Below, in pieces: positions 1-45,695 of a stretch of DNA of 45,695 bases (within the stretch, counting starts at the first letter, position 1; every line of letters starts with the position of its first letter). Origin of the DNA: a phage; NCBI GenBank assembly GCA_032325415.1, contig GCA_032325415.1_4119.2. The stretch is one strand, 5' to 3'. The notes under the pieces were generated by a model that saw only the letters and a list, made by a program, of their open reading frames with translations, ran no database searches and was not told where the DNA came from. Both the position numbers and the translations under genes were made by a program.

Positions 1-150
1 AGCATGGGTTAACAATTTAATCCCCCTGGCAATGACTCAATACGAATTTAATATGTGTACAAAGATTGTTTTAACTACTAATGATATCTCTAATACGTAC
101 TACTTCCTATTAAGAGTACTATATGGTACTTTGAAATAATAAGGTATACT

Positions 151-357
151 ATGCAGAACATAAAAAACTATAAAGAGTACTATATAAGTAAACTACCACC
201 GACTGACCAAGCATGGATTAGATCTATAATAGTACTGGCATTTAATAGATATGCATTTAACAGATGTACCGAGATTGCTATAGACCCTTATAATATTAAA
301 GAGAATGTACAGCATAATCAGTACTACTATATGTTAATGCTTATATATAGGAAGTAA
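151..357 (+). CDS. hypothetical small protein (68 aa)
   Basis: ORF from track; weak SD-like AAGG upstream; no canonical promoter cassette; lies in ORF-poor structured region. Confidence 0.3.
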   Translation: MQNIKNYKEYYISKLPPTDQAWIRSIIVLAFNRYAFNRCTEIAIDPYNIKENVQHNQYYYMLMLIYRK

Positions 358-796
358 TTCAACATATAGACAGGGGAAGCTCCGCAGGGAAAGCATTGGA
401 CAGGCTTTAACATATGTTATATATGTTAAAATTCAGCCTGGACAAATGCGATCACTAGGATTCTCCCCAGGCTAAACCCCGTAATCATATGTAGTCATAA
501 GTAATCATATATAAACATTTATATGAGCACCGTAGAATCACAGAATGATTATATATGATTCAGTACTGATTAGTATAGACAAGATTGCTCAAGAATGCTA
601 GGGAAGGATTCAGTACTGCCCCAAAAGTATTCAGTACTGAAGGTGTCGATATGCCACTAAGTAGGCAGAGGAAGTCTGCCGTACTTTGTAGTTTCCAAGC
701 TCCTTTTCCATTTTGCAAATTACATCAAATGTAATCAAAAGTAATCACGCAATGATTAGTACTGAATTATTACTTTCACCTTAATTTCAATTACCC

Positions 797-816
797 TTTT
801 ACCCTTCGGGGTAAAA
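797..816. other. stable hairpin TTTTACCC-UUCG-GGGTAAAA, flanked by direct repeats TTCAATTACCC
   Basis: 8-bp stem with UUCG tetraloop; A/T runs on both sides (possible bidirectional terminator or structural element). Confidence 0.5.
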
Positions 817-1024
817 TTCAATTACCCCTTGAGGCTCCAGCAAAAAGTTGGTTAGTACTCCATCCTAAATCTCGATCCTAAAAATTTTGGAGTACCTATG
901 AAATAAAAGTTGGATCTTCGAAAGTTGAAATTTACGTTGGGACGTTTATGATTTGTGGGATATAATGATGTTTGTAGTCGGGTAGTTCTCAAGAATATCA
1001 GTACTGAAAGATGAAAGAAAGTTA

Positions 1025-1052
1025 TTGACTTTATGATTCAGTACTGTATAAT
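1025..1052 (+). promoter_or_regulatory. sigma70-like promoter with CAGTACTG in spacer; no ORF downstream (possible ncRNA)
   Basis: -35 TTGACT 1025-1030, 16-bp spacer, -10 TATAAT 1047-1052; downstream has hairpins CTGTC-GTGA-GACAG and CCACCAGC-ACAA-GCTGGTGG but only a 20-codon ORF. Confidence 0.45.
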
Positions 1053-1382
1053 GTTCTACATAGAGAGATGAGTTGCTGCGAACAATTCATTTACTCTACC
1101 TCCTGTCGTGAGACAGTACAGAAAAGATAGTTCCTCCTGTGGTGGTACATCTTTTTGAACCTCATATGAAAATCGTAATAACAGTACTGATATTAACAGA
1201 ATGGTATCAGTACTGATTTTAATCTAAAGCATTATGCCACCAGCACAAGCTGGTGGATTCCCTCTAACAGTATTCAGTACTACATGATGGTCTTCATCCT
1301 CCTAGGGTAACATAGTGAGGGCTATGATGGCAGTACTGAATACTCCCTTTCAAAAGATAGATCTATGGTATAGTACTGACGG

Positions 1383-1556
1383 ATTTTGGGCGTAGTTACC
1401 CTGGATGGATTTTGGACGTAGATATGTCTAGCCCTCCAGAAGTCTGGAAGTAAAGATGGCTATCCATCTAGACGGCTAAACGGCTAGATTTCTGGATGGC
1501 TGGATGGCTAGACGTTTGGACGGCTAAACGTCTGGATGTATGGATGGCTAAATCAA
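1383..1556. repeat. iteron-like cluster of short direct repeats (TGGATGGCT, GACGGCTAAACG, ATTTTGGGCGTAG)
   Basis: Repeated units seen directly: GACGGCTAAACG x2, TGGATGGCT x3-4, ATTTTGG(G/A)CGTAG x2; non-coding. Confidence 0.6.
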
Positions 1557-2170
1557 AATTTTTATTTTGTTTTTTCCAATAGTTCCCCTACCGCGTGGGG
1601 ATAGTTTCCCCGCAGTATCTGGTGTTAGATTTTTCTGAATCTGGAATCATTATCTTATAAACTGGGGGCAATGTCAACGGCCTGGACGGATATTTTTAAA
1701 AATTTTTTCAGTACTGAATTTTGGGCGTAACTATGCACCCGGTGGGCTTGAGTCTTTCTCGACTTGATGGAACTATTATACAGTACTGAAAAAATAAAGC
1801 AATACCCTGGAAGCAAAAAAGTTTTAATTAATTTGCTTGCTATCCTGGGCCGGACTATGGTACTATGTTTCAGTACTGAGAAAGTGCGTTTACCTGCTAG
1901 GGTGCGGGAGTGTATCCTTTTTTTATATCTTGAATTTTGGGCGTAATTCCGCACCCTCTGGGGTTTCCGCTTTCTCGCGTCTATGTAGTAATTATACGCT
2001 TTTTCAGGATCAAGTCAATACCTAAAAACAAAATAATTGAAAATAATTTAACGCGTTTAAACGGCCTGTAAAGCCCTGGAATGATTGGAATGGTGCAAAT
2101 GTATAGCTTATGTGTATTAATGCGTTAGAATGCGTCTGAGGCCGTTTTACGGGGTATAGGGATGATTTAG

Positions 2171-2268
2171 TGGATTGATTCAGTACTGAATAATAGTACT
2201 ACTATATAGAAAGATAGTTCCCCTGGATTGATTCAGTACTGAATAATAGTACTCCTATATAGAAAGAA
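2171..2268. repeat. tandem direct repeat, 2 copies of about 44 bp separated by about 10 bp
   Basis: TGGATTGATTCAGTACTGAATAATAGTACT(A/C)CTATATAGAAAGA at 2171-2214 and 2225-2268, one mismatch. Confidence 0.8.
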
Positions 2269-2298
2269 AACTATTTTAAAAGTATTTGTAGAAAGTAC

Positions 2299-2326
2299 TT
2301 GCACCGTACTGATAAAAGCGTATAAT
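2299..2326 (+). promoter_or_regulatory. sigma70-like promoter (cassette type)
   Basis: -35 TTGCAC, 16-bp spacer, -10 TATAAT 2321-2326; followed by GTTTTACATC and hairpin GCGGGA-ACACT-TCCCGC. Confidence 0.65.
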
Positions 2327-2381
2327 GTTTTACATCGAGAGCGGGAACACTTCCCGCTACACATTAAGAGAGATTAAAACG

Positions 2382-2744
2382 ATGGCGACTCAAATCAATA
2401 AAATCATGCTTAACCTGGTAAACTTCCGCGATGAGATGAAAGGTCTTCCGGCTGAAACGGTAAAAATTCACATTGCAGCTTATCGGGAACTTATTGCAAT
2501 GTTGCCGCTTAAGCGTGAACAATACGCCGCTACTTTGATGCTGGATTCAATGATCCATATAATGATCTCAAATGATTTGACGATGGTTTATCAGTATATG
2601 GGCGAAAATTTCGCGGTGTGTAGTAAGCCAGTACCAGGGATGGCAACAACTGAGGAATTGCACGGCTTAAACTTAAAACAAGATGCATGGGATAATATGC
2701 CTCGTTTCCTGGTATGGGCTGACAGTGGCAAAATTTACAAATAA
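2382..2744 (+). CDS. hypothetical protein (120 aa)
   Basis: ATG 2382 after promoter, 5' hairpin and SD; track ORF 2325 start lies inside the -10 element and is rejected. Confidence 0.65.
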   Translation: MATQINKIMLNLVNFRDEMKGLPAETVKIHIAAYRELIAMLPLKREQYAATLMLDSMIHIMISNDLTMVYQYMGENFAVCSKPVPGMATTEELHGLNLKQDAWDNMPRFLVWADSGKIYK

Positions 2745-2758
2745 GTTTAATAAAGTAC

Positions 2759-2786
2759 TTGCAAACTATGTTTAAAAGCGTATAAT
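2759..2786 (+). promoter_or_regulatory. sigma70-like promoter (cassette type)
   Basis: -35 TTGCAA 2759-2764, 16-bp spacer, -10 TATAAT 2781-2786; hairpin GGGGAA-TAG-TTCCCC 2800-2815. Confidence 0.65.
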
Positions 2787-2837
2787 GTTTTACATCAGGT
2801 GGGGAATAGTTCCCCACTATATAAGAGGATTAAAAAA

Positions 2838-3077
2838 ATGGCTAAATCAAAAATGTTCTTAGGTCACAAAAACAAAACTCATTGGAATGTAAGCCTTTGG
2901 ATTAATAACGATGAGGGATTGTATCGGTTGGCCCAGGACTTTATTAACGATAGCACTAATCGCAATGATGCGGCCCGTCATATGATGTTATTTTTAGAAC
3001 AGACTGGACAAGATAAAACACCGGACGGATTCAAATATAGCACTACTGCGATCCGTGCGGCGATGGTTGGAATGTAA
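2838..3077 (+). CDS. hypothetical protein (79 aa), paralog of 4875..5114
   Basis: SD AAGAGGA then ATG 2838; shares GHKNKTHWNVSLW...TPDGFKYSTTAIRAAMVGM with 4875..5114. Confidence 0.7.
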   Translation: MAKSKMFLGHKNKTHWNVSLWINNDEGLYRLAQDFINDSTNRNDAARHMMLFLEQTGQDKTPDGFKYSTTAIRAAMVGM

Positions 3078-3089
3078 TAGAATTTATTT

Positions 3090-3125
3090 AAAGTACTATC
3101 ATTTTTTGCGATAGTACTTTATAAT
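3090..3125 (+). promoter_or_regulatory. inverted repeat AAAGTACTATC-N9-GATAGTACTTT overlapping a -10 TATAAT (operator-type or terminator/promoter)
   Basis: Perfect 11-bp IR 3090-3100 / 3110-3120; TATAAT 3120-3125; -35 degenerate. Confidence 0.45.
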
Positions 3126-3162
3126 AGTGTTTTATTCATACACCAACGATAAGGGCAACAGC

Positions 3163-3429
3163 ATGAATATTAAGTATTTTGCGACGCGTGAACAAGCTCG
3201 GATCGCCGCACGCCAGGACGGGGCAACGTTTAAAGATATGGGAGCGGGATCGGCAAGTGGTGAACGTTGGGCCATTGTAAAGCGTAGTACGGCCAGATCA
3301 TTACAGTACTGGTTAGCGGCCTTAAAAAGTCCCGATAGTGTATCGCGTCGAGTGGTAGAAATAAAGCTCGACCGAAAGGGCAACCGCGTGACCGTGTACC
3401 GTACTAAAAAGATTGCAGTACTTGAATAA
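3163..3429 (+). CDS. hypothetical protein (88 aa), paralog of 15901..16296
   Basis: ATG 3163 downstream of TATAAT; shares KYFATREQARIAARQDGATFKDMG and DRKGNRVTVYRTKK with 15901..16296. Confidence 0.65.
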   Translation: MNIKYFATREQARIAARQDGATFKDMGAGSASGERWAIVKRSTARSLQYWLAALKSPDSVSRRVVEIKLDRKGNRVTVYRTKKIAVLE

Positions 3430-3436
3430 AAAGTAC

Positions 3437-3464
3437 TTGCAAACTATGTTTAAAGGCGTATAAT
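3437..3464 (+). promoter_or_regulatory. sigma70-like promoter (cassette type)
   Basis: -35 TTGCAA, 16-bp spacer, -10 TATAAT 3459-3464; hairpin GCGGGAA-CTC-TTCCCGC. Confidence 0.65.
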
Positions 3465-3516
3465 GTTTTACATCGAGAGCGGGAACTCTTCCCGCCTATA
3501 ACCTGGAGTAATAAAA

Positions 3517-3747
3517 ATGACTAATATGTATATGACTGAAGTTAAAACCGTAAAAGATACTACCACGAATAAAACTACTTACTTACAGCGGATCTGTGGT
3601 GTATGGCAACGTATCAGCAAATCAAAGTACTTTAAATTAACATCATATGCAAATCGTTCGGATTCATTCAGTACTGAAATAAAAGGTAATAAAGTACACC
3701 AATACGGCACTTATTATTATTACAGCCTGGACGCGATTGTAGTATAA
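3517..3747 (+). CDS. hypothetical protein (76 aa)
   Basis: SD GGAGT then ATG 3517; track ORF. Confidence 0.65.
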   Translation: MTNMYMTEVKTVKDTTTNKTTYLQRICGVWQRISKSKYFKLTSYANRSDSFSTEIKGNKVHQYGTYYYYSLDAIVV

Positions 3748-3777
3748 GAAGTTTACAAATCTTTACAATTGCCGGTA

Positions 3778-3806
3778 TTGACTTATTTTGTCAGTACTGG
3801 CATAAT
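3778..3806 (+). promoter_or_regulatory. sigma70-like promoter with no ORF downstream
   Basis: -35 TTGACT 3778-3783, 17-bp spacer, -10 CATAAT 3801-3806. Confidence 0.5.
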
Positions 3807-3960
3807 GTATTCATTGGCAGATAAGCCGTAGCCCATAGGGTGCGGGAGTGTATCTATAGCAAAATTAGTTTAGTATAGTTACAATTGTGCACCCGGTGGG
3901 TTAGCTGTTGTCATGGGGTATATTATGCCAGTACTTGATAATGCTGTCAATACTTTTTTA
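3807..3960 (+). other. candidate structured non-coding transcript carrying GCCCATAGGGTGC and its inverted partner GCACCCGGTGGG
   Basis: No ORF; the two motif copies are about 50 nt apart in opposite orientation and could pair; ends in T-run near 3950. Confidence 0.3.
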
Positions 3961-3989
3961 CTATTCAGTACTGAAAACTATTTTTAAAA

Positions 3990-4172
3990 AGTACTTGCAA
4001 ACTATGTTTAAAGGCGTATAATGTTTTACATCAGGACGGGGAACGAAATAAGTAACTCCCCGTTAAGTAGCCCAGGAGTAAGGCACACGAAAAACTCCCC
4101 TGATAAAATAGTTTGACAAATGTTTTTAAAAGCGTATAATACTTACATCAACTACTGAATGAGGGTTACAAA
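3990..4172 (+). repeat. dual-promoter leader module, copy 1 (near-identical to 14936-15117)
   Basis: Promoter A (-35 TTGCAA 3995-4000, -10 TATAAT 4017-4022), hairpin ACGGGGA...TCCCCGT, conserved AAGTAGCCCAGGAGTAAGGCACACGAAAAACTCCCCTGATAAAATAG, promoter B (-35 TTGACA 4113-4118, -10 TATAAT 4135-4140). Confidence 0.7.
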
Positions 4173-4784
4173 ATGAAAACTATCACTACTACTACTTATG
4201 TTATGGCTTTTTCTGAATTGAACGCAGAACAACAAACGTCAGCTATCGAACTGGTTCGGGAACGTGAAAAAAACTCAAACGACAATTATTTTTCTGAAAG
4301 TGAAATTGAATACTATAAAGAAACAGTACTACCGGAATATGGCATTAATGACGCTGAAATACAATTCAGTGGTTTTTGGTCCCAGGGTGACGGTGCATCA
4401 ATCAGTACTGACAGCGTGGACGCAGTGAAGTTTTTACGCAAGATTAAAGCGTTAACGAAATATCGTTCTATCCGTCACTTGTTGAATGAAGATGATTTGG
4501 CAATGAGTGTAGAACGTTCACACTCTCGCTACGCACACGAAAACACGGTAAGCGGGTACATTGAATCGGCTTACACTGATTTAACCGCAAAACAAGAAAC
4601 GTTAGTTAATGAGCTTGAGGAACTACTCACTGAAACTATTCGTGAATTGTCCCGCAAGTTGTACCGTGATTTAGAGAATGCATATGAGGATCAATTCACT
4701 ACTGAAAACATTACGGCACTGATTGAGGGTAACGAGTATCAATTCAATGTTATTGATGGCGTAGTAGAATCAATCGAATATTAA
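4173..4784 (+). CDS. hypothetical acidic protein (203 aa)
   Basis: SD GAGGG then ATG 4173; track ORF; contains FSGFWSQGDGASI motif; function not recognised with confidence. Confidence 0.7.
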   Translation: MKTITTTTYVMAFSELNAEQQTSAIELVREREKNSNDNYFSESEIEYYKETVLPEYGINDAEIQFSGFWSQGDGASISTDSVDAVKFLRKIKALTKYRSIRHLLNEDDLAMSVERSHSRYAHENTVSGYIESAYTDLTAKQETLVNELEELLTETIRELSRKLYRDLENAYEDQFTTENITALIEGNEYQFNVIDGVVESIEY

Positions 4785-4796
4785 TTTAAAAAGTAC

Positions 4797-4824
4797 TTGC
4801 AAACTAAGTTTAAAAGCGTATAAT
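4797..4824 (+). promoter_or_regulatory. sigma70-like promoter (cassette type)
   Basis: -35 TTGCAA, 16-bp spacer, -10 TATAAT 4819-4824; hairpin GCGGGGA-GTGGT-TCCCCGC. Confidence 0.65.
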
Positions 4825-4874
4825 ACTTTATATCGAGGCGGGGAGTGGTTCCCCGCTCAAACGAGGATTTAAAA

Positions 4875-5114
4875 ATGGCTAGTACTAAAACTTACAACGG
4901 TCACAAAAACAAAACTCATTGGAATGTAAGCCTTTGGGTTAATAACGGTGAGTCATTGTATCGGCTTGCTCAAAGTTGCATCGCACAAAGTAGAACTAAA
5001 GATATTGCTGCGGAATGTATGTACCGCAGATTAAAAGCCAACGGTACTACTACAACGCCGGACGGCTTTAAGTATAGCACTACTGCGATCCGTGCTGCAA
5101 TGGTTGGAATGTAA
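4875..5114 (+). CDS. hypothetical protein (79 aa), paralog of 2838..3077
   Basis: SD ACGAGGA then ATG 4875; paralogy with 2838..3077. Confidence 0.7.
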   Translation: MASTKTYNGHKNKTHWNVSLWVNNGESLYRLAQSCIAQSRTKDIAAECMYRRLKANGTTTTPDGFKYSTTAIRAAMVGM

Positions 5115-5133
5115 TATTCAGTACTGAGATAAT
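5104..5133 (+). promoter_or_regulatory. putative promoter with CAGTACTG in spacer and downstream hairpin
   Basis: -35 TTGGAA 5104-5109, 18-bp spacer, -10 GATAAT 5128-5133; hairpin GGCGGG-N8-CCCGCC 5134-5153. Confidence 0.45.
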
Positions 5134-5171
5134 GGCGGGTAATAGTTCCCGCCTTTACTGAGGGTTATCTA

Positions 5172-5432
5172 ATGAGTAAAGTAATTGCCTATACAGTACT
5201 AAGTAAATCATTATCTATCAGTCATTGCACCGATGGTTATTGGCTATTTGATGAAACGCGTGGCATGAATTTAGCTATGCGTGCAAAAACTGCTGAGGCG
5301 GCGTATATTCAAGCACTGGAATACTACCAGGAACGTTTAAAGGAAGTAGAAGAAGATTATAAAAGCCTCAAAGCGAAAGTAGATCATTTCGTCGGTCAAT
5401 TCATCGAGGAAGACGACGACAAACAATATTGA
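5172..5432 (+). CDS. hypothetical protein (86 aa)
   Basis: SD GAGGG then ATG 5172; track ORF. Confidence 0.65.
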   Translation: MSKVIAYTVLSKSLSISHCTDGYWLFDETRGMNLAMRAKTAEAAYIQALEYYQERLKEVEEDYKSLKAKVDHFVGQFIEEDDDKQY

Positions 5433-5440
5433 AAAAGTAC

Positions 5441-5468
5441 TTGCAATTAGTTTTCAGTACTGTATAAT
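5441..5468 (+). promoter_or_regulatory. sigma70-like promoter
   Basis: -35 TTGCAA 5441-5446, 16-bp spacer containing CAGTACTG, -10 TATAAT 5463-5468. Confidence 0.6.
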
Positions 5469-5506
5469 ACTTTATATCGAGTTAACACTATCCAGGAGCT
5501 TTAATC

Positions 5507-5689
5507 ATGACAACATTATCTGAGGTTATCCGCGAGCAAGCTGCGAAAGCTGGAATGACTGTTATTGATGTAGGGATCGAGGTCGAGATCTCCCCTAACG
5601 AATTGCAAGGCATACCCATGCCTACTAGCTGGGATCGTGCGGGGCGTATGATGCGTGATCACTGGACACTAAGCAATAAAGGCGTATAA
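5507..5689 (+). CDS. hypothetical protein (60 aa)
   Basis: SD CCAGGAG then ATG 5507; stop TAA 5687-5689 lies inside the next -10 hexamer. Confidence 0.6.
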   Translation: MTTLSEVIREQAAKAGMTVIDVGIEVEISPNELQGIPMPTSWDRAGRMMRDHWTLSNKGV

Positions 5690-5690
5690 T
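5663..5690 (+). promoter_or_regulatory. sigma70-like promoter embedded in 3' end of upstream gene
   Basis: -35 TGGACA 5663-5668, 16-bp spacer, -10 TATAAT 5685-5690; leader is a duplicate of the 5469-5506 leader. Confidence 0.55.
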
Positions 5691-5728
5691 ACTTTATATC
5701 GAGTTAACACTATCCAGGAGTAACGGCA

Positions 5729-5917
5729 ATGTTTAATATTTTAATCGTTAATGAACAAGGTAACGAGATTGAAACAATTCAATCCCCAATTAATCCGATT
5801 GGTGCTCATAGTCTGGTAACAGAAAAAGCGGTTTATGATTGTATAGAGTTTTCTGCGTCCTTTAAAAATAATCAGATTGTTGTGCACGTTGAAAATGATT
5901 TTATGGAATTTAATTAA
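5729..5917 (+). CDS. hypothetical protein (62 aa)
   Basis: SD CCAGGAGT then ATG 5729; track ORF. Confidence 0.6.
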   Translation: MFNILIVNEQGNEIETIQSPINPIGAHSLVTEKAVYDCIEFSASFKNNQIVVHVENDFMEFN

Positions 5918-5923
5918 AAGTAC

Positions 5924-5951
5924 TTGCAATTAGTTTTCAGTACTGTATAAT
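5924..5951 (+). promoter_or_regulatory. sigma70-like promoter (cassette type)
   Basis: -35 TTGCAA 5924-5929, 16-bp spacer, -10 TATAAT 5946-5951; hairpin AGGGAGAA-ATGG-TTCTCCCT. Confidence 0.65.
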
Positions 5952-6001
5952 GGTTTACATCAAAGGGAGAAATGGTTCTCCCTGGTAATGAGGAAAATAC
6001 A

Positions 6002-6223
6002 ATGGCTAATATCACTACTCTTTCCCAACTGGAAGCACTGGTTAAATCTATGCGGGAACATGCTGACAAAATCGGCGTACAAGATCCAGCCGTTTGCTTC
6101 TGCGACGAATTGAATGATGATACCCTGGTAATAGCAGAAGTCCAGGACGTTTCTAACTATTCCTCGCGTTACACTGGCGGCGTAGCAAATAAAGGCGACT
6201 TCTGTTTATACCTTACAAAATAA
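6002..6223 (+). CDS. hypothetical protein (73 aa)
   Basis: SD GAGGAAA then ATG 6002, in frame with track ORF 5972 whose start lies in the leader hairpin. Confidence 0.65.
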   Translation: MANITTLSQLEALVKSMREHADKIGVQDPAVCFCDELNDDTLVIAEVQDVSNYSSRYTGGVANKGDFCLYLTK

Positions 6224-6228
6224 CAACG

Positions 6229-6258
6229 CGGGGAGATAATAACTCCCCGTTACTTTTT
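6229..6258 (+). terminator. rho-independent terminator
   Basis: CGGGGAG-ATAATAA-CTCCCCG followed by TTACTTTTT. Confidence 0.7.
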
Positions 6259-6391
6259 CAGTACTGAATCATTTAATAGACGGATCTCGGCACCCGGTGG
6301 GTTAGTGACTGTTTCGTCTTGATGTAGTAATTATGCCAGTACTGGATGCACTTGTCAACAATTATTTTTCAAATACTTTTTATTAAAATAC

Positions 6392-6419
6392 TTGCAATTA
6401 GTTTTTAAACGCGTATAAT
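6392..6419 (+). promoter_or_regulatory. sigma70-like promoter (cassette type)
   Basis: -35 TTGCAA 6392-6397, 16-bp spacer, -10 TATAAT 6414-6419; hairpin GGGGA-GCGGT-TCCCC. Confidence 0.65.
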
Positions 6420-6466
6420 GTTTTGCATAGGGGGAGCGGTTCCCCTGGTAACTAAGGAATAAGAAA

Positions 6467-6703
6467 ATGGTCGAACAAATCAAATCAACGTCTGCGAATG
6501 TAACGGGAACGGTATCCCACTTTACTAGTGATGAATCGCGTGGTGTTCCTTATTGTGCTGTACATGTAAACACTGATGGCAACTACTGGTTTACGGTTTA
6601 CGGATCATATTCATTTGGTCGGCCAGGACATCAAAAAATCCTGGATAAAGTACAACCAACGGGTAAAAATATCACTGCCGAAATGTTTTATAAAAAATCA
6701 TAA
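6467..6703 (+). CDS. hypothetical protein (78 aa)
   Basis: SD TAAGGAAT then ATG 6467; track ORF. Confidence 0.65.
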   Translation: MVEQIKSTSANVTGTVSHFTSDESRGVPYCAVHVNTDGNYWFTVYGSYSFGRPGHQKILDKVQPTGKNITAEMFYKKS

Positions 6704-6708
6704 AGTAC

Positions 6709-6736
6709 TTGATAATAGTTTTTAGTACTGTATAAT
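6709..6736 (+). promoter_or_regulatory. sigma70-like promoter (cassette type)
   Basis: -35 TTGATA 6709-6714, 16-bp spacer, -10 TATAAT 6731-6736; hairpin GGGGGAGCGGTTCCCCC. Confidence 0.6.
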
Positions 6737-6787
6737 ATTTTACATCGCAAGGGGGAGCGGTTCCCCCTGGTAACTAAGGATAATCAA

Positions 6788-7087
6788 ATGAAAATTGCAA
6801 TCATCGCCCTGGCTTTATCTGTTTCCTCTTTCGCTGTTAATGCGTCGTTAGATGTAAGTAGTGAAAAATTCATTCAGTGCACTGTTGCAATGACCGATGA
6901 AAGTACTGGCGAGATTGTATTAAAGGATTTAGAGATCCAGCCGGAAGCATTTAAAAACGGCCCGTTCCATGAAGAAGACGAAAAAGGTAGCACGACAATT
7001 TATTACGATGCAAGTACTAAACGCGGTTCGGTCACTGTAATGGATACGGAGAAAGTAACTCATACTGGCGTTATTAATTGCCGTTGA
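6788..7087 (+). CDS. predicted secreted/periplasmic protein (99 aa) with N-terminal signal peptide
   Basis: N-terminus MKIAIIALALSVSSFAVNA has a basic residue, hydrophobic core and AxA-like cleavage context; SD TAAGGAT. Confidence 0.65.
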   Translation: MKIAIIALALSVSSFAVNASLDVSSEKFIQCTVAMTDESTGEIVLKDLEIQPEAFKNGPFHEEDEKGSTTIYYDASTKRGSVTVMDTEKVTHTGVINCR

Positions 7088-7108
7088 TAGATACTACGGG
7101 GTAACATC

Positions 7109-7339
7109 ATGACTAAGCGAATTGTTTTACTTAACGAAAGCAGTACTACACAACTACTTAACGCCGTACATTATGATATTGAAACGAGTGTTAATCTTAT
7201 CAGTACTGTAGTACTATTGGACACTGGAAAGGTCGCCAATGAAAAAGCTATTGCAGGTGTACTAACTGATCTTGAGCCTGGTAGCAGTACACCCATAACG
7301 TTAAATGATAAAGTGTTTAATGTTTTAATTACTGAATAA
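7109..7339 (+). CDS. hypothetical protein (76 aa)
   Basis: Track ORF 22 nt after previous stop; likely co-transcribed; followed by terminator. Confidence 0.55.
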   Translation: MTKRIVLLNESSTTQLLNAVHYDIETSVNLISTVVLLDTGKVANEKAIAGVLTDLEPGSSTPITLNDKVFNVLITE

Positions 7340-7345
7340 GTACAT

Positions 7346-7368
7346 AGCCCACCTGGTGGGCTTTTTTG
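7346..7368 (+). terminator. rho-independent terminator
   Basis: AGCCCACC-TGGT-GGGCT hairpin followed by TTTTTTGTTTTTG. Confidence 0.75.
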
Positions 7369-7421
7369 TTTTTGTAGTATCGTAGTACTGAGATACTTTG
7401 AAAATAGTTTTAAGAAAGTAG

Positions 7422-7449
7422 TTGACATTACCGCAGAAAAGCGTAGAAT
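7422..7449 (+). promoter_or_regulatory. sigma70-like promoter; leader is a diverged variant of the dual-promoter module
   Basis: -35 TTGACA 7422-7427, 16-bp spacer, -10 TAGAAT 7444-7449; hairpin ACGGGGAG...; second putative promoter TTGATA 7523-7528 / TAAACT. Confidence 0.55.
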
Positions 7450-7572
7450 GTATTACATCAAGACGGGGAGCACTAAGTAGACCGCCAGTAAGTCGAACGA
7501 AAAACTGGACACGTCGAGAAAACTTTGATACACTAATAAACGTAAACTAAACTTTAATTGAGGATTTATAAA

Positions 7573-8055
7573 ATGGCTAATGTAAAATCATTCATCAAAG
7601 CACTGGTAGCAAATGAAACTAACGTCGCGGCTGAGATCCTGGCTGAACTGGATAACGATACCATGAAAGCGGTACGCAATAATTTTAACATCGCTTACAG
7701 TACTGCGAAAGAACTACAAGCAAATAAAGCGGCAGAAATTGAAGCGGCAAAGGCGGCCCGTGAAGCAGAACTACAAGCAACAATCGAAAGTATTCAGGCG
7801 GCAGTAGTTGGATTGGATCTGGAAGTAGTTACAGAGATGGCACAAAAAGCCCTGGCGGTTAAGTATGGGGAAGACAAGCCAGAAGTAAAAGCCAAAAAAT
7901 GGATTCAGGAACGCGTAGCGGTAGTACTGGACAACGGGGAAGAATATCTGATTCCGGTGCGTGGTAACTGCATTGCGGTAGTACTGGACGCGATTAACGC
8001 CAGCGGTATGACTCGCGAGGAATGGATCGAATCTCATCGCAAAGTTGAAGCATAA
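7573..8055 (+). CDS. hypothetical Ala/Glu-rich protein (160 aa)
   Basis: SD TGAGGAT then ATG 7573, in frame with track ORF 7558. Confidence 0.65.
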   Translation: MANVKSFIKALVANETNVAAEILAELDNDTMKAVRNNFNIAYSTAKELQANKAAEIEAAKAAREAELQATIESIQAAVVGLDLEVVTEMAQKALAVKYGEDKPEVKAKKWIQERVAVVLDNGEEYLIPVRGNCIAVVLDAINASGMTREEWIESHRKVEA

Positions 8056-8076
8056 CAATTAAAGTACTGAATCACT

Positions 8077-8104
8077 AGCCCACCTTAAACGGTGGGCTTT
8101 TTTG
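8077..8104 (+). terminator. rho-independent terminator
   Basis: GCCCACC-TTAAAC-GGTGGGC followed by TTTTTTGTG. Confidence 0.8.
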
Positions 8105-8257
8105 TGTTTATCGTTTACCAGGCCACCAGCACCGCCTAGAAACGATTCTAACGCATTAAACTGATTATCTGATGCATTGCCCTAGCTGGTGGCGTTAAGG
8201 CTGTAAGAACGCGATTGAGAGCGTTTAAAGTATTTTGCAAAAAGTAATAAAAAGTAC

Positions 8258-8285
8258 TTGCACGATTAAGAGATTAGCGTATAAT
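8258..8285 (+). promoter_or_regulatory. sigma70-like promoter (cassette type)
   Basis: -35 TTGCAC 8258-8263, 16-bp spacer, -10 TATAAT 8280-8285; GTTTTACATC then GC hairpin. Confidence 0.65.
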
Positions 8286-8340
8286 GTTTTACATCGAGAG
8301 GGGGAAACGGTTCTCCTTCCAAATCAAAGGAATCAAAACA

Positions 8341-8568
8341 ATGGCTATTATCATTACTCGCGTATCTGGTACTACTGGCAACGAACAAGTAGTTGCAGTC
8401 ATTACCAATAAGGAAGGTGCGGAATTGCAAAATGCAATGAATACCTGGGCCGTTAATGAGTTCGGTCAGTGGGCTAGTGTAGCATACATTGAAACCTATC
8501 AAGTGCCGTCGATTAGTTTAACTGATTTGGGCGTTGAGCGTATCCTTTGCCTGGATGAATTAAATTAA
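8341..8568 (+). CDS. hypothetical protein (75 aa)
   Basis: SD AAAGGAAT then ATG 8341; track ORF 8284 start lies inside the promoter. Confidence 0.65.
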   Translation: MAIIITRVSGTTGNEQVVAVITNKEGAELQNAMNTWAVNEFGQWASVAYIETYQVPSISLTDLGVERILCLDELN

Positions 8569-8576
8569 AAAAGTAC

Positions 8577-8604
8577 TTGCAAAGTAAATCGAATAAAGTA
8601 TAAT
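8577..8604 (+). promoter_or_regulatory. sigma70-like promoter (cassette type)
   Basis: -35 TTGCAA 8577-8582, 16-bp spacer, -10 TATAAT 8599-8604; hairpin GGGGAGAA-ATGG-TTCTCCCC. Confidence 0.65.
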
Positions 8605-8653
8605 ACATTACATCAAGGGGAGAAATGGTTCTCCCCACTACAAGGAAACTAAA

Positions 8654-8797
8654 ATGAAAACTTGTCAATGTGGTCAGAAATCTATTACGGGTTTAAAGCG
8701 GGGCGTTGCTCTTTGCCAGTACCATTATAATTTACAAGTATGGGGTAAAGAATGGGCCGATCAAGTGGAAGCAATCAAGAAAGCAAAAAGTAAGTAA
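8654..8797 (+). CDS. small Cys-rich protein (47 aa), not in ORF track
   Basis: Complete cassette (promoter, hairpin, SD AAGGAAA, ATG 8654) with ORF MKTCQCGQKSITGLKRGVALCQYHYNLQVWGKEWADQVEAIKKAKSK; possible metal-binding CxC...C..H. Confidence 0.55.
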   Translation: MKTCQCGQKSITGLKRGVALCQYHYNLQVWGKEWADQVEAIKKAKSK

Positions 8798-8809
8798 AAA
8801 TATTATCAC

Positions 8810-8845
8810 AGTACTATTGACATAGTTTGATAGTACTGGCATAAT
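8810..8845 (+). promoter_or_regulatory. promoter with operator-like inverted repeat AGTACTAT-N12-ATAGTACT
   Basis: AGTACTAT 8810-8817, -35 TTGACA 8817-8822, ATAGTACT 8830-8837, -10 CATAAT 8840-8845. Confidence 0.6.
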
Positions 8846-8878
8846 AGATTTTATCAAGACAACTAAGAGGAAATTAAA

Positions 8879-9223
8879 ATGGCTAACATCAACACTATCG
8901 CAGCACAAAATATCAACCTGTCTTCTGTTGAAGTTGTACATATTGCCGCTCGGCGTTGGTTCCAGGCTTCATATGGTAACACTTATTTCTCTTTAAGTGT
9001 AGACGTAGAAATTGATGGTAATTTTATTGAAGTAGTAAACGTGCCGTTCCAATATGGATACGGGGATCACTTTGACACTGTAGCAATGGAAGAATTTAGC
9101 AAGGTTATTAATATGGAAGATAAAGAGTTTTTACGCGGTTCTTATCTTTCCCGTTTTTGCCGTGACAATAATATCACTGTTTACAGTTCGGTAACTGATG
9201 TTAAACGCAAAAAAGATCTTTAA
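8879..9223 (+). CDS. hypothetical protein (114 aa), distant paralog of 15482..15805
   Basis: SD TAAGAGG then ATG 8879; shares RW..GNTY and C-terminal DVKRKKD with 15482..15805. Confidence 0.65.
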   Translation: MANINTIAAQNINLSSVEVVHIAARRWFQASYGNTYFSLSVDVEIDGNFIEVVNVPFQYGYGDHFDTVAMEEFSKVINMEDKEFLRGSYLSRFCRDNNITVYSSVTDVKRKKDL

Positions 9224-9303
9224 TTAGCTTTACTTTATGCAGATACTTTGATATAGTGTCTGCATAGGGGAAAGAAATTAAATTAACTTAAGAGGATAGT
9301 ATA

Positions 9304-9573
9304 ATGAAAAATATCAGTACTTTAATCGATGCAGGTACTCATGTTCGTCGGTCTATGGTTGCAACCAGTACTACAAAACAAGTAGCGAGCGGTTATCTTG
9401 TATTTGTGCACGATGGAAAACTCCTGGAACGTTCAATCAATTTTGATGTTAAAAACAATTGCCGTTTTATTATCTTTAAGCGTGAGCAATATAAAATTGA
9501 TTTGCCAGCGAAGCCCATTAGCGGGGCGTATAACGTCTATTCATTGTTTGAGCGTCAACCATACACCTATTAA
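9304..9573 (+). CDS. hypothetical protein (89 aa)
   Basis: SD TAAGAGGA then ATG 9304; preceded by hairpin ATGCAGA-N-TCTGCAT 9236-9266. Confidence 0.6.
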   Translation: MKNISTLIDAGTHVRRSMVATSTTKQVASGYLVFVHDGKLLERSINFDVKNNCRFIIFKREQYKIDLPAKPISGAYNVYSLFERQPYTY

Positions 9574-9624
9574 TCAAAACATCGTTAGCGGTCGATTTAG
9601 GCCGCTTATATTGGGGATTATACC

Positions 9625-9897
9625 ATGAACGTTAATCAAGTACTGAATGAAGTTGAAAGCATCATTAAACCAATGAAACGCATTGATGCTATGTTAACAC
9701 CGGAAGAATGCCGCCTTTATGAGCGTTACAGCGTCGAACAAGTCCAGGCAATGGCTATGGCTACCCCAGCCGTTAAACCGCCTGAGAATGCGTTACAGGA
9801 CGTTACAGGGGATTATATCATTAATCCAGTACTAGGGAAGATGGCTGCAATCACCGAAGATCAACAAGACTACTTAAGCCAGTACTTAAAAGGTTAA
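9625..9897 (+). CDS. hypothetical protein (90 aa)
   Basis: Track ORF; SD GGGGA upstream. Confidence 0.55.
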   Translation: MNVNQVLNEVESIIKPMKRIDAMLTPEECRLYERYSVEQVQAMAMATPAVKPPENALQDVTGDYIINPVLGKMAAITEDQQDYLSQYLKG

Positions 9898-9902
9898 TTA
9901 AT

Positions 9903-10112
9903 ATGCTTACTGTACAGGATAAGATCGACATCTTAAAGGTTAATATGTATGTGATTGATGCCGTACCTGGTAAAGTATTTGCATACGATGATAGTACTGT
10001 AAGCGATTTCTACTATAGCCAGGCCGTGGGGGATCTTTCTGTACAGTCGGTTATTGAAAATGTAGTTAATGCAGCGTATGAGCATTTACTTTCAAATAGT
10101 ACTTGCAATTAG
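9903..10112 (+). CDS. hypothetical protein (69 aa)
   Basis: Track ORF 5 nt after previous stop; its stop TAG 10110-10112 lies immediately after the next -35. Confidence 0.55.
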   Translation: MLTVQDKIDILKVNMYVIDAVPGKVFAYDDSTVSDFYYSQAVGDLSVQSVIENVVNAAYEHLLSNSTCN

Positions 10113-10130
10113 TTTTTAAACGCGTATAAT
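10103..10130 (+). promoter_or_regulatory. sigma70-like promoter (cassette type)
   Basis: -35 TTGCAA 10103-10108, 16-bp spacer, -10 TATAAT 10125-10130; hairpin GCGGGAATAGTTCCCCC. Confidence 0.65.
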
Positions 10131-10182
10131 GTTTTACATCGAGAGCGGGAATAGTTCCCCCCTCACTTTTAAGGAATATGAA

Positions 10183-10329
10183 ATGAAAGCATCAAAAAAG
10201 AGTACTAACAAGAAAGCACGTTCAACCTTAGATGGGGTATTCCCTTTACGTTTCGTTGATGAAGTGGTTTCCTACCCGCCTGGCCTTACTCCTGAGATGG
10301 TAGAAAGTTTGCGTAAATCTAAAAAATAG
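10183..10329 (+). CDS. small basic protein (48 aa)
   Basis: SD AAGGAAT then ATG 10183, in frame with track ORF 10129 whose start is in the promoter. Confidence 0.55.
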   Translation: MKASKKSTNKKARSTLDGVFPLRFVDEVVSYPPGLTPEMVESLRKSKK

Positions 10330-10332
10330 TAC

Positions 10333-10360
10333 TTGCAATTAGTTTTTAGTACTGTATAAT
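10333..10360 (+). promoter_or_regulatory. sigma70-like promoter (cassette type)
   Basis: -35 TTGCAA 10333-10338, 16-bp spacer with CAGTACTG, -10 TATAAT 10355-10360; hairpin GGGGAGAA-ATGA-TTCTCCCC. Confidence 0.65.
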
Positions 10361-10410
10361 GTTTTACATGAAGGGGAGAAATGATTCTCCCCAATAACAG
10401 GAGAAACAAA

Positions 10411-10563
10411 ATGAAACAATACAACGCTCGGTTTGATGTTACTATCGGTAACGGCAAAGGTCAATTCTCTTTCAGTACTCGCCGCAGTTATACAGAAAAC
10501 TTCCTGCGTAATTGTGCACTGACCGCCGCTCAAATTAAACATTACTTTCAGGCTAAAAAATGA
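10411..10563 (+). CDS. small protein (50 aa)
   Basis: SD CAGGAGA then ATG 10411, in frame with track ORF 10381. Confidence 0.55.
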   Translation: MKQYNARFDVTIGNGKGQFSFSTRRSYTENFLRNCALTAAQIKHYFQAKK

Positions 10564-10649
10564 GATCATTAGCTTATTACAGTTCGGCCCTGGTCGGTGC
10601 ATTGATCGCGGCGTTGTTAGTAACCTATCTATTCTTTATGGTGATTTAA
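10560..10649 (+). CDS. small hydrophobic membrane peptide (29 aa)
   Basis: ATG 10560 overlaps upstream stop (ATGA); MRSLAYYSSALVGALIAALLVTYLFFMVI is a single predicted transmembrane helix; not in track. Confidence 0.45.
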   Translation: MRSLAYYSSALVGALIAALLVTYLFFMVI

Positions 10650-10784
10650 ATGAATCCTAACGGTATAGTTTACAGTACTCCTAAAACGAAAGCAGATAAA
10701 GCTAAAGCACGTAAAGCGAAAGTAAAGGAGTACATCAAGCAAGGCATGACACGAAAGGCCGCAGTACTTAAAGCTAAAAAATAA
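10650..10784 (+). CDS. small Lys-rich basic protein (44 aa)
   Basis: ATG 10650 directly follows the previous stop (TAAATG); MNPNGIVYSTPKTKADKAKARKAKVKEYIKQGMTRKAAVLKAKK; not in track. Confidence 0.4.
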   Translation: MNPNGIVYSTPKTKADKAKARKAKVKEYIKQGMTRKAAVLKAKK

Positions 10785-10787
10785 ATG

Positions 10788-10882
10788 AAAAAAGTGGTTG
10801 ACTTCGGTCAGCCATTTTGCTATTATATATTCATTGAGAGATAGCTCACTAGCCCACAGGGTGCAGGAGTGTATCTATTATA
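10788..10882 (+). repeat. R module copy 1: terminator-like hairpin with embedded promoter plus conserved core AGCCCACAGGGTGCAGGAGTGTATCT
   Basis: Hairpin GTGGTTGAC-TTCG-GTCAGCCAT (wobble-compensated), -35 TTGACT 10798-10803, -10 TATTAT 10821-10826; homologous to 14813, 17527, 19497. Confidence 0.65.
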
Positions 10883-10920
10883 TGAGTATTGAGTACTGAA
10901 AACTATTTTTAAAAAAGTAC

Positions 10921-10948
10921 TTGCAAACTATCTCAATAAGCGTATAAT
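10921..10948 (+). promoter_or_regulatory. sigma70-like promoter (cassette type)
   Basis: -35 TTGCAA 10921-10926, 16-bp spacer, -10 TATAAT 10943-10948; hairpin AGGGGAAAC-G-GTTTCCCCT. Confidence 0.65.
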
Positions 10949-10999
10949 GTTTTACATCGAAAGGGGAAACGGTTTCCCCTGGTAATAAGGAAACAAATC

Positions 11000-11341
11000 A
11001 TGACTATCTCAATTGCTCAATCTAACTTTGAAAATGAAATCATCGCCCAGGCACTGCGTTTAAATGATGGTCGGGCCGAAATTAATTACGGTTTCAATTC
11101 AGGCGGTTGTGAAAAATATCAGTACTTTGTAACGGCTGATGGCGGTGTCCTGGGTATCAATACAGTTATTGTAAACATCCAAAAAATTAATTTCAATGAT
11201 CCAGAGGATAGCCAGTTTTACATCACTGGCGTAGACGTGAACTATGAGGATGACTCACTAACTGATGATCACACTGGTGAGCGGTTAGAAAGTGCATACG
11301 GTGAAGATGATTATCAGTCCGGTCCAGAAGATTTCGAATAA
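11000..11341 (+). CDS. hypothetical acidic protein (113 aa)
   Basis: SD TAAGGAAA then ATG 11000; track ORF. Confidence 0.65.
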   Translation: MTISIAQSNFENEIIAQALRLNDGRAEINYGFNSGGCEKYQYFVTADGGVLGINTVIVNIQKINFNDPEDSQFYITGVDVNYEDDSLTDDHTGERLESAYGEDDYQSGPEDFE

Positions 11342-11355
11342 TATAAAAAAATAGT

Positions 11356-11383
11356 TTGACAATAGATTATAGTACTGTATAAT
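11356..11383 (+). promoter_or_regulatory. sigma70-like promoter (cassette type)
   Basis: -35 TTGACA 11356-11361, 16-bp spacer with AGTACTG, -10 TATAAT 11378-11383; hairpin GGGGAGAA-TAG-TTCTCCCC. Confidence 0.65.
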
Positions 11384-11436
11384 AGTTTACATCAAGGGGA
11401 GAATAGTTCTCCCCACTAACAGAGAGAGAAAACAAA

Positions 11437-11649
11437 ATGGCTAATATCCGGTCGAAATTAAAAAATGCAAAACAAGTTTTATTTTCAGATCATGAATACT
11501 TTAATAAAGATATTACAGGAGTTACAAGTATCAAGGAAGTAAAAGAAAAAACCGGCGTTTTGTGTGATGTGCGATTAGTTGGAACATTTGGGAATAACGT
11601 GCTATATCGCTGCGGTGATTACAATTTTACACTGACTATCATTAACTAA
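11437..11649 (+). CDS. hypothetical protein (70 aa)
   Basis: ATG 11437 after AGAGAGAGAAAACAAA leader; track ORF. Confidence 0.6.
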   Translation: MANIRSKLKNAKQVLFSDHEYFNKDITGVTSIKEVKEKTGVLCDVRLVGTFGNNVLYRCGDYNFTLTIIN

Positions 11650-11661
11650 AAATATTATCAC

Positions 11662-11697
11662 AGTACTATTGACATAGTTTGATAGTACTGACATAAT
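11662..11697 (+). promoter_or_regulatory. promoter with operator-like inverted repeat AGTACTAT-N12-ATAGTACT
   Basis: AGTACTAT 11662-11669, -35 TTGACA 11669-11674, ATAGTACT 11682-11689, -10 CATAAT 11692-11697. Confidence 0.6.
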
Positions 11698-11731
11698 AAC
11701 TTTTATCAACTACACTACTAAGGAATTAAAA

Positions 11732-11911
11732 ATGGCTATCATCGCAAAAACTGAAATCATCGGCCTGGATTCTATCATCATGACGTTTGAAGATCAAAAA
11801 GGTATGTATGTGGTTTCCTATGGTGATTATGTTCGGGAGTATGAAACGGTAGACGAAGCCTTTGAAAGTTACATTCGCCAGGTGAATAAAGCATACGACG
11901 ACTACCGCTAA
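11732..11911 (+). CDS. small protein (59 aa), not in ORF track
   Basis: SD TAAGGAAT then ATG 11732; ORF MAIIAKTEIIGLDSIIMTFEDQKGMYVVSYGDYVREYETVDEAFESYIRQVNKAYDDYR; the minus-strand track ORF 11778..11978 is rejected. Confidence 0.55.
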   Translation: MAIIAKTEIIGLDSIIMTFEDQKGMYVVSYGDYVREYETVDEAFESYIRQVNKAYDDYR

Positions 11912-11922
11912 AATATATTACC

Positions 11923-11966
11923 AGTACTATTAAATCTATTGACAATGTTTGATAGTACTGTATAAT
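11923..11966 (+). promoter_or_regulatory. promoter with operator-like inverted repeat AGTACTAT-N21-ATAGTACT
   Basis: AGTACTAT 11923-11930, -35 TTGACA 11939-11944, ATAGTACT 11952-11959, -10 TATAAT 11961-11966. Confidence 0.6.
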
Positions 11967-12010
11967 AAGTTTTATCAACAGTAGTTAACTTAACCTAAGA
12001 GAGAAACAAA

Positions 12011-12154
12011 ATGATCGCACTGGATTCATTCATCGACGCAGTACTGGCAAAAACTGGCGAGGATCTGACCGCAGAACAATACGCGATGATCGAGCAATGC
12101 CAGCAAGACGGTAAATCGGTGAAAGATACTGTTAAGATTATCCGCAAGATGTAA
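12011..12154 (+). CDS. small protein (47 aa), not in ORF track
   Basis: SD TAAGAGAGA then ATG 12011; ORF MIALDSFIDAVLAKTGEDLTAEQYAMIEQCQQDGKSVKDTVKIIRKM; followed by terminator. Confidence 0.5.
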   Translation: MIALDSFIDAVLAKTGEDLTAEQYAMIEQCQQDGKSVKDTVKIIRKM

Positions 12155-12160
12155 GATTAT

Positions 12161-12190
12161 AGCCCACTGGTTAACGCTGGTGGGCTTTAA
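12161..12190 (+). terminator. probable rho-independent terminator
   Basis: AGCCCAC-TGGTTAACGC-TGGTGGGCT hairpin then TTTAATT (weak T-run). Confidence 0.55.
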
Positions 12191-12259
12191 TTCATTACCC
12201 TATACAATGCCAGTACTACACCGTTTATCTCGTTAGAATGCGTTACAGGACGTTTGACA

Positions 12260-12457
12260 ATGATTAGCATGAAATCAGTACAAAAACAAATAGAAACATT
12301 ATCAAAAATTAAACGTAAACAGTACTCCTTAGAATATACAATCAATGGTAACTATCATCTAATGAAAGAGAATAATTTTATCGTCATTGATGAATCATTG
12401 CAAATCATTAGTATAGTACTGAAAGCATTAATCAATGACAGAAAAAAATTAAAATAA
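12260..12457 (+). CDS. hypothetical AT-rich protein (65 aa)
   Basis: Track ORF; ATG 12260 with SD-like AGGACG 7 nt upstream; no cassette promoter; composition differs from neighbours. Confidence 0.4.
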   Translation: MISMKSVQKQIETLSKIKRKQYSLEYTINGNYHLMKENNFIVIDESLQIISIVLKALINDRKKLK

Positions 12458-12461
12458 ACTA

Positions 12462-12490
12462 TTGACAATATCATCAAGTACTGGCATAAT
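12462..12490 (+). promoter_or_regulatory. sigma70-like promoter
   Basis: -35 TTGACA 12462-12467, 17-bp spacer with AGTACTG, -10 CATAAT 12485-12490. Confidence 0.55.
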
Positions 12491-12541
12491 ACTTACATCA
12501 AGACGAGAACGTCACTAACCCATAGGGTGCACAAATGTAAC

Positions 12542-12625
12542 TGTATAATATTGATCAAAAAATGATCTGATCAATACTTGATCAATTTGCGTAAAGTAGT
12601 ATAATTCTGATCAATTCTTGATCAA
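12542..12625. promoter_or_regulatory. cluster of six GATC sites (five within TGATCAA palindromes) flanked by extended -10-like elements
   Basis: GATC at 12553, 12564, 12569, 12580, 12609, 12620; TGTATAAT 12542-12549 and TAGTATAAT 12597-12605. Confidence 0.55.
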
Positions 12626-12786
12626 AGGCAATAAACGCAGTTGAATTTATATAGACAATACAAAGGCGTTACTATCCGTGGTAATGCTGGTGGATATGTA
12701 GTATCATATGGTTTGAATAAGATTAGCACTAGTAGTATTATTGTAGCATTACAGTACTATAGTATTTTTATAATGAGGTTAAAATA

Positions 12787-13044
12787 ATGGCTGTTGGATT
12801 CGCGAAGGACGGGGCCGAGCAAGACGAGATTAACGCAGTGATTCAGGCCGCTGTAAACCACGCTAGAACGCAAATTAACGCACAAATAGAATCACTGATA
12901 CATTGCCTCGACTGTGGCGATAAAATCCCTGAGAATCGCCGCCAGGTCGTTAAGGGGTGTAAGTACTGTATCACTTGCCAGGAGGATCATGATAGTACTT
13001 TTAAACGTCAACCGCGTAATTGTTGGCATAGATCTATGAGATAA
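12787..13044 (+). CDS. TraR/DksA-family C4 zinc-finger protein (85 aa), likely RNA-polymerase-binding regulator
   Basis: CLDCGDKIPENRRQVVKGCKYCITCQ matches the TraR/DksA zinc-finger pattern CxxCG-x-IP-x-x-RR ... CxxCQ (compare F-plasmid TraR CEACGNPIPEARRK...CVECQ). Confidence 0.8.
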   Translation: MAVGFAKDGAEQDEINAVIQAAVNHARTQINAQIESLIHCLDCGDKIPENRRQVVKGCKYCITCQEDHDSTFKRQPRNCWHRSMR

Positions 13045-13050
13045 AAAGTA

Positions 13051-13078
13051 TTGACAGTACTGAAAGATAGTGTATAAT
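13051..13078 (+). promoter_or_regulatory. sigma70-like promoter
   Basis: -35 TTGACA 13051-13056, 16-bp spacer with AGTACTG, -10 TATAAT 13073-13078. Confidence 0.6.
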
Positions 13079-13107
13079 GTTTTATATCTTAACTGAGGAT
13101 AGAAATC

Positions 13108-13464
13108 ATGGGAATACAACATATCACGCGTACTACTGACAATGGCGAGATCACTGGCTATCAAGTACAGGGCAAAGTAGCACAATTGCAGTACTGGTTT
13201 GTTAAACGTGGAATCATTGCACCGGATCTTGATTATGACCGTGTAGCGTTTATTGATTCTCTTTATGTTGATCCTGATAGTCGGGGGAATGGTGAAGGTA
13301 ACGAATTAATGAATGCCTTTATTGATGCCGCCGATGATTCAGATTGTATCATCTTAGAATGCGATACGGGAGAAGATAACGCCTTTAATCTTAAAGAATG
13401 GTATGAAGGTTTCGGATTCGAGGTACTGATCGATAGTGAATATCCTATCATGATTTTATCATAG
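13108..13464 (+). CDS. putative GNAT-family N-acetyltransferase (118 aa)
   Basis: SLYVDPDSRGNGEGNELMNAF resembles GNAT motif A (R/Q-x-x-G-x-G/A acetyl-CoA loop) and EWYEGFGFE resembles motif B; SD TGAGGAT. Confidence 0.55.
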   Translation: MGIQHITRTTDNGEITGYQVQGKVAQLQYWFVKRGIIAPDLDYDRVAFIDSLYVDPDSRGNGEGNELMNAFIDAADDSDCIILECDTGEDNAFNLKEWYEGFGFEVLIDSEYPIMILS

Positions 13465-13467
13465 TAC

Positions 13468-13496
13468 TTGCATTTAGTTTTCAGTACTGTTATAGT
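13468..13496 (+). promoter_or_regulatory. sigma70-like promoter (cassette type)
   Basis: -35 TTGCAT 13468-13473, 17-bp spacer with CAGTACTG, -10 TATAGT 13491-13496; hairpin AGGGGAA-ACATC-TTCCCCT. Confidence 0.55.
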
Positions 13497-13542
13497 ACTT
13501 GCATCAAGGGGAAACATCTTCCCCTACTAAGAGGAAATAAAA

Positions 13543-13731
13543 ATGGAAAACTTATCAAGTATTTTAGTACAAGATGATTTCGGTAATCCTGGAAGTGCTA
13601 TCATTGTTCGGGGTAATAAAGCAACATTTGTTATTGCTGGTGGACCTGTACAGCGTAGCATTAAAAACAATGCCGTTACTATTAATAATGTACGCTATCG
13701 CTTAGATAAAGAATTGATTCATAAACTGTAA
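13543..13731 (+). CDS. hypothetical protein (62 aa)
   Basis: SD TAAGAGGA then ATG 13543; track ORF. Confidence 0.6.
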   Translation: MENLSSILVQDDFGNPGSAIIVRGNKATFVIAGGPVQRSIKNNAVTINNVRYRLDKELIHKL

Positions 13732-13758
13732 TATTAATTTAATAGAGGATAACAATAA

Positions 13759-14082
13759 ATGTACATTCATACTACTATCACAAAGGAAGTCCGTTGCCAG
13801 TTCGAAAGTATTCCGGGCGTATGTTTCATCACTGGTACGTTTTCCCCTGGTGATCGTGATAATCCAGTACTGTTACAATTACGCCATCCATCATGGGATA
13901 AAGCATTTGATCTACCGTTGAATGAATTCGCAACTACTGCTGAAAAGTACATTAAAAATATTCGCGAGAATGATCGACTATTCATTAATGCTTTTAGTGA
14001 TTCCGCGTTAAGCGAGATCCACGGCGTATTGGTTGCAATCATGGAATCAATGCAGAAAACTAAATTCAAACAAGGTGAATAA
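13759..14082 (+). CDS. hypothetical protein (107 aa)
   Basis: SD AGAGGA then ATG 13759; track ORF; overlapping minus-strand ORF 13767..14177 rejected. Confidence 0.6.
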   Translation: MYIHTTITKEVRCQFESIPGVCFITGTFSPGDRDNPVLLQLRHPSWDKAFDLPLNEFATTAEKYIKNIRENDRLFINAFSDSALSEIHGVLVAIMESMQKTKFKQGE

Positions 14083-14088
14083 AAACTA

Positions 14089-14116
14089 TTGACAATGCAA
14101 TCCAGTACTGTATAAT
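14089..14116 (+). promoter_or_regulatory. sigma70-like promoter (cassette type)
   Basis: -35 TTGACA 14089-14094, 16-bp spacer with CAGTACTG, -10 TATAAT 14111-14116; hairpin GGGGAGAA-ATGA-TTCTCCCC. Confidence 0.65.
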
Positions 14117-14165
14117 AAGTTACATGAAGGGGAGAAATGATTCTCCCCACTGAGAGGAAAGAAAA

Positions 14166-14378
14166 ATGCAAGGTCAACTAATCGTTCGTAAATGGTCTGA
14201 TACTAACGAAAAACCGTGGGATGTACAATACATCGGACCGGATGGGGTATCACGTTATCAGCCTGGCGTAACGCATAGTACTGAGCAATTCGCCAACGCT
14301 CACCGCGAACGCCTGTTAGAATCCATGAAACAGGGATACGGTGAAAAATTCATTCAAGATCATTGGCTGAAAGATTAA
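14166..14378 (+). CDS. hypothetical protein (70 aa)
   Basis: SD TGAGAGGA then ATG 14166; track ORF. Confidence 0.65.
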   Translation: MQGQLIVRKWSDTNEKPWDVQYIGPDGVSRYQPGVTHSTEQFANAHRERLLESMKQGYGEKFIQDHWLKD

Positions 14379-14395
14379 TATAAGGAGTACAGCTT

Positions 14396-14488
14396 ATGCA
14401 AATGAATCCGATGATTATTGTTTTAGCTGTACTTATGATCATTCATGCAATAGTAGAAGTATTAACGCAATCAGGAGTAATAAAATGA
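14396..14488 (+). CDS. small hydrophobic membrane peptide (30 aa)
   Basis: Strong SD TAAGGAG then ATG 14396; MQMNPMIIVLAVLMIIHAIVEVLTQSGVIK; not in track. Confidence 0.5.
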   Translation: MQMNPMIIVLAVLMIIHAIVEVLTQSGVIK

Positions 14489-14658
14489 TTCAAGTAGAAT
14501 TATCAGTACTGAAAGATCTGTTTTATCGGTTAGGTACTACTGGAGAGTATCCTAAAAGTGATACCGCAAAACTTTTTGTATCACTCGACTTATGGCAACG
14601 CGAACAATTAGTAATGTCCTGGCGTAAAGGTAAAGCAGATAGCGAGGTGAAAGCATGA
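14485..14658 (+). CDS. small protein (57 aa)
   Basis: ATG 14485 overlaps upstream stop (ATGA) with SD CAGGAG inside the upstream ORF; not in track. Confidence 0.45.
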   Translation: MIQVELSVLKDLFYRLGTTGEYPKSDTAKLFVSLDLWQREQLVMSWRKGKADSEVKA

Positions 14659-14804
14659 AAGAATTCTTATTCGAAGTAGTGTTTCAAGGTGTCGGTAGTA
14701 ACCAACTGATTCGCTCAAGTGGTTATAATGTTAACCAGGCATGGAATAACATTAAACAAATGTACCCGAACGCTATCACCTATCGCAACCCGAAAGAAGT
14801 TTAA
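14655..14804 (+). CDS. small protein (49 aa)
   Basis: ATG 14655 overlaps upstream stop (ATGA); SD GAGGTG; not in track. Confidence 0.45.
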   Translation: MKEFLFEVVFQGVGSNQLIRSSGYNVNQAWNNIKQMYPNAITYRNPKEV

Positions 14805-14812
14805 AAATATTT

Positions 14813-14900
14813 GAAAAAGGGATTGACTCCGGTCAGTCCCTTTGCTATTATATACGCATAGAAACAAATCAGCCCACAGGGTGCATAAATGTATCTATTG
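14813..14900 (+). repeat. R module copy 2 (terminator-like hairpin, embedded promoter, conserved core)
   Basis: AAAAAGGGATTGACTCCGGTCAGTCCCTTT hairpin; -35 TTGACT 14823-14828, -10 TATTAT 14846-14851; core AGCCCACAGGGTGCATAAATGTATCT. Confidence 0.65.
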
Positions 14901-14935
14901 TTTGCTGGTGGCTAGTACTGAAAACTATTTTTAAA

Positions 14936-15117
14936 AAGTACTTGCATTGTACTTAGAATCAAGTATAATGTTTTACATCAGGACGGGGAACGAAACAAGT
15001 AACCCCGTTAAGTAGTCCAGGAGTAAGACATAAGAAAACCTCCCCTGATAAAATAGTTTGACAATAGAAAGTAAAAGAGTATAATACTTACATCAACCAC
15101 TGATAAGGAAACATAAA
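14936..15117 (+). repeat. dual-promoter leader module, copy 2 (near-identical to 3990-4172)
   Basis: Promoter A (-35 TTGCAT 14942-14947, -10 TATAAT 14964-14969), hairpin ACGGGGAA...CCCCGT, conserved AAGTAGTCCAGGAGTAAGACATAAGAAAACCTCCCCTGATAAAATAG, promoter B (-35 TTGACA 15058-15063, -10 TATAAT 15080-15085). Confidence 0.7.
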
Positions 15118-15393
15118 ATGCGGATTCTACTGACAGCTAACGAAATCGAACAAGTACTGACTACTAACCTGGAAGACTGGAAACGTGAAGCAGATATCCA
15201 GGCGGTTCAACGGCTTAACGATGAGTTAACGCCGGATGACTTAAGCAAGATTGTAGATCCTCAATTCTACGAAGATATCCACGACACCGCGTTAAGCGTC
15301 GAGGATGTACTAGATAAGCACTACATTGATATTGATTTGCAGGTTTACGGTCGTAAAAACTTTATCACTATTCACGACATTTACAATAATTAA
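15118..15393 (+). CDS. hypothetical acidic protein (91 aa)
   Basis: SD TAAGGAAA then ATG 15118; track ORF. Confidence 0.65.
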   Translation: MRILLTANEIEQVLTTNLEDWKREADIQAVQRLNDELTPDDLSKIVDPQFYEDIHDTALSVEDVLDKHYIDIDLQVYGRKNFITIHDIYNN

Positions 15394-15396
15394 GTA

Positions 15397-15424
15397 TTGA
15401 CAAAGTATCTTAGTACTGTATAAT
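15397..15424 (+). promoter_or_regulatory. sigma70-like promoter (cassette type)
   Basis: -35 TTGACA 15397-15402, 16-bp spacer with AGTACTG, -10 TATAAT 15419-15424; hairpin GAGGGGAA-ACGG-TTCCCCTC. Confidence 0.65.
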
Positions 15425-15481
15425 AGTTTACATCAAGTGAGGGGAAACGGTTCCCCTCCTAACAAAGAGAGAGAAATAAAA

Positions 15482-15805
15482 ATGGCTATGATCCTTACCC
15501 AGAAAGTGGAACTGAAAATTGTAACCTCCTTTGACATTAACGTTAATCGGTGGACTGATTCACACGGCAATACTTACCACTCTTGCTACGTGTCTGCTTT
15601 AATTGGCGACCGCTGGGAAGACCTGGGACACGAAACCTTTACATACGGTTACGGTACACAAGGCGAATACACGGGCTTGGAGATCATTAAAGAAACCGTT
15701 ATAGGTTTCAACCCGAAAGAAAAAGTTATTCACCGCATCGAGGAAGAGATCAACAAAGAAATAACAGTTCGCTACCACGATGTAAAACGTAAGAAAGACA
15801 TGTAA
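15482..15805 (+). CDS. hypothetical protein (107 aa), distant paralog of 8879..9223
   Basis: ATG 15482 in frame with track ORF 15437 whose start is in the leader hairpin. Confidence 0.65.
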   Translation: MAMILTQKVELKIVTSFDINVNRWTDSHGNTYHSCYVSALIGDRWEDLGHETFTYGYGTQGEYTGLEIIKETVIGFNPKEKVIHRIEEEINKEITVRYHDVKRKKDM

Positions 15806-15819
15806 TAGAATCCATTTAA

Positions 15820-15856
15820 AGTACTATTTGACATTGCCCAGATAGTACTTTATAAT
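15820..15856 (+). promoter_or_regulatory. promoter with operator-like inverted repeat AGTACTAT-N14-ATAGTACT
   Basis: AGTACTAT 15820-15827, -35 TTGACA 15828-15833, ATAGTACT 15842-15849, -10 TATAAT 15851-15856. Confidence 0.6.
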
Positions 15857-15900
15857 AGACTCTAACTTGTAGTACTAACTCAACTAATAGGATGTATACC

Positions 15901-16296
15901 ATGATTACTAAATTCTACGCTACCCGTGAAGCTGCCCGTATTGTTGCACGCGAGGAAGGAGCAGCATTTAAAGACATGGGCAAAGATGCACCGAAAGGCC
16001 AACGCTGGGCCGTACAGTTCAAAGAGATCTCTGATATTGTGAATTCACCTGAGCCAGTACTAACAGCAGCAGAACTAAAACGAGCGGATTTACTGGCGTC
16101 AATACTTGATGCACAAGATGAGTTTATCGCTGATTCTGATATCAAAGTACAGACAAACCATACCGCTTGGACTCACGCGGATCACCTGGCAAACCTGAAG
16201 CGTCCAAGTGAACTGGTACGCAACCAGAAAGAGATCCGACACGACCGTAAGGGTAATCGTGTAACAGTATACAGTAAACGCCGCCAGGTTATCTAA
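15901..16296 (+). CDS. hypothetical protein (131 aa), paralog of 3163..3429
   Basis: ATG 15901 chosen by paralog alignment and SD AGGAT spacing; track start 15892 is an alternative. Confidence 0.6.
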   Translation: MITKFYATREAARIVAREEGAAFKDMGKDAPKGQRWAVQFKEISDIVNSPEPVLTAAELKRADLLASILDAQDEFIADSDIKVQTNHTAWTHADHLANLKRPSELVRNQKEIRHDRKGNRVTVYSKRRQVI

Positions 16297-16318
16297 TAAC
16301 TTGCAGTACTAACAACAC

Positions 16319-16344
16319 GGCGGGATCAGTTCCCGCCTTTTTTA
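16319..16344 (+). terminator. rho-independent terminator
   Basis: GGCGGGA-TCAG-TTCCCGCC followed by TTTTTTAT. Confidence 0.8.
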
Positions 16345-16357
16345 TAGGACAAACAAA

Positions 16358-16612
16358 ATGATTAAGGTTCAACTATATAAAGATAATATCTTGCGGGTAC
16401 ACTATAAAGCCCCTCAGAGAATCATCACAAAGGCCGTACAGCTTGCTAATGAGTTTATTAATGGTAACCTATTACCTAGGAAGTTAAGCAACGGGAAACT
16501 GCGTGTAATCGACGTGGACACTAACAACAGGATAGTAATCGAGAACACAGGAAAGATAAACCTTTATGAGCATCAACAATACAATAAGAAAATAAAACTA
16601 ATATCACGTTGA
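16358..16612 (+). CDS. hypothetical protein (84 aa)
   Basis: Track ORF downstream of terminator; weak SD. Confidence 0.5.
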   Translation: MIKVQLYKDNILRVHYKAPQRIITKAVQLANEFINGNLLPRKLSNGKLRVIDVDTNNRIVIENTGKINLYEHQQYNKKIKLISR

Positions 16613-16637
16613 CAGTACTCAAATGTTTTAGTACTAT
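16609..16637 (+). promoter_or_regulatory. putative sigma70-like promoter
   Basis: -35 TTGACA 16609-16614, 17-bp spacer, -10 TACTAT 16632-16637. Confidence 0.45.
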
Positions 16638-16666
16638 ATGTACATACCAACACGGGGAGAAACAAA

Positions 16667-16909
16667 ATGATTACTTTAGAAAAACGTATCAAAGAAACTA
16701 CATCGCTGGTGGAACTGTTAACAGTACTCAAATGTAAAACTACTCGGTTTAGTACACCGGACTTTATTAATATGGTTGATGTTAATGGTCGCTATCGTAT
16801 CACGGTCGAACAAGGAGCGGCGAAAGTATTCAGTACTAAAAACACTAAGGAAGTGATTCACGCTGTAAGTGTTAAAAAAGTAGTTGCCATTGATAGTAAA
16901 GTACTGTAA
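16667..16909 (+). CDS. hypothetical protein (80 aa)
   Basis: SD GGGGAGA then ATG 16667; track ORF. Confidence 0.55.
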   Translation: MITLEKRIKETTSLVELLTVLKCKTTRFSTPDFINMVDVNGRYRITVEQGAAKVFSTKNTKEVIHAVSVKKVVAIDSKVL

Positions 16910-16940
16910 GATAGTTTCATTAACTCAAGGAGAACATGCA

Positions 16941-17525
16941 ATGCGTAATTATACTAAATTCATCCGTACCCTGTCAGAAATGGAAACCAACAAAGAGATC
17001 CTTTCAGCTTGTCGGTTAGCTGGTCTGGAGATCATCGGTGCGGGTTCTTCCCGTATTGTATTCGCTTTAAATGATCGGTTAGTGATTAAGGTCGCGAATT
17101 GTGATGCGGGTGTAGAACAAAATGAAACTGAATGTAAGGTATGGAATTTTTTAGATTATGACCGCCCTCAATTGAAACAGTACTTTGCAAAGGTGCATAT
17201 GCATTTATGCGATCCTGATAATATGTTTATCGTTATGGATCGGTTGAGTACTGCAAGTAAAGGCAGTGTAAAGCACGTAAACGCGTGCAATGAATTAAAG
17301 TACAATATTAAACGTAATGCCATTGAACGCCAGCACCGCTTTGCTGATGCACTACAACACGTTGATGATACATTATCAACACTAACGATAAGAGATATCA
17401 GAAAACAGAATATCGGCCAGGATCGTAATGGCCTTATTAAAGTACTTGATTACGGTTTAACCCGCAATATCTGGAATCAGTACTATAAAAAGCGTGATGT
17501 AGAAGCAAGTAAGGTAACACGATAA
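16941..17525 (+). CDS. putative small protein-kinase-like protein (194 aa)
   Basis: SD AAGGAG then ATG 16941; motifs IGAGSSRIVF (Gly-rich loop), LVIKVA (VAIK-like Lys), IRDIRKQNIG (HRD-x-K-x-x-N-like catalytic loop), KVLDYGL (DFG-like). Confidence 0.55.
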   Translation: MRNYTKFIRTLSEMETNKEILSACRLAGLEIIGAGSSRIVFALNDRLVIKVANCDAGVEQNETECKVWNFLDYDRPQLKQYFAKVHMHLCDPDNMFIVMDRLSTASKGSVKHVNACNELKYNIKRNAIERQHRFADALQHVDDTLSTLTIRDIRKQNIGQDRNGLIKVLDYGLTRNIWNQYYKKRDVEASKVTR

Positions 17526-17526
17526 A

Positions 17527-17612
17527 AAAAGATTAAAAAAGGGATTGACTCCGGTCAGTCCCTTTGCTATTATATATTCATTGAGAGATAACTCACTGAC
17601 CCATAGGGTGCG
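17527..17612 (+). repeat. R module copy 3 (terminator-like hairpin, embedded promoter, conserved core)
   Basis: AAAAAAGGGATTGACTCCGGTCAGTCCCTTT; -35 TTGACT 17545-17550, -10 TATTAT 17568-17573; core GACCCATAGGGTGCGGAAGTGTATCT. Confidence 0.65.
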
Positions 17613-17666
17613 GAAGTGTATCTATTATATAAGTATTCAGTACTGAAAACTATTTTTAAAAAGTAC

Positions 17667-17694
17667 TTGCATTGTACTTAGAATCAAGTATAAT
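17667..17694 (+). promoter_or_regulatory. sigma70-like promoter (cassette type)
   Basis: -35 TTGCAT 17667-17672, 16-bp spacer, -10 TATAAT 17689-17694; hairpin GAGAGGGGAA-ATGG-TTCTCCCTC. Confidence 0.65.
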
Positions 17695-17747
17695 GTTTTA
17701 TATCGAGAGGGGAAATGGTTCTCCCTCAAAGAACAAGGAATAAAATC

Positions 17748-17969
17748 ATGACTACAATGACTTGCATTCACGCTTCAAACCTGCTTAATGATGCGGCCTT
17801 TAATGTTGAAACAGAATATCAATGTTATCGGGATGAAAATAAAAAAGTTTTTGTAGTTGATAATAATGGTTTCCATATTGAATTGCAATCCGGCTTCACT
17901 GGCGTTGATGGTAAATCAGTATGGGGAGTACAGGATGATAAAGGCACATATCATTTTAAACGTAATTAA
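17748..17969 (+). CDS. hypothetical protein (73 aa)
   Basis: SD AAGGAAT then ATG 17748, in frame with track ORF 17715. Confidence 0.65.
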   Translation: MTTMTCIHASNLLNDAAFNVETEYQCYRDENKKVFVVDNNGFHIELQSGFTGVDGKSVWGVQDDKGTYHFKRN

Positions 17970-17972
17970 GTA

Positions 17973-18000
17973 TTGACAAAGTATATCAGTACTGTATAAT
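17973..18000 (+). promoter_or_regulatory. sigma70-like promoter (cassette type)
   Basis: -35 TTGACA 17973-17978, 16-bp spacer with CAGTACTG, -10 TATAAT 17995-18000; hairpin GGGGAGAA-TAG-TTCTCCCC. Confidence 0.65.
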
Positions 18001-18053
18001 AGTTTACATCAAGGGGAGAATAGTTCTCCCCACCAATAAAAGGAAACAAAATT

Positions 18054-18326
18054 ATGTCCAGCTACTCCGCTACTATGATTATTAAAGATATGAACGGTAA
18101 TCCTACTTCTGCTGGTGGATCATTTGGTAACATTAACTTAGATGGGCGGTTATCAATTGAATCAGCCATCAATGCCGCGAAAGAAGTTTTTAAGAATGAA
18201 TGTACTGTAAGCAAGCTGGATTATATGGGCTTCGCTATCGAGAAAACTAATCGTTTTGTGGACTACAAAAAACCACTGATGATCGATACTAACCTGAAAG
18301 CTAACGAAGTGGAATACTTATTATGA
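18054..18326 (+). CDS. hypothetical protein (90 aa)
   Basis: SD AAAGGAAA then ATG 18054; track ORF. Confidence 0.65.
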   Translation: MSSYSATMIIKDMNGNPTSAGGSFGNINLDGRLSIESAINAAKEVFKNECTVSKLDYMGFAIEKTNRFVDYKKPLMIDTNLKANEVEYLL

Positions 18327-18514
18327 CAGTAGAAGAAGTTAAAAAAGTACTGGCAGTACTACGCTATCATAATCATTGCAAGGTGAAGAATGATCCTGAT
18401 TATGTTGATTCATCCCTGGAGGAAGACACATTAAACGCAATAAGCCATATGCAAAAAATGCTTAAGCGTATGACCGAAAAGAACAGGCCAGACTATATCG
18501 GAAATAAAATTTAA
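18323..18514 (+). CDS. hypothetical protein (63 aa)
   Basis: ATG overlaps upstream stop (ATGA), translational coupling; track ORF. Confidence 0.55.
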   Translation: MTVEEVKKVLAVLRYHNHCKVKNDPDYVDSSLEEDTLNAISHMQKMLKRMTEKNRPDYIGNKI

Positions 18515-18521
18515 AAAGTAC

Positions 18522-18549
18522 TTGCATTGTAGTTAGATTAACGTATAAT
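18522..18549 (+). promoter_or_regulatory. sigma70-like promoter (cassette type)
   Basis: -35 TTGCAT 18522-18527, 16-bp spacer, -10 TATAAT 18544-18549; hairpin GCGGGGGAA-TAG-TTCTCCCGC. Confidence 0.65.
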
Positions 18550-18600
18550 GTTTTACATAGAGCGGGGGAATAGTTCTCCCGCCAGTCCAGGAGATACACC

Positions 18601-18864
18601 ATGAACACTATCGAAATCACTATCAATGCACACGTATACGACAACGTAGTACTGCAAACTACTATGACCGCCAATGATACCAGTACTTTGCGGAATGCCG
18701 TTGTAAGTGCTGTATGTGCTGCAATCGGTGATGTAGCCCTGGAAAATGCAGAACACATCAACAACGGTTTCACTATGTGCAAACGTGATAACGCAAAACA
18801 TATCATCGTAGAAGGTTACGGCGGTGTAGAATTTAATGTTTATATGAAAAAAGTACTTGCATAA
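18601..18864 (+). CDS. hypothetical protein (87 aa)
   Basis: SD CCAGGAGA then ATG 18601; last codons overlap the next -35. Confidence 0.65.
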   Translation: MNTIEITINAHVYDNVVLQTTMTANDTSTLRNAVVSAVCAAIGDVALENAEHINNGFTMCKRDNAKHIIVEGYGGVEFNVYMKKVLA

Positions 18865-18884
18865 TAACTAAAACAAAGTATAAT
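18857..18884 (+). promoter_or_regulatory. sigma70-like promoter (cassette type)
   Basis: -35 TTGCAT 18857-18862, 16-bp spacer, -10 TATAAT 18879-18884; hairpin GGGGGAG-ATAT-CCTCCCCC. Confidence 0.65.
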
Positions 18885-18931
18885 GTTTTGCATAGGGGGA
18901 GATATCCTCCCCCACTAAAAGGAGTAATAAA

Positions 18932-19156
18932 ATGGCTAACTTTGATGAACTGATGCGGGAAGTAGCTAACCTGGCAGAAGAGAAGAAATCATTCGATTCT
19001 ATCTATAACACCGCTCACCGTGATTCAGTACTGGCATGTACTCAGGATCAAAAAGATGAACTAATCGCCACCTATCATGAAGCATGGAAGTACTACCGAC
19101 AATGGGAGAAAGAAGAAAGTGAGTCTACCATTGACGGCCTCAATAATCTAATCTAA
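18932..19156 (+). CDS. hypothetical acidic protein (74 aa)
   Basis: SD AAAGGAGT then ATG 18932; track ORF. Confidence 0.65.
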   Translation: MANFDELMREVANLAEEKKSFDSIYNTAHRDSVLACTQDQKDELIATYHEAWKYYRQWEKEESESTIDGLNNLI

Positions 19157-19168
19157 AAGTTTTATTTC

Positions 19169-19205
19169 AGTACTATTGACATAGCTTGATAGTACTGATG
19201 TAATA
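19169..19205 (+). promoter_or_regulatory. promoter with operator-like inverted repeat AGTACTAT-N12-ATAGTACT
   Basis: AGTACTAT 19169-19176, -35 TTGACA 19176-19181, ATAGTACT 19189-19196, -10-like TGTAAT about 19199-19204. Confidence 0.55.
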
Positions 19206-19232
19206 ACTTTACTAACTACAAGGGGAAACATA

Positions 19233-19490
19233 ATGGAACAGTTCACACAATATCGGGTAAATCCTCAAGCTATGGCCTACGTAGAAGACCATAAAACATT
19301 ACCAGTACTGCAACCAGTTAAAGGCCATATCTATCGTGCTATGTCGTGGAGTACGGCCCAGGATGGCTATAAAACCGTAGCCGTTGGTATGTATTGCGGG
19401 AATGGTGAATGGTTTGATCCAAATAATCCGGTAGCCATTGACAGTACTGAAAAAATGAAATGGGCCGACTACATCGAAGATATTTCATAA
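19233..19490 (+). CDS. hypothetical protein (85 aa)
   Basis: SD AAGGGGA then ATG 19233; track ORF. Confidence 0.6.
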   Translation: MEQFTQYRVNPQAMAYVEDHKTLPVLQPVKGHIYRAMSWSTAQDGYKTVAVGMYCGNGEWFDPNNPVAIDSTEKMKWADYIEDIS

Positions 19491-19496
19491 AAAGAA

Positions 19497-19585
19497 TAAA
19501 AAAGGGATTGACTCCGGTCAGTCCCTTTGCTATTATATACGCATAGACAAAAACTAGCCCACAGGGTGCATAGGTGTATCTAAAA
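19497..19585 (+). repeat. R module copy 4 (terminator-like hairpin, embedded promoter, conserved core)
   Basis: AAAAAAGGGATTGACTCCGGTCAGTCCCTTT; -35 TTGACT 19508-19513, -10 TATTAT 19531-19536; core AGCCCACAGGGTGCATAGGTGTATCT. Confidence 0.65.
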
Positions 19586-19670
19586 TATATAGTTAATAAC
19601 GGTGAGTAACTATCTGCTGGTGGATGTACTGCCAGTACTCAAGGGAACTAAAACTATTAATAAAAAAGTA

Positions 19671-19699
19671 TTGACAAAGTATATCAGTACTGCGATAAT
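19671..19699 (+). promoter_or_regulatory. sigma70-like promoter
   Basis: -35 TTGACA 19671-19676, 17-bp spacer with CAGTACTG, -10 GATAAT 19694-19699. Confidence 0.55.
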
Positions 19700-19752
19700 G
19701 TATCTCGTAGGGCGGCAATGGTGCGACGGCCCACAAAGTTAGGAGATTCAAA

Positions 19753-20085
19753 ATGAGTACTTCAATCGCTATCGTTAAAGCTTTCATCCGTACCAATGTT
19801 TCATCTGTATTCATCGACGGACTGGATCGTGAAGTAGAATACTCAATCATTATCGCACAGACTGCAAACGGTGCTCGGTATATCCTCAATGATAGTGAAG
19901 CAAATCACTACTACTTCACTAAAGCTACTGGCTTTAAACGCATCGATGCCGATGTAGTATACGCTAAGATGAATAAGCTGGTAGACAAGATTAACGCTAA
20001 AGGCACTATTGATTTACAGTACTGGACCGAAACCGATCCAGAATATGGATCTCACCGCTACCTGAATCCAGGTATCAAAATGTAA
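19753..20085 (+). CDS. hypothetical protein (110 aa)
   Basis: SD TAGGAG then ATG 19753; track ORF; overlapping minus-strand ORF 19593..19889 rejected. Confidence 0.65.
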   Translation: MSTSIAIVKAFIRTNVSSVFIDGLDREVEYSIIIAQTANGARYILNDSEANHYYFTKATGFKRIDADVVYAKMNKLVDKINAKGTIDLQYWTETDPEYGSHRYLNPGIKM

Positions 20086-20092
20086 AAAGTAC

Positions 20093-20120
20093 TTGCATAG
20101 TACTTAGATTCATGTATAAT
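20093..20120 (+). promoter_or_regulatory. sigma70-like promoter (cassette type)
   Basis: -35 TTGCAT 20093-20098, 16-bp spacer, -10 TATAAT 20115-20120; hairpin GAGGGGGAA-ATGG-TTCTCCCTC. Confidence 0.65.
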
Positions 20121-20174
20121 GTTTTACATAGAGAGGGGGAAATGGTTCTCCCTCCTAAATTAAGGAGTTTTATC

Positions 20175-20576
20175 ATGACCTTCTCAATCACTTCCTTCGC
20201 TGACGTTTTAGTACTGGCTCGGACTTTTGGTAAAGATGCACTGGAGTACGCTGTAAGTAATGGTACTATCCAACCGGAACAGTGCCGCATCATTGGAAAC
20301 TGCAAACGTTGGGCGGTATCCAATACTATTGCACTGGAAAACTTCCACGATGGCAACAATGAATATTCTGTTGATGTAGTATTCGAAGCCGTTGATCTCG
20401 GCGGTATCTATAATACTAACCTGAATGATGTGCGTATCGTTCGCACGGGGTTCGGTGCTTATGATGTATCTATTCGTGAAGCTATGAACACCGGATACAT
20501 TAGCAAGGACTTACTTGCTCACATCATGCAGCTGTGTACGGAACGTAACGAAGCACGTACTATCTTAGGGCTGTAA
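20175..20576 (+). CDS. hypothetical protein (133 aa)
   Basis: SD TAAGGAGT then ATG 20175, in frame with track ORF 20112 whose start is in the promoter. Confidence 0.65.
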   Translation: MTFSITSFADVLVLARTFGKDALEYAVSNGTIQPEQCRIIGNCKRWAVSNTIALENFHDGNNEYSVDVVFEAVDLGGIYNTNLNDVRIVRTGFGAYDVSIREAMNTGYISKDLLAHIMQLCTERNEARTILGL

Positions 20577-20600
20577 GCAATACACATCACCAAACATCAT

Positions 20601-20620
20601 AGGCCGCTCTCTAGCGGCCT
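20601..20620 (+). other. GC hairpin AGGCCGC-TCTCTA-GCGGCCT (weak terminator or RNA-stability element)
   Basis: 7-bp GC stem; no T-run follows. Confidence 0.35.
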
Positions 20621-20644
20621 TAACTATATCAGGAGTACATACAT

Positions 20645-20854
20645 ATGTTCTATACAGTATACAGCGTTCTAGGTACTATTGCAGGCGTACATGATAACGT
20701 CAATGATGCTATGCGTACAGTACTGCAACAGGTTCCACTAAAGCCTAAGACCATTAAGCAGATGACAGCACGACTAACCAGGGCGACCGATGGCGTGGAA
20801 GTATGGCAGGACTACGGGGATACACAGATAATCGTTAGCGTAACGAAGGATTAA
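20645..20854 (+). CDS. hypothetical protein (69 aa)
   Basis: SD CAGGAGT then ATG 20645; track ORF; last gene before the compositional boundary. Confidence 0.6.
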   Translation: MFYTVYSVLGTIAGVHDNVNDAMRTVLQQVPLKPKTIKQMTARLTRATDGVEVWQDYGDTQIIVSVTKD

Positions 20855-20882
20855 TGCGTAAAGGGATCTAGTACTGATTCAG

Positions 20883-20948
20883 AAAAAAGTCAAGGCGTTT
20901 TTAAAATTATGCGTTAAAAAAATGCATAGGTAATCCCTTGACTTTTTT
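20883..20948. promoter_or_regulatory. perfect 13-bp inverted repeat AAAAAAGTCAAGG / CCTTGACTTTTTT with about 40-bp spacer at module boundary
   Basis: Arms at 20883-20895 and 20936-20948; flanked by AAGGGAT / ATCCCTT; related in sequence to the R-module hairpin. Confidence 0.6.
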
Positions 20949-21045
20949 GAAATAAAAGGGATTGGACTATGGCAAAATGCGTAGGGGGCTAAAGGGCGGG
21001 TAACCTTAGCGACTTCGATAAAGGTGTATTACGAATAAAATGTTA

Positions 21046-21073
21046 TTGATTTTTTATACGAATCGTATATTAT
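21046..21073 (+). promoter_or_regulatory. putative promoter for the paralog array, with palindromic operator-like site TATACGA-A-TCGTATA
   Basis: -35 TTGATT 21046-21051, 16-bp spacer, -10 TATTAT 21068-21073; near-perfect palindrome 21055-21069. Confidence 0.45.
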
Positions 21074-21103
21074 AGGATTGATATTATTTTTAATGGAGTC
21101 CCT

Positions 21104-21301
21104 ATGCGTATTTTAACTAAAGAACAGCACCACGAAAGACTTATCAATAACATGGCTATGATAATGTATAAGTCCCATGACCGTGGTATTGCCTATAAGC
21201 GTGAATTAATTATGGCACTATTCATTGGAACTAACTTTCAGGAAAGGTATGTCAACGATTGGATTTGGTATTTAATTGAAGATATAACGAGTAAACTATG
21301 A
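21104..21301 (+). CDS. family-A small paralog (65 aa)
   Basis: Track ORF; C-terminal FIGTNFQERYVNDWIWYLIEDITSKL; SD GGAG. Confidence 0.65.
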   Translation: MRILTKEQHHERLINNMAMIMYKSHDRGIAYKRELIMALFIGTNFQERYVNDWIWYLIEDITSKL

Positions 21302-21498
21302 AAATGCGTATTTTAAATAAAGAAGAATATCAATCACTGTTACGTAAAAACTTCACAAAGATTTATAATACAGACACACACGTAGAACGAATGGAGTTAT
21401 ACCTTTTGATTACTTTGGGAACTAACTATCAGGAAAGATGGGTGATTCAATATATGGATACATTGAAAAATAAAATATTGTCCACGAGGAAACAATGA
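21298..21498 (+). CDS. family-A small paralog (66 aa)
   Basis: ATGA overlap; LGTNYQERWV motif. Confidence 0.65.
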   Translation: MKMRILNKEEYQSLLRKNFTKIYNTDTHVERMELYLLITLGTNYQERWVIQYMDTLKNKILSTRKQ

Positions 21499-21704
21499 AA
21501 ACTATAACACGAACCCAATCATACGGTCTTATCTTGAAATACATGGACTTAATGGTGGATATCAGCAAAGACCTTCCTAAAACTGAAATTGAAGTTGCAA
21601 GAGCAGAGATCCGCATGTTGGCTGTACTGAACACAAACCATCAGGAAGAGTATGTTGACGATTGGATTCGATTTTTAATAGAAGATATTAAGAGTAAACT
21701 ATGA
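21495..21704 (+). CDS. family-A small paralog (69 aa)
   Basis: ATGA overlap; LNTNHQEEYVDDWIRFLIEDIKSKL. Confidence 0.65.
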   Translation: MKTITRTQSYGLILKYMDLMVDISKDLPKTEIEVARAEIRMLAVLNTNHQEEYVDDWIRFLIEDIKSKL

Positions 21705-21916
21705 TTATTATAGAAAACTCATATCAATATACTGAACGCATCGCTGCCAGACAACTTGAAATCCTCATAATATACGAAGCGACTTCTGATTTAAACTTAG
21801 CCGAGGTATTGGAAAATGATATACTATTGGGTGCATTCTTAGGAACAGACTATCAGAAGTATTATGAGGAAAAGTATTTGTCATCTCTTGAGAAATATAT
21901 CAGGAGCAAATTATGA
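21701..21916 (+). CDS. family-A small paralog (71 aa)
   Basis: ATGA overlap; LGTDYQKYYEEKYLSSLEKYIRSKL. Confidence 0.65.
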   Translation: MIIIENSYQYTERIAARQLEILIIYEATSDLNLAEVLENDILLGAFLGTDYQKYYEEKYLSSLEKYIRSKL

Positions 21917-22125
21917 TTTTTTTAACACCAGAAGAATATAAGAAACGTTTCAATTCCGCACAGGGTGAAATCTTACTTATATACCTTTCAAATGCAGACC
22001 TTAACTTATCAAGGGCAATGGAGAAGGATTTACTTATGGGTGCATTTTTGGATACAGACTTTCAGGAGTATTATGTAGGGAAATACTTAATTGAACTTCA
22101 GAACTACATTAAGAGTAAACTATGA
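21913..22125 (+). CDS. family-A small paralog (70 aa)
   Basis: ATGA overlap; LDTDFQEYYVGKYLIELQNYIKSKL. Confidence 0.65.
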   Translation: MIFLTPEEYKKRFNSAQGEILLIYLSNADLNLSRAMEKDLLMGAFLDTDFQEYYVGKYLIELQNYIKSKL

Positions 22126-22349
22126 AACATTTAAGTAATATTGAGAAGATGAGAATTATCATTGATGCATTAAACAAATACGATACCCTTTTACAAATAA
22201 AAGGTTTAACTCGATTGGAACACAAGATAAACACCACCGATGTACGCATGTTGGCTGTACTGGGGACGAACTTTCAGGAAGAGTATGTTGTTGCACACAT
22301 AGTTGCACTCACTAATTACATAATGGACAAATGTAATGAACATCATTAA
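22122..22349 (+). CDS. family-A small paralog (75 aa)
   Basis: ATGA overlap; LGTNFQEEYVVAHIVALTNYIMDKC. Confidence 0.65.
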   Translation: MKHLSNIEKMRIIIDALNKYDTLLQIKGLTRLEHKINTTDVRMLAVLGTNFQEEYVVAHIVALTNYIMDKCNEHH

Positions 22350-22560
22350 TAACTTTGAATACGAGGCCCGTGCTAAGAGTGCCAGAAAAAAAGAGAACAC
22401 CATTTACTTCACTATGATGTACTTACAATGGACTGAAATTGAAGAAAAGGTTGCTGAAGTATGGATGTTGGAATTCATGGGGACGCAGTATCAGAATAGG
22501 TTTGCGGGTGAGTATATCAATGTTCTTATGAAACAAATAGAAAGAAAGGAAAAGAACTAA
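22336..22560 (+). CDS. family-A small paralog (74 aa)
   Basis: Overlapping start; MGTQYQNRFAGEYINVLMKQI. Confidence 0.6.
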   Translation: MNIINNFEYEARAKSARKKENTIYFTMMYLQWTEIEEKVAEVWMLEFMGTQYQNRFAGEYINVLMKQIERKEKN

Positions 22561-22718
22561 TGGTTTTCATTAACATATCTGACCAACTCGATACTAAACT
22601 AGAAGTCGAGCAGAGTGAGGGATGGATGCTGTACTTTCTTGGAACTTCTCATCAGAATTTTTATATCCATGAACACATAGTTGCACTCAAGAATTACATT
22701 ATGGACAAATGCAAATGA
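22560..22718 (+). CDS. family-A paralog, shortened copy (52 aa), not in track
   Basis: ATG 22560 overlaps upstream stop (TAATG); MVFINISDQLDTKLEVEQSEGWMLYFLGTSHQNFYIHEHIVALKNYIMDKCK carries the family motif. Confidence 0.5.
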   Translation: MVFINISDQLDTKLEVEQSEGWMLYFLGTSHQNFYIHEHIVALKNYIMDKCK

Positions 22719-22972
22719 AATACTTAACACAAGATGAATATTCACTTAGAATTCGAAAGCTCACCCCAGAAGCAAGAGTAATCTACGATGACCCCACCCT
22801 TACATGGAACCAAATGCGAGCTAAAGTTAATGAGCTATGGTTGCTGTACTTTATGGGGACTCAATATCAAGATAAGTTTTGCAAAGAATTTGTCGATCAA
22901 TTAATGAATGTTATACAGGATAAACTAGATGAATATTGGCTCGCAAAACATGAAGACTTTATCAGGAGTTGA
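22709..22972 (+). CDS. family-A small paralog (87 aa)
   Basis: Track ORF; MGTQYQDKFCKEFVDQLMNVIQDKL. Confidence 0.6.
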   Translation: MQMKYLTQDEYSLRIRKLTPEARVIYDDPTLTWNQMRAKVNELWLLYFMGTQYQDKFCKEFVDQLMNVIQDKLDEYWLAKHEDFIRS

Positions 22973-23201
22973 GTATCAAACTGCCCTCTTCTCTCTTATT
23001 AACACCCTTAGAAAAAACAATGCATTACATGGTGCACCTGAAGTGGATGTTATCAACGGTGATGTTTATCTTATGAAATTCATTGGAACAAACTATCAAG
23101 ATCTGTTCATTCAACGATACTTGGCAGCATTAAGAAACCAAATCCAATATAAAACCCAGAGAGCCAAAAAAGAATGGAATAAACAATGCGACAAAGAATG
23201 A
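22950..23201 (+). CDS. family-A small paralog (about 83 aa; start uncertain, track start 22929)
   Basis: IGTNYQDLFIQRYLAALRNQI; start set at MKTLSG by analogy to other members. Confidence 0.55.
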   Translation: MKTLSGVEYQTALFSLINTLRKNNALHGAPEVDVINGDVYLMKFIGTNYQDLFIQRYLAALRNQIQYKTQRAKKEWNKQCDKE

Positions 23202-23434
23202 ACCACAAAATGTATTGTAAACTATTGCAGACACTGGCACAGAAACACTATGACACTGTATCTGAAATATTACCCTATGATATCATGCGTTTAATTCATA
23301 GTGAGGCAGAGATGCTTGTACTGATGACAGGCACTGATAAAACAGCAATCGCCAGATCGATAGAGCAATATATTGATGCACACTGCCAACACATGAGAAC
23401 CGAAATCTGGAGGAAAGAGAATGATAATTCTTAA
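23198..23434 (+). CDS. family-A-like small paralog (78 aa; track start 23186)
   Basis: ATGA overlap at 23198; degenerate motif LMTGTDKTAIARSIEQYIDAH. Confidence 0.5.
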   Translation: MNHKMYCKLLQTLAQKHYDTVSEILPYDIMRLIHSEAEMLVLMTGTDKTAIARSIEQYIDAHCQHMRTEIWRKENDNS

Positions 23435-23636
23435 TGAGTATCAGTATCATTGGAGGTTACAAACTATCAAATCAAAAGTGTATAGTATTGTGTTAAACAA
23501 ATCTATTGCACAAGAGGACAAATGTGTTATAATAGCTGAAATGAAGTTGGGTGTATTCGTAGGGACAAACTATCAAAACATCTACACTGACGTATTATTA
23601 AGTTCCTTACGTAACAAGGTGGTATCCAAAATATGA
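23421..23636 (+). CDS. family-A small paralog (71 aa)
   Basis: Track ORF; VGTNYQNIYTDVLLSSLRNKV. Confidence 0.6.
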   Translation: MIILNEYQYHWRLQTIKSKVYSIVLNKSIAQEDKCVIIAEMKLGVFVGTNYQNIYTDVLLSSLRNKVVSKI

Positions 23637-23851
23637 GAAATTTACAAGGCTTTGAATACATCAGACTCCTGAAAACATGTGGAAGCAGAAGGAGAATGAT
23701 ATCAAGCGATAAGAGCATCCAAGCTAACCTTAAGCACGCACTAGTAACTGAACTCTATGTAGGTGCACTCTTAGGCACAAACTATCAACAAATGTATGTA
23801 GATCTATGGATTGACGCTCTACAGAAAGAGGTTAAAAGTAAATGCAAATGA
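23633..23851 (+). CDS. family-A small paralog (72 aa)
   Basis: ATGA overlap; LGTNYQQMYVDLWIDALQKEVKSK. Confidence 0.65.
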   Translation: MRNLQGFEYIRLLKTCGSRRRMISSDKSIQANLKHALVTELYVGALLGTNYQQMYVDLWIDALQKEVKSKCK

Positions 23852-24060
23852 TTAATTTAAGTAAAGACGAATTTTATGTTATACTGGCGAAAACTTATCC
23901 AGCACGTAAGGCCGTTTATGATAGTAACATTATTGAACCCTCAAAGAAGTTGATTTTAGTAAATGAGATAAAGATGCTTTCAGTCTTAGGGACAAACTAT
24001 CAAGAGAATGCTGTACTGATGTTAATTGATGCCCTCCAGCGAGAGGTTAAACGTAAATGA
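23842..24060 (+). CDS. family-A small paralog (72 aa)
   Basis: Track ORF; LGTNYQENAVLMLIDALQREV. Confidence 0.65.
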   Translation: MQMINLSKDEFYVILAKTYPARKAVYDSNIIEPSKKLILVNEIKMLSVLGTNYQENAVLMLIDALQREVKRK

Positions 24061-24287
24061 AAATGATTCATTTAACTTACCATGAATATCAAAAACGTTT
24101 AAATGCATCCAGAGATATAAGGATTCAAATATTCAATAACAAAAGATTGAAGCCTGATATCAGAAAAATCAAAATTATAGAAGCAGAGTTATGCAACTTT
24201 CTAGGGACCAACTATCAGGCAGGTAAGGTAAAAAACTATCTTAGAGAACTAAAGAATAGTATTGAAAATAAATGTGAGGGTAATTAA
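24057..24287 (+). CDS. family-A small paralog (76 aa)
   Basis: ATGA overlap; LGTNYQAGKVKNYLRELKNSIENK. Confidence 0.65.
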   Translation: MKMIHLTYHEYQKRLNASRDIRIQIFNNKRLKPDIRKIKIIEAELCNFLGTNYQAGKVKNYLRELKNSIENKCEGN

Positions 24288-24288
24288 C

Positions 24289-24528
24289 ATGAAAATGATT
24301 AAATTATCTCAAGCAAAATATAAAGAACGCCTGGTGAAAATTGCACCTGGACTTAATGAAATCCATCACGGAGAAGTCATTAAACACGGAAATAAGATGA
24401 TTATGAAACTTGAGTTAAAGGTGGGTGCATTCATAGGAACAAACTATCAGGAGTATTATGTAGATGAATACATAATCGCACTTAAGAGATACATTGGAAG
24501 AAAACTATATCTACAAACTAAAGAATAG
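24289..24528 (+). CDS. family-A small paralog (79 aa; track start 24262)
   Basis: ATG 24289 just after upstream stop; IGTNYQEYYVDEYIIALKRYI. Confidence 0.6.
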   Translation: MKMIKLSQAKYKERLVKIAPGLNEIHHGEVIKHGNKMIMKLELKVGAFIGTNYQEYYVDEYIIALKRYIGRKLYLQTKE

Positions 24529-24557
24529 TATTGAAAATAAATGTGAGGTTGATGAAC

Positions 24558-24821
24558 ATGCAAATGATCAATTTAAGTAAAGATGAATATACCGAGCGTA
24601 TGACAAAAATTACGCACAAACGTAATACAATCTATCACAACCCAGAAATTCAACACAGTAAGAAAATGATTATGATGCGTGAGTTAAAGATGGGTGTATT
24701 CTTAGGAACAAACTATCAAGATACAGAAGTAAATCGCTTAATCGCGGAGTTACTACTGGAAATCAAAGGTAAGCTGTACTTTTATCAAATGACCCAACCA
24801 CTAAGGTGTACTGATCGATGA
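24558..24821 (+). CDS. family-A small paralog (87 aa; track start 24531)
   Basis: Start MQMINLSKDEY matches N-terminus of 23842 gene; LGTNYQDTEVNRLIAELLLEI. Confidence 0.6.
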   Translation: MQMINLSKDEYTERMTKITHKRNTIYHNPEIQHSKKMIMMRELKMGVFLGTNYQDTEVNRLIAELLLEIKGKLYFYQMTQPLRCTDR

Positions 24822-25069
24822 ATACTATGAATAAAATTAATAAAATCGACTTAGCAGAAAGTTTTGCCAGAATGGGGGAAGCTCTGAAAAGATACGAAAA
24901 GGAATATGGTCATTTAAGCTTTTCTATAGAAAAGAGATATGAACTGGAAACAGAGTTTAAAATGCAGAGTCTCTTAGGAACACAATATCAAACAAGATAT
25001 GTTCAAACTTGGATTGATTGTTTAATCCAGACAATTCATGTAAGGAACATTAAATGCAAAATGAAATGA
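24818..25069 (+). CDS. family-A small paralog (83 aa)
   Basis: ATGA overlap; LGTQYQTRYVQTWIDCLIQTI. Confidence 0.65.
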   Translation: MNTMNKINKIDLAESFARMGEALKRYEKEYGHLSFSIEKRYELETEFKMQSLLGTQYQTRYVQTWIDCLIQTIHVRNIKCKMK

Positions 25070-25308
25070 TATACTTAACCTATAATGAATACGTCGAGAG
25101 ATTAGTTCGTGCCAAGAGATATACCAATAAACGTCCAATTGACCTAAACCAAACCCCAGCAGAAAGGAGTGCAGAAGTATTATTCCAATCACTACCATAT
25201 CTTCTGGGAACTGATAGACAAGAGGAATATGTTGCACGTATGATTAGATATCTTAAAATCACTATTAAGGAAAAAGTAAATGCAAATGAAATACTTAACA
25301 GACGATGA
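25054..25308 (+). CDS. family-A small paralog (84 aa; alternative start 25066)
   Basis: Track ORF; LGTDRQEEYVARMIRYLKITIKEK. Confidence 0.6.
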   Translation: MQNEMIYLTYNEYVERLVRAKRYTNKRPIDLNQTPAERSAEVLFQSLPYLLGTDRQEEYVARMIRYLKITIKEKVNANEILNRR

Positions 25309-25531
25309 GTTAAAAGAACGACTAATTAAATCCAGAAAACTTACAAATCAACTTCCAAACGACACAAACAAGTCACATGCCGAAAGGAGTGCAGAAGTTT
25401 TATACATTCAACTCATGTACTTTCTTGGAACTGACAGACAAGAGTATTACATTGAAAGTATGCTTCGATATCTTAAATTCTCTATAAAGGAAAAGATACA
25501 TGCTCAAGAATTTAAAAATCCTAACAGTTAA
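25280..25531 (+). CDS. family-A small paralog (83 aa)
   Basis: Track ORF; close paralog of 25054 (SHAERSAEVLY...LGTDRQEYYIESMLRYLKFSIKEK). Confidence 0.6.
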   Translation: MQMKYLTDDELKERLIKSRKLTNQLPNDTNKSHAERSAEVLYIQLMYFLGTDRQEYYIESMLRYLKFSIKEKIHAQEFKNPNS

Positions 25532-25742
25532 TGAATATCATACGATTGTAATGAAAACTAATAGTGCAATTTCTAAAAAATCAAACCCAAAGTACATACT
25601 GGAACACACATTTGAAGAACGTCAATTAGCTTTAGTTGAAGCAAAACTTCTTGCACTCCTAGGGACTAACTATCAAGAAGAATACATCAGAAAACTAATA
25701 TACCTTTTAACTAAACATATAAGAAAAAGAAAAAATGCATGA
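25500..25742 (+). CDS. family-A small paralog (80 aa)
   Basis: Track ORF; LGTNYQEEYIRKLIYLLTKHI. Confidence 0.6.
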   Translation: MLKNLKILTVNEYHTIVMKTNSAISKKSNPKYILEHTFEERQLALVEAKLLALLGTNYQEEYIRKLIYLLTKHIRKRKNA

Positions 25743-25969
25743 AACACTTGACAGATGATGAACATGGGCTTATAGTAATGGATGTAATCAACATCGAATA
25801 CAAAAAGTTGATACGCTACCGTTGTTATGAAGATAAGCAACTCGTTCTAGCAGAACAGAAGTTGTTTCGACTCTTAAACACAAACTTCCAAGCACAATAC
25901 GAAGAATCGTATATGTACCTTTTGGCGAGGAAAGCAAAAAGAGATTATGAAAATTTTAAGCAAAGGTGA
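25739..25969 (+). CDS. family-A small paralog (76 aa)
   Basis: ATGA overlap; LNTNFQAQYEESYMYLLARK. Confidence 0.6.
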   Translation: MKHLTDDEHGLIVMDVINIEYKKLIRYRCYEDKQLVLAEQKLFRLLNTNFQAQYEESYMYLLARKAKRDYENFKQR

Positions 25970-26162
25970 TTCAGTAATATTACTTATAGAGAGTTCAAGT
26001 AAATTCTTAAACATAACACTGTCTGATATAGATGAAGATGACAAAGAAGTACTGAGAGCAGATTTAAGAGTACTGTTACATATCGGAACAAACCTACAAG
26101 AAGAATATGTAGAGTGCTACATCAATGAACTTAAAGAATCCGTATTGAGAAAATGCAAATGA
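25947..26162 (+). CDS. family-A small paralog (71 aa)
   Basis: Track ORF; IGTNLQEEYVECYINELKESV. Confidence 0.6.
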   Translation: MKILSKGDSVILLIESSSKFLNITLSDIDEDDKEVLRADLRVLLHIGTNLQEEYVECYINELKESVLRKCK

Positions 26163-26401
26163 AAATGAAAATCATTTCACCCACAGAATACAACCAACTA
26201 TTAAGTAGTTTAATTCTAAAGTTGTTTATAACAAAAAGCATGAAATTACCAGATGATGAAATAAGTATTCTAGTAAGTGAAATCTATGTTCAAGCTACAC
26301 TAGGGACTAACTACCAAGAATGCAATATTAATGATTACATCAAAGAACTAAAAAGGTTTATCCAATGCAAATGCGAATCATTACCGACGAAGAATACCTA
26401 A
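26153..26401 (+). CDS. family-A small paralog (82 aa)
   Basis: Track ORF; LGTNYQECNINDYIKELKRFI. Confidence 0.6.
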   Translation: MQMKMKIISPTEYNQLLSSLILKLFITKSMKLPDDEISILVSEIYVQATLGTNYQECNINDYIKELKRFIQCKCESLPTKNT

Positions 26402-26607
26402 CAATCTTAAATGGACTGTTTTTGAAGTTATTTGCCATTAACACATCAAAACTACCAGATACTGATAAAATTATTAAGTTAAATGAAATCTATGTTCAAG
26501 CTACTCTAGGAACTAACTATCAAGAAGCCAATGTGTATAATTACATTAATACACTCAAAAGGGTAATAAAATTAAAATGCACAGACAACACACACACAAA
26601 CCCCTAG
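26365..26607 (+). CDS. family-A small paralog (80 aa)
   Basis: Track ORF; close paralog of 26153 (KLPD...EIYVQATLGTNYQEANVYNYINTLKRVI). Confidence 0.6.
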   Translation: MQMRIITDEEYLTILNGLFLKLFAINTSKLPDTDKIIKLNEIYVQATLGTNYQEANVYNYINTLKRVIKLKCTDNTHTNP

Positions 26608-26807
26608 GAACAGCAGAATACATTGAACTAATGGCATTACACTTCTCATCCTTTCAGAAACTTAGGCGAGAATCAAAGAATGATTTAGAATATACCATCA
26701 GAGGTTCCGATTTAAGAATGCTTCTCACCCTAGACACAGATTCCCAAGAGCGATTTGTCAATGAGCATATTAGAGCACTTTTAATGGAAATTCAAAGTAA
26801 ACTATGA
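26577..26807 (+). CDS. family-A small paralog (76 aa)
   Basis: Track ORF; LDTDSQERFVNEHIRALLMEIQSKL. Confidence 0.6.
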   Translation: MHRQHTHKPLGTAEYIELMALHFSSFQKLRRESKNDLEYTIRGSDLRMLLTLDTDSQERFVNEHIRALLMEIQSKL

Positions 26808-27019
26808 AGATAATATCAAACCAAGAGTACTTGGCACTATTCAGGAAGAATAATCACAAATATATGGCACTTGATTCAAGAACTGATATAAGTGAACTTG
26901 AAAAAAATCTTTTGCGTTCAGATATGATAGTACTGACACTCTTAGGAACACAGCATCAAGAGAGAACTGTTAATTCACACATAGGTATTCTTATACAGAT
27001 TGTACAGGAAAAGATATGA
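26804..27019 (+). CDS. family-A small paralog (71 aa)
   Basis: ATGA overlap; LGTQHQERTVNSHIGILIQIV. Confidence 0.65.
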   Translation: MKIISNQEYLALFRKNNHKYMALDSRTDISELEKNLLRSDMIVLTLLGTQHQERTVNSHIGILIQIVQEKI

Positions 27020-27237
27020 GAATCATAACACAACAAGATATTCTTAAGTTCACAAGGGTTCATGCATCTGAATTTGATGCTATATTATCAAAAAGTTACA
27101 ACAACCCTTATACACAAGATGTACATTACAGTGAATTATGGATGTATATACTTTTAGGTACAAATAAGCAAGAGCAAGCCGTACAGAAGTATTTGACAGC
27201 TTTACGTGATGCTACAGCTAATGGAGTATGTGTTTAA
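27016..27237 (+). CDS. family-A small paralog (73 aa)
   Basis: ATGA overlap; LGTNKQEQAVQKYLTALRDA. Confidence 0.65.
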   Translation: MRIITQQDILKFTRVHASEFDAILSKSYNNPYTQDVHYSELWMYILLGTNKQEQAVQKYLTALRDATANGVCV

Positions 27238-27238
27238 T

Positions 27239-27481
27239 ATGAAAGTACTGACAGAACTAGAAATGTATCATAGATTTAATAAGTACTATCATTTACTTAA
27301 GCCTATACAGAGGATTAAATGTCCATTTGAAGAGAAACAGGTTTTAATCTATGAGCACAAGTTCTTTGTATCATTAGGTACAGATCAACAAGAGTACTAT
27401 TTGACGTTGTACTTGATTACATTAATAGATTTAATTCACTATAAAACCAAACAAGCTAATAAAGAGAAATATGAAAACTAA
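27239..27481 (+). CDS. family-A small paralog (80 aa; track start 27206)
   Basis: ATG 27239 right after upstream stop; LGTDQQEYYLTLYLITLIDLI. Confidence 0.6.
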   Translation: MKVLTELEMYHRFNKYYHLLKPIQRIKCPFEEKQVLIYEHKFFVSLGTDQQEYYLTLYLITLIDLIHYKTKQANKEKYEN

Positions 27482-27815
27482 TATACAACTCAAGGTATAT
27501 AAATCATTTGAACATACATATATCAAAAGTAGTCTATGTAGAGATGTAATGGATTACAAGGGTAAGCCATTCACAATTACCTATGATTCTTATGTTAGTG
27601 ATTTATATATATCATTTGTTAATTACGAAAATAAAATATACAAGCACGTTGATATTAAAGATTTAAGTACTTTATCACCAGAGGAATACTTTCAGGAATC
27701 ATTAGTATGGGATTTAGAGTTTCCTATGCCATTAGTACATAAGATGATAGTACTAATGAAAGAATCTAAACAGGAGCCTAATGGTGATTATGAAGAACAC
27801 ACAGTTGAGTATTAA
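27471..27815 (+). CDS. family-B paralog (114 aa)
   Basis: Track ORF; motif LSPEEYFQESLVWDLEFP. Confidence 0.6.
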   Translation: MKTNIQLKVYKSFEHTYIKSSLCRDVMDYKGKPFTITYDSYVSDLYISFVNYENKIYKHVDIKDLSTLSPEEYFQESLVWDLEFPMPLVHKMIVLMKESKQEPNGDYEEHTVEY

Positions 27816-28185
27816 AAGTACTGATAATATTAAGAGTTATACAAGCTCAAGTACTGTGACAATCGAAGTGAATTCTATTAATGCTGGTAATGCAGTAGAT
27901 AAGTTCTTTATTGCTCAAGGGTACAGGAAAGATATTCATCAATATTGTTCAGTATATGGGGAGTACAATAGTACTGAAGATATAATTTATTGGTCAACAC
28001 ATCAAGATTATCTAACTAAAATTGGAGTCCCAGATGTTAGTACTTTATCTGAAGAAGAATACTTTCAGTACAGCTTAATATGTGATGTACCTATACCTTT
28101 AGGGTTAATCAAGGGTATACAGGAAGAGGTTCATAAGCTTAAATCCATGAGTAAAGGTACTTTCATTAGAACAGTGCAATACTAG
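27781..28185 (+). CDS. family-B paralog (134 aa)
   Basis: Track ORF; motif LSEEEYFQYSLICDVPIP. Confidence 0.6.
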   Translation: MVIMKNTQLSIKSTDNIKSYTSSSTVTIEVNSINAGNAVDKFFIAQGYRKDIHQYCSVYGEYNSTEDIIYWSTHQDYLTKIGVPDVSTLSEEEYFQYSLICDVPIPLGLIKGIQEEVHKLKSMSKGTFIRTVQY

Positions 28186-28186
28186 C

Positions 28187-28215
28187 TTGACAGTACTTTT
28201 CATTACTGATATAGT
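28187..28215 (+). promoter_or_regulatory. internal sigma70-like promoter within array
   Basis: -35 TTGACA 28187-28192, 17-bp spacer, -10 TATAGT 28210-28215. Confidence 0.5.
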
Positions 28216-28244
28216 ACACTAACGTTAATCATAGGGTAAAAATT

Positions 28245-28490
28245 ATGTTAAATTTTTTAAATTTCCTTATCGTTTTGTGTATTGTTCTTGGGATTGCACC
28301 ATTTGTATTGTATTTCATGGATTCAGATGAAATGCAGAAGATGAATTGTACAAGGACAGGACAGAGTAGAGAAGAGACGATTCTTATGCCTGTTACGGTT
28401 ATTGTTAACAACATGCCCATTACAAACATGGTCCCTACCCTAACGACAACGTACCAGTACTCTTGTGCTGACGGAGAGAGGTGGAGATGA
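28245..28490 (+). CDS. small membrane protein (81 aa) with N-terminal transmembrane helix
   Basis: MLNFLNFLIVLCIVLGIAPFVLYF hydrophobic N-terminus; own promoter; track ORF. Confidence 0.55.
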   Translation: MLNFLNFLIVLCIVLGIAPFVLYFMDSDEMQKMNCTRTGQSREETILMPVTVIVNNMPITNMVPTLTTTYQYSCADGERWR

Positions 28491-28807
28491 AATTTAATAT
28501 TGCAAAAACATCGAGTATATGTATTTTTGGTTATGCTGATGAGTTAGGTGATATTGACATTCTTTTGTACAAAAAGGATGGTGTTATGCATTTCAAGTAC
28601 CAGGATGAAGAGGCAGACAATTATCTTTTACCTAATTTAGTACAAATGCAGGAAGAGGAATTATTCCAGTACAGCTTAGTATACGACATTGATATTTGCA
28701 CGATGCCAGTACTAATTAGTATTCAAAAAGTGATGCTCGATATGTATGATAAGCTAATACAAGGTATGTCAGGGAGAATCATTGAAATCGATATACAAGA
28801 CAATTAA
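28487..28807 (+). CDS. family-B paralog (106 aa; track start 28481 is GTG)
   Basis: ATGA overlap; motif QEEELFQYSLVYDIDI. Confidence 0.6.
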   Translation: MKFNIAKTSSICIFGYADELGDIDILLYKKDGVMHFKYQDEEADNYLLPNLVQMQEEELFQYSLVYDIDICTMPVLISIQKVMLDMYDKLIQGMSGRIIEIDIQDN

Positions 28808-29000
28808 TCAAGAATGGAAGACCCAAAAGTACAGGGAATTCAACAGGAATTTTACAAAAGATGCATTGAATTTAAAAACAACAGAGTTTGATATGTTTAT
28901 TTTTCTTGGAACACGTTCACAAGAACAATTTGTTCATTATTATATAAATTCGTTGCGAACGGAGATAGTATGCAAAACACAGGGTATTATAAAAAGGTAA
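28782..29000 (+). CDS. family-A-like small paralog (72 aa)
   Basis: Track ORF; LGTRSQEQFVHYYINSLRTEI. Confidence 0.55.
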   Translation: MKSIYKTINQEWKTQKYREFNRNFTKDALNLKTTEFDMFIFLGTRSQEQFVHYYINSLRTEIVCKTQGIIKR

Positions 29001-29236
29001 ACCAATATTTGTACGCTACAAAGTACAGGGATTTTTGTTTAAAGGGTGGTGATGAAGATTTTTCTTTGCGATTATCAGAATTTAATCTGTTATTTTATCT
29101 TGGTACAAAAGAACAAGAAGAAATGGCACAGAAATTTATCAAGCACCTTGTACAAAAAATTAATATGCAAATTTTGATGCTTAAGATACAGAATGAGATA
29201 AATGAATATGAATCCAGAAATAGTTCAGGATCTTAA
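28970..29236 (+). CDS. family-A-like small paralog (88 aa)
   Basis: Track ORF; LGTKEQEEMAQKFIKHLVQKI. Confidence 0.55.
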   Translation: MQNTGYYKKVNQYLYATKYRDFCLKGGDEDFSLRLSEFNLLFYLGTKEQEEMAQKFIKHLVQKINMQILMLKIQNEINEYESRNSSGS

Positions 29237-29594
29237 AAAAGTAATATTTCTTTTGAATACCAGAAGTGAATTGTATACAGAGTTAAAAGAGATTAATGCA
29301 TTTTATCAGAATTTTGTAATCCAAGAGTTCAGTGATTTAATTACAGATGCATTATTTGAATTCTCGGAGAAATACAAAGGTTCAGAGTTCAGTGTTAAGA
29401 ATGTTATTCGTCCAAGTACAAGGAAAATTATATTATCACATTTTACATTTGACAATAAAGATTTATTCAGTCATAATCCAAGTACAGCTTTATATTTTAT
29501 TCCTGATTCAGACAAAAATCATCCTATTCATTACGGATGGATTTTGTCATATATAGTACAAGGAAAGGAGTATCCTATTAAATGGAAAGATTAG
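29202..29594 (+). CDS. hypothetical protein (130 aa), no family motif recognised
   Basis: Track ORF within array. Confidence 0.5.
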   Translation: MNMNPEIVQDLKKVIFLLNTRSELYTELKEINAFYQNFVIQEFSDLITDALFEFSEKYKGSEFSVKNVIRPSTRKIILSHFTFDNKDLFSHNPSTALYFIPDSDKNHPIHYGWILSYIVQGKEYPIKWKD

Positions 29595-29743
29595 GGCGAT
29601 TAGATTATTACACAATTAATACAAATTATTTGTTGCGTAATATAAAATCCGATTACAAAATATGGATAAAGAACAGAGATAGCATGTGTTATGAATTTTA
29701 TTTAGATTATGCTATCAAACGATTTTTAAGAGAAGAACATTAA
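29582..29743 (+). CDS. possible small protein (53 aa), not in track
   Basis: ATG 29582 to TAA 29741-29743, which overlaps the next ATG (TAATG); fills an otherwise empty gap. Confidence 0.35.
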   Translation: MERLGRLDYYTINTNYLLRNIKSDYKIWIKNRDSMCYEFYLDYAIKRFLREEH

Positions 29744-29946
29744 TGCAAAAGATTAATACGATAACATTAAATGCATTACAGGATTCATTATTAGATAGTA
29801 TTAAGATGTATTACAATATACATTTGAAGGGTGGTATTGATAATTACGATTATTATTTGAGTTTAATTACATTTGAGCACCTTTCAGTACAGGACAGGAT
29901 TTTACATCCTACAAATCCTAGGTATCCATCGATAGGTAAATTATGA
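29743..29946 (+). CDS. hypothetical protein (67 aa)
   Basis: Track ORF; start overlaps the 29582..29743 stop; next gene joins by ATGA. Confidence 0.5.
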   Translation: MQKINTITLNALQDSLLDSIKMYYNIHLKGGIDNYDYYLSLITFEHLSVQDRILHPTNPRYPSIGKL

Positions 29947-30491
29947 ATGAGATAGAGTTATTAGCACACAAGATAAGTACAATAATGCTTATCCTCAATA
30001 ACAACCATCCTATATCGCATATAGATGGAATCCTGAGTCAGAGGACAGGTGGTAGTTTATATTTGTCCATAAACGCAGATATCGCAAGGAAATACATTGA
30101 TATCGATGTTGAAATCGAATATGATACAACGGGGATTGTTGATGTAGGTGCATTAATCAGTTCAAATCCAGTATCAGCATCCCCATTGACCAAAGATGTT
30201 AGTACAGGATTCGAAGGATATTTGTGGTACAATACCAATGATGATTATTTTATATATCAGCATTCCAATACAAATTATGATGAAGACAAATTTCAGTTCA
30301 TAGACCCTTATGATGAAGCTGGCGTATTCCAACAATCATTAATCACAAAACCGCATGAGATGATGTATCTAATGTTATTCAGTACAATGCATTTGAATTC
30401 ATTAATTAAAGGTTTAAAATTTTATATTCAATTAAATTTAGTCCATGTAGTTTATGATTTATTAATGCAAGGATATAGTTATGAAGTATAA
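29943..30491 (+). CDS. family-B-like paralog (182 aa), degenerate motif
   Basis: Track ORF; DEAGVFQQSLITKPHEMMYLML. Confidence 0.55.
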   Translation: MNEIELLAHKISTIMLILNNNHPISHIDGILSQRTGGSLYLSINADIARKYIDIDVEIEYDTTGIVDVGALISSNPVSASPLTKDVSTGFEGYLWYNTNDDYFIYQHSNTNYDEDKFQFIDPYDEAGVFQQSLITKPHEMMYLMLFSTMHLNSLIKGLKFYIQLNLVHVVYDLLMQGYSYEV

Positions 30492-30792
30492 AATGATGTA
30501 TACCCCAGATATGATTTATGTTGAATTAGAAGATGATGACGATGGGTGGAATTTGATTTATTCAAGAAGTTCAGGTTGGTACATGGCACATTTAAATGAT
30601 TCGATAGTTACAGATTATTTTGTAGATTTCAATACATTATCCGATGAAGAATTGTTCCAACAGCAATTAGTGATTGACACGGGTGGTTATGATGTCTTAT
30701 TATTAAAAAAGATACAGAAAGCTGTTATTGATTTTAAGCCCATGATATGGCAAAGGAAATATTATGACCTCGAAGTACCGTACCAGCAATGA
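30481..30792 (+). CDS. family-B paralog (103 aa)
   Basis: Track ORF; LSDEELFQQQLVIDTGGYDVLLLKKIQ. Confidence 0.6.
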   Translation: MKYKMMYTPDMIYVELEDDDDGWNLIYSRSSGWYMAHLNDSIVTDYFVDFNTLSDEELFQQQLVIDTGGYDVLLLKKIQKAVIDFKPMIWQRKYYDLEVPYQQ

Positions 30793-31330
30793 AATTCAGT
30801 ACACCTACGCTAATGCAATCCTTATGGGACAAAAGTTAGCTTGTATTGTTGCAGCCTTATATAATGCCCAGAAATATCACAAGCGTCATTTCCACAAATG
30901 TATTGGTATTATTCCATCGAAGTACAATACATATATTGTGTGCACGAGTCATTTTGATAAACGATTCAATACACCTGATACCCCAAATTCCCGTAGTGTT
31001 ATTGGTCTTTTAGATTTCGCCCCTGGTGCTGTTATTGGAAAGAATGATTTAGAGTACGCATGGTATAATAAAAATTCCCCATTAGTAATGGTAACATATG
31101 ATAAAGAAACGAACAAAACAATAGAGTACAATACATATAAATCAGAGGAAGAATTTTTCCAAGGTTCATTGCTTGTACCAGTGCGTTTATTGTTTTATAA
31201 TGTCATAATGAGTACAGTACACAATAGTCCATTACACAAGAATCACAAAATTAATTTCAATTTTTGTGCTTATGCGATTGATGGTGTATATGAGTGTTTA
31301 ATGGAGGTATTGAGTTATGAAGCTGAATAA
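30764..31330 (+). CDS. family-B paralog (188 aa)
   Basis: Track ORF; SEEEFFQGSLLVPVRLL. Confidence 0.6.
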   Translation: MTSKYRTSNEIQYTYANAILMGQKLACIVAALYNAQKYHKRHFHKCIGIIPSKYNTYIVCTSHFDKRFNTPDTPNSRSVIGLLDFAPGAVIGKNDLEYAWYNKNSPLVMVTYDKETNKTIEYNTYKSEEEFFQGSLLVPVRLLFYNVIMSTVHNSPLHKNHKINFNFCAYAIDGVYECLMEVLSYEAE

Positions 31331-31658
31331 TACATTTGATATTAATAAGTTAAGAGAATGGTTTTATAGTATTGAAATTGAAGCCATCCCGTATCATAGA
31401 TATGAACAATATAATTTAACCAGTATTGATATCAGTGAGTTGTACGCGTATTATCAAAGTGCATTAGAGATGCATAAGTTATTTTTGAGTACAGATTTTG
31501 TTCTAAATTACAATTTTGAGGAATTTAATAATTATAATTTAGTACAGAAATATGTAGTAGCAAAGTACATGTACCTTCAAGGAATTACAAGTATAGTGGA
31601 ATTCAATACAGTCCTTGCTTTAGTTGAGGTAATTTTATGCAGTACATGTATGATTTAG
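31317..31658 (+). CDS. family-B-like paralog (113 aa), degenerate motif
   Basis: Track ORF; SELYAYYQSALEMHKLF. Confidence 0.5.
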   Translation: MKLNNTFDINKLREWFYSIEIEAIPYHRYEQYNLTSIDISELYAYYQSALEMHKLFLSTDFVLNYNFEEFNNYNLVQKYVVAKYMYLQGITSIVEFNTVLALVEVILCSTCMI

Positions 31659-32143
31659 AGTTCAGCTTAGATGCTGCATTTAAATATGTTCACAAGATAG
31701 AAACAATATACAGTACATTATGTGCAATAAAATCAGTAACAGAAGAGCTTGATGTTGGTGAAAGGTATCAGGTGTGGAATAATTCATTTTTTAATAAAGA
31801 ACATTCTGCGACGGTATTTTATATTTTAGCATTTAATCCCAGCAATTGTTACCCAGAGAAGCATGAACGTTATCCAAATGACGACATGTGGTTTGAGTAC
31901 AAAGAAGATGCTGATATGTCGTCAATTGAAGTTCCTGATGATTTTAATGCACAAGATTTAACAGAAGAGTGGTGGTTCCAGCAGAATTTAGTACATGATG
32001 ATATTGATTTATTTTTCTATATTGCATTTAAAATGCTTTATCACAACAATATAGTTAAAGAAAGTGTATCGTTTTCATGTCTATATATTGATGATTTGTA
32101 CAATGAAATTCAAATAAACATGCCCAGAACGCCTGTATCGTAA
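31637..32143 (+). CDS. family-B paralog (168 aa)
   Basis: Track ORF; LTEEWWFQQNLVHDDIDLFF. Confidence 0.6.
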   Translation: MQYMYDLEFSLDAAFKYVHKIETIYSTLCAIKSVTEELDVGERYQVWNNSFFNKEHSATVFYILAFNPSNCYPEKHERYPNDDMWFEYKEDADMSSIEVPDDFNAQDLTEEWWFQQNLVHDDIDLFFYIAFKMLYHNNIVKESVSFSCLYIDDLYNEIQINMPRTPVS

Positions 32144-32169
32144 GATATGGGCTTTTTTTCGTTTTGGTA

Positions 32170-32198
32170 TTGACATAGAAGACCAAAGCTGTTATCAT
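32170..32198 (+). promoter_or_regulatory. internal sigma70-like promoter within array
   Basis: -35 TTGACA 32170-32175, 17-bp spacer, -10 TATCAT 32193-32198; preceded by GCCCA...TGGGC hairpin plus T7 run (terminator-like). Confidence 0.45.
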
Positions 32199-32226
32199 GT
32201 GTATTCATTTTAAAGGAGAACATATA

Positions 32227-32739
32227 GTGAGTTTCATAATCCCAAGTACATACGAAGATGCATCAAGTGCAGTTCATAAGATTCATTATATTTTTAATTT
32301 AATTATTAGATCTGCAAAAATTAAAATGTATGCACCTCTTGTGACAAATAATCGAAATGAAGAAATTTTTATTAGCACAGACAAAATTATTTTTCCATAT
32401 TTCAATGAAGATAGATTGTGGTTCATACATTTAGCTGCATTACAAAAATATAAGATGTCAATTCGTAATAATTTGGTTATACCGTTATATCATCCAGATA
32501 TTGGAGAGGATGAGTATTTTCAGTACAGTACAGTACATCGCCATGAAGATATCTTTGTTGCTATGCTTATTGCTAAATTGAACACCGTTGATTTGGAGTA
32601 CCACAAATACAATAATAAATCATGTAAGATCATAATCCCTGCATTCATAGCTCTTTATGATTATGTGGTGCATAACAAAAAAGATGATACATATGCTTTC
32701 AATGAAGAGTATTTGGATTTTTTTAAGGATAACATATGA
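32227..32739 (+). CDS. family-B paralog (about 170 aa; GTG start, track start 32197)
   Basis: SD AAAGGAGAA precedes GTG 32227; motif IGEDEYFQYSTVHRHEDIFV. Confidence 0.55.
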   Translation: MSFIIPSTYEDASSAVHKIHYIFNLIIRSAKIKMYAPLVTNNRNEEIFISTDKIIFPYFNEDRLWFIHLAALQKYKMSIRNNLVIPLYHPDIGEDEYFQYSTVHRHEDIFVAMLIAKLNTVDLEYHKYNNKSCKIIIPAFIALYDYVVHNKKDDTYAFNEEYLDFFKDNI

Positions 32740-33275
32740 GCAGTACAACAGTATCAAAAGTACAGAAAGCAATGTCATTCAATGAAATTGGTACATTTAA
32801 AGATAAGATCATTGATTGCCTTGAATACATGATTTGTAGTAATATCGAAAGTATCGAGATATTTAACAAGACAAATCGCTCTTACCATATGATGTACATT
32901 GCAAACAATAATGGTATCATTCCATTTATTTCGGATAGTACAATATGGTACGCATGTGATACGAAAAAAACCACAATAGGTTTACATTTATTTGAGACAC
33001 ATTATGATCTAATTATTCCTGAACATTGTATGCAAGAAGAAGAATATTTTCAAATGCAATGTATACATTCACCATTAGTGTTGTTTAGTTTATATATTAT
33101 ACCTTATATCACCAAATGTGTTCATGACAATAAAGCTCCGTGGAATCATGAATTTGTATCGTTGAAGTTATTGTATAATGTATTAGTAGAATATTATGAT
33201 TACAGGCACAATGGTACAATCAGTGATGTATGGGATTTTGAATCGCTAAGGGTGAAAACATACACAGGTGAATGA
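32736..33275 (+). CDS. family-B paralog (179 aa)
   Basis: ATGA overlap; CMQEEEYFQMQCIHSPLVLF. Confidence 0.6.
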   Translation: MSSTTVSKVQKAMSFNEIGTFKDKIIDCLEYMICSNIESIEIFNKTNRSYHMMYIANNNGIIPFISDSTIWYACDTKKTTIGLHLFETHYDLIIPEHCMQEEEYFQMQCIHSPLVLFSLYIIPYITKCVHDNKAPWNHEFVSLKLLYNVLVEYYDYRHNGTISDVWDFESLRVKTYTGE

Positions 33276-33891
33276 TATGACCAGAATTAAAATGTATGAT
33301 TTGATGCAGTACAGTAAAATTGCCATTCCAGTGCTTAATAAAGTGCTGGATGCATTCATTGCCAAATACCCTGAGAATTCAGTGTTATGTATTCCATTTA
33401 GTGTTCCAGATAAAGATGATATATTCCAAGTGAATGTCAGTACACGTGGTATTACATTACAGCAGAAATACATGGATACGGAATATTATGGAATAAAGTT
33501 GGATTCAGTACAGGGTTCAAAATCAGCCTATGATTTTTTTGTTCCTAATAATATAGAGTCATGGGAAACAAACATTTCAAAGAAAGATGAAAATGATGTT
33601 CCTATTAGTGGTGTGTTCAACAATAAAGTTTTTTATTATTACGAAACCGACAAATTCCCTGAAGAGTTATATTACAATTCAGAAATGAATGAAGATGTAG
33701 ATGCATTCATGTTTCAATTATCTTTAGTACATGATATCATTGATGTTAAAGAGTTAAGAGCAGAAATCAATTTAGCTAAAGAGTTATCGGACATGCTGCC
33801 ACCGTTTAGTATGCTTTTTTGTGAAGGTGGTTATTTTTCAAAAGAAGTGTTTGAACATTTCGTAGATGTTGTAAAAGGGTTGGATATATAG
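33268..33891 (+). CDS. family-B paralog (207 aa)
   Basis: Track ORF; DVDAFMFQLSLVHDIIDVKELRAEI. Confidence 0.6.
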   Translation: MNDMTRIKMYDLMQYSKIAIPVLNKVLDAFIAKYPENSVLCIPFSVPDKDDIFQVNVSTRGITLQQKYMDTEYYGIKLDSVQGSKSAYDFFVPNNIESWETNISKKDENDVPISGVFNNKVFYYYETDKFPEELYYNSEMNEDVDAFMFQLSLVHDIIDVKELRAEINLAKELSDMLPPFSMLFCEGGYFSKEVFEHFVDVVKGLDI

Positions 33892-33892
33892 T

Positions 33893-34087
33893 ATGCTTAC
33901 AGTTGATGTTAAACAAAAATACCGTAAGTTTGATTGGTTCACCGACAGTTTCCAGCTTGAATTATTACATTTGAATATCTGTGAAACATTATGTGCAGAA
34001 ACACAAGATGAATTTGATGATAGAGTGATGAACATAGTAATGCTTTCTTGCTTTAAACATTTTGGTTATTTTTTCGGACAGAATTGA
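33893..34087 (+). CDS. hypothetical protein (64 aa)
   Basis: Track ORF within array. Confidence 0.45.
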   Translation: MLTVDVKQKYRKFDWFTDSFQLELLHLNICETLCAETQDEFDDRVMNIVMLSCFKHFGYFFGQN

Positions 34088-34095
34088 GGTAAAAA

Positions 34096-34611
34096 ATGCA
34101 TCAACACAAGCATCATTCATATGATTTTGCAATTAACATTATGAAGTTCATTCGAGCGTTGGAGGATGGGAAGCTTAGTCATAAGTACACCAAAGTGGGT
34201 GACAATTGGTTCAGAAATGATGATGAGTTCAGAAGTCATAAGATTGTTTACAGCAATAATTACAGTGCCAATTACCTACAAGATGTAGTGATGTGTTTTG
34301 AATACGTGTTGCAGTTCAGGGGTTCAATCCAGGATGAGTTGATGGAGCACATGTACATCAGATACCTTCCAATGCTCAAAGATGAAAATGTATTATTAAA
34401 TTCAATATACCAACGAGTTCGTGAAATTGAGTGCAGGGATATATTAGATACAGAAGAATCGTATTTCCAGCAATCCCTGATTTATGCACCTGATTTATTA
34501 CAGGTACATAATTTGTTTAATACATTACGTCAAAACATCAGTACAGACATATTTTTGTCATTATCGGATTATGATACATTTGTCAAAGATTTAGAGGAAA
34601 TAGGTTTATGA
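34096..34611 (+). CDS. family-B paralog (171 aa)
   Basis: SD GAGG then ATG 34096; LDTEESYFQQSLIYAPDLLQVHNLF. Confidence 0.6.
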   Translation: MHQHKHHSYDFAINIMKFIRALEDGKLSHKYTKVGDNWFRNDDEFRSHKIVYSNNYSANYLQDVVMCFEYVLQFRGSIQDELMEHMYIRYLPMLKDENVLLNSIYQRVREIECRDILDTEESYFQQSLIYAPDLLQVHNLFNTLRQNISTDIFLSLSDYDTFVKDLEEIGL

Positions 34612-34952
34612 GTCGATTTTCGGTTTATATAGTAAACGTCAGTAAAGATGGTAGTTTAATTGAATTTGATGTAGTTGATAACAATGATAATTCATATGGT
34701 ATTAAGGTACAGGACAATGATGTACAGTTCAGTACAAGGACAAATTTTGAGAATCCAGTCCAAGTTCCGAATTTCATAGAAGATGAAGCTGCACGATTCC
34801 AATACGAAACGGCATATGACAATGTACATATGCATATTATTATGCAACAGAGTTTAGTTCAATTAGTTCCTTTGTTCAGACAAAATATATATGTACATGA
34901 AGTGTCGATTAATGGCATTCAAAGTTCCGTTTTGTTCGGTACAAATATGTAA
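34608..34952 (+). CDS. family-B paralog (114 aa)
   Basis: ATGA overlap; EDEAARFQYETAYDNVHMHII. Confidence 0.55.
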   Translation: MSRFSVYIVNVSKDGSLIEFDVVDNNDNSYGIKVQDNDVQFSTRTNFENPVQVPNFIEDEAARFQYETAYDNVHMHIIMQQSLVQLVPLFRQNIYVHEVSINGIQSSVLFGTNM

Positions 34953-34962
34953 GGAAAGTACA

Positions 34963-35505
34963 ATGAGTTTATTAGATACATTAGAAAAAGACAGAAGTGC
35001 AATTAAGCGTTTAAAAGAGCAAGTACAAAAGATTGTATACAACGTTGATAAGTTTGAAGTCCCAGGAAGATTTGGTGATATTTCCCATACGGAGATCAAA
35101 TCCCTTAAGTCAGATTTGTTGATTAAAAATAAAAATGGGTTGATTTTAGTTTTGAGTTCAGATATGATGGGGGCAACACATAGTTATAATGCAGTATCGG
35201 TGCGTTCAGAGTGTGAAGGTATATATCTATCACAGGGTTTCAATAGCGAGACACAGGTTTGTTTTTGTGATGCAGTACATGACCCTATGAAGTTCACGAG
35301 AAGTGAAGCCCAAGCGTTATTAGAGCTATCAGACGAGAGTTTGTTTCAGTACAGTACAATGTATGACAATGATAAGCTTCGTTGTATGTACGCTGTAAAG
35401 CATTATACACAGGAGTTTTCTGGATTTGCATACCTTTTAGTTAGAACCAATACCAGATATATTGATATGTTAGAAGATTACATCGATAAAGTTGTTAATG
35501 TATGA
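34963..35505 (+). CDS. family-B paralog (180 aa; track start 34891)
   Basis: SD AAGGAAAG then ATG 34963; LSDESLFQYSTMYDNDKLRCMY. Confidence 0.6.
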   Translation: MSLLDTLEKDRSAIKRLKEQVQKIVYNVDKFEVPGRFGDISHTEIKSLKSDLLIKNKNGLILVLSSDMMGATHSYNAVSVRSECEGIYLSQGFNSETQVCFCDAVHDPMKFTRSEAQALLELSDESLFQYSTMYDNDKLRCMYAVKHYTQEFSGFAYLLVRTNTRYIDMLEDYIDKVVNV

Positions 35506-35687
35506 TGTATGATTATGTGATGGTATAATGCTGATGAAAGAGTTATTTGAAGATCAGTTCAATACATATGTGGATAATATTCTTTATTCCAGCCGTGCTA
35601 GTCAACGAGGAAATCGTGCTTACAATATAGATTACCTATTAGTGGTGCTGAGTTCACAGTACACCTACGCTGTACAGAGGACATATT

Positions 35688-35891
35688 ATGAATAATTTTA
35701 GAGATGTTGCTAAGGAGAAGTTCAAGTGCAGTTTAGATTTTGGGTTAAATGATTTTCTGACATGCACAATGTACAGGAATGATGATTATGAGCAATCCGT
35801 AATTTCGTTGCACAGATATTTCGAAATAATTTACGCAAGATATCTTAGAAGGTTAGAGGGAATAGGGGATTGGAATTATGATTACGTTTGA
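35688..35891 (+). CDS. hypothetical protein (67 aa)
   Basis: Track ORF; upstream gap holds a possible 56-aa ORF (35528..35698) sharing QYTYA with the 30764 gene. Confidence 0.45.
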   Translation: MNNFRDVAKEKFKCSLDFGLNDFLTCTMYRNDDYEQSVISLHRYFEIIYARYLRRLEGIGDWNYDYV

Positions 35892-36102
35892 AGAGCCGGA
35901 AGTGGCATATTGCTTTAGTGTGAAAGGTTTTGAATTCATGATGGATTCTATTTTGAAGGATACATATTTGGTTCAGATTGCAGTTGCAGATAATACAGAT
36001 AATGCATTACAGCGAGTATTGAATATATACGAGAGGACGAGTCGAAGGCTTTGTGCGATGAAAAGGATTGAAGAAATCAAGGTTTCTAGGCTGAATAAAT
36101 AG
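35878..36102 (+). CDS. hypothetical protein (74 aa)
   Basis: Track ORF, overlapping start. Confidence 0.45.
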   Translation: MITFEEPEVAYCFSVKGFEFMMDSILKDTYLVQIAVADNTDNALQRVLNIYERTSRRLCAMKRIEEIKVSRLNK

Positions 36103-36111
36103 AGACGTTTC

Positions 36112-36250
36112 ATTTTGACAGGCCGCAGGGGGGTCAAAAAAATTTCCGCTGAAAAACATGCTAAGGTATATGTTTAATATAAAGTTTTATATTGTGTTTT
36201 TCAGAGTACAGGGCATGTTTCCTGAAACAAAAAATACCCCGCCGCCGCAA
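36112..36250. repeat. imperfect inverted repeat with GC-rich arms flanking an AT-rich core, inside the AT-rich array
   Basis: GGCCGCAGGGGGGTCAAAAAAATTTCCGCTGAAAAACATGC versus GCATGTTTCCTGAAACAAAAAATACCCCGCCGCCGC (reverse-complement related); non-coding. Confidence 0.45.
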
Positions 36251-36299
36251 CGTGCTCCTTATATTGGAGTTTACCTTATTAATTATAGTAGAGATTAAG

Positions 36300-36677
36300 A
36301 TGGAAATAAAATATAATGAATTTTGTGCAAGGACATGGATGTACACTGGTGAGTTAGTTACGCACTCTAACTTATACAAGGGTGATTTAAACTACGCTAG
36401 GGACAAGATTTTAAAGTACTGGAATGCTGACTTTTATTTGATGGATTTTAGTACTGGGTTTAGGGGTAAAGCAACCGAGATGTTGGACTATACAGTACTT
36501 GATGATGCTGCACTGTTTCAGGAGGCATTAGTATTTGATAAGAAGTACATCTGTACATTAGAAGAGATGATTGAAATCCAGCGTAGAATTAAATGTATTC
36601 ACAGAGAATGTATAGACATCTGGTGCAGTACTGGTGAAGATGATTTTTGTAATCATTTCAATCTAGGGGAAGAGTGA
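36300..36677 (+). CDS. family-B paralog, B1 subgroup (125 aa; track start 36192)
   Basis: ATG 36300; LDDAALFQEALVFDKKYICTLEEMIEIQ; upstream part of the track ORF crosses the inverted-repeat region. Confidence 0.55.
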   Translation: MEIKYNEFCARTWMYTGELVTHSNLYKGDLNYARDKILKYWNADFYLMDFSTGFRGKATEMLDYTVLDDAALFQEALVFDKKYICTLEEMIEIQRRIKCIHRECIDIWCSTGEDDFCNHFNLGEE

Positions 36678-36838
36678 TGGAATTTGATTTTTTAATATCA
36701 GTACATTCTTTTAAGCACAGTTATCAGTACTTTTGTAATTTAAACAAAGGTGATTTGATTATGGATACAGATACAGAGGCTGTATACAGTTCTAATATTC
36801 TGTACAAATTCAGTACTAATCTGAAGGAGATTTTATGA
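36677..36838 (+). pseudogene. truncated duplicate of the N-terminus of the 37206 gene (53-aa ORF)
   Basis: MEFDFLISVHSFKHSYQYFCNLNKGDL is near-identical to the first 27 aa of 37206..37562, then diverges and stops; lacks the family-B motif. Confidence 0.45.
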
Positions 36839-37206
36839 AAAAAGAAATTAGAATTCAATTCGGTATGAGGAAAAAAGAGGTCATCTGTACACTGAATCAT
36901 GCGGTCGTGGAAAGCCTTGGTGGTGCATTACAAAAATTCTCCCATTTTGTTCTTGTACTATATGAAAATGGGTCTTTTAAAATCTTCACATATGATGATT
37001 CAAAAAATTACCGTAATGATTTTGTAAATCTGACAGTACTGTCAGAAGAGGAATTCTTTCAGGAAAGTACTGTCTGGAATTTACCAGGAGCACCAATTGA
37101 ATACGTCCGTGCTACACAGGCAGAAATGATCAAAGTAATGCAGAACTATCCAGAAGATTATATGACTAAGTTTCCTGAATCTATTTATGTAGAGGTTGAG
37201 TACTGA
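36835..37206 (+). CDS. family-B paralog (123 aa)
   Basis: SD GAAGGAGA then ATG 36835; LSEEEFFQESTVWNLPGAPIEYV. Confidence 0.6.
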   Translation: MKKEIRIQFGMRKKEVICTLNHAVVESLGGALQKFSHFVLVLYENGSFKIFTYDDSKNYRNDFVNLTVLSEEEFFQESTVWNLPGAPIEYVRATQAEMIKVMQNYPEDYMTKFPESIYVEVEY

Positions 37207-37562
37207 TGGAATTTGATTTTTTAATATCAGTACATACTTTCAAGCACAGTTATCAGTACTTTTGTAATTTAAACAAAGGTGATTTAATGCACAGTGCAAA
37301 TGAGTATATTCATTACACTCAGGGTAAATTTACATTCATTGATTACAGTTCATTACAGTATCCACACCAAGATATGCCGGACTATACATTAATGGATACC
37401 GCAGAACTATTCCAAGAATCATTAGTATTTGATAAGAAGTACTTGTGTACATTTGAAGAAGTTATTGCAATACAAAATGAAATGAAAGAGTATGCTGCTT
37501 TGCATAAACCCAATGCAAGTATTAATCAAGAATACAAATTCAATTTAGGAATTCAAGAATGA
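37206..37562 (+). CDS. family-B paralog, B1 subgroup (118 aa)
   Basis: Overlapping start; MDTAELFQESLVFDKKYLCTFEEVIAIQNEMK. Confidence 0.6.
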   Translation: MEFDFLISVHTFKHSYQYFCNLNKGDLMHSANEYIHYTQGKFTFIDYSSLQYPHQDMPDYTLMDTAELFQESLVFDKKYLCTFEEVIAIQNEMKEYAALHKPNASINQEYKFNLGIQE

Positions 37563-37918
37563 CATATGATTATTCTATGTACTATTATAAGTTACCTAAA
37601 GGATGGGACTTGTGCTGTAATCTTATTAAGGGCGACTCGGAACATGAGTTGAGTTTATATATGCATTACAAAGATTCTTGTTTTAAATTTATTCATGTAT
37701 CACATGACGACTATGACTATGAATCTGAGAGTCTTATAGATTATACAGTACTGGACGATGGTGAACTATTTCAGGCTGCATTAGTGTTTGATAAGAATAA
37801 GTACTCCTGTACATTTGAAGAAATGGTTTCTTTGCAAAATGAAATGAAGAGATTTGAAAAAGAAAACGTATTTAATCCATCCCCATCAAGAACGAATAAT
37901 TATTATTTCAATATATGA
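37559..37918 (+). CDS. family-B paralog, B1 subgroup (119 aa)
   Basis: ATGA overlap; LDDGELFQAALVFDKNKYSCTFEEMVSLQNEMK. Confidence 0.6.
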   Translation: MTYDYSMYYYKLPKGWDLCCNLIKGDSEHELSLYMHYKDSCFKFIHVSHDDYDYESESLIDYTVLDDGELFQAALVFDKNKYSCTFEEMVSLQNEMKRFEKENVFNPSPSRTNNYYFNI

Positions 37919-37927
37919 GATTATAAA

Positions 37928-38419
37928 ATGACATTACAGAGTGCATTGAAAGAAGCAAAGAAGATTCATGAGTACATGATTATGGCAAAAGAAGGTTCAG
38001 TTTACGGTGTTTTCAAAGACACAAGTACTCAATATTATGTACCGGATAACCTCCTTTATAATGACTGCTCAGATACAGAAACGTGTGTACTGGATACAGA
38101 AACGTGCATACTAGATACCGACCCTAATGATTATGAATGCTTCATTAATATGCATAATGAGTACATGGTCTATATTAATGATACAGATACCATCAACAGT
38201 ACTGACAGCGATTCCAATGACATTATAATTCCGAGTGAAGTACTGGAAGGTCCGTGGGATAGTGAAGAGTATTACTTCCAACAGAGTACTGTATATGATA
38301 ATGAAGTACTTGATGTTATTATAATTATGTGGTACTTTAAAAGTATTGGTTCTGGGAACTTCTATTTCGATTACAAATACGTAAAGAAAACTGTAGATAA
38401 CGGTATTAACAGGGGTTGA
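37928..38419 (+). CDS. family-B paralog, B2 subgroup (163 aa)
   Basis: N-terminus MTLQSALKEAKKIHEYMIM; C-terminus LEGPWDSEEYYFQQSTVYDNEVLDVIIIMWYFK; internal tandem repeat DTETCVLDTETCILDTD. Confidence 0.65.
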   Translation: MTLQSALKEAKKIHEYMIMAKEGSVYGVFKDTSTQYYVPDNLLYNDCSDTETCVLDTETCILDTDPNDYECFINMHNEYMVYINDTDTINSTDSDSNDIIIPSEVLEGPWDSEEYYFQQSTVYDNEVLDVIIIMWYFKSIGSGNFYFDYKYVKKTVDNGINRG

Positions 38420-38420
38420 A

Positions 38421-38891
38421 ATGAGTTTAGAAAGAGCATTAGAGATTGCGAAGTTAATTGATTTATGCAGCAAAGAAATTGTAGCAAATTGTCTTAATGG
38501 ATATCTATTCAAGGAAGGTAAATCATATTGTCGAATGAGATACGATGACAGTAGTGAGTACATTCACATGTATGAAGAAAACTTAGATTCTTCTGAAACA
38601 ACACTCAATGGGTGTGATGTTAATTTGGAAGATAATTACATGTACTTCTGTCGTGATGCTGATATTTTAATACAAGATTCTGACATTATATCTGGTGCAG
38701 CAGAGAAACATCTTCCGTATTCAGTACTGGATAATGACTGGGGAAGTGAAGAGTACTACTTCCAGCAGAATACTATCTACGAGGAAGATGTACTTGACAA
38801 GCTTGTCATTCTGTGGTACTTTAATAATACAGATTGTCCTAGCTTCTATTTGGACTTGGATCTACTACGAGTTATTAAAGAGGATATATGA
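38421..38891 (+). CDS. family-B paralog, B2 subgroup (156 aa)
   Basis: MSLERALEIAKLI ... LDNDWGSEEYYFQQNTIYEEDVLDKLVILWYF. Confidence 0.65.
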   Translation: MSLERALEIAKLIDLCSKEIVANCLNGYLFKEGKSYCRMRYDDSSEYIHMYEENLDSSETTLNGCDVNLEDNYMYFCRDADILIQDSDIISGAAEKHLPYSVLDNDWGSEEYYFQQNTIYEEDVLDKLVILWYFNNTDCPSFYLDLDLLRVIKEDI

Positions 38892-39331
38892 GTTTAGCAA
38901 GTGCACTTGAACTAGCACACAGAATACATCACTTCCACGATAACATAAAAAGTGGGTTCTATGGTGATAAAGTAAGTGCATTTGGTGATGAGTATTATCT
39001 ATCAGGTATAAAGACATACTCTGATGATATTTTACTTATGGGACAGGATAAAGACAATACTATACAGTACTCTTCATGTAGTCAATATACTAGTTTTTTT
39101 GTATATATTCCAGGTACTAAGATTACGTTTGACACATCAAATGCACCTGTTGACTTCGGGGTACTTGATGGCCCGTGGGGTACTGAAGAGTATTACTTCC
39201 AACAGAGTTTCATTTTTAACCAAGAAATGCTTGATTCCTTGGTTGTGTTGTGGTACTTTAAGGAATTGAATTTTGAACCATTCTTTCTTGACTGGGGAGC
39301 ATGTGAATATTTAAGTACAGGGGATTTGTAA
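38888..39331 (+). CDS. family-B paralog, B2 subgroup (147 aa)
   Basis: MSLASALELAHRIHH ... LDGPWGTEEYYFQQSFIFNQEMLDSLVVLWYFK. Confidence 0.65.
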   Translation: MSLASALELAHRIHHFHDNIKSGFYGDKVSAFGDEYYLSGIKTYSDDILLMGQDKDNTIQYSSCSQYTSFFVYIPGTKITFDTSNAPVDFGVLDGPWGTEEYYFQQSFIFNQEMLDSLVVLWYFKELNFEPFFLDWGACEYLSTGDL

Positions 39332-39819
39332 TGTCATTACAAAGTGCATTGAAAGAAGCAAAGAAGATTCATGAGTACATGATTATGGTACAGGAAGGTT
39401 CAGTACCAGGTGTATATAAAACATCTGATACTGAATTTTTTGTAAAAGACCGTGACGATTATGACGAGTCCGAGATATGTGCAGAAACATTAGTACTGCA
39501 CACTGATACTGGTGACAGTGATAACTGTGAATATCATATGTACAATCAGTACATTAGTTATTGCCGTAATGAAGATATTACCATCTACAACACAGATAGT
39601 GATGCTGATGACACTATCATTCCTTATTCAGTACTGGAAGGTCCGTGGGATAGTGAAGAGTATTACTTCCAGAATACTACGTTGTACAATGAAGAAGAAT
39701 TAGATGTTATTGTAATTATGTGGTATTTCAAAAGTATTGACTCCAGTAGTTTCTATTTTGATTATGAATATGTAGAGAATACTGTAGGAGAAGGTAATGT
39801 CATTACAAAGTGCTCTTGA
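39331..39819 (+). CDS. family-B paralog, B2 subgroup (162 aa)
   Basis: MSLQSALKEAKKIHEYMIM ... LEGPWDSEEYYFQNTTLYNEEELDVIVIMWYFK. Confidence 0.65.
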   Translation: MSLQSALKEAKKIHEYMIMVQEGSVPGVYKTSDTEFFVKDRDDYDESEICAETLVLHTDTGDSDNCEYHMYNQYISYCRNEDITIYNTDSDADDTIIPYSVLEGPWDSEEYYFQNTTLYNEEELDVIVIMWYFKSIDSSSFYFDYEYVENTVGEGNVITKCS

Positions 39820-40249
39820 AAAAGCAAAAGAACTACATGGATACTTTGACGATATAAAGGCAGGAAAGTTCAAAGAAGTGTACAAAGCCGAGAACGGCAA
39901 CTACTACAAGGATGAAATGTATAATAACTCCGTTGGTGTAAGGGTTATTCTTGGGTTGAATTCCAATAGTCCTATATCGTTTTCTGAATACAATAGAGAT
40001 GCAGAATTTATTAGTTATGTTGAAAATGGTAGCATTCGTTTTATTAATCGCAAAAAACCATTAATTTTGAATTATGAAGTACTGGAAGGTCCGTGGGATA
40101 GTGAAGAGTATTACTTCCAAAACAGTACTGTTTACGATGATGAAGTACTTGAAGCATTAGTTATTATGTGGTACTTAAAGAGTGTTAACTGTCCTCGATT
40201 TTATTTGGATTTCGAAGAACTTCGTAAAGATCCAGAAGGTATAGAATGA
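39797..40249 (+). CDS. family-B paralog, B2 subgroup (150 aa)
   Basis: MSLQSALEKAKELHGYF ... LEGPWDSEEYYFQNSTVYDDEVLEALVIMWYLK. Confidence 0.65.
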   Translation: MSLQSALEKAKELHGYFDDIKAGKFKEVYKAENGNYYKDEMYNNSVGVRVILGLNSNSPISFSEYNRDAEFISYVENGSIRFINRKKPLILNYEVLEGPWDSEEYYFQNSTVYDDEVLEALVIMWYLKSVNCPRFYLDFEELRKDPEGIE

Positions 40250-40560
40250 AAAACTTATTCAGTGTTCAGTACGTCCCTGGTGAAATTAGTTTATTGTATC
40301 TGTTTGATCATGATAATTCATTATTACTAGTAGTAAAGAAATGCCAAGCTAGTTCATTTGTTGAATACATTCACGATAGTGAATATATACCTGATTTTTT
40401 AGAGTGTGATTATTACGATGAACATGAATCATTTATTTTCCAGGAATCGCTCGTGTGGGATAAATCGATCAACTTCTTTACGTTAATTGAATTACAAAAG
40501 CAGGTGAAGTATCATTGGAATTACTTAATCACACAGGATTACATTGAGATAGAAATATAA
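40246..40560 (+). CDS. family-B paralog (104 aa)
   Basis: ATGA overlap; DEHESFIFQESLVWDKSINFFTLIELQ. Confidence 0.6.
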   Translation: MKNLFSVQYVPGEISLLYLFDHDNSLLLVVKKCQASSFVEYIHDSEYIPDFLECDYYDEHESFIFQESLVWDKSINFFTLIELQKQVKYHWNYLITQDYIEIEI

Positions 40561-40868
40561 TGACTAAAAATGAATTTGATTCACTTTGTACGGTTTATAA
40601 TTCATTGACAGAAATACCTGACTTTATTAATTACATTTCAGCTTTAAATCAAATTATGCATAGTTTTGAACAATCGTTTGAAGAGAAATATGCTGGTAGA
40701 AAAGTTCTATGTCATATGTCAATGTACTTAGGAGATGGTGAGCCTTACACTACAAGTACTACATGTGAAATAAAAAAATATAATATATTATTGGGGACAA
40801 TAGAATTCACAGTATCCAATGGTGGTAGTTATATGTACTTTAGAGATGGAGTGGTTGAATTATTATGA
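40560..40868 (+). CDS. hypothetical protein (102 aa), no family motif recognised
   Basis: Track ORF joined to neighbours by overlapping start/stop. Confidence 0.5.
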   Translation: MTKNEFDSLCTVYNSLTEIPDFINYISALNQIMHSFEQSFEEKYAGRKVLCHMSMYLGDGEPYTTSTTCEIKKYNILLGTIEFTVSNGGSYMYFRDGVVELL

Positions 40869-41314
40869 GTTACGAAAGTGCAATCAAGAAAGCAAATGAT
40901 ATTCTACGCGTCGTTAAATTCTTCAAAGAAAATCCTGAATACTTAGCTGATGAAAACCATGATCACGATGAGAGATTGAGACGAAAAATTGTCGCTTTAT
41001 TTGACACTAATGCGGATAATTATAGTCTAATTGAGTTAGCATACGATTATATTTCATTGAACCGAAACGGCAATATAGTTAATATAGAAAGACATGCAAC
41101 TGAAGAATCTTTTAAAATTTCAGATATTTTATCCCTGAGTACTGAAGAAGGGTACTTCCAGGGTAGTACTGTTTATGAACAAGGGACACTTGACAATCTA
41201 TGCACATTCAGTGTAATATATCAGAAATCTGTACTAGATGTATTTTATCTTGACACTGCTGAACTGGATACACTAACCAATTTTGTTACTACTGAAGAGG
41301 CTACATTCGAGTGA
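40865..41314 (+). CDS. family-B paralog, B2-like (149 aa)
   Basis: MSYESAIKKANDILRVV ... LSTEEGYFQGSTVYEQGTLDNL. Confidence 0.6.
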   Translation: MSYESAIKKANDILRVVKFFKENPEYLADENHDHDERLRRKIVALFDTNADNYSLIELAYDYISLNRNGNIVNIERHATEESFKISDILSLSTEEGYFQGSTVYEQGTLDNLCTFSVIYQKSVLDVFYLDTAELDTLTNFVTTEEATFE

Positions 41315-41847
41315 TGAAAGTTAACATCAATGACTTTGATGCATTACAAGATTTATCAAAAAAGATTCGCACCATTGTACCAGTACTCAAAAAATGCAGT
41401 ACTGGTTTAATCGATCCTAGTACTGTTGTTAATGAGAAGTACAATTTTCATTATGTATTACAGGGTACTGGGGCATTCCAGAAGTGTGAGGTGCGTGAGA
41501 CACACGTAATTGATACATCATTGTTTTCTATTGGTGCACCTGTGTCGAATAATACTATTTTCCTAGACAACGCTGGAAATATTCAACAATTAACATTTAA
41601 GAAAAGGAAAAAGAACAATAACATTGGTGTGTATGCGATGAAGTGGGGTCAACCTGATTTGAAGCGTGAAATTCACATCCCTAAGTACAATTACAATGCA
41701 TTTGACGAACAGTGTTTTCAACTATCGTGTACTGACCCTGACTATGCTATCATTCAGTTCTATATGGAATTGCAGATAGCATTTAACAGTAATTTGTATA
41801 TTAACTTATTGGCGATTAACATTGATGAAGTATTCAAAAACATTTAA
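41311..41847 (+). CDS. family-B-like paralog (178 aa), degenerate motif
   Basis: ATGA overlap; FDEQCFQLSCTDPDYAIIQFYMELQ. Confidence 0.55.
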   Translation: MMKVNINDFDALQDLSKKIRTIVPVLKKCSTGLIDPSTVVNEKYNFHYVLQGTGAFQKCEVRETHVIDTSLFSIGAPVSNNTIFLDNAGNIQQLTFKKRKKNNNIGVYAMKWGQPDLKREIHIPKYNYNAFDEQCFQLSCTDPDYAIIQFYMELQIAFNSNLYINLLAINIDEVFKNI

Positions 41848-42043
41848 TCGAATTGAATACATGAGAACTGTGAGTGCAGTGTGGGACATATGGTTCACTA
41901 CTAAACCAAAAATGGATTACCATGACTTTAAGCTCTTGTTCTTCGTTGGCTCTAACAAACAGGATGTTGCAATGAAGGGTTATATTCAGCACTTACAGGA
42001 ACTAATCCAGAAGAGAATATATGAAAATAATAGACCAAAATGA
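41822..42043 (+). CDS. family-A-like small paralog (73 aa)
   Basis: Track ORF; VGSNKQDVAMKGYIQHLQELI. Confidence 0.55.
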   Translation: MMKYSKTFNRIEYMRTVSAVWDIWFTTKPKMDYHDFKLLFFVGSNKQDVAMKGYIQHLQELIQKRIYENNRPK

Positions 42044-42212
42044 CATTGCTAAACTATTCAATATATATTCTACTAGAATGATGCAAACAGACTCATATAG
42101 TACTGAATTCAAAGAGTTGAAAGTCCTGATGTACTTGGGAACCCAATATCAGGAACAAGTTATTTTGGAATATATTAATTCGCTGAAGAAGGATATCCGT
42201 TATGTACGATGA
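42021..42212 (+). CDS. family-A small paralog (63 aa)
   Basis: Track ORF; LGTQYQEQVILEYINSLKKDI. Confidence 0.6.
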   Translation: MKIIDQNDIAKLFNIYSTRMMQTDSYSTEFKELKVLMYLGTQYQEQVILEYINSLKKDIRYVR

Positions 42213-42762
42213 TTTAGATATTGCGTTTGAACGTATGGTAATTTTAATGCAATGTGCAGAAATGCATGAAACAATCCGTCGCACCAAAGGGATTGAATAT
42301 ACAAGTAAACTATTCTCATACGAAAGTCGTCGAGGGATGGATCATTTTTACTGCACTGATTGTTCAAAGTTTTCAGTACTGAAATATTATCATCCTACTG
42401 TTTCCAATAATAGTTTAATATCCACATATGACGGTGTTCTGTTTAGTGTAATGTATGACACATTACATCCATCAATTTCAATCTATAAAGATTGCGATAG
42501 TAGTTTATCGTATATAATTGAAGATTACTTATCTCCTAATACTGAAGAGAATATTTTTCAGAACAGTGTGTTGCATGATGAATTAAGCATAAAATGCATC
42601 TATATGTTCAATAAGTTAAAAGAGTACGCCGATAATAATTACTTAATTGATAAGTTAGCAGTATTGTCTGTTTCCGTTTTTAATACAAATGACATTGATA
42701 TGAAATACTATAATGAGATTTGTAAAGTACATCATATGTATAAGGAACTATTATGTCAATAA
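42202..42762 (+). CDS. family-B paralog (186 aa)
   Basis: Track ORF; LSPNTEENIFQNSVLHDELSIKCIYMF. Confidence 0.6.
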   Translation: MYDDLDIAFERMVILMQCAEMHETIRRTKGIEYTSKLFSYESRRGMDHFYCTDCSKFSVLKYYHPTVSNNSLISTYDGVLFSVMYDTLHPSISIYKDCDSSLSYIIEDYLSPNTEENIFQNSVLHDELSIKCIYMFNKLKEYADNNYLIDKLAVLSVSVFNTNDIDMKYYNEICKVHHMYKELLCQ

Positions 42763-43355
42763 ATGCAAATAAATGTTGTAGTGCAGATGTGCATTTGTTT
42801 TTTAAGAAATTAGCAAATGATATTATATATATGCAGGAAATGATTTATCACAAACGAGCGGATTTAGAAAAAGCATTAGTACAGTTCTCATTTATGCTTG
42901 ATGGTGATATATTTCTAGAGAGTGATGCATTGCGAATAGTATTAGACAAAAATGCTAAAAGATTTTTATTTCATATAGATAATAAATTATGTTCCTCCGT
43001 ATGTCGTACTTTTTATAATCGTGATTCGGACTTATATCAATTCCTTTATTCTAAAGGTGCAGTAGAAGCATCATATGGTGATGGTTATGCCCTAGGAAAG
43101 AGTATTCCATTTATGAAATCATTTAAAATAGAACACATCAGTACTGATGAAGATGCAATGTTCACAAATGATATAACTATGGGACGTGAAGATGCAATGC
43201 GATATATTACAAATTCTATGCATACATTCTTTCAACGAACAGAATTTGATAATGTATATATATCAAATGTAAATATTTTCAATGACCTGTGTCAGTACTT
43301 GAGAAGTGTTTGTGATTTTGATGAAAGCTATTGTAAGCTTTATACTGAGGTATAA
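42753..43355 (+). CDS. hypothetical protein (200 aa), family-B motif not clear
   Basis: Track ORF in array. Confidence 0.5.
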   Translation: MSINANKCCSADVHLFFKKLANDIIYMQEMIYHKRADLEKALVQFSFMLDGDIFLESDALRIVLDKNAKRFLFHIDNKLCSSVCRTFYNRDSDLYQFLYSKGAVEASYGDGYALGKSIPFMKSFKIEHISTDEDAMFTNDITMGREDAMRYITNSMHTFFQRTEFDNVYISNVNIFNDLCQYLRSVCDFDESYCKLYTEV

Positions 43356-43360
43356 AACAA

Positions 43361-43723
43361 ATGAACACATTAAGTATTACATACTATACAACTAAAAAAT
43401 TAGTTACTTGTTTAATATCATTGAAGACAAACCATGATGATATGTTTGATATGGCTGCATATGAATTAGAATTATCAGAAGATGGCTTCAAGAGCTATGA
43501 AGTATATAGCTATGTTCGTGAAGATGTAATTGACACTACACTAATGCAAGAGGATGAGTTATTCCAAGAAAGTTTAGTATGGGATAATAAGTACGATTGT
43601 AACTTTGATTTCTTATGTTTAATCCAGAAAGAAATGAAAAGAATCTTTGATAATTATCCAGTGAAGAGATTGAGTACTGGACCGGAGCAGTACAGGAGAA
43701 TTTTATTCCGTTATGAAGACTGA
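43361..43723 (+). CDS. family-B paralog, B1 subgroup (120 aa)
   Basis: LMQEDELFQESLVWDNKYDCNFDFLCLIQKEMK. Confidence 0.6.
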   Translation: MNTLSITYYTTKKLVTCLISLKTNHDDMFDMAAYELELSEDGFKSYEVYSYVREDVIDTTLMQEDELFQESLVWDNKYDCNFDFLCLIQKEMKRIFDNYPVKRLSTGPEQYRRILFRYED

Positions 43724-44048
43724 ATTAGTGAAAGTAATGTACGCTACTCATATTAAACTACTACTTGTGAAATTTGATTATAATAAAAAACATAATGATT
43801 TCTATACTTTAATTCGTGATGAAAATACATTCTCCTTGCGATGCAACAATATACCGTTGAAGATAAATGATTTTACTTCACTTGACGAGGGTGAATTATT
43901 TCAAGAATCATTAGTTTTTAATAGTAATATAAAAATTGATATAGAAGTTATTAAAAAATACCAGATTTTATTGAACAAAATTATGAATTGTTATCCATGT
44001 GAAATAGGTGGTCATATGCAGTTCAAATCAAAAATGTATGAATTATGA
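43713..44048 (+). CDS. family-B paralog, B1-like (111 aa)
   Basis: LDEGELFQESLVFNSNIKIDIEVIKK. Confidence 0.6.
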   Translation: MKTELVKVMYATHIKLLLVKFDYNKKHNDFYTLIRDENTFSLRCNNIPLKINDFTSLDEGELFQESLVFNSNIKIDIEVIKKYQILLNKIMNCYPCEIGGHMQFKSKMYEL

Positions 44049-44055
44049 GGTTTAT

Positions 44056-44592
44056 ATGTTAGATAAAAAAATGAACTCTGGAACCCAATATAATCATCTT
44101 AAGTTGGATACATTCGAATCAGCTATCAGTACAGCACAAGATATAATTGATATTATCAAGTTCATTAAAGAAGATAAGTTCAAATGTTTGAAAATACTAA
44201 ATCGTTCAATGTACCGTGATAAAAATATTCATGTATCAGTACGTAGACCGAAAGAACAAGAAAGTGGGAGAGATTTCTATAACAACAGTGAGCAGTTCGA
44301 ATGTGAATATGATCCAGAATTTAGAGGTGGTTTCATGTGTTACTGTATGAAGGATACCTCACACATTGAGATACGTTCATCGAAAGGTGGCATACGTACA
44401 TTAGAGTTTATTGATATAGTTTTAAATCAGGAATACTACTTTCAACTATCATTATTGTTTCCTGCATACGATTTAGGAGTTCTATTCATGTATAAGTACT
44501 TTCATGAGCACTGGAATGAAGACTTCTATCTGGACTTAGAAGATTACCACTTAGTTTGGAAAGAAATGGTAAAACTTCGCAACCCATCTTGA
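44056..44592 (+). CDS. family-B paralog, B2-like (178 aa; track start 44008)
   Basis: SD GAGG then ATG 44056; FESAISTAQDIIDIIKFI ... NQEYYFQLSLLFPAYDLGVLFMYKYF. Confidence 0.6.
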   Translation: MLDKKMNSGTQYNHLKLDTFESAISTAQDIIDIIKFIKEDKFKCLKILNRSMYRDKNIHVSVRRPKEQESGRDFYNNSEQFECEYDPEFRGGFMCYCMKDTSHIEIRSSKGGIRTLEFIDIVLNQEYYFQLSLLFPAYDLGVLFMYKYFHEHWNEDFYLDLEDYHLVWKEMVKLRNPS

Positions 44593-44618
44593 CACCCTCC
44601 GATTCTTTGTGATATAAT
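44589..44618 (+). promoter_or_regulatory. internal sigma70-like promoter within array
   Basis: -35 TTGACA 44589-44594 overlapping the upstream stop, 18-bp spacer, -10 TATAAT 44613-44618. Confidence 0.5.
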
Positions 44619-44651
44619 CTCTTTATATTAATTGTAAAGGGTTATATCACA

Positions 44652-45128
44652 ATGTCCAAAGACCTATCATTTAGCAATGCACAAAAAATAGCAAAAGACA
44701 TTATCAGGGTTTATAAATTCCTTACAAATGTTACTGAAGATTTTTCCGTGGGCAAACATACAGTCAAAAAAAGAAATGGATACCTTTCCTTTATGGATGG
44801 GTTACTCTATAGTTCAGATGAATCAACTTGTAGTATTAGAGTGCTTGATGAAGTACCAAGTGGTGATTTTATTTCATACCATTTCCCAAGTTCAGATAAT
44901 TTCAAATACTACAATCATCATCTTATAAATGAAGGATTTGATACGGCTGAAATTAACACTGAAGAAGAGTTCTTCCAGTACAGTACTGTGTATCCAGAGA
45001 GGATTGTTTTCAGTTCAGTGATTTACACTGCCCTTAAAAATGAACTAAATTCAGATAGTGATCATTTCTACTTGGACCTGAACAATCTCGATTGTATTAT
45101 TGAGTACCTGGAGAAAAATGGTTTATGA
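44652..45128 (+). CDS. family-B paralog, B2-like (158 aa)
   Basis: SD AAAGGG then ATG 44652; FSNAQKIAKDIIRVYKFL ... NTEEEFFQYSTVYPERIVFSSV ... FYLDLNNL. Confidence 0.65.
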   Translation: MSKDLSFSNAQKIAKDIIRVYKFLTNVTEDFSVGKHTVKKRNGYLSFMDGLLYSSDESTCSIRVLDEVPSGDFISYHFPSSDNFKYYNHHLINEGFDTAEINTEEEFFQYSTVYPERIVFSSVIYTALKNELNSDSDHFYLDLNNLDCIIEYLEKNGL

Positions 45129-45619
45129 TTACTACAGAATATGATTACGATGGTGTTTTAGAATTTGCAGAAAATATCTATCGCATTGCAAAGGAGTTCA
45201 GAAGTCCTGACCCATTTGGTGGTATGTTCGAATACGATGAGTTTAGTTCATCCAAAGGAAGACTTGCGTTTACTAATGAAAGAGGTAATCAAATCTATGC
45301 CGAGTACTTTGATGACAATGACTTTCATTACAAAGCCGGATACATTTCATATTGCCCTGGGTCTGATTTGAAGATTAATATTGACAATTATAGAGAAGCA
45401 GTATTTGTTAAGTATGATGATTTAGTGCTCATGTCAGAGGAAATGTACTTTCAGGGTTCTTGTATTCATGATGTAAAAGTACTTAATGCTATGTTATTTT
45501 ATGGTGCACTACTTCATCATTACAAATACAAACAACGATTCTTTTTAGATTTAGTAGTATACTATAAATGCGTGGATTATTTGAATGCAAAATACGACAA
45601 CAATTCAGTACATGACTGA
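45125..45619 (+). CDS. family-B paralog (164 aa)
   Basis: ATGA overlap; LMSEEMYFQGSCIHDVKVLNAMLFYG ... FFLDLVVY. Confidence 0.65.
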   Translation: MITTEYDYDGVLEFAENIYRIAKEFRSPDPFGGMFEYDEFSSSKGRLAFTNERGNQIYAEYFDDNDFHYKAGYISYCPGSDLKINIDNYREAVFVKYDDLVLMSEEMYFQGSCIHDVKVLNAMLFYGALLHHYKYKQRFFLDLVVYYKCVDYLNAKYDNNSVHD

Positions 45620-45695
45620 TGGTACTGAATACTTTGTTTCAAGATATGTAATCAACCACAACCATTATGTGACCTATATTCCAGAATACAATCAA

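What the first reader, a model, noticed from the sequence alone, without database searches (positions are those of the whole stretch)
1..45695. AGTACT and the palindrome CAGTACTG are strongly over-represented and built into promoters
AGTACT occurs far more often than the roughly 10-15 copies expected by chance in 45.7 kb; by eye there are well over 60, about 20 of them in the first 2.3 kb. It is embedded in promoter upstream regions (AAAGTACTTGCA), in spacers (CAGTACTGTATAAT), and in six promoters as an inverted repeat AGTACTAT-N12-21-ATAGTACT bracketing the -35 (3090, 8810, 11662, 11923, 15820, 19169). It also continues in the AT-rich arrays. This looks like a binding motif for a dimeric regulator or nucleoid/packaging protein, or a target for site-specific DNA modification or nicking.
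Basis: seen in the sequence. Interest (0 to 1): 0.7.

Follow-up and report, generated by a model that had tools for sequence, protein, structure and literature searches.

The report
Hyper-abundant AGTACT word in jumbo phage

Summary
The window is the left end of a Rak2/121Q-like (Asteriusvirus) jumbo coliphage: genome terminus near 660, ~20-kb terminal repeat to 21,006, then accessory genes.

The motif is not mainly a promoter element. 60% of window sites, and 83% genome-wide in a 350-kb relative, lie inside genes in all three frames. AGTACT is the top hexamer of that genome (913 copies). Sites are conserved 2-7 times better than background. Ser-Thr and Val-Leu dipeptides are inflated to spell it.

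The enrichment is shared by Salmonella, Klebsiella, Yersinia and CBB-like relatives. It is absent from Pseudomonas phage PA5oct, from 77 more distant relatives and from E. coli. It co-occurs with total absence of GCGC.

In the terminal repeat the motif sits at fixed positions abutting the -35 and -10 of host-type promoters.

New finding: a 7.6-kb domain (28.7-36.4 kb) has no AGTACT but 42 one-sided AGTACA, all on one strand, also under selection.

SlmA, LexA, biased repair and the phage CpG methylase are rejected. Best reading: a recognition word for a clade-specific, probably phage-encoded, DNA-reading protein that marks phage DNA.

The parts
1..45695 (.). 201 copies of AGTACT, of which 51 are CAGTACTG. 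The effective word is HAGTACTD, with C preferred and G excluded at -1.
1..2300 (.). Mostly non-coding head region with the highest density (24 sites, 10.4 per kb; 13 CAGTACTG). It contains repeated modules built around ATTCAGTACTGA and spans the genome's left physical terminus.
542..639 (.). Three GATTCAGTACTG modules (sites at 562, 612, 633) immediately left of the terminal-repeat boundary near 660.
   Evidence: The boundary comes from E9.1 record position 1 and the fEgEco12 DTR start.
660..21006 (+). Direct terminal repeat, the early region: 137 AGTACT (6.7 per kb) and 38 sigma-70-like promoters, 24 of them with AGTACT abutting the -35 (14), in the spacer next to the -10 (17), or both (7).
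   Evidence: DTR confirmed experimentally in fEgEco12 (PMC13070987).
2171..2267 (+). Two 44-nt modules, TGGATTGATTCAGTACTGAATAATAGTACT..., 53 nt apart, each with two sites.
8810..8837 (+). Example of a promoter bracketed by two sites: AGTACTATTGACATAGTTTGATAGTACT. Others start at 3092, 11662, 11923, 15820 and 19169.
21007..25946 (+). Island 1: the start of a 28-member tandem array of 65-90-aa paralogues, directly after the DTR end. It has 0 AGTACT, 10 TGTACT (the mirror one-sided form) and 1 AGTACA.
   Evidence: Several TGTACT lie at homologous paralogue positions, so this evidence is weak.
25947..28713 (+). Interval between the two islands with ordinary palindromic sites (16 AGTACT). AT skew and GC skew shift here.
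28714..36414 (+). Island 2, the AGTACA domain: 42 AGTACA on the + strand in all three frames, with 0 AGTACT, 0 TGTACT and 0 GTACT among 70 GTAC. Boundaries are sharp (last AGTACT at 28,708; next at 36,415).
   Evidence: Same in E9.1, EC22, 121Q and the divergent-allele phage vB_Ec-M-J.
36415..45695 (+). Densely coding accessory region with 41 AGTACT (4.4 per kb), all intragenic, frames 17/11/13.

Best explanation
AGTACT is a clade-specific DNA recognition word kept by selection. I infer that it is read on double-stranded DNA by a dedicated, most probably phage-encoded, two-fold symmetric protein. Each subunit would read one AGT half-site, with C favoured and G excluded at the next base out.

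Shown: the word is carried about 900 times per genome, at 2.6-4.4 per kb, against about 0.06 per kb in a sample of the host chromosome. It therefore distinguishes phage DNA from host DNA.

Shown: it is densest in the ~20-kb terminal repeat. There it overlaps the upstream edge of the -35 and fills the spacer next to the -10 of host-type early promoters.

Shown: in one 7.6-kb domain the word is replaced by the one-sided form AGTACA, always in one orientation.

For: Over-representation: 13-fold in the window and 7.7-fold across a 350-kb relative, where it is the rank-1 hexamer in nearly every 5-kb bin and on both coding orientations.

Selection acts on DNA, not on protein or promoter. Sites occur in all three frames. 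There are 120 intragenic copies, against 41 +/- 5 when proteins and codon usage are kept and 16 +/- 4 when only codon usage is kept. Ser-Thr is spelled AGT-ACT 376 times against 110 expected. Ser-Thr (707 against 487 expected; Thr-Ser 481) and Val-Leu (755 against 519 Leu-Val) are inflated.

Purifying selection: site mismatch rates are 0.5-1.8% against 2.7-4.0% background in four relatives, p = 0.0002-0.002. Three tail-sheath sites sit at identical codons in three genera at 73% aa identity, with gains and losses elsewhere.

One reader: the same C(-1)/G(+1) preference is seen in coding and non-coding sites, and flank information is close to zero beyond that. So these are not copies of a longer repeat.

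Fixed promoter positions.

Clade specificity. Munch, RaK2, fHe-Yen9-04, a CBB-size contig and two other contigs are enriched 6-7-fold. PA5oct has 1 against 8.4 expected. 77 loci with 52% sheath identity or less have at most 0.6 per kb. An E. coli sample has 3 in 50 kb.

Alternatives weakened: host readers SlmA and LexA are excluded, no biased-repair signature is present, and the C5 methyltransferase is explained by CpG.
Against: No candidate protein was found. The larger early proteins of the window have no recognisable DNA-binding domain except a DksA/TraR zinc finger.

The core is unusually crisp for a transcription-factor site: the exact hexamer is 7.7-fold over expectation, while one-mismatch neighbours are 1.2-2.2-fold. 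That looks more like enzyme recognition.

Outside promoters the spacing shows only a weak 18-22 bp preference.

The strictly oriented AGTACA domain (42:0) is not what a simple symmetric binder predicts. It fits a directional or strand-specific reader better.

The fixed promoter positions could partly reflect duplicated promoter cassettes, or the few places where the word fits between constrained promoter bases.
Confidence: 0.38

Rival explanations
1. Directional or strand-specific enzyme signal. AGTAC on one strand is read by a translocating or strand-specific machine: a Chi/KOPS-like signal for a phage helicase-nuclease, a primase start site, or a nicking site. The palindrome AGTACT is the bidirectional form and AGTACA the unidirectional form.
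For: A domain of 42 AGTACA on one strand with 0 TGTACT and 0 GTACT; P is about 1e-23 given neighbouring proportions. It is conserved and turning over in a divergent allele set without ever becoming AGTACT. The mirror form lies in the block on the other side of 25.9-28.7 kb, where the skews shift. The hexamer is crisp. The density of about 1-4 per kb, the presence in coding sequence and the effects on codon use resemble Chi and uptake sequences. The clade encodes T4-type primase-helicase and RecB-like nucleases (annotation).
Against: The main motif is palindromic, so it shows no orientation bias over about 97% of the genome. Fixed positions in promoters are not expected. The evidence for the mirror domain is weak because many TGTACT lie at paralogous positions. 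No cognate enzyme was identified.
Confidence: 0.25
2. Target of a phage DNA methyltransferase (epigenetic self-mark), with the abundance of sites serving that mark.
For: Crisp hexamer recognition, typical of type II enzymes. The clade encodes two methyltransferases. RaK2 DNA is reported to be cut only by methylation-insensitive enzymes.
Against: The C5 enzyme is small and DNMT3/HhaI-like, and RaK2 DNA carries m5CpG by bisulfite. The C of AGTACT is followed by T. The other enzyme belongs to the Dam family PF05869. Methylation alone gives no reason for 8-13-fold enrichment or for an oriented one-sided variant. fEgEco12 DNA is cut as predicted by 10 enzymes.
Confidence: 0.1
3. Binding word for a host factor shared by Enterobacterales, for example titration or recruitment of a host nucleoid protein.
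For: The enrichment is found only in phages of Enterobacterales hosts and not in the Pseudomonas relative. The SlmA site has AGTACT at its centre. Cells infected by the relative Sharanji filament.
Against: SlmA needs G1, T2 and a purine at position 3. There are 0 full sites in 350 kb, and 19 of 1826 half-sites have the GTR flank; G is the rarest base at -1. The LexA arrangement is absent. The host itself has few AGTACT, so a host protein dedicated to this word would have little to bind.
Confidence: 0.07
4. The word acts in RNA (AGUACU or AGUACA in transcripts), for example as a site for an RNA-binding protein or ribonuclease.
For: A palindromic DNA word appears in transcripts of either strand. 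In the AGTACA domain the variant is always on the sense strand.
Against: The flank preference is symmetric, and extended palindromes such as TTCAGTACTGAA occur. Sites sit at fixed positions within promoter cores upstream of start points. Density is high in the non-coding terminal region. Island 1 carries the antisense form.
Confidence: 0.05
5. No function: a by-product of a mutational or biased-repair drive, as proposed for the cyanobacterial HIP1 palindrome, or of repeat or promoter duplication.
For: Highly iterated palindromes exist elsewhere with no agreed function. Some promoter cassettes are clearly duplicated.
Against: No one-step neighbour is depleted; the transition neighbours have O/E of 1.2 and 1.8. 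Enrichment of 8-13-fold is far beyond known repair effects. Flanks carry no extended similarity. Sites are conserved at homologous codons across genera. A genome-wide drive cannot give a sharp domain with a different, oriented word, maintained across 82%-identical alleles.
Confidence: 0.04

Closest known systems
HIP1, the highly iterated palindrome GCGATCGC of cyanobacteria
   Same: A short palindrome that is hyper-abundant throughout a genome, inside and outside genes, and conserved across a clade. Its function is still debated.
   Different: HIP1 is in a cellular genome, is an 8-mer, and embeds a site methylated by a cognate methyltransferase. Here the genome is a lytic phage's, the core is 6 bp, no cognate methyltransferase is evident, and there is a domain with an oriented one-sided variant. 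No phage HIP was found in the literature searched.
Chi, KOPS and DNA uptake sequences (USS/DUS): over-represented genomic identity words
   Same: Density of the order of one per kb, presence in coding sequence with effects on codon and peptide usage, lineage specificity, and a role as a mark of 'own' DNA for a DNA-processing machine.
   Different: Those words are asymmetric and orientation-biased genome-wide. AGTACT is palindromic, and only one 7.6-kb domain shows an oriented form. No cognate machine is known here.
Stoperators of cluster A mycobacteriophages (L5 gp71 repressor sites; from my own knowledge, not checked here)
   Same: One protein's site is used both at promoters as an operator and at many dispersed sites along the genome, with orientation relative to transcription mattering.
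   Different: About 30 asymmetric 13-bp sites, mostly intergenic, in temperate phages. Here there are about 900 mostly intragenic palindromic 6-8-bp sites in a virulent jumbo phage.
SlmA-binding sites (GTGAGTACTCAC) of E. coli
   Same: Identical central hexamer AGTACT, a palindrome, dispersed over a chromosome, found in Enterobacterales.
   Different: The outer bases essential for SlmA (G1, T2, purine at position 3) are absent. There are no full sites in 350 kb.

Membership tests
SlmA-binding site (SBS) | 12-bp palindrome GTRAGY/RCTYAC with a strong requirement for G1, T2, A4 and G5 (PMC3020112) | tested here: not met
   0 full sites in the window and in 350 kb. 19 of 1826 half-sites have the GTR flank. 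The base at -1 is C 46%, G 7-8%.
LexA (SOS) box | CTGT-N8-ACAG arrangement of half-sites | tested here: not met
   0 in the window. 1 (CTGT-N8-ACAG) and 3 (TACTG-N10-CAGTA) in 350 kb.
Sigma-70 promoter element | Occurs at a fixed distance from the -35 and -10 hexamers and essentially only there | tested here: not met
   Fixed offsets exist in 24 of 38 terminal-repeat promoters. But 60% of window sites and 83% of genome-wide sites are intragenic and evenly spread along genes.
Highly iterated palindrome (HIP1-like) | Short palindrome far above expectation across the whole genome, in coding and non-coding DNA, conserved in a clade | tested here: met
   Rank-1 hexamer, 913 against about 119 expected. 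Shared by five or more genera or contigs.
Highly iterated palindrome (HIP1-like) | Motif embeds the target of a cognate DNA methyltransferase | tested here: inconclusive
   Two methyltransferases are present (Dam family; small C5). The C5 enzyme is explained by m5CpG in RaK2. The methylation state of AGTACT is unknown.
Biased-repair (very-short-patch-like) product | Depletion of the one-step neighbour that is converted into the motif | tested here: not met
   All nine neighbour pairs have O/E 0.6-2.2. The transition neighbours AATACT/AGTATT are at 1.23 and AGCACT/AGTGCT at 1.79.
Type II restriction-modification target (ScaI-type AGTACT) | Sharp hexamer specificity plus a cognate methyltransferase or endonuclease in the genome | tested here: inconclusive
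   Sharp core: met. No enzyme could be assigned to AGTACT. No digestion with ScaI, RsaI or TatI was found in the papers read.
Chi/KOPS-type polar signal | Asymmetric word with orientation bias tied to replication or translocation direction | tested here: inconclusive
   The main word is palindromic, so no bias is possible. One domain has 42:0 oriented AGTACA, and a weaker mirror domain exists. The replication origin is unknown.
Chi/KOPS-type polar signal | Recognised by a cognate helicase-nuclease or translocase | not testable with these tools
   Needs biochemistry.
Dispersed repeat / mobile element copies | Copies share extended similarity beyond the core | tested here: not met
   Relative entropy is 0.11 bit or less at positions -2 to -8. 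Only the 1-2.4 kb head has longer modules.

The most novel reading that the evidence does not exclude
Rak2-like jumbo phages carry a sequence-encoded identity system. The half-word AGTAC is a directional signal for a phage DNA machine (a phage-specific Chi/KOPS or priming/nicking signal). It is used as the palindrome AGTACT so that it works in both directions over nearly the whole genome. It is used one-sided (AGTACA or TGTACT) in two domains that diverge from a point near 26-29 kb, next to the terminal repeat, possibly an origin. The same clade has purged every GCGC. That would let a GCGC-directed activity destroy host DNA, which has about 7 GCGC per kb, while sparing the phage.
Probability: 0.12. 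Interest if true: 0.9.

Novelty: new variant of a known kind. Interest (0 to 1): 0.74.

Why it matters
If a dedicated reader of AGTACT exists, this clade of 350-kb phages has no nucleus-like shell and no bulk base replacement. Their DNA is cut normally by ten restriction enzymes. They would then tell their own DNA from the host's by sequence words alone: one word multiplied about 900 times, and another (GCGC) removed completely.

That would be a new route to self/non-self discrimination in phages. It gives a concrete handle, a 6-8-bp oligonucleotide, for fishing out an unknown regulator or enzyme from genomes in which over 80% of genes have no function.

The selection is strong enough to reshape the proteome by hundreds of extra Ser-Thr and Val-Leu dipeptides. 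This is a clear example of a DNA-level signal constraining protein evolution in a virus.

The sharply bounded domain with an oriented one-letter variant is a natural experiment that can separate binding, nicking, priming and transcription models.

In practice, AGTACT density together with absence of GCGC is a simple signature for recognising this clade in metagenomes.

Tried and rejected
(1) Chance or composition: rejected by shuffles and Markov models.

(2) Codon or dipeptide artefact: rejected. Sites occur in all frames, and synonymous and codon-order shuffles give 41 and 16 against 120 observed.

(3) Promoter-only element or hitch-hiking on duplicated promoter cassettes: rejected as the main cause.

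(4) SlmA sites, a lead from memory checked against PMC3020112: rejected on flanks.

(5) LexA boxes: rejected.

(6) Biased-repair origin: no depleted neighbour.

(7) The AGTACA over TGTACT asymmetry as a sign of a general strand-specific motif: outside island 2 the window is symmetric (54 against 57). Genome-wide, the 2:1 bias flips with the coding strand, so it is a coding effect.

(9) Motif-free islands as recently acquired foreign DNA: not supported. They are also free of GCGC (8.6 expected, P = 0.0002). Island 2 keeps its own selected word across divergent alleles.

(10) Pfam and PHROGs on island and early proteins gave no function.

(11) Literature searches for the motif, for iterated palindromes in phages and in the papers on these phages found no prior description.

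(12) A single-protein search of viral contigs for island-2 homologues returned only 121Q.

(13) Technical: loci fetched in parallel were not exported to the script sandbox, so the relative's genome had to be fetched again one piece at a time.

Full report
WHAT THE WINDOW IS

The window matches Rak2/121Q-like jumbo coliphages of the genus Asteriusvirus at 92-99% identity. The closest are E9.1, fEgEco12, phAPEC6 and 121Q. All genes are on the + strand.

fEgEco12 has 20,993-bp direct terminal repeats, confirmed by PhageTerm and restriction digests (PMC13070987). Its right repeat starts at a position that corresponds to window position ~660, which is also where the E9.1 record begins. The sequence at the end of the fEgEco12 repeat maps to window 21,006.

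The window therefore contains, in order:
- the last ~660 bp of unique sequence;
- the whole terminal repeat (660-21,006), packed with small early genes behind strong sigma-70-type promoters;
- about 25 kb of tightly packed accessory genes of unknown function.

THE OBSERVATION

AGTACT occurs 201 times against 12.8 +/- 3.4 in shuffles, and CAGTACTG 51 times against 0.64. AGTACT is the commonest hexamer in the window. A third-order Markov model, itself inflated by the motif, expects 80.

The sixth has an 11-nt spacer.

- 120 of the 201 copies lie inside ORFs, in all three frames (46/28/46).
- Two blocks, 21,007-25,946 and 28,714-36,414, have no copy at all.

IT IS A GENOME-WIDE AND CLADE-WIDE PROPERTY

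In the 350-kb relative EC22.5-2, AGTACT is the rank-1 hexamer, with 913 copies against about 119 expected. It is present in nearly every 5-kb bin and on both coding orientations. Density peaks at 7 per kb in the terminal-repeat region and falls to 1-2 per kb in the structural-gene half. 755 of the 913 copies are intragenic and evenly spread along genes. Non-coding density is twice the coding density.

The same 6-7-fold enrichment is found in:
- core-gene regions of Salmonella phage Munch (100 against 17 expected);
- Klebsiella phage RaK2 (73 against 10);
- Yersinia phage fHe-Yen9-04 (51 against 8);
- three viral contigs with 72-73% tail-sheath identity, one of which has the size of phage CBB.

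It is absent from:
- the distant relative PA5oct, which has similar G+C (1 against 8.4 expected);
- 77 further tail-sheath loci with 52% identity or less (at most 0.6 per kb);
- a 50-kb sample of E. coli K-12 (3 copies).

IT IS MAINTAINED BY SELECTION ON DNA

Codon-aware shuffles. Shuffling synonymous codons within each gene, which keeps the proteins, gives 41 +/- 5 intragenic copies. Shuffling codon order gives 16 +/- 4. The observed number is 120.

Effects on the proteome, measured genome-wide:
- 376 of 707 Ser-Thr dipeptides are spelled AGT-ACT, against 110 expected from codon usage.
- The dipeptide itself is inflated: 707 against 487 expected, with 481 for Thr-Ser.
- Val-Leu is also inflated: 755 against 519 for Leu-Val.

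Conservation. Sites diverge 2-7 times less than background in four relatives, p = 0.0002-0.002. In the tail-sheath gene, three sites are kept at identical codons in three genera that share only 73% amino-acid identity. Other sites have been gained or lost, and PA5oct's ortholog has none.

Mutational origin. No one-step neighbour of AGTACT is depleted, so a very-short-patch-like conversion origin is not supported.

Repeat copies. Beyond the core, only the adjacent base carries information (C 46%, G 7-8%). The preference is the same in coding and non-coding sites. This argues for a single reader and against copies of a longer repeat.

PROMOTERS AND THE TERMINUS

Within the terminal repeat, 24 of 38 promoter-like sites carry the word at one of two fixed positions, or at both: sharing its last T with the -35 hexamer (AGTAC-TTGCAA), and in the spacer directly upstream of the -10 (cAGTACTg-TATAAT). 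A protein bound at those positions would overlap the contacts made by RNA polymerase.

The non-coding 2.3-kb head holds 24 sites, many of them in the extended palindrome TTCAGTACTGAA. It includes three GATTCAGTACTG modules within the 100 bp before the repeat boundary.

THE UNEXPECTED DOMAIN

Island 2 (28,714-36,414) has no AGTACT, yet GTAC is enriched 3-fold there. The explanation is 42 copies of AGTACA:
- All 42 are on the + strand, in all three frames (17/11/12).
- They show the same C(-1)/G(+1) flank preference as AGTACT.
- There are 0 TGTACT, and none of the 70 GTAC in the block is followed by T.
- 17 of 18 Ser-Thr dipeptides are spelled AGT-ACA there. The flanking regions use AGT-ACT.

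Along the sequence the change is abrupt. AGTACT runs up to 28,708. Then come 42 consecutive AGTACA. AGTACT resumes at 36,415. Given neighbouring proportions, P is about 1e-23.

The same pure run exists in E9.1, EC22.5-2 (the only such block in its 350 kb) and 121Q.

It also exists in vB_Ec-M-J, where the block is a divergent allele set at 82% nucleotide identity, with one protein only 54% identical. Between the two allele sets, 24-25 of 39 aligned sites are retained against 31% expected. About 15 per lineage have turned over, and none is AGTACT in the other lineage.

So the one-sided word is itself selected in this domain, and the palindrome is excluded from it.

Island 1 is a 28-member paralogue array that starts right after the repeat. 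It has 0 AGTACT and 10 TGTACT, the mirror form. Several of these lie at homologous positions of paralogues, so this evidence is weaker.

WHO READS IT

Host candidates fail:
- SlmA's site has AGTACT at its centre but needs G1, T2 and a purine at position 3 (PMC3020112). There is no full site in 350 kb, and G is the rarest base at -1.
- The LexA arrangement is absent.

The clade's two methyltransferases are a Dam-family enzyme and a small C5 enzyme whose nearest solved relatives are DNMT3, HhaI and HaeIII. RaK2 DNA carries m5CpG by bisulfite sequencing (PMC3622015). That accounts for the C5 enzyme without involving AGTACT.

No DNA-binding domain was recognised among the larger early proteins of the window. 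None of the papers on these phages mentions the motif. No iterated palindrome has been described for any phage in the library searched.

INTERPRETATION

Shown:
- The word is real, is selected at the DNA level and is specific to the clade.
- It sets phage DNA apart from host DNA by about 40-70-fold in density.
- It sits on core promoter elements in the terminal repeat.
- It has a selected, oriented, one-sided variant confined to one domain.

Inferred:
- It is the recognition site of a clade-specific, probably phage-encoded, two-fold symmetric protein.
- That protein marks or organises phage DNA and modulates early promoters (confidence about 0.4).
- The oriented domain is the main fact this model does not predict. 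It keeps alive a directional or strand-specific reader, such as a Chi-like, priming or nicking signal (about 0.25).
- Methylation, a host factor, an RNA-level role and a neutral drive are less likely.

RELATED OBSERVATION

Every AGTACT-rich phage sampled has no GCGC at all: 0 against 292 expected in 350 kb, and 0 in the window, Munch, RaK2, fHe-Yen9-04 and the three related contigs. PA5oct has the expected number, and E. coli has about 7 per kb. The two traits mark the same clade and both widen the contrast between phage and host DNA.

Noticed in passing
whole window; relatives EC22.5-2 (L011-L022), L023, L024, L025, L029, L030, L038: The tetramer GCGC is completely absent: 0 against 43 expected in the window and 0 against 292 in a 350-kb relative. 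It is also 0 in Munch, RaK2, fHe-Yen9-04 and three related contigs. It is at the expected level in PA5oct (20 against 16) and abundant in E. coli (342 per 50 kb). The trait co-occurs exactly with AGTACT enrichment.
   Followed up: partly
window 660 and 21,006: These are the left physical terminus and the right boundary of the ~20-kb direct terminal repeat, mapped from fEgEco12 and E9.1. The AGTACT-dense, promoter-rich early region coincides with the repeat. All promoters point away from the left end.
   Followed up: yes
window 21,104-27,237: Tandem array of 28 paralogous genes of 52-90 aa (PHROG 4148, unknown function) starting about 100 bp after the terminal-repeat boundary.
   Followed up: partly
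window 28,714-36,414; L110 (vB_Ec-M-J): This block exists as sharply divergent allele sets within Asteriusvirus. One protein is 95% or more identical in 23 phages, about 54% identical in about 10, and about 27% identical in two. The flanking DNA is about 95% identical. It is a hypervariable mosaic module of unknown function.
   Followed up: partly
window 10,791-10,826; 14,816-14,851; 17,538-17,573; 19,501-19,536: Four copies of a 12-bp-stem hairpin, AAAGGGATTGACTCCGGTCAGTCCCTTT, followed by GCTATTATAT. The -35-like TTGACT lies inside the stem of a terminator-like hairpin and a -10-like TATTAT follows it. This looks like a combined terminator-promoter cassette.
   Followed up: no
window 1,406-1,549: Iteron-like array of GGATGGCT/AGACGKYT-type units with spacings in multiples of 8 nt. 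It lies in the non-coding head region near the terminus. GAATTTTGGGCGTAA repeats lie nearby at 1378, 1404, 1713 and 1929.
   Followed up: no
window about 24,000-29,000: Composition shifts between the two islands. AT skew falls from +0.24 to about +0.03. GC skew dips to -0.03 and then rises to +0.15-0.28.
   Followed up: no
window 1-20,000: The megablast search listed 13 Campylobacter phage records, and a few Erwinia and Acinetobacter ones, among weak matches to the early region. What they share was not examined.
   Followed up: no
window 12,787-13,044 and 16,884-17,525: A DksA/TraR-type zinc-finger protein (Pfam E = 2e-11) and a 213-aa protein with a weak, sub-threshold protein-kinase match lie among the early genes.
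   Followed up: no
literature (PMC11895373): E. coli cells infected by the related phage Sharanji become filamentous, and their DNA stain is diffuse, with no phage nucleus. No link to the motif was established, and SlmA sites are absent.
   Followed up: partly

Follow-up and report, generated by a model that had tools for sequence, protein, structure and literature searches.

A probable cis-acting terminal leader at the predicted left end of an Asteriusvirus jumbo coliphage chromosome

Introduction

Phage T7 carries a 160-bp terminal repeat, arrays of short repeats and, before its first gene, the host-polymerase promoters A1-A3 and phiOL. At the pac site of phage P1, a short motif is clustered to either side of the cut; packaging is headful, with permuted ends. 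In phage T5, the long direct terminal repeat (DTR) holds early host-takeover genes, and its conserved non-coding regions, dense in direct and inverted repeats and palindromes, are better conserved than many of the ORFs in the repeat (10.1101/866236). In P1 and the lambdoid phages LLS and MD8, Chi is enriched near the ends, in the orientation active for RecBCD entering there (PMC12315714, where the clustering is credited to Subramaniam and Smith, 2022).

For jumbo phages with 20-kb terminal repeats, the way in which the ends are cut, duplicated and protected has not been worked out. In fEgEco12, DTRs of 20,993 bp were found by PhageTerm and confirmed with restriction digests (PMC13070987), and a DTR of 20,668 bp was found by PhageTerm in Sharanji (PMC11895373); both papers give the repeat length and make no mention of promoters, intergenic or non-coding regions. 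The kind of end region familiar from T7, T5 and P1 is not yet described for this phage group.

We analysed a stretch of phage DNA of 45,695 nucleotides (the window), in which an initial annotation had marked positions 360-2280 as a candidate replication origin, pac/cos region or genome terminus. The reading preferred here, which we consider probable, is that this region straddles the left boundary of a long fixed DTR and that the ORF-free 1.7 kb after the boundary forms a composite cis-acting terminal leader. It would share with T7 the fixed ends with a DTR and a gene-free leader with short phased repeat arrays and strong promoters, and with T5 a long DTR of early genes and conserved, repeat-rich non-coding DNA; in contrast to T7, the repeat is 20.3 kb and not 160 bp long, and it encodes about 55 early genes.

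Position of the chromosome ends

The window comes from an Asteriusvirus (PBECO4/121Q-type) jumbo coliphage, with 97.5% identity to fEgEco12 and 159 matching records. The ends were placed by homology to three relatives, fEgEco12, vB_Ec-M-J, and G17, whose records hold both DTR copies. All three open with AGTAGGCAGAGG..., the exact counterpart of window base 660, and their last bases correspond to window base 21006. By this homology, which locates both ends, the DTR of the phage is 660-21006, about 20.3 kb, and base 660, with which the packaged chromosome begins, is the physical left end. The features around the two boundaries are as follows (a slash in a motif marks the boundary).

360-659, no strand: last unique DNA before the DTR; it includes a conserved block (430-520) and, shortly before the predicted cut, three CAGTACTG palindromes at 561, 611, and 632
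657-661, plus strand: left DTR boundary CTA/AG; by homology, base 660 begins the packaged chromosome
660-685, no strand: terminal imperfect palindrome that begins where the genome is predicted to start; DNA fold -6.9 kcal/mol, z = -4.71
21003-21010, minus strand: right DTR boundary CCT/TAGC, which is GCTA/AGG on the minus strand; by homology, base 21006 ends the repeat

Several observations agree with this placement. The end nucleotides are identical in the three independent records, which is consistent with fixed ends, and in CRJP21, ELP-22, and E9.1 a repeat array described below lies at offset 766 from the record start, as in fEgEco12, consistent with one start point. At about 21.0 kb, GC content falls from 0.43 to 0.33 and the gene organisation shifts; the motifs AAAGTACTTGCA (15 occurrences, every one inside the DTR) and GCACCCNNTGGG, as well as Chi, all stop at 21006. 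The region 360-2280 thus consists of 300 bp of unique DNA before the cut, whose block 430-520 shows 96% identity among close relatives, and the first 1.6 kb of the DTR.

The comparison with related genomes that the initial annotation had proposed places their ends at the same position, and the homology of base 660 bears out the terminus among the functions it had suggested, while an origin found no support in the tests made and is the less likely option. A cos site was rejected, as terminal redundancy amounts to 20-21 kb in the relatives; a headful pac site is improbable, being contradicted by the fEgEco12 data (PMC13070987) and by the identical end nucleotides in three records. In the window and its relatives, the boundary resembles P1 pac in that several copies of a single short motif, here CAGTACTG, flank the cut on either side. 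In contrast to P1, the ends are probably fixed here, and CAGTACTG is also abundant throughout the genome.

Boundary motif and proposed cutting of the repeat

The left flank CAGTACTGATATGCCACTA/AGT is the same in Alcyoneusvirus Muenster, and GCTA/AG is also found at the right boundary in fENko-Kae01, Muenster, and CBB. A separate CBB hit from the similarity search with the leader sits within the CBB repeat and not at a leader, and only the boundary of CBB was used in this comparison. CTA stands outside the boundary in 7 of 8 cases and the complete CTA/AG is present at 6 of 8 boundaries. The presumed left boundary of pEa_SNUABM_12 reads CTT/TATC, unlike CTA/AG. Since the 5-bp motif occurs about 54 times in the window, cutting specificity must come from the flanking sequence. 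In Asteriusvirus, Muenster, and fENko-Kae01, CAGTACTG adjoins the cut, and Muenster has six to seven (T)TCAGTACT motifs at the position equivalent to 360-659.

We propose that a terminase or nicking activity would recognise two sites: at 659/660 on the top strand, the CAGTACTG cluster together with GATATGCCACTA/AG, and at 21006/21007 on the bottom strand, GCTA/AG in mirror image. The outcome would be two inward-facing nicks 20 kb apart, from which strand-displacement synthesis could duplicate the repeat, as in the staggered-nick scheme of T7, where cuts at both repeat boundaries are followed by fill-in. The two nicks, their polarity and the enzyme are inferred from the 5-bp boundary motif. A palindrome similar to the terminal one at 660-685 is present in fENko-Kae01. 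A terminal hairpin as a universal feature was rejected, because it is not conserved in Muenster or pEa_SNUABM_12.

Conservation and coding content of the leader

The largest ORF between 360 and the first early gene (ATG at 2382) encodes 99 amino acids (1655-1954, minus strand) and is disrupted by stops or frameshifts in five of ten relatives. Among the indel events in the leader, 64 of 75 are not multiples of three. EJP2 has lost the candidate ORF of 20 amino acids that follows the promoter at 1025, and in both G17 and CMSTMSU this ORF is shifted. A protein-coding leader was rejected on these three grounds. The description of the first 2.3 kb as lacking a convincing ORF thus holds for 360-2280, where no ORF is conserved, but is too broad in taking in 1-357, which has small annotated ORFs. 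In fEgEco12, the ORF of 99 amino acids is annotated in one of the repeat copies; it does not represent a gene, and the annotation can be corrected. A scan of the window for tRNA and tmRNA genes returned none.

The leader is at least as well conserved as the coding DNA beside it: within the genus, identity is 90-97%, compared with 86% for the neighbouring coding sequence. The order of its elements is kept in at least five genera of Rak2-like phages. Its most conserved block is the following.

843-960, no strand: block containing ...CCTAAAAATTTTGGAGTACC..., 93-96% identity

Near the left ends of Munch, 7t3, and fENko-Kae01, the core of this block is matched at about 94%. These values bear on the idea that the region consists of degenerate early genes and remnants of intergenic cassettes that serve no function themselves. 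Some of its elements (promoters, the GGGTGCGG element, and CAGTACTG) do recur in the spaces between early genes, and the copy number of its 44-bp repeat is variable; however, decay is hard to reconcile with within-genus identity that equals or exceeds that of coding sequence, and with an element order kept in five genera that share little other DNA similarity, so that we give this idea almost no credence.

Chi sites

The DTR contains eleven Chi octamers, two of which form an inverted pair in the leader; the Chi identity of this hairpin was missed in the initial annotation.

1237-1256, no strand: inverted pair of E. coli Chi octamers (CCACCAGC-acaa-GCTGGTGG)
8123, minus strand: Chi site
8185, 12176, 12686, 13636, 14904, 16705, 18111, and 19616, plus strand: Chi sites, which with that at 8123 make up the other nine of the DTR, within 8123-19623

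The eleven sites compare with 0.39 expected, and all lie within the DTR (P about 1.4e-4); none is found in 21007-45695. A 50-kb structural region of fEgEco12 holds two, and the density in the DTR is about 15 times that outside. The strands are sorted by position, with minus-strand sites on the left (1237, 8123) and seven sites exclusively on the plus strand across 12176-19623 on the right. In terms of the Chi orientation rule (PMC12315714, which also gives the terminally clustered precedents in P1 and LLS), each orientation is active for RecBCD coming from the nearer end, and the sites point toward both chromosome ends. For RecBCD that comes in from the left, the first actively oriented Chi is the minus-strand copy of the inverted pair, which lies 578 bp from the end. 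The pattern recurs in fEgEco12, vB_Ec-M-J, G17, fENko-Kae01, XbC2, and CBB; the first 4 kb of Muenster and pEa_SNUABM_12 contain no GCTGGTGG. The loop of the pair flips (ACAA/TTGT) between relatives, with the octamers retained. The pair is annotated as a transcription terminator in G17, an interpretation that was rejected because a U-tract is absent and a Chi pair explains the sequence better; this annotation, too, can be corrected.

The arrangement resembles that in P1, LLS, and MD8. It differs in that one 20-kb repeat serves both ends, that the orientations are sorted by position and that the leftmost Chi is an inverted, hairpin-forming pair; in contrast to the Rec-less class of LLS, the phage also has a T4-like recombination nuclease gene of its own. 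It is proposed that the inverted pair and nine plus-strand Chi sites facing the right end would stop RecBCD degradation from either end. Chi would also load RecA, and recombination of repeat with repeat could then give circles or concatemers, as proposed for P1. Both the enrichment and the orientation of the sites are those of Chi-mediated end protection or recombination, from which a RecBCD-dependent effect on phage DNA or growth would be predicted.

Promoters, hairpins and predicted transcripts

Sigma-70-type promoters are found in the leader in both orientations, together with hairpins and predicted transcripts.

797-816, no strand: TTCG-loop hairpin, 8-bp stem, z = -3.05
1025-1052, plus strand: promoter P1, TTGACT-16-TATAAT, 11/12 matches; CAGTACTG lies in the spacer and again at about -60, and no ORF is found downstream
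1059-1262, plus strand: predicted non-coding transcript of promoter P1, 204 nt, five hairpins, RNA fold z = -5.85
1649-1677, minus strand: promoter Pm1, TTGACA-17-GATAAT, conserved in fENko-Kae01 and pEa_SNUABM_12
1775-1802, minus strand: promoter Pm2, TTGCTT-16-TATAAT, with CAGTACTG in the spacer, nearly invariant
1837-2018, no strand: convergent promoter cassette (weak P2, inverted repeat, leftward Pm3)
1837-1866, plus strand: weak promoter P2 of the cassette
about 1897-1907 and 1949-1963, no strand: inverted repeat CTAGGGTGCGG / CCGCACCCTCTGGGG of the cassette
2018-1991, minus strand: promoter Pm3 of the cassette, TTGACT-16-TATAAT
2299-2381, plus strand: first canonical early promoter AAAGTACTTGCAC-16-TATAAT, 5'-UTR hairpin at 2340-2358 and ribosome-binding site, preceding the first DTR gene (ATG 2382)

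The hairpin at 797-816, already described as a UUCG tetraloop, was recovered; it is kept in most relatives and missing in CMSTMSU. Promoter P1 is 94-98% conserved, and a strong promoter stands at the equivalent place in four other genera. The promoter at 1025 and the structured, non-coding nature of its product had been noted before; the promoter and the fold stand, while the transcript is a prediction on which covariation is uninformative (compensatory changes in 6 of 43 pairs by RNAalifold, with a covariation term of +1.22). The three minus-strand promoters were missed in the initial annotation. The reverse complement of Pm2 matches promoters at 5451, 5934, and 17986. The convergent cassette has about 70% identity to Rak2, K64-1, and Muenster across 225 nt and a second copy at 3778-3950; RNAalifold finds an invariant core with a covariation term of +2, that is, no covariation support. 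The 5'-UTR hairpin at 2340-2358 folds with z = -6.0. The promoters would start early transcription and would make short non-coding RNAs, as predicted here.

It could be argued that the leader is primarily about RNA, with a cluster of small early genes for non-coding RNAs (a roughly 200-nt RNA from promoter P1, and pairs of sense and antisense RNAs from the convergent cassette), and that its repeats are promoter, operator and terminator parts; we judge this argument as a whole unlikely. Conserved sigma-70 promoters that have no ORFs speak for it, as do the fold of the promoter P1 transcript, some compensatory changes in hairpin 1 of EJP2, the conservation of the convergent cassette in five genera with its duplication at 3778-3950, and two abundant ncRNAs in the DTR of the distant relative PA5oct (PMC7318152). 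However, no Rfam match was obtained in 1-4000 at a permissive threshold, and the RNAalifold covariation terms are positive for the cassette inverted repeat as well as for the promoter P1 transcript. Moreover, much of the predicted structure consists of DNA palindromes (the CAGTACTG pairs and the Chi pair), the loops of which flip between relatives, and this points to selection on DNA. The argument also leaves the boundary motif, the Chi orientation and the array unexplained.

The 8-bp-phased array and other repeats

Repeats in 360-2280 had been treated as one phenomenon. They fall into at least four separate and unrelated families, each far above chance and probably with different functions, and one of them is a phased array, the 8-bp phasing of which was missed earlier.

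1383-1420, plus strand: two ATTTTGG(G/A)CGTA motifs before the array, with further copies at 1718 and 1934
1440-1556, plus strand: strictly 8-bp-phased array of CTRGAYGG-type units, on which TRF and pattern search agree
1553-1580, no strand: AT-rich tract of 28 bp flanking the array, read from the sequence
2171-2214 and 2224-2267, plus strand: two 44-bp direct repeats with 1 mismatch, 9 bp apart (period 53), each with TTCAGTACTGAA

The autocorrelation of the array is 0.59-0.62 at lags of 8, 16, and 24, compared with a background of about 0.17, and its length varies among relatives by indels of 8 and 16 nt. ATTTTGGGYGTA precedes the array in fENko-Kae01 and pEa_SNUABM_12. Units of the same type are also present at the ends of Eneladusvirus, Mimasvirus XbC2, and T5-like Vibrio and Aeromonas phages; the T7-like phage PGT2 has them within its 260-bp DTR. 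Compared with T7, the array here lies 780 bp inside the end and the promoters are all of the host sigma-70 type. The 44-bp duplication was confirmed, but it is neither exact nor strictly tandem, and its copy number in relatives ranges from one to more than two. A repeated short motif, ATTTTGGGCGTA, is indeed present, in three exact copies and one with a single mismatch. CGTTAGAATGCGT is exact at 2123 and 12231, as reported, whereas its inverted copy at 8150 reduces to a shifted 12-mer, ATGCGTTAGAAT, at 8145-8156.

We propose that the array would be a binding platform for end recognition or packaging, or possibly for replication initiation. R-loop primers have precedents in T4 oriF and oriG and in the secondary origin of T7 at phiOL. 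By analogy, the leader might be or include a replication origin, with the array as iterons, the AT tract as the site of unwinding and the promoters as the source of an R-loop primer. The phased array adjoins the 28-bp AT tract, promoters are directed into it from both sides, and these phages have T4-like replisomes (PMC5259590), all of which would suit an origin. However, 1-2400 contains no DnaA box (TTATCCACA within one mismatch), no initiator gene was found adjacent, and the cumulative GC skew rises monotonically across the window with no inflection, which for a phage is weak evidence. Arrays of this type recur in the PGT2 repeat and at the ends of T5-like phages, and in fENko-Kae01 and Muenster the array is swapped for a different one at the equivalent place. 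An origin is thus, in our estimate, rather improbable.

The repeats might also act in DNA entry, as an injection-stop or two-step-transfer signal like the iss of T5, with host proteins on the repeats holding the entering DNA back until the phage has made its early proteins. In favour of this, the leader resembles in a general way the untranslated repeat regions in the left terminal repeat of T5 (10.1101/866236), and related genera have arrays resembling host Fur boxes at the equivalent place. In T5, however, the iss is found at the inner end of the repeat, some 8% into the genome, whereas the region described here occupies the outer end. The T5 iss is defined by paired DnaA boxes in inverted repeats (10.1101/866236); such boxes are absent here, and the leader in the window has no Fur-like boxes. 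Two-step transfer is not reported for these phages in the literature searched. We regard a transfer signal as very improbable and retain the terminal leader.

The CAGTACTG and TTCAGTACTGAA palindromes

About 15 copies of a short motif had been noted in the region; 13 exact and four one-mismatch copies of CAGTACTG were counted in 360-2280, and a further one-mismatch copy lies just outside, at 2304. Eight of the exact copies extend to TCAGTACTGA and four to TTCAGTACTGAA. Two of the copies form a conserved pair.

1182-1215, no strand: pair of CAGTACTG palindromes with a spacing of 26 bp, unchanged in 10 relatives and also found in fENko-Kae01

The whole window contains 51 copies of CAGTACTG, compared with 0.64 expected. 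The motif is over-represented throughout the genome, structural genes included, and so is specific neither to the terminus nor to promoters; the TTCAGTACTGAA palindrome is about 40-fold above chance across the whole 350-kb genome. We propose that TTCAGTACTGAA palindromes, often located between -35 and -10, are candidate operators for a dimeric DNA-binding protein. Across the genome, TTCAGTACTGAA could also mark phage DNA as "self" or organise it. A possible relation of the AGTACT core to GTGAGTACTCAC, the binding site of E. coli SlmA, was considered; the flanking bases of the two differ. A literature search for CAGTACTG returned primer sequences only.

Implications

The analysis yields candidates at the nucleotide level that can be mutated directly, among them the cut-site motif present at both boundaries, and the Chi arrangement predicts a RecBCD-dependent phenotype. 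The palindrome and the phased array can serve as baits for finding binding proteins. In phage engineering and therapy, true ends and cis-acting packaging sequences are a practical requirement. Two wider readings may be drawn, which taken together we regard as tentative and rather unlikely. In one, three phage families (jumbo myoviruses, T5-like phages and T7-like phages) would have the CTRGAYGG array in common as an end-associated element, recognised by a shared factor that may come from the host. In the other, a single conserved, sequence-specific system would form the 20-kb repeats of Rak2-like jumbo phages in five or more genera, with inward nick sites GCTA/AG on opposite strands that may be placed by a TTCAGTACTGAA-reading protein.

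Position of the leader at a genome end

The ORF-poor, repeat-packed region (window 360-2280) covers the left edge of a long direct terminal repeat (DTR) and the conserved non-coding leader that belongs to it. Megablast with window 1-3000 matched 159 phage records; nearly all good matches were Asteriusvirus jumbo coliphages of the PBECO4/121Q group, with fEgEco12 as the best one (97.5% identity, full length). The fEgEco12 genome is linear, 374,733 bp long, with 20,993-bp direct terminal repeats that PhageTerm detected and restriction digests confirmed (PMC13070987). Its record opens with 40 nt that have a second copy at record position 353,741 and match at window 660, and the match of its last 40 nt ends at window 21006. 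In vB_Ec-M-J the DTR is annotated at 1-21525, and in G17, which has the opposite orientation, both repeat copies are present; the ends of both are the same nucleotides as in fEgEco12, starting with AGTAGGCAGAGGAAGTCTGCC... and finishing with ...GGGCGGGTAACCT. In CRJP21, ELP-22, and E9.1 the phased array of the leader is offset from the record start by 766, as in fEgEco12, which is consistent with a shared start point. The DTR of Sharanji has 20,668 bp. Since the relatives' ends map to window 660 and 21006, the window represents a collapsed junction, and the physical genome end lies inside the ORF-poor region. The initial annotation had offered an origin, a pac/cos region, or a genome terminus, and the terminus was the correct one of the three.

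Segments of the window
1-659: unique right-end DNA
660-21006: terminal repeat, 20,347 bp
after 21006: unique left-arm DNA

At 21006 there is a change in GC content, in gene organisation, and in three motifs confined to the DTR. The repeat is followed directly (21104-27500) by a long run of ~65-90-aa ORFs whose stop and start codons overlap and whose GC content is lower (0.30-0.35), apparently a tandem family of small genes; in fEgEco12 a comparable run (1754-5553 of its piece L001) comes before the window.

Non-coding but constrained sequence

The leader is flanked by a run of tiny ORFs on one side and by small genes, each with its own promoter, on the other. The stretch matching window 360-2380 has no annotated gene in 121Q, A4, ph0011, CMSTMSU, G17, and vB_Ec-M-J, and this holds for most of the relatives' records inspected. 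The scarcity of ORFs was confirmed: the largest ORF between 360 and the first early gene has 99 aa (minus strand), and it is interrupted in five of ten relatives. In fEgEco12 this ORF, g614, is annotated in the right repeat copy only (L001 7678-7977); the identical left copy (L003) is without it. Of the indel events in the leader, 75 in all, 64 have a length not divisible by three. In an alignment of ten Asteriusvirus leaders, segments are 90-97% identical among closer relatives, compared with 86% for the 5' end of the first gene, and conservation is lowest in the 44-bp repeat region and in the 140 bp that adjoin the cut on its outer side. The leader is non-coding yet constrained.

The feature itself is real, non-random, and conserved. 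The first description holds for the TTCG hairpin, for the ATTTTGGGCGTA copies, and for the promoter at 1025. CAGTACTG has 13 copies in 360-2280 and 51 in the whole window (0.64 expected). The 44-bp duplication, described as exact and tandem, consists of copies differing by one mismatch and separated by a 9-bp gap. The reported 13-mer does recur at 12231; what was taken for an inverted copy, at 8145-8156, is a shifted 12-mer. No tRNA was found in a scan of the window, and no family in an Rfam search of 1-4000.

Leader architecture in other genera

A sensitive search with window 360-2330 matched only short islands outside Asteriusvirus: in Alcyoneusvirus (Rak2, K64-1, Muenster), Munch/fENko-Kae01, Eneladusvirus (Serratia BF, pEa_SNUABM_12), and Mimasvirus (XbC2, CBB). 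In phages with known ends, every match falls in the initial 1-2 kb of the repeat, a stretch that is ORF-free there too. Leaders compared side by side have one common order of elements.

Order of leader elements
1: end sequence
2: AGTACT-type motifs
3: conserved block (...CCTAAAAATTTTGGAGTACC...)
4: strong sigma-70 promoter without an ORF
5: two CAGTACT palindromes
6: CCACCAGC-loop-GCTGGTGG
7: ATTTTGGGYGTA
8: repeat array
9: TTTTCCATTRG...CCGCG
10: leftward promoter
11: convergent promoter cassette with inverted repeat GCCCAYAGGGTGCGG / CCGCACCCTCTGGGG
12: first AAAGTACTTGCA-type early promoter

Boundary motif and a proposed cut site

The repeat boundaries share a putative cut-site motif.

Boundaries, written outside/inside the repeat (right ones reverse-complemented)
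Left, window: caCTA/AGTAGG
Left, Muenster: caCTA/AGTCCG
Left, fENko-Kae01: cgCTA/TATC
Right, window: cgCTA/AGGTTA
Right, fENko-Kae01: ggCTA/AGGCAT
Right, Muenster: tgCTA/AGCCTA
Right, CBB: cgCTA/AGCGTT

The sole exception is pEa_SNUABM_12 (CTT/TATC), whose ends are presumed, not measured. G17 and 121Q have exactly the same 19-nt flank outside the left boundary as Muenster, CAGTACTGATATGCCACTA. Copies of (T)TCAGTACT(G) cluster on the outer side of the left cut, immediately next to it, in the window (561, 611, 632), in other Asteriusviruses, in fENko-Kae01, and in Muenster (6-7 copies). Inside the left end, AAGTC occupies nt 13-17 in the window (672-676), Muenster, pEa_SNUABM_12, and XbC2; the surrounding end sequences differ among these, and fENko-Kae01 is without AAGTC.

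In the classical T7-type scheme, two staggered nicks and strand-displacement synthesis duplicate the repeat. Here two copies of the boundary site face inward on opposite strands, as would be expected if this repeat were duplicated in that way.

Oriented Chi sites

The hairpin at 1237-1256, CCACCAGC-acaa-GCTGGTGG, is an inverted pair of E. coli Chi octamers. G17 annotates it as a terminator; it has no U-tract, and the Chi pair explains it better. Among relatives the loop (1245-1248) takes two forms, ACAA and its reverse complement TTGT, with the octamers kept, suggesting inversion of the hairpin centre by template switching.

The window contains 11 Chi sites (0.39 expected), all within the repeat (P about 1.4e-4); none occurs in the 24.7 kb after it, and only three in ~81 kb outside the repeat. 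The two minus-strand sites, at 1237 and 8123, lie in the left part of the repeat, and seven of the nine plus-strand sites stand alone in its right half (12176-19616). The nine octamers beyond the hairpin span 8123-19623, including an inverted pair at 8123/8185. RecBCD reads Chi on the strand whose 3' end is the entry point (PMC12315714). By this rule, the minus-strand Chi 578 bp in would be active for the left end, and plus-strand Chi from 1.4 kb inside for the right end. The pattern recurs in fEgEco12, vB_Ec-M-J, G17 (mirrored), fENko-Kae01, XbC2, and CBB; Muenster and pEa_SNUABM_12 lack it in their first 4 kb. P1 and Rec-less lambdoid phages are known to carry oriented Chi sites clustered at their ends (PMC12315714); therefore, the pattern is not new in kind.

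The motif (AT)GCGTTAGAAT(GCGT) has three copies, one inverted (2120-2135, 8145-8156, 12231-12243). Two of these have a Chi site within ~55 bp: Chi 8123 and 8185 flank the copy at 8145, and Chi 12176 precedes the copy at 12231 by 48 bp.

Phased array and the question of an origin

The array at 1440-1556 consists of CTRGAYGG-type units in exact 8-bp phasing (autocorrelation 0.59-0.62 at lags 8, 16, and 24), and its length varies among Asteriusvirus relatives by 8- and 16-nt indels. Units of this type in the same phasing occur ~0.7 kb from the start of the Eneladusvirus and XbC2 genomes, in T5-like Vibrio and Aeromonas phages, and in the T7-like coliphage PGT2, where the array (nt 40-104 of a 260-bp terminal repeat) is ~84% identical to that of the window over 65 nt. 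In fENko-Kae01 and Muenster the same slot holds a different array, with GAGAATGATTCTCATT-like units resembling Fur boxes. Several of these units (L009 690-800 in fENko-Kae01, L010 790-910 in Muenster) come close to the E. coli Fur box, e.g., GAGAATGATAATGATTCTCATT; the window has no Fur-like boxes.

If the leader contained a replication origin, DnaA boxes or a skew inflection might mark it; neither was found (DnaA boxes in 1-2400, allowing one mismatch), and the array also occurs in repeats that are not expected to contain an origin. However, neither of these two signs would be left by an origin primed from a promoter, as in T4 or T7. We read the array as a probable protein-binding platform linked to chromosome ends.

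Predicted promoters and transcripts, and the CAGTACTG palindrome

Promoters were predicted by consensus scan and similarity to downstream early promoters.

Predicted promoters
1025-1052, plus strand: P1
1837-1866, plus strand: P2, weak, inferred from synteny with stronger promoters in other genera
2299-2326, plus strand: P3
1677-1649, minus strand: Pm1
1802-1775, minus strand: Pm2
2018-1991, minus strand: Pm3

A strong fold is predicted for the P1 transcript (z = -5.85); covariation tests of this transcript and of the GCCCAYAGGGTGCGG / CCGCACCCTCTGGGG inverted repeat gave no net support for RNA structure. A second convergent cassette at 3778-3950, TTGACT-17-CATAAT (plus) facing TTGACA-17-CATAAT (minus), has the same inverted repeat between its promoters as that at 1837-2018 and may make a sense/antisense RNA pair. 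The early promoters (2299-20000) have the consensus AAAGTACTTGCA-N16-TATAAT and are often followed by a 5'-UTR hairpin of the GGGGAAnnnTTCCCC type (2340-2358 and several others). Exact AAAGTACTTGCA has 15 copies and GCACCCNNTGGG has 10 (0 expected; 1735-19569), all within the repeat; GCACCCNNTGGG belongs to an intergenic element (…CCCAYAGGGTGCRGRAGTGTATCT…) that recurs ahead of early promoters.

CAGTACTG is often found just upstream of the -10 hexamer, or ~20 bp ahead of the AAAGTACTTGCA element, positions that would suit an operator bound by a dimeric regulator. It is not promoter-specific: in the 50-kb structural block of fEgEco12 (150001-200000) it occurs 31 times, ~40 times expectation, and 30 of these copies lie within genes. 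Its density is 0.6 per kb in that block, 1.8 in the repeat, and 6 in the leader. AGTACT is ~6-13 times over-represented. Over-representation of an 8-bp palindrome across a 350-kb genome is unusual.

Significance

The boundary and its leader are of the same general kind as the ends of T7, T5, and P1, and the repeat itself is already published for Asteriusvirus. The leader anatomy is without description in the papers searched; it comprises the putative cut-site motif at both boundaries, the oriented Chi set, the phased array found across families, and the genome-wide palindrome.

Follow-up and report, generated by a model that had tools for sequence, protein, structure and literature searches.

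An array of MetJ operator-like boxes near the terminal-repeat boundary of Asteriusvirus jumbo phages, with counterparts in unrelated phage families

Introduction

Phage T7 carries short degenerate repeat arrays, SRL and SRR, that flank its terminal repeat, and a polymerase that pauses close to the boundary has been linked to the processing of concatemers; both polymerase-driven DNA entry and the polymerase pause at the concatemer junction are established for this phage. At lambda cosB, a host DNA-binding protein, IHF, occupies a cis site beside the terminase cut. Many short tandem units also make up the centromere arrays of ribbon-helix-helix (RHH) proteins, such as the omega heptads of pSM19035 and the ParR iterons of R1, on which dimers of the MetJ/Arc fold bind cooperatively and form a filament.

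The operators of the methionine repressor MetJ are built from met boxes, 8-bp units with the consensus AGACGTCT; one dimer binds each box, at least two adjacent boxes are needed for repression, and MetJ is confined to five gammaproteobacterial orders, Enterobacteriales among them (PMC3228920). In phage T5, the injection stop (iss) region is an untranslated, repeat-dense part (9140-10149) of the 10,219-bp repeat. Paired DnaA boxes and DRE repeats are the candidates for its stop signal, and the shear point of first-step transfer lies near 9618 (Davison, bioRxiv 10.1101/866236). Here we describe a tandem array with the sequence features of MetJ operators in the terminal repeat of an Asteriusvirus phage, and compare it with these systems.

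Results

Source phage and terminal repeat

The window, by which we mean the whole 45,695-nucleotide stretch of DNA analysed, comes from the genus Asteriusvirus, PBECO4/121Q-like jumbo myoviruses that infect E. coli and Salmonella and have genomes of 350-385 kb; it is 87-99% identical to 44 records (megablast). At position 660 it reads AGTAGGCAGAGG, the first bases of several relatives' records whose ends were set by PhageTerm or by restriction. Among the records that begin at this sequence, vB_Ec-M-J has an annotated direct terminal repeat (DTR) of 21,525 bp and fEgEco12 has a 20,993-bp repeat confirmed by digests; window positions 1-659 map directly before the right-hand repeat copy of fEgEco12. 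Taken together, the record starts and this mapping place the left boundary of the DTR at 660 and make 1-659 the right end of the unique region (Table 1). Since the relatives' first annotated gene has its counterpart at 2382, positions 660-2380 form a 1.7-kb untranslated stretch. The array lies in this non-coding, repeat-dense stretch, 763-890 bp inside the DTR, and no ORF of at least 40 aa overlaps the array region on either strand.

Table 1. Features of the terminal region, in window coordinates.
Feature	Position	Strand	Remarks
Left boundary of the ~21-kb DTR	660		Physical genome end in relatives
Two copies of ATTTTGGRCGTAG	1383..1421 (1383, 1409)	+	Directly upstream of array
Array, sixteen contiguous 8-bp units	1422..1549		128 bp, one register, no indels
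Array core, 12 consecutive in-register met-box-like units	1454..1549		90.5 bits
AT-rich tract AAATCAAAATTTTTATTTTGTTTTTT	1550..1575		Abuts array; in all Asteriusvirus relatives
Right-flank block TTTTCCAATAGTTCCCCTACCGCG / TTTTCCAWTRGYTMSCCTWCCGCG	1572..1595		Conserved, common to four jumbo-phage genera
Stem-loop GCGTGGGGATAGTTTCCCCGC	1593..1613		Compensatory changes at 6/10 predicted pairs, six phages
Leftward sigma70-like promoter, TTGACA-17-GATAAT	1649..1677	-	Predicted; 11/12 match
TAATGCGTTAGAATGCGTCTGAGGCCGTTTTACGGGGTAT	2119..2158	+	Resembles a motif of many T5-like phages (85-87.5% identity, 39-40 nt)

Sixteen 8-bp units in one register

A sequence-only reading of this DNA had pointed to a cluster of short direct repeats in near-regular order. 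The repeats are real: GACGGCTAAACG occurs at 1471 and 1519, TGGATGGCT at 1493, 1501 and 1541 (with TGGATGG at 1402), and ATTTTGG[GA]CGTAG at 1383 and 1409. They are also ordered, but the reading missed a strict 8-bp periodicity of sixteen units in a single register. From 1422, units 1 to 8 are ATATGTCT agccctcc AGAAGTCT ggaagtaa AGATGGCT ATCCATCT AGACGGCT AAACGGCT, and units 9 to 16 are AGATTTCT GGATGGCT GGATGGCT AGACGTTT GGACGGCT AAACGTCT GGATGTAT GGATGGCT. The units are heterogeneous, with 12 different sequences among the 16, and in the output of Tandem Repeats Finder the array spans 1467-1552, with periods of 8, 16, 24 and 40. The ATTTTGGRCGTAG/ATTTTGGRCGTA pair is a motif separate from the array, with further copies at 1718 and 1934.

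Units were scored with a symmetrised met-box matrix from the literature, at the thresholds published with it (PMC3228920), by which a box needs at least one quarter of the consensus score and a site total at least the consensus score, 12.58 bits. The array passes on both counts: 14 of the 16 units lie above the box threshold (108.1 bits across all 16), and 12 consecutive ones total 90.5 bits against the 12.58 required. Just one of the eight phases scores, the other seven being strongly negative. In 100 dinucleotide-preserving shuffles of the window, the longest in-register run was 3 units and the maximum 19.3 bits; outside the array, the best run in the whole 45.7 kb was 2 units. A random 8-mer of the same base composition would reach the mean score of the array, 6.76 bits, with a probability of 0.0019, about 1.5% once all eight phases are allowed for. 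The array exceeds by far what chance would produce.

Likeness to MetJ operators

Under identical scoring, the E. coli K-12 operators of metJ/metB (4 boxes, 31.2 bits) and metF (4 boxes, 24.9 bits) indicate that the per-box quality of the phage array equals that of E. coli operators, while its boxes are three to four times more numerous. Across 133 units from nine phages, the commonest base is that of AGACGTCT at all eight positions. Set against 832 curated half-sites, these units have the same full base ranking at six of eight positions (r = 0.925), a comparison somewhat biased by the use of the same matrix to delimit the units. The 133 units are strand-asymmetric, with G at position 6 in 45% of them, compared with 10% expected, and C at the mirror position 3 in only 10%.

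As in a met operator, the boxes are adjacent (12 of them) and contiguous 8-bp units without spacer, and the Asteriusvirus hosts, E. coli and Salmonella, carry MetJ. What a met operator would have and the array does not is overlap with the promoter of a gene in the methionine regulon: no met gene is present, and the nearest promoter-like site is about 93 nt off. A tblastn search with E. coli MetJ found no homologue in 50,697 phage records, its three matches being contaminant or host records, and none was found in the window; on these grounds we rejected a phage-encoded MetJ.

The loose form of the motif also occurs elsewhere. An IUPAC scan for five RRAYGKYT units in viral contigs returned 23 stretches, mostly homogeneous microsatellites, with T5-like isolates among the heterogeneous matches. 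In bacterial genomes the same pattern gave at least 120 matches, nearly all of them homogeneous microsatellites, in Bacteroidota and others; bacteria that lack MetJ are among those with such microsatellites. On its own the loose pattern has no diagnostic value, and the scan of bacteria says nothing about hosts.

Conservation and distribution

The sequence-only reading had named conservation in related phages as a check on its repeats, and in ten Asteriusvirus relatives they are neither missing nor scrambled. The register is kept and the arrays differ by whole units, from 12 (SHEFM2K) through 16 (the window and G17), 18 (vB_Ec-M-J and CRJP21) and 19 (fEgEco12, 121Q, UE-S1 and A4) to 24 (EJP2). 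Although identity to EJP2 is only about 71% in this part, 21 of the 24 EJP2 units pass, at 144.8 bits, whereas after simulated neutral divergence of 30% only 28% of units still pass and the mean score falls below zero. The CMSTMSU sequence, a record marked "unverified", shows a break in phase that a 1-bp deletion could explain.

BLAST with the window region and with the array of Aeromonas phage AhSzw-1 recovered arrays in other lineages. They are found in Ermolevavirus of the Autographiviridae (PGT2 and phiKT), in Demerecviridae (Providencia phages PR1 and PSTCR5, Aeromonas phages AhSzw-1 and AhSzq-1, and many Vibrio phages, including Pontus, pVp-1 and JSF10), in Eneladusvirus (Serratia BF, Erwinia pEa_SNUABM and Yersinia fHe-Yen9), in Mimasvirus (XbC2, Kaldavass and GAP32) and in Vibrio phage D164. 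Read in register, these arrays have 9-21 units, and those of T5-like phages are nearest to the palindromic consensus. The PR1 array reads AGCCGTCT AAACGTCT GGACGTCT AAACGTCT AGATGGCT GGACGTCT AGATGGCT GGACGTCT AGACGTCC, with 9.8 bits per box, and that of AhSzw-1 has 16 boxes and 138.9 bits.

In phages with known ends, the array always lies within the DTR, near one boundary. It is 648-775 bp from the boundary in XbC2, which has a DTR of 17,581 bp (PhageTerm), and 767-850 bp from the right boundary in PR1 (DTR 1-10,461), past the last gene and its terminator. PGT2 has a DTR of 259 bp, the first bases of its record being found again at the right end, and its array occupies 38-109; in BF the array is about 665-800 bp from the record start.

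The 90 records matched by the AhSzw-1 array come from hosts in Escherichia, Vibrio, Erwinia, Aeromonas, Salmonella, Yersinia, Providencia and Serratia, plus one Xanthomonas, and all listed hosts belong to MetJ-bearing orders except this last. The exception, XbC2, is reported to plaque on Xanthomonas, which is without MetJ, and has 84.6% similarity to a phage of Erwinia; in XaC1, a more divergent jumbo phage of Xanthomonas, the first 4 kb contain no array. Searches at BLAST sensitivity of 5,426 complete E. coli genomes and of 72,556 plasmids found no comparable array. The occurrence of one 8-bp unit in three unrelated phage families is most simply explained by a host factor common to their hosts. 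However, unit order is partly common to the window, PGT2 and BF (AGACGTTT-RGACGGCT-AAAYG), suggesting that the module may have spread horizontally, and if so, the host-range correlation rests on few independent lineages.

A conserved slot with interchangeable content

Six jumbo phages from four groups align around the array through homologous flanks, with the GATTTTGGGYGTA motif on the left and the AT-rich tract, the conserved block and the stem-loop on the right. In Serratia phage BF and Klebsiella phage fENko-Kae01, GAATTTTGGGTGTA precedes the slot. Because the right-flank block is common to the four jumbo genera, the slot is positionally homologous. The start inferred for the predicted leftward promoter lies about 93 nt from the array edge, and transcription from it would enter the array. 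This promoter is conserved in Asteriusvirus, including EJP2, and in fENko-Kae01; none facing the array was detected in BF, XbC2, PR1, AhSzw-1 or PGT2. Among the phages checked it is confined to Asteriusvirus and fENko-Kae01, and we rejected it as a universal feature. An Rfam scan of positions 1-3000 gave a single chance miRNA match (E = 0.87), and among the first ten DTR genes DUF7249 alone (twice) passed the Pfam cut-off, with no DNA-binding domain.

The record of fENko-Kae01 begins at its 19,736-bp DTR. Between the same flanks this phage has no met boxes and carries Fur-box-like repeats instead, such as GAGAATAATAATGATTATC, which matches the Fur-box consensus GATAATGATAATCATTATC at 16 of 19 positions. 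A second match is shifted by 6 bp, which is typical of Fur arrays. The exchange of a MetJ-type for a Fur-type cassette suggests that what matters is an abundant host repressor polymerising on tandem sites, possibly one that reports metabolic state.

Pieces in common with the T5 injection stop region

Like the iss region, window positions 660-2380 are untranslated, rich in repeats and located inside the DTR near a boundary. In the T5-like phages PR1, AhSzw-1 and Pontus, the met-box array directly follows DnaA boxes and a LexA-box-like palindrome, and occupies the place of the DRE repeats of T5. T5 itself has no met-box array, and its DRE repeats are Fur-box-like, with 15 of 19 matches and pairs shifted by 6 bp. 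In addition, the TAATGCGTTAGAATGCGTCTGAGGCCGTTTTACGGGGTAT motif (E = 8e-3 to 0.1 for its matches in T5-like phages, against 2.3 Gb) has its T5 counterpart at the start of IRD', in the injection-stop region. Paired DnaA boxes are absent from the window region, as 660-2380 contains no DnaA or LexA box, and the window has no homologue of T5 A1, A2 or dmp (tblastn E > 0.4, a level at which remote homologues could escape). The window region may work like the T5 iss and shares pieces with it but fails two defining features, and we do not class it as a member.

Discussion

At the level of sequence, the array matches MetJ operators in period, consensus, substitution spectrum and box quality; it persists as the phages diverge and keeps a fixed place near the DTR edge. 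We consider it rather probable that MetJ binds the array. The fuller reading, in which the cluster is a tandem array of 14-16 host-MetJ operator boxes and a SAM-MetJ filament on it serves as a cis roadblock or landmark, has in our judgement about an even chance of being right.

In an infected cell, SAM-loaded MetJ dimers, one per 8-bp box, would polymerise cooperatively, and the resulting filament would cover about 130 bp, at a depth of 0.76-0.89 kb within the terminal repeat. It would regulate no methionine gene; rather, this host-protein filament would be a cis-acting roadblock or landmark in a T5-iss-like control region at the repeat edge. It would sit in the path of RNA polymerase heading to the DTR boundary, here from the predicted leftward promoter, and so could stop whatever is coupled to that transcription, be it transcription running on past the junction of repeat and unique region, DNA entry driven by polymerase, or priming from an R-loop at the AT-rich tract. 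In jumbo phages the array faces the conserved, predicted leftward promoter, and in T5-like phages it lies beyond the last terminator of the rightward units; in both, the filament would separate transcription from the repeat boundary close by. By analogy with T7, a block at this place could control DNA entry, shield the junction of repeat and unique region, or hold an R-loop in place at the AT-rich tract. Related phages would fill the same slot with sites of another polymerising, metabolite-sensing host repressor, for which the Fur-like boxes are candidates. The roadblock role itself we purely infer.

Several observations weigh on the other side. The strand asymmetry of the units is not predicted by a symmetric dimer alone and counts against MetJ. 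The reading is weakened by an array length atypical of operators, by a reported XbC2 host without MetJ and by lineages that are not fully independent, as well as by similar 8-bp microsatellites in bacteria without MetJ and by a facing promoter that is not universal.

MetJ coating may be one case of a broader arrangement, which we put forward tentatively and with more doubt than belief. Virulent DTR phages (T5-like, Rak2-like jumbo and some T7-like) may carry, in a fixed slot near the repeat edge, an interchangeable cassette of tandem sites for a host repressor that polymerises and senses a metabolite, with the filament as a stop or landmark. The cassette would hold MetJ-SAM sites in the window phage and Fur-Fe-like sites in fENko-Kae01 and T5. 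The filament would then be the long-sought cis-acting stop or landmark, controlling either DNA entry coupled to polymerase (the T5 injection stop signal) or the processing of concatemers, and the handling of genome ends would depend on the metabolic state of the host.

Alternatively, the binder could be encoded by the phage. The sequence-only reading had likened the cluster to iterons bound by an initiator or a terminase small subunit, and part of this holds: it is a conserved array of protein-binding type in a non-coding cis region, 763-890 bp from the terminase cut. Given its conservation by the DTR boundary, followed by the AT-rich tract, a role tied to genome ends or priming is reasonable. 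A small terminase or RHH protein could recognise it for packaging or end processing, the met-box likeness being coincidental or due to a MetJ-like fold. Such a protein would suit the strand-asymmetric units, as a non-palindromic site, and the constant position in the DTR by one boundary (763-890 in the window, 648-775 in XbC2, 767-850 in PR1 and 38-109 in PGT2); the partly common unit order suggests a mobile module, and RHH proteins such as omega and ParR are known to bind tandem arrays of 7-11-bp units. However, a small-terminase site should be the sequence of one lineage, and this unit is found in Autographiviridae, Demerecviridae and jumbo myoviruses, three families that are unrelated to one another, as are their machineries for packaging and replication, a distribution that speaks against an initiator or small terminase specific to one lineage. 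The same DNA-binding specificity would be required in all three, and the consensus of the array family coincides with that of MetJ at 8 of 8 positions. Moreover, phage records and window contain no MetJ homologue, a Pfam search of the ten nearest genes turned up no DNA-binding domain, and the fENko-Kae01 slot has been refilled with Fur-like boxes while its flanks were conserved. We therefore regard a phage-encoded binder as unlikely.

Another role for MetJ itself would be as the target of a decoy, with replicating phage DNA, at two arrays per genome, titrating the repressor off the host met regulon and raising methionine and SAM; by extension, Fur-like cassettes would act likewise on iron uptake. 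The many boxes, the fast change in copy number (12-24 units), the doubling by the DTR and the exchange for sites of another metabolic repressor all fit a sponge, and repeated decoy sites do sequester transcription factors in a synthetic yeast system (PMC3322331). Yet a sponge could sit anywhere, whereas the arrays are found only in DTR phages and by the repeat boundary, with none in the plasmids and E. coli genomes searched (0 of 72,556 and 0 of 5,426). T5-like and T7-like phages also silence or degrade host genes early in infection, so that little would remain to be derepressed. A decoy function is quite unlikely.

The origin-like part of the sequence-only reading fares less well. In a replication origin, the repeats would be iterons for a phage initiator beside a DNA-unwinding element (DUE), and an AT-rich tract does adjoin the array, with a predicted promoter that would fire into it. 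This layout resembles that of the T4 origins oriF and oriG, which combine a promoter with a DUE, and these jumbo phages have been described as distant T4 relatives. But the units are 8 bp and contiguous, not iterons of about 17-22 bp in helical phase; positions 660-2380 contain no DnaA box, and neither an initiator gene nor a DNA-binding domain was identified among the first ten downstream genes. Nor does the position elsewhere suit an origin, as the array lies 38-109 bp from a T7-like genome end and in the T5-like iss region, while T5 origins are mid-genome. With contiguous 8-bp units and neither DnaA nor LexA boxes, we rejected the classical iteron or DnaA-origin reading, and the chance that the array belongs to an origin served by a phage initiator is slim. 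A functionless minisatellite generated by neutral slippage, to which whole-unit copy-number changes and the homogeneous 8-bp microsatellites of similar composition in many bacteria might point, is very improbable, since the units are heterogeneous (12 different of 16) and yet keep register and met-box score over about 30% divergence, the position is kept in four jumbo genera, and the array recurs in unrelated families.

If MetJ does coat the array, phages would have turned a host metabolic repressor into a structural or control element of their genome ends, and our searches of the accessible literature turned up no such case. In full-text literature, older subscription papers aside, we found nothing that links met boxes or MetJ to phage repeat arrays and nothing on decoy sites in phage genomes. 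The Asteriusvirus genome papers that we consulted do not mention the array, and MetJ, LexA and methionine do not appear in Davison's analysis of the iss region (bioRxiv 10.1101/866236). MetJ coating would supply a candidate factor, cheaply testable, for the decades-old question of what stops T5-type first-step DNA transfer. It would also extend that question to jumbo phages, whose repeats of about 20 kb, with many small sigma70-driven genes, resemble a first-step-transfer region. More generally, it suggests that untranslated, repeat-rich phage termini, which usually go unannotated, may be clusters of sites for host proteins (MetJ, Fur-like, LexA-like and DnaA), and it predicts that host genotype (metJ, metK and fur) and nutrients (methionine and iron) would affect infection by therapeutic jumbo coliphages.

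Compared with known systems, the array is closest to MetJ operators in its contiguous 8-bp units, consensus, tolerated substitutions and per-box scores. It differs in that the E. coli operators scored here have 4 boxes and the phage arrays 12-24, in the arrays being 3-5 times longer than these operators, and also in its location in a virulent phage, in having no met gene and no promoter overlap, and in its over-use of G at position 6. The T5 iss (Repeat Region 3) is likewise an untranslated, repeat-dense region of a long DTR, at most about 1 kb from one boundary; two-step DNA transfer is a feature of T5, with none known for jumbo phages. With T7 SRL and SRR the array shares short degenerate repeats beside a DTR boundary, but those have a CCTAAAG-type motif, are spaced, lie outside the repeat and implicate no host repressor. 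RHH centromere arrays also consist of many short tandem units, but they belong to plasmid partition systems with the cognate gene adjacent, and no array similar to ours was found in the 72,556 plasmids. The IHF site of lambda cosB is a single bending site at cos ends, as opposed to a putative polymerising array at DTR ends, and the two would be alike in recruiting a host protein to a cis site by the terminase cut. Against this background, the locus appears to be new as a MetJ-operator-like array in a new context, forming part of a T5-iss-like terminal region.

Sites resembling host-repressor operators

Scored against the Fur-box consensus GATAATGATAATCATTATC, Fur-box-like repeats in fENko-Kae01, T5 and AhSzw-1 reach 13-16/19, with frequent pairs shifted by 6 bp, and such matches are about 10 times as frequent as in mononucleotide shuffles. 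In addition, near-perfect LexA-box-like palindromes adjoin DnaA boxes in the injection stop signal (iss) regions of the T5-like phages T5, PR1 and Pontus. Taken with the MetJ-like and Fur-like sites, these palindromes give the iss regions of T5-like phages the look of clusters of host-repressor sites. The palindromes are not mentioned in the preprint on the T5 iss (Davison, bioRxiv 10.1101/866236). The window also carries a 40-nt motif, GCGTTAGAATGCG...CGTTTTA, with 85-87.5% identity over 39-40 nt to many Tequintavirus/Epseptimavirus-like phages, and its position in T5 is the start of IRD' in the iss region.

Features of the window and of related phages, with their locations
Feature	Location	Strand	Remarks
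Fur-box-like repeats	Klebsiella phage fENko-Kae01 690-800		Fill the slot (homologous place) occupied by met boxes in the window
Fur-box-like repeats	T5 stretch 7500-11500, at 2050-2215 (record about 9549-9714)		At the DRE repeats, close to the shear point of first-step transfer
Fur-box-like repeats	AhSzw-1 stretch 2477-2501		Directly adjoin the met-box array
LexA-box-like palindrome TACTGTATAAATATACAGTA	T5 stretch 1910-1929 (record 9409-9428)
LexA-box-like palindrome CTGTATATCTATACAG	PR1 stretch about 1988-2003
LexA-box-like palindromes	Pontus stretch about 1308-1323 and about 1378-1393
40-nt motif	Window 2119-2158
Stem-loop	Window 1593-1613		Right of the met-box array
Sigma70-like promoter, strong (11/12)	Window 1649-1677	-	Untranslated region; conserved in EJP2 and fENko-Kae01
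Sigma70-like promoter, strong (11/12)	Window 1991-2018	-	Untranslated region; conserved in EJP2 and fENko-Kae01
Pair of 79-nt direct repeats (71% identity)	Window 1703-1781 and 1919-1997		Start with the ATTTTGGGCGTA motif, include GCACCC...GGG
Terminator-like hairpin	Window 1899-1918
10-bp tandem repeats GTAATCATAA, ATCAAAAGTA	Window 481-509 and 724-747		Either side of the direct terminal repeat (DTR) boundary at 660

Other repeats and a phase break

No met boxes are found in the first 4 kb of Xanthomonas phage XaC1; its terminal untranslated region has another repeat, TAATCATTAGCATCCTAATCATT / ATAATTAGCATCCTAATGATCA, at about 880-1000, which possibly represents sites for some other factor. 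The met-box array of CMSTMSU, an 'unverified' record, shifts phase by one base at about 470-500 (GGATGGCTGGATGGC-TGACGTTT). The shift may come from a sequencing error; if it is genuine, it offers a natural test of whether the register matters. Bacteroidota (Saprospiraceae, Chitinophagaceae, Prolixibacteraceae) and some giant-virus contigs commonly carry homogeneous 8-bp microsatellites of type AAATGGTT, GGATGGCT or AACCATCC; these bear no relation to MetJ hosts.

The untranslated region and early genes

Four groups of jumbo phages conserve the stem-loop beside the array, and 6 of its 10 pairs show compensatory changes (alignment A3). Similar GGGG...CCCC hairpins are also seen in early-gene 5' leaders, e.g., at 2799-2817. 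Downstream of both leftward predicted promoters, no minus-strand ORF of at least 40 aa is present in window 992-1655; their product may be a non-coding RNA, or transcription per se may be used in cis. A segment related to the 79-nt direct repeats, ccgcaccctctggggtatccg, is found in Serratia phage BF and fENko-Kae01, and the second 10-bp repeat site is longer by one unit in vB_Ec-M-J.

AGTACT (201 copies in the whole window) and the palindrome CAGTACTG (51 copies, 13 of them within 560-2240) are densest in window 1-20000 and 35000-45000. In many of the early promoters, for example at 2754 and 2294, AGTACTTG lies directly against the -35 hexamer. Throughout window 2290-6220, every small early gene in the DTR has its own near-consensus sigma70 promoter, 5'-leader hairpin and strong ribosome-binding site, and 2 of the first 10 gene products are DUF7249 paralogues (2838-3074, 4845-5111). 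The layout of these small early genes is similar to that of the pre-early region of T5-like phages.

Follow-up and report, generated by a model that had tools for sequence, protein, structure and literature searches.

The stretch of DNA analysed here, 45,695 nucleotides from a phage and hereafter called the window, makes up the early region of a jumbo coliphage of the Asteriusvirus (PBECO4/121Q) type, and between positions 2299 and 20177 it holds 21 cassettes, all on the + strand, in which a promoter is followed by a short G-rich leader hairpin. On balance, we favour the view that these are portable immediate-early expression cassettes which act at the DNA level, through recombination, and at the RNA level, through selected pairing in the leader. 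Comparison with related phages shows the DNA-level role, the arms are under selection to pair in the transcribed strand, and our best guess for the hairpin in RNA is stabilisation or insulation of the mRNA. The units behave like PeSLs (promoter-early stem-loops), the mobile promoter/stem-loop cassettes of the T4-type phages RB49/phi1, PST/T4 and nt-1/KVP40 (Arbiol et al. 2010, PMC2839356; Comeau et al. 2014, PMC4122927).

Genomic setting and design of the cassettes

The best matches to the window are Asteriusvirus genomes, with 94-98% identity over only 60-72% of its length and in pieces; the jumbo phage is Rak2-like, with E. coli as its host and a genome of 350 kb. In fEgEco12, whose terminal repeat measures 20,993 bp (PMC13070987), positions 1-3200 align with window 660-3835 and positions 20000-22326 with window 20013-22340. 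The cassette stretch falls within the part of the window that matches this direct repeat of about 21 kb, and the repeated modules of about 100 bp are confined to it (Table 1).

Cassettes were collected with a promoter pattern (TTGNNN, 16 or 17 bp, TA[TGC]A[AG]T, then [CT]AT) and with a repeat finder, which returned a 50-nt promoter family in 20 copies and 10-copy families of 84-98 nt. Each cassette of about 100 bp comprises an upstream A-rich tract, a near-consensus sigma-70 promoter (-35 TTGCAA, TTGCAT or TTGACA, 16-17 bp, TATAAT), a leader with a purine-arm/pyrimidine-arm hairpin, a Shine-Dalgarno (SD) sequence and a start codon, in a geometry that is fixed across cassettes (leaders of 40-50 nt, 17-23 nt from hairpin to ATG). 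The hairpins, with stems of 5-9 bp and loops of 3-5 nt, lie 8-16 bp downstream of the -10 and within the predicted transcript. When the start is placed at the A of CAT, 8 nt past the usual TATAAT hexamer, 1-9 nucleotides remain unpaired at the 5' end (median 5, mostly 4-7), while SD and AUG are mostly unpaired in the predicted folds (mean leader dG -13.6 kcal/mol). The 5' arms, at about +5 to +14, are nearly all purine and contain GGAG or GGGGA, and since 15 hairpins have a 5' arm of 7 bp or more made up entirely of purines, where 0.07 would be expected in a random 21 kb, a chance origin is excluded.

The terminal-repeat stretch contains roughly 40 near-consensus, host-type promoters, of which 21-24 have a hairpin, the upper figure counting the long-leader variants; about 18 more + strand promoters do without one. 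The sequence-only reading had thus located the cassettes correctly while overstating their number at about 30. All four stems that it quoted exist, although AGGGGAAAC/GTTTCCCCT was a misreading of AGGGGAAA-cgg-TTTCCCCT, and part of what it called a conserved initial transcribed sequence (GTTTTAC) probably belongs to the discriminator, upstream of the predicted start site.

Table 1. Features of the cassette region; hairpin cassettes are numbered in order, begin at the -35 hexamer and are named in the text by that position.
Feature	Coordinates	Strand	Predicted start	Leader hairpin or structure	ATG	Remarks
Counterpart of ~21-kb direct terminal repeat of Asteriusvirus genomes	660-21006	.				fEgEco12 alignment; holds every cassette
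Cassette 1	2299-2384	+	2334	2340-2358, AGCGGGAA-cac-TTCCCGCT	2382	TTGCAC/16 bp/TATAAT
Cassette 2	2759-2840	+	2794	2798-2818, GGTGGGGAA-tag-TTCCCCACT	2838	TTGCAA/TATAAT
Cassette 3	3437-3519	+	3472	3479-3495, GCGGGAA-ctc-TTCCCGC	3517	
Cassette 4	4797-4877	+	4832	4837-4857, GGCGGGGAG-tgg-TTCCCCGCT	4875	synteny breakpoint 4853-4862
Cassette 5	5924-6004	+	5959	5964-5983, AGGGAGAA-atgg-TTCTCCCT	6002	breakpoint cluster 5907-5917
Cassette 6	6392-6469	+	6427	6428-6447, TAGGGGGA-gcgg-TTCCCCTG	6467	
Cassette 7	6709-6790	+	6744	6750-6768, AGGGGGAG-cgg-TTCCCCCT	6788	
Cassette 8	8258-8343	+	8293	8298-8319, GAGGGGGAA-acgg-TTCTCCTTC, two G·T pairs	8341	hairpin bracketed by breakpoints 8298 and 8328
Cassette 9	8577-8656	+	8612	8617-8636, GGGGAGAA-atgg-TTCTCCCC	8654	
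Cassette 10	10103-10185	+		10147-10159, GAGCGGGAA-tag-TTCCCCCCT, degenerate, chimeric	10183	just 5 contiguous pairs
Cassette 11	10333-10413	+	10368	10373-10392, GGGGAGAA-atga-TTCTCCCC	10411	breakpoint 10323
Cassette 12	10921-11002	+	10956	10962-10980, AGGGGAAA-cgg-TTTCCCCT	11000	
Cassette 13	11356-11439	+	11391	11396-11414, GGGGAGAA-tag-TTCTCCCC	11437	TTGACA/TATAAT
Cassette 14	13468-13545	+	13503	13507-13525, AGGGGAA-acatc-TTCCCCT	13543	TTGCAT/17 bp/TATAGT; breakpoint 13482
Cassette 15	14089-14168	+	14124	14129-14148, GGGGAGAA-atga-TTCTCCCC	14166	breakpoint 14080
Cassette 16	15397-15484	+	15432	15439-15458, GAGGGGAA-acgg-TTCCCCTC	15482	
Cassette 17	17667-17750	+	17702	17709-17724, GGGGAA-atgg-TTCTCC	17748	hairpin extendable via bulge
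Cassette 18	17973-18056	+	18008	18013-18031, GGGGAGAA-tag-TTCTCCCC	18054	
Cassette 19	18522-18603	+	18557	18562-18582, GCGGGGGAA-tag-TTCTCCCGC	18601	
Cassette 20	18857-18934	+	18892	18895-18913, GGGGGAG-atatc-CTCCCCC	18932	
Cassette 21 (last)	20093-20177	+	20128	20133-20154, GAGGGGGAA-atgg-TTCTCCCTC	20175	
Long variant	3995-4175	+		~75-nt closed two-hairpin leader 4030-4105; dG -22.2, z -3.5	4173	hairpin-less promoter TTGACA at 4113
Long variant, second copy	14942-15120	+		~75-nt structured leader 14977-15050; dG -19.1, z -3.0	15118	second promoter at 15058
Long-leader variant	7422-7575	+		~115-nt leader		TTGACA/TAGAAT; promoter scan
Same-family promoter without hairpin	5441-5509	+		leader ATCGAGTTAACACTATCCAGGAG		partial duplicate at 5663-5731
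Second cassette type, classic PeSL layout	14814-14897	+		AAAGGGATTGAC-tccg-GTCAGTCCCTTT, overlapping the -35		TTGACT-17-TATTAT promoter

Among the three long variants, that at 3995 has an 87% identical copy at 15003-15103 (repeat family D16), while structure prediction gave no significant fold for the leader at 7422 (z +0.3). The second cassette type (family D13) recurs at approximately 10791-10880, 17536-17619 and 19499-19582, and a variant of it occupies 3762-3860; these elements score as terminator-like and promoter-like together, and phage G17 annotates the sites as terminators.

Selection on pairing in the leader stems

Each 5' arm pairs better with its own partner than with that of another cassette (7.9 consecutive pairs versus 5.5 across swapped cassettes, a value that none of 10,000 permutations reached). 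In a wider set of 50 distinct arm pairs from seven genomes, 87.6% of cells were paired versus 79.7% after shuffling, both partners changed in eight of nine pairs, and covariation scored 0.375 versus 0.219 (0/500 shuffles); all covariation measures dropped when the pairing partner was slid. The covarying stems noticed in the sequence-only reading are therefore real, both the arm permutation and the seven-genome shuffles having beaten their controls. Some of the apparent covariation may nevertheless reflect whole hairpins passing from copy to copy, and not compensatory mutations that arose independently, as exchange among roughly 20 paralogous copies can move both arms jointly and inflate the covariation counts.

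Whole hairpins are replaced between orthologous positions, which, together with the dispensability of the hairpin discussed below, would fit a functionless relic, of a terminator for instance, spreading with the promoter module and homogenised by gene conversion. We regard this as highly improbable, given that one genome holds 17 distinct stems and seven genomes hold 50, nearly all fully paired, that stems diverge less from their orthologs (3.0%) than loops (7.0%; p = 9e-4) and spacers (5.8%) do, and that a genus sharing only about 29% ANI with these phages has kept the design.

It has also been considered that the element acts in DNA, either as the operator of a dimeric repressor over +5 to +25 or as a cruciform or recombination site, its RNA fold being incidental. 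An inverted repeat just after the start does occupy a classic operator position, and the cassettes are demonstrably recombination junctions. On the other hand, the half-sites vary with mirrored changes and are spaced by 3 to 5 nt, and this variation in loop length and sequence argues against a protein operator. Moreover, the wobbles are one-sided, with 31 G·T versus 4 A·C (binomial p = 3e-6, for counts that are not independent), a bias for which a duplex palindrome has no reason and which points to a fold of the transcribed strand. A DNA element of this kind, with an incidental RNA fold, thus seems scarcely credible.

Covariation, low stem divergence and wobble asymmetry together uphold the earlier proposal that the structure is under selection, whereas none of the functions suggested with it (stabilisation, processing or recognition, promoter escape) is confirmed.

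Exchange of cassettes among related phages

Of 35 clusters of synteny breakpoints, 20 lie inside promoter cassettes, which make up 24% of the region (p = 3e-5, in a statistic that pools six related genomes with events shared among them). Judged from these comparisons, the cassettes are junctions at which single genes are gained, lost and swapped among related phages. Three cassettes that are single in the window are duplicated around an additional gene in relatives: the segment 15380-15488 (cassette 15397) has two copies, on either side of such a gene, in five of six relatives, and 17968-18066 (cassette 17973) is duplicated in this way in three. The gene preceding cassette 13468 (13108-13464) is missing from two relatives. 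In phage G17 the promoter of cassette 8258 drives a different gene, and the ortholog of the gene that follows this cassette has a hairpin-less promoter.

Hairpins are also exchanged on their own. Orthologs of cassette 6709 carry the stem GGGGAAA/TTTCCCC instead, and one ortholog of cassette 18522 has GAGGGGGAA/TTTCCCCTC. The degenerate hairpin of cassette 10103 is a patch replacement, because relatives have GGGGAGAA-atga-TTCTCCCC ahead of the same gene while the flanks match closely. Cassette 10921 used as a query matches at 783 places in 63 phage records, the Justusliebigvirus VEcB (phi92-like) has a homologue of the gene of cassette 2759 with its own cassette and a different stem, and the terminal repeat of fENko-Kae01, from a different jumbo-phage genus whose ANI to Asteriusvirus phages is only about 29%, has the same cassette design. 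In the favoured view, and as genome comparison shows, homologous recombination and short-patch conversion act on the near-identical cassettes, so that small single genes are inserted, deleted or re-promoted, each bringing its own expression signals, as has been proposed for PeSLs. As the hairpin-less promoters belong to the same family and orthologous genes can have either kind, the hairpin itself is dispensable.

Possible roles of the hairpin in RNA

The portable-cassette reading suggests that the hairpin, a GC-rich stem-loop of 7-9 bp at the head of the leader, most likely makes the mRNA compact, resistant to nucleases and independent of its context. The hairpin would stand near the 5' end of transcripts from its own predicted start and, because few terminators separate the genes, would also be intergenic in read-through transcripts, where it could halt 3' exonucleases and prevent sequence further upstream from pairing with the ribosome-binding site. 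Classic protection of the 5' end is doubtful, since RppH and RNase E need two or more unpaired 5' nucleotides and prefer three or more (PMC8833179), which the predicted tail would supply, and RNase E readily scans past an orthogonal stem-loop (PMC9943677).

The leader hairpins were judged not to be intrinsic terminators: none of the 21 is followed by a T-tract, and a terminator scan of the region flagged 0/21 while finding canonical terminators at 6228, 7346, 8077 and 16319. It is nonetheless conceivable, if unlikely, that the hairpins are attenuators or insulators, the role first suggested for PeSL stem-loops, that damp upstream read-through, so that each gene's own promoter sets its level. 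A PeSL stem-loop of RB49/phi1 placed between a promoter and lacZ cut expression about as much as rrnB T1 (PMC2839356), the stems share the G-run/C-run character of PeSLs, most upstream genes end without a terminator ahead of the next promoter, and similar promoterless hairpins at 5139-5158 and 16319-16337 bear T-runs, the latter scoring as a terminator. However, besides the missing T-tracts, all hairpins lie downstream of their own predicted start and would terminate their own transcripts too, and the phage has canonical hairpin-plus-T terminators where needed.

The stereotyped GGGAA...TTCCC core and the two A-U pairs beside the loop, nearly invariant (18-20 of 21) in a way that stability alone does not explain, would suit a recognition or processing tag that marks terminal-repeat transcripts as one regulon, as would the restriction of the motif to this gene set and its retention across jumbo-phage genera. 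The protein that recognises it could be an endoribonuclease, an RNA-binding protein of the host or a phage factor governing the early-to-middle switch. We consider such a tag rather unlikely: loops vary in sequence and length, stem sequences vary with compensation, a third or more of the promoters do without the hairpin, and no candidate binding protein was identified.

Finally, promoter escape is favoured when the initial transcribed sequence is rich in purines, as in T5 N25, and the nearly pure purine arms with their GGAG or GGGGA could be constrained to ease escape from these near-consensus promoters, the pyrimidine arm merely masking the SD-like GGGGAG from ribosomes. This is quite improbable, as promoters that share the -35 and -10 but carry no hairpin have no purine-rich start, and some arms include C or T, matched by compensating changes in the opposite arm (GCGGG/CCCGC, GGTGGGG/CCCCACT), so that pairing and not purine content is preserved.

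Comparison with known systems

The pre-early genes of phage T5 combine arrays of very strong host-type promoters and small takeover genes with a long direct terminal repeat. The window resembles this arrangement in layout; to our knowledge, neither a stereotyped covarying leader hairpin nor cassette-mediated shuffling has been described there. In E. coli and phage mRNAs, 5'-terminal stabilising stem-loops are exemplified by the 5' UTR of ompA and by the gene 10 leader of phage T7, and the window hairpins are likewise GC-rich, near the mRNA 5' end and followed by an unstructured ribosome-binding site. Protection from RppH and RNase E nevertheless needs fewer than about 2-3 unpaired nucleotides (PMC8833179), whereas the predicted tails in the window are mostly longer. 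With intrinsic (Rho-independent) terminators the hairpins share a short GC-rich stem-loop, and similar hairpins with T-runs elsewhere in the region are predicted terminators (6228, 16319), but all 21 leader hairpins lack the T/U tract and lie downstream of their own promoters.

Like PeSLs, the cassettes are intergenic repeats about 100 bp long in which an AT-rich tract precedes a near-consensus sigma-70 promoter, the stem-loop has the form G-run/loop/C-run, and the 3' edge carries an SD and the start codon. Both kinds also cluster among small genes without known function and occupy insertion, deletion or replacement junctions between close relatives, one genome having a flanking pair where the other has a single copy. 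The PeSL stem-loop, however, is situated upstream of the promoter, inside it or overlapping it, at most just ahead of the start site, and has been read as a terminator, while the window hairpin, unlike most PeSLs, sits inside the predicted transcribed leader, 17-23 nt before the start codon and without a T-tract. The second element in the window, with its GGGATTGAC...GTCAGTCCC stem over the -35, does have the classic PeSL layout. Also unlike PeSLs, the cassettes belong to a Rak2-like jumbo phage and their array fills a direct terminal repeat. The PeSL phenomenon, with repeated modules of about 100 bp as junctions of gene gain, loss and swapping, thus provides the context that was absent from the first reading of this DNA.

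The cassettes and their genomic setting

A pattern scan (TTGNNN, 16-17 bp, TA[TGC]A[AG]T and 5-7 nt whose last three are [CT]AT, with a hairpin sought in the next 45 nt) identified between 2299 and 20177 a set of 21 cassettes with a short G-rich leader hairpin, three more with a long leader (3995, 7422 and 14942; cassettes are named by the + strand coordinate at which the -35 box starts) and about 18 other + strand promoters without a hairpin. The sequence-only reading had put the hairpin cassettes at about 30, which is too high, although the motifs, coordinates and stems that it quoted are otherwise correct; its observation is confirmed with a corrected count, and its interpretation is partly supported. 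The predicted promoters consist of TTGCAA, TTGCAT or TTGACA, a spacer of 16-17 bp and TATAAT, with AAAAAGTAC upstream, and the 21 hairpins have the form GGGGAGAA-nnn-TTCTCCCC or variants thereof. Independently, a repeat finder returned a 50-nt promoter family in 20 copies and several families, 84-98 nt long and in 10 copies each, that cover promoter, hairpin and Shine-Dalgarno sequence (SD). Fifteen hairpins have a 5' arm of 7 bp or more that consists of purines alone, and all of them are in cassette leaders; random sequence with matching first-order (nearest-neighbour) composition would be expected to contain 0.07.

If, as predicted, transcription starts 8 nt past the usual TATAAT hexamer, at the A of a conserved CAT, the leaders are 40-50 nt long and carry an unpaired 5' tail of 1-9 nt (median 5), a contiguous stem of 5-9 bp and a loop of 3-5 nt, the hairpin ending 17-23 nt before the start codon. 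RNAfold retains the hairpin in every minimum-free-energy structure, with a mean leader energy of -13.6 kcal/mol, and predicts SD and AUG to be mostly unpaired; sequestration of the SD by the pyrimidine arm was rejected, as these folds have the hairpin closed and the SD open. In six leader hairpins the loop, ATGG or ATGA, holds an ATG (at 5972, 8625, 10381, 14137, 17715 and 20142), which is in frame with the downstream gene in four cases, where it would add MVLP... or MILP..., and out of frame in the other two, where it would open short ORFs of 10 and 14 codons ending at or just past the real start codon. Because the frames are mixed and the SD-like sequence 2 nt away is buried in the stem, an upstream ORF beginning at this ATG was set aside as probably incidental.

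Megablast of 2299-12000 against GenBank phages matched Asteriusvirus genomes of 350-385 kb (Ecwhy_1, WPEC5, SP27, phAPEC6, G17 and others), and since coverage is just 60-72% and fragmented into several pieces despite 94-98% identity, the cassette region is mosaic among close relatives. The direct terminal repeat of phage fEgEco12, 20,993 bp in length, is experimentally supported (PMC13070987). Positions 1-3200 of fEgEco12 align to 660-3835 of the window and positions 20000-22326 to 20013-22340; as the ends of its repeat align there, the interval 2299-20160 lies wholly inside the terminal-repeat equivalent (~660-21,006), which contains all cassettes and whose genes are nearly all annotated as hypothetical in relatives. 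No match to Rfam 15 at the gathering score and no tRNA in a tRNA scan were found in the window.

Among the few genes of the terminal repeat with a named function in the annotation of relatives are those at 12787-13044 for a DksA-like or C4 zinc-finger protein, at 13108-13464 for an acetyltransferase and at 16884-17525, an ORF that may correspond to a gene of Klebsiella phage fENko-Kae01 annotated as a putative protein kinase. The acetyltransferase gene is absent from two relatives and has promoters on its borders. Gene organisation switches sharply at the terminal-repeat boundary, and 21104-28185 holds more than 30 tandem ORFs of 65-90 aa, mostly overlapping (ATGA-type stop/start) and without promoter cassettes, which a relative's annotation places in one PHROG family (4148). 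Near the genome-end equivalent, 1380-1560 is an array of dense short direct repeats (GGATGGCTAGACG / GGACGGCTAAACG) at spacings of 8-40 nt, which may be a packaging or replication site.

Selection on base pairing in the leader

Plain MAFFT alignment of the leaders was dropped, with stems of 3-nt and 4-nt loops falling out of register, and the arms (the two halves of the stem) were therefore extracted anchored on the loop and joined by a dummy AAAA loop for pair counting. Within the window, which has 17 distinct stems, a cassette's own arms form 7.86 consecutive pairs versus 5.50 for arms of different cassettes, a level of pairing reached in 0 of 10,000 permutations. With cassettes from six related genomes (G17, Ecwhy_1, SP27, SHEFM2K, CMSTMSU and Salmonella phage SD-2_S15) 51 distinct arm pairs were collected, and in the 50 that were counted 87.6% of cells are paired versus 79.7% after shuffling, with changes on both sides in eight of nine pairs. 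Covariation scoring of the leaders, which had been proposed along with the sequence-only reading, gave 0.375 for these loop-anchored arms versus 0.219 when shuffled, a value that none of 500 shuffles reached, and every pairing measure falls when the 3' partner is slid by 1-3 columns. The three inner pairs are partly forced by the hairpin finder and the outer pairs are unforced; the strongest covariation is found in the outer pairs, one position being, for example, AU 13, GC 13, GU 6, CG 3 and UG 2.

The imperfect pairs also bear on which strand folds. The 5' arm consists almost entirely of purines and the 3' arm of pyrimidines, so that imperfect positions are of two kinds: G·T, which only a fold of the + strand tolerates, and A·C, which only a fold of the - strand does. 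If mutation were strand-symmetric, both should be equally frequent. Internal positions show 31 G·T versus 4 A·C (binomial p = 3e-6, for copies that are related). In 99 window-versus-ortholog comparisons divergence amounts to 3.0% in stems, 7.0% in loops and 5.8% in spacer plus SD; phage CMSTMSU, retained in the hairpin set and in the counted arm pairs, was left out of this comparison because its record is unverified and has apparent single-base indels. Given the G·T excess, the mirrored changes, the variable loop length and the low stem divergence, it is concluded from these comparisons that pairing has been selected in the transcribed strand, most simply as RNA. A protein operator or cruciform, for which a conserved half-site, fixed spacing and mismatches without strand preference would be typical, was rejected: the leader hairpins have none of these features, their arm changes being mirrored, their loops ranging from 3 to 5 nt and their mismatches split 31 to 4. 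A DNA-level role of the element is unlikely, and so is a hairpin devoid of any function.

Exchange of cassettes and their distribution in other phages

Selection on the structure, as the sequence-only reading had held, is thus borne out by covariation, wobble split and stem divergence; what that reading missed is a context of shuffling like that of the promoter-early stem-loops (PeSLs), mobile cassettes known from T4-type phages. In BLAST comparisons of the window with six relatives, collinear blocks end repeatedly at cassettes: 20 of 35 breakpoint clusters lie inside promoter cassettes, which make up 24% of the region (p = 3e-5), and 14 inside hairpin cassettes, which make up 14% (p = 1e-4), with several further clusters exactly on cassette edges. 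Alignments overlap at 15380-15488, 16585-16670 and 17968-18066, where the window has a single cassette and relatives have two near-identical copies around an extra small gene, a pattern that reads as the signature of deletion or insertion via recombination between flanking repeats. At 8258 the segment from -35 to -10 is identical in G17, where TATAAT leads into another leader, one that lacks a hairpin, and an additional gene, and the G17 ortholog of the gene behind 8258 is driven by another predicted promoter, likewise hairpin-less. The hairpin at 10103 is a patch in the window, its 5' arm resembling the 2299/3437 type and its 3' arm the 2759 type, so that the stem is imperfect; the hairpin that precedes this gene in relatives is GGGGAGAA-atga-TTCTCCCC, between flanks that match closely. 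Differing yet fully paired stems are often found at orthologous positions. Because hairpins are exchanged between cassettes, part of the covariation count represents transfer of whole hairpins; selection on pairing is still required, as some 50 distinct stems persist and are almost always complementary.

With one cassette as query, 783 places were found in 63 records among GenBank phages. Asteriusvirus genomes have 11-32 places each, or roughly double that number in records that give the terminal repeat at both ends; other Rak2-like jumbo phages (fENko-Kae01, PHA46, SE_PL, EJP2, K64-1, CBB and Hallingskeid) and ~145-kb phi92/rV5-like phages show weaker matches. In fENko-Kae01, a phage sharing ~29% ANI with fEgEco12, the annotated terminal repeat contains 25 such promoters, eight of which have, by the same criteria, a leader hairpin of the GGGGGAA-acatc-TTCCCCC type. 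Justusliebigvirus VEcB has a single cassette (stem GCGGGAA/TTCCCGC) before a gene whose product starts with MAKSKM, as does that of the window gene at 2838. A scan of IMG/VR for the exact pattern of -10, initial transcribed sequence and GGGGA adds little to the GenBank search, with just four contigs, three of ~350 kb and one of 109 kb. Literature searches on Asteriusvirus, Rak2-like phages, CBB, phAPEC6, fEgEco12 and fENko-Kae01 yielded no start-site map and no description of the cassettes, only generic promoter predictions; the papers on the last four phages report at most generic RpoD-like promoters and make no mention of leader hairpins.

Possible roles of the leader hairpin

We infer that the leader hairpin stabilises or insulates mRNA. 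Two or more unpaired 5' nucleotides suffice for RppH and RNase E (PMC8833179), and orthogonal stem-loops do not halt RNase E (PMC9943677); for these reasons the classic 5'-terminal protection would fit poorly if the predicted starts are right. A terminator scan lists few terminators between cassette genes, so that many transcripts must span several cassettes, and in these the hairpin is intercistronic. There it could block 3' exonucleases after processing, or insulate the next ribosome-binding site structurally.

An intrinsic terminator was rejected, as no T-tract follows any of the 21 leader hairpins in the 8 nt inspected past each stem; the terminator scan, which detects canonical terminators at 6228, 7346, 8077 and 16319, lists none of them. 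Lower weight is given to attenuation of read-through, to a role in promoter escape or SD masking, and to recognition by a factor. A specific and rather improbable form of the latter is that the hairpin is a cis-acting tag of an immediate-early regulon of the terminal repeat in Rak2-like jumbo phages, read by a phage or host factor through the conserved GGGAA/UUCCC top of the stem. Were this the case, such a factor might spare these mRNAs during destruction of host mRNA or shut them down as a group at the transition from early to middle expression, and the hairpin would be a portable post-transcriptional address label moving with every shuffled gene. Stabilisation or insulation of mRNA is preferred, and the covarying hairpin represents a clean, testable RNA element whose predicted geometry poorly matches textbook 5'-end protection.

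Other repeated elements in the window

Further promoters and structured elements are listed in the table. The terminator scan lists four copies of the stem-loop that overlaps a -35 box, and the G17 annotation treats this second repeated unit as a terminator. Behind the unit lies a conserved stretch of ~45 nt with GCCCAyAGGGTGCr, which has no ORF and unremarkable predicted folds (z about -1) and may be a small RNA. Both copies of the closed structure lead straight into a second, hairpin-less promoter, and the predicted fold could represent a small structured RNA or a leader of some role. The hairpin at 1025-1100 is identical in the five relatives where it was found and lies ~400 nt inside position 660, which matches the physical left genome end of fEgEco12.

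Promoters and structured elements other than the hairpin cassettes
Feature	Position	Strand	Remarks
12-bp stem-loop AAAGGGATTGAC-tccg-GTCAGTCCCTTT overlapping the -35 of a TTGACT-17-TATTAT promoter (second repeated unit)	3762-3860, 10791-10880, 14814-14897, 17536-17619, 19499-19582; variant 12462-12545		four to five copies
Promoter and ~75-nt closed structure, AUCAGG...CCUGAU enclosing two hairpins	3995-4112, 14942-15057		two copies, ~87% identical; dG -22 and -19, z about -3
TTGACA-17-CATAAT promoters with upstream TG	3922-3950, 6330-6358	-	point into a repeated GCACCCGGTGGG-containing motif
Consensus-like promoter TTGACT-16-TATAAT, then an AT-richer 10-bp hairpin of a different type	1025-1100		no obvious ORF

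The repeated motif associated with the - strand promoters is found at 1726-1779, 1942-1995 and 6281-6334. Within 3778-3950 a - strand promoter of this kind faces a + strand promoter at a distance of ~100 nt, so that the two would yield complementary transcripts. The window contains 201 copies of the palindrome AGTACT versus 12.8 expected, a number reached in 0 of 100 shuffles; the palindrome is densest in 1-20900, is also present in 26048-28713 and 36415-45308, and is not listed in 20876-26047 or 28714-36414. It adjoins the -35 (AGTACTTGCAA) and is found in the spacers of many promoters (CAGTACTGTATAAT), with frequent copies in coding sequence as well; it could be a protein-binding or DNA-modification motif. 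Two G-rich hairpins of the leader type (GGCGGG...CCCGCC), at 5139-5158 and 16319-16337, are intergenic, without a promoter and ~12-20 nt before the next SD; the latter has a T6 run and a terminator score on both strands. This suggests that leader hairpins and terminators are related.

Significance and relation to known elements

These findings extend the idea of a mobile regulatory cassette from T4-type to Rak2-like jumbo phages, in a tidier version in which promoter, structured leader and ribosome-binding site move as one unit of ~100 bp, and provide a concrete mechanism by which the gene content of the terminal repeat becomes mosaic. The terminal repeat is the likely seat of immediate-early takeover and anti-defence candidate genes, and its cassettes are a cheap key for annotating such genes in dozens of 350-kb genomes, the proteins of which are ~80% unannotated. 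The cassettes are also compact and insulated expression units of natural origin, on which synthetic biology could draw.

Among described systems the PeSL of T4-type phages comes closest, an intergenic unit of ~100 bp composed of an AT-rich tract, a sigma-70 promoter, a stem-loop of a G-run and a C-run and an SD, which is clustered among ORFans and at indel junctions and for which modular shuffling and mini-circle excision have been proposed (PMC2839356; PMC4122927). Five of seven listed features are shared by the window cassettes: a near-consensus sigma-70 promoter (here predicted) with an AT-rich upstream tract, a G-run/loop/C-run stem-loop inside the repeated unit (21 hairpins), a 3' edge that holds the SD and the start codon of the gene downstream, clustering in plastic regions with many small genes whose function is unknown, and indels or replacements between close relatives that are bounded by cassettes (20 of 35 breakpoint clusters versus 24% expected). 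The other two are the formation of excised mini-circles through recombination between flanking cassettes and the placement of the stem-loop, and the latter differs. The PeSL stem-loop, read as a terminator or attenuator, precedes the promoter, lies inside it or overlaps it, and at the furthest is found right ahead of the start, whereas the leader hairpins of the window without exception follow the -10 and the predicted start, and lack a T-tract. 5'-Terminal stabilising stem-loops lie within ~0-2 nt of the RNA 5' end and lengthen mRNA half-life in a manner dependent on RNase E/RppH; with the predicted starts, the tails of the leader hairpins would be 1-9 nt (median 5). In contrast to the leader hairpins, the second repeated element of the window (14814-14897 and its copies) has the classic PeSL layout.
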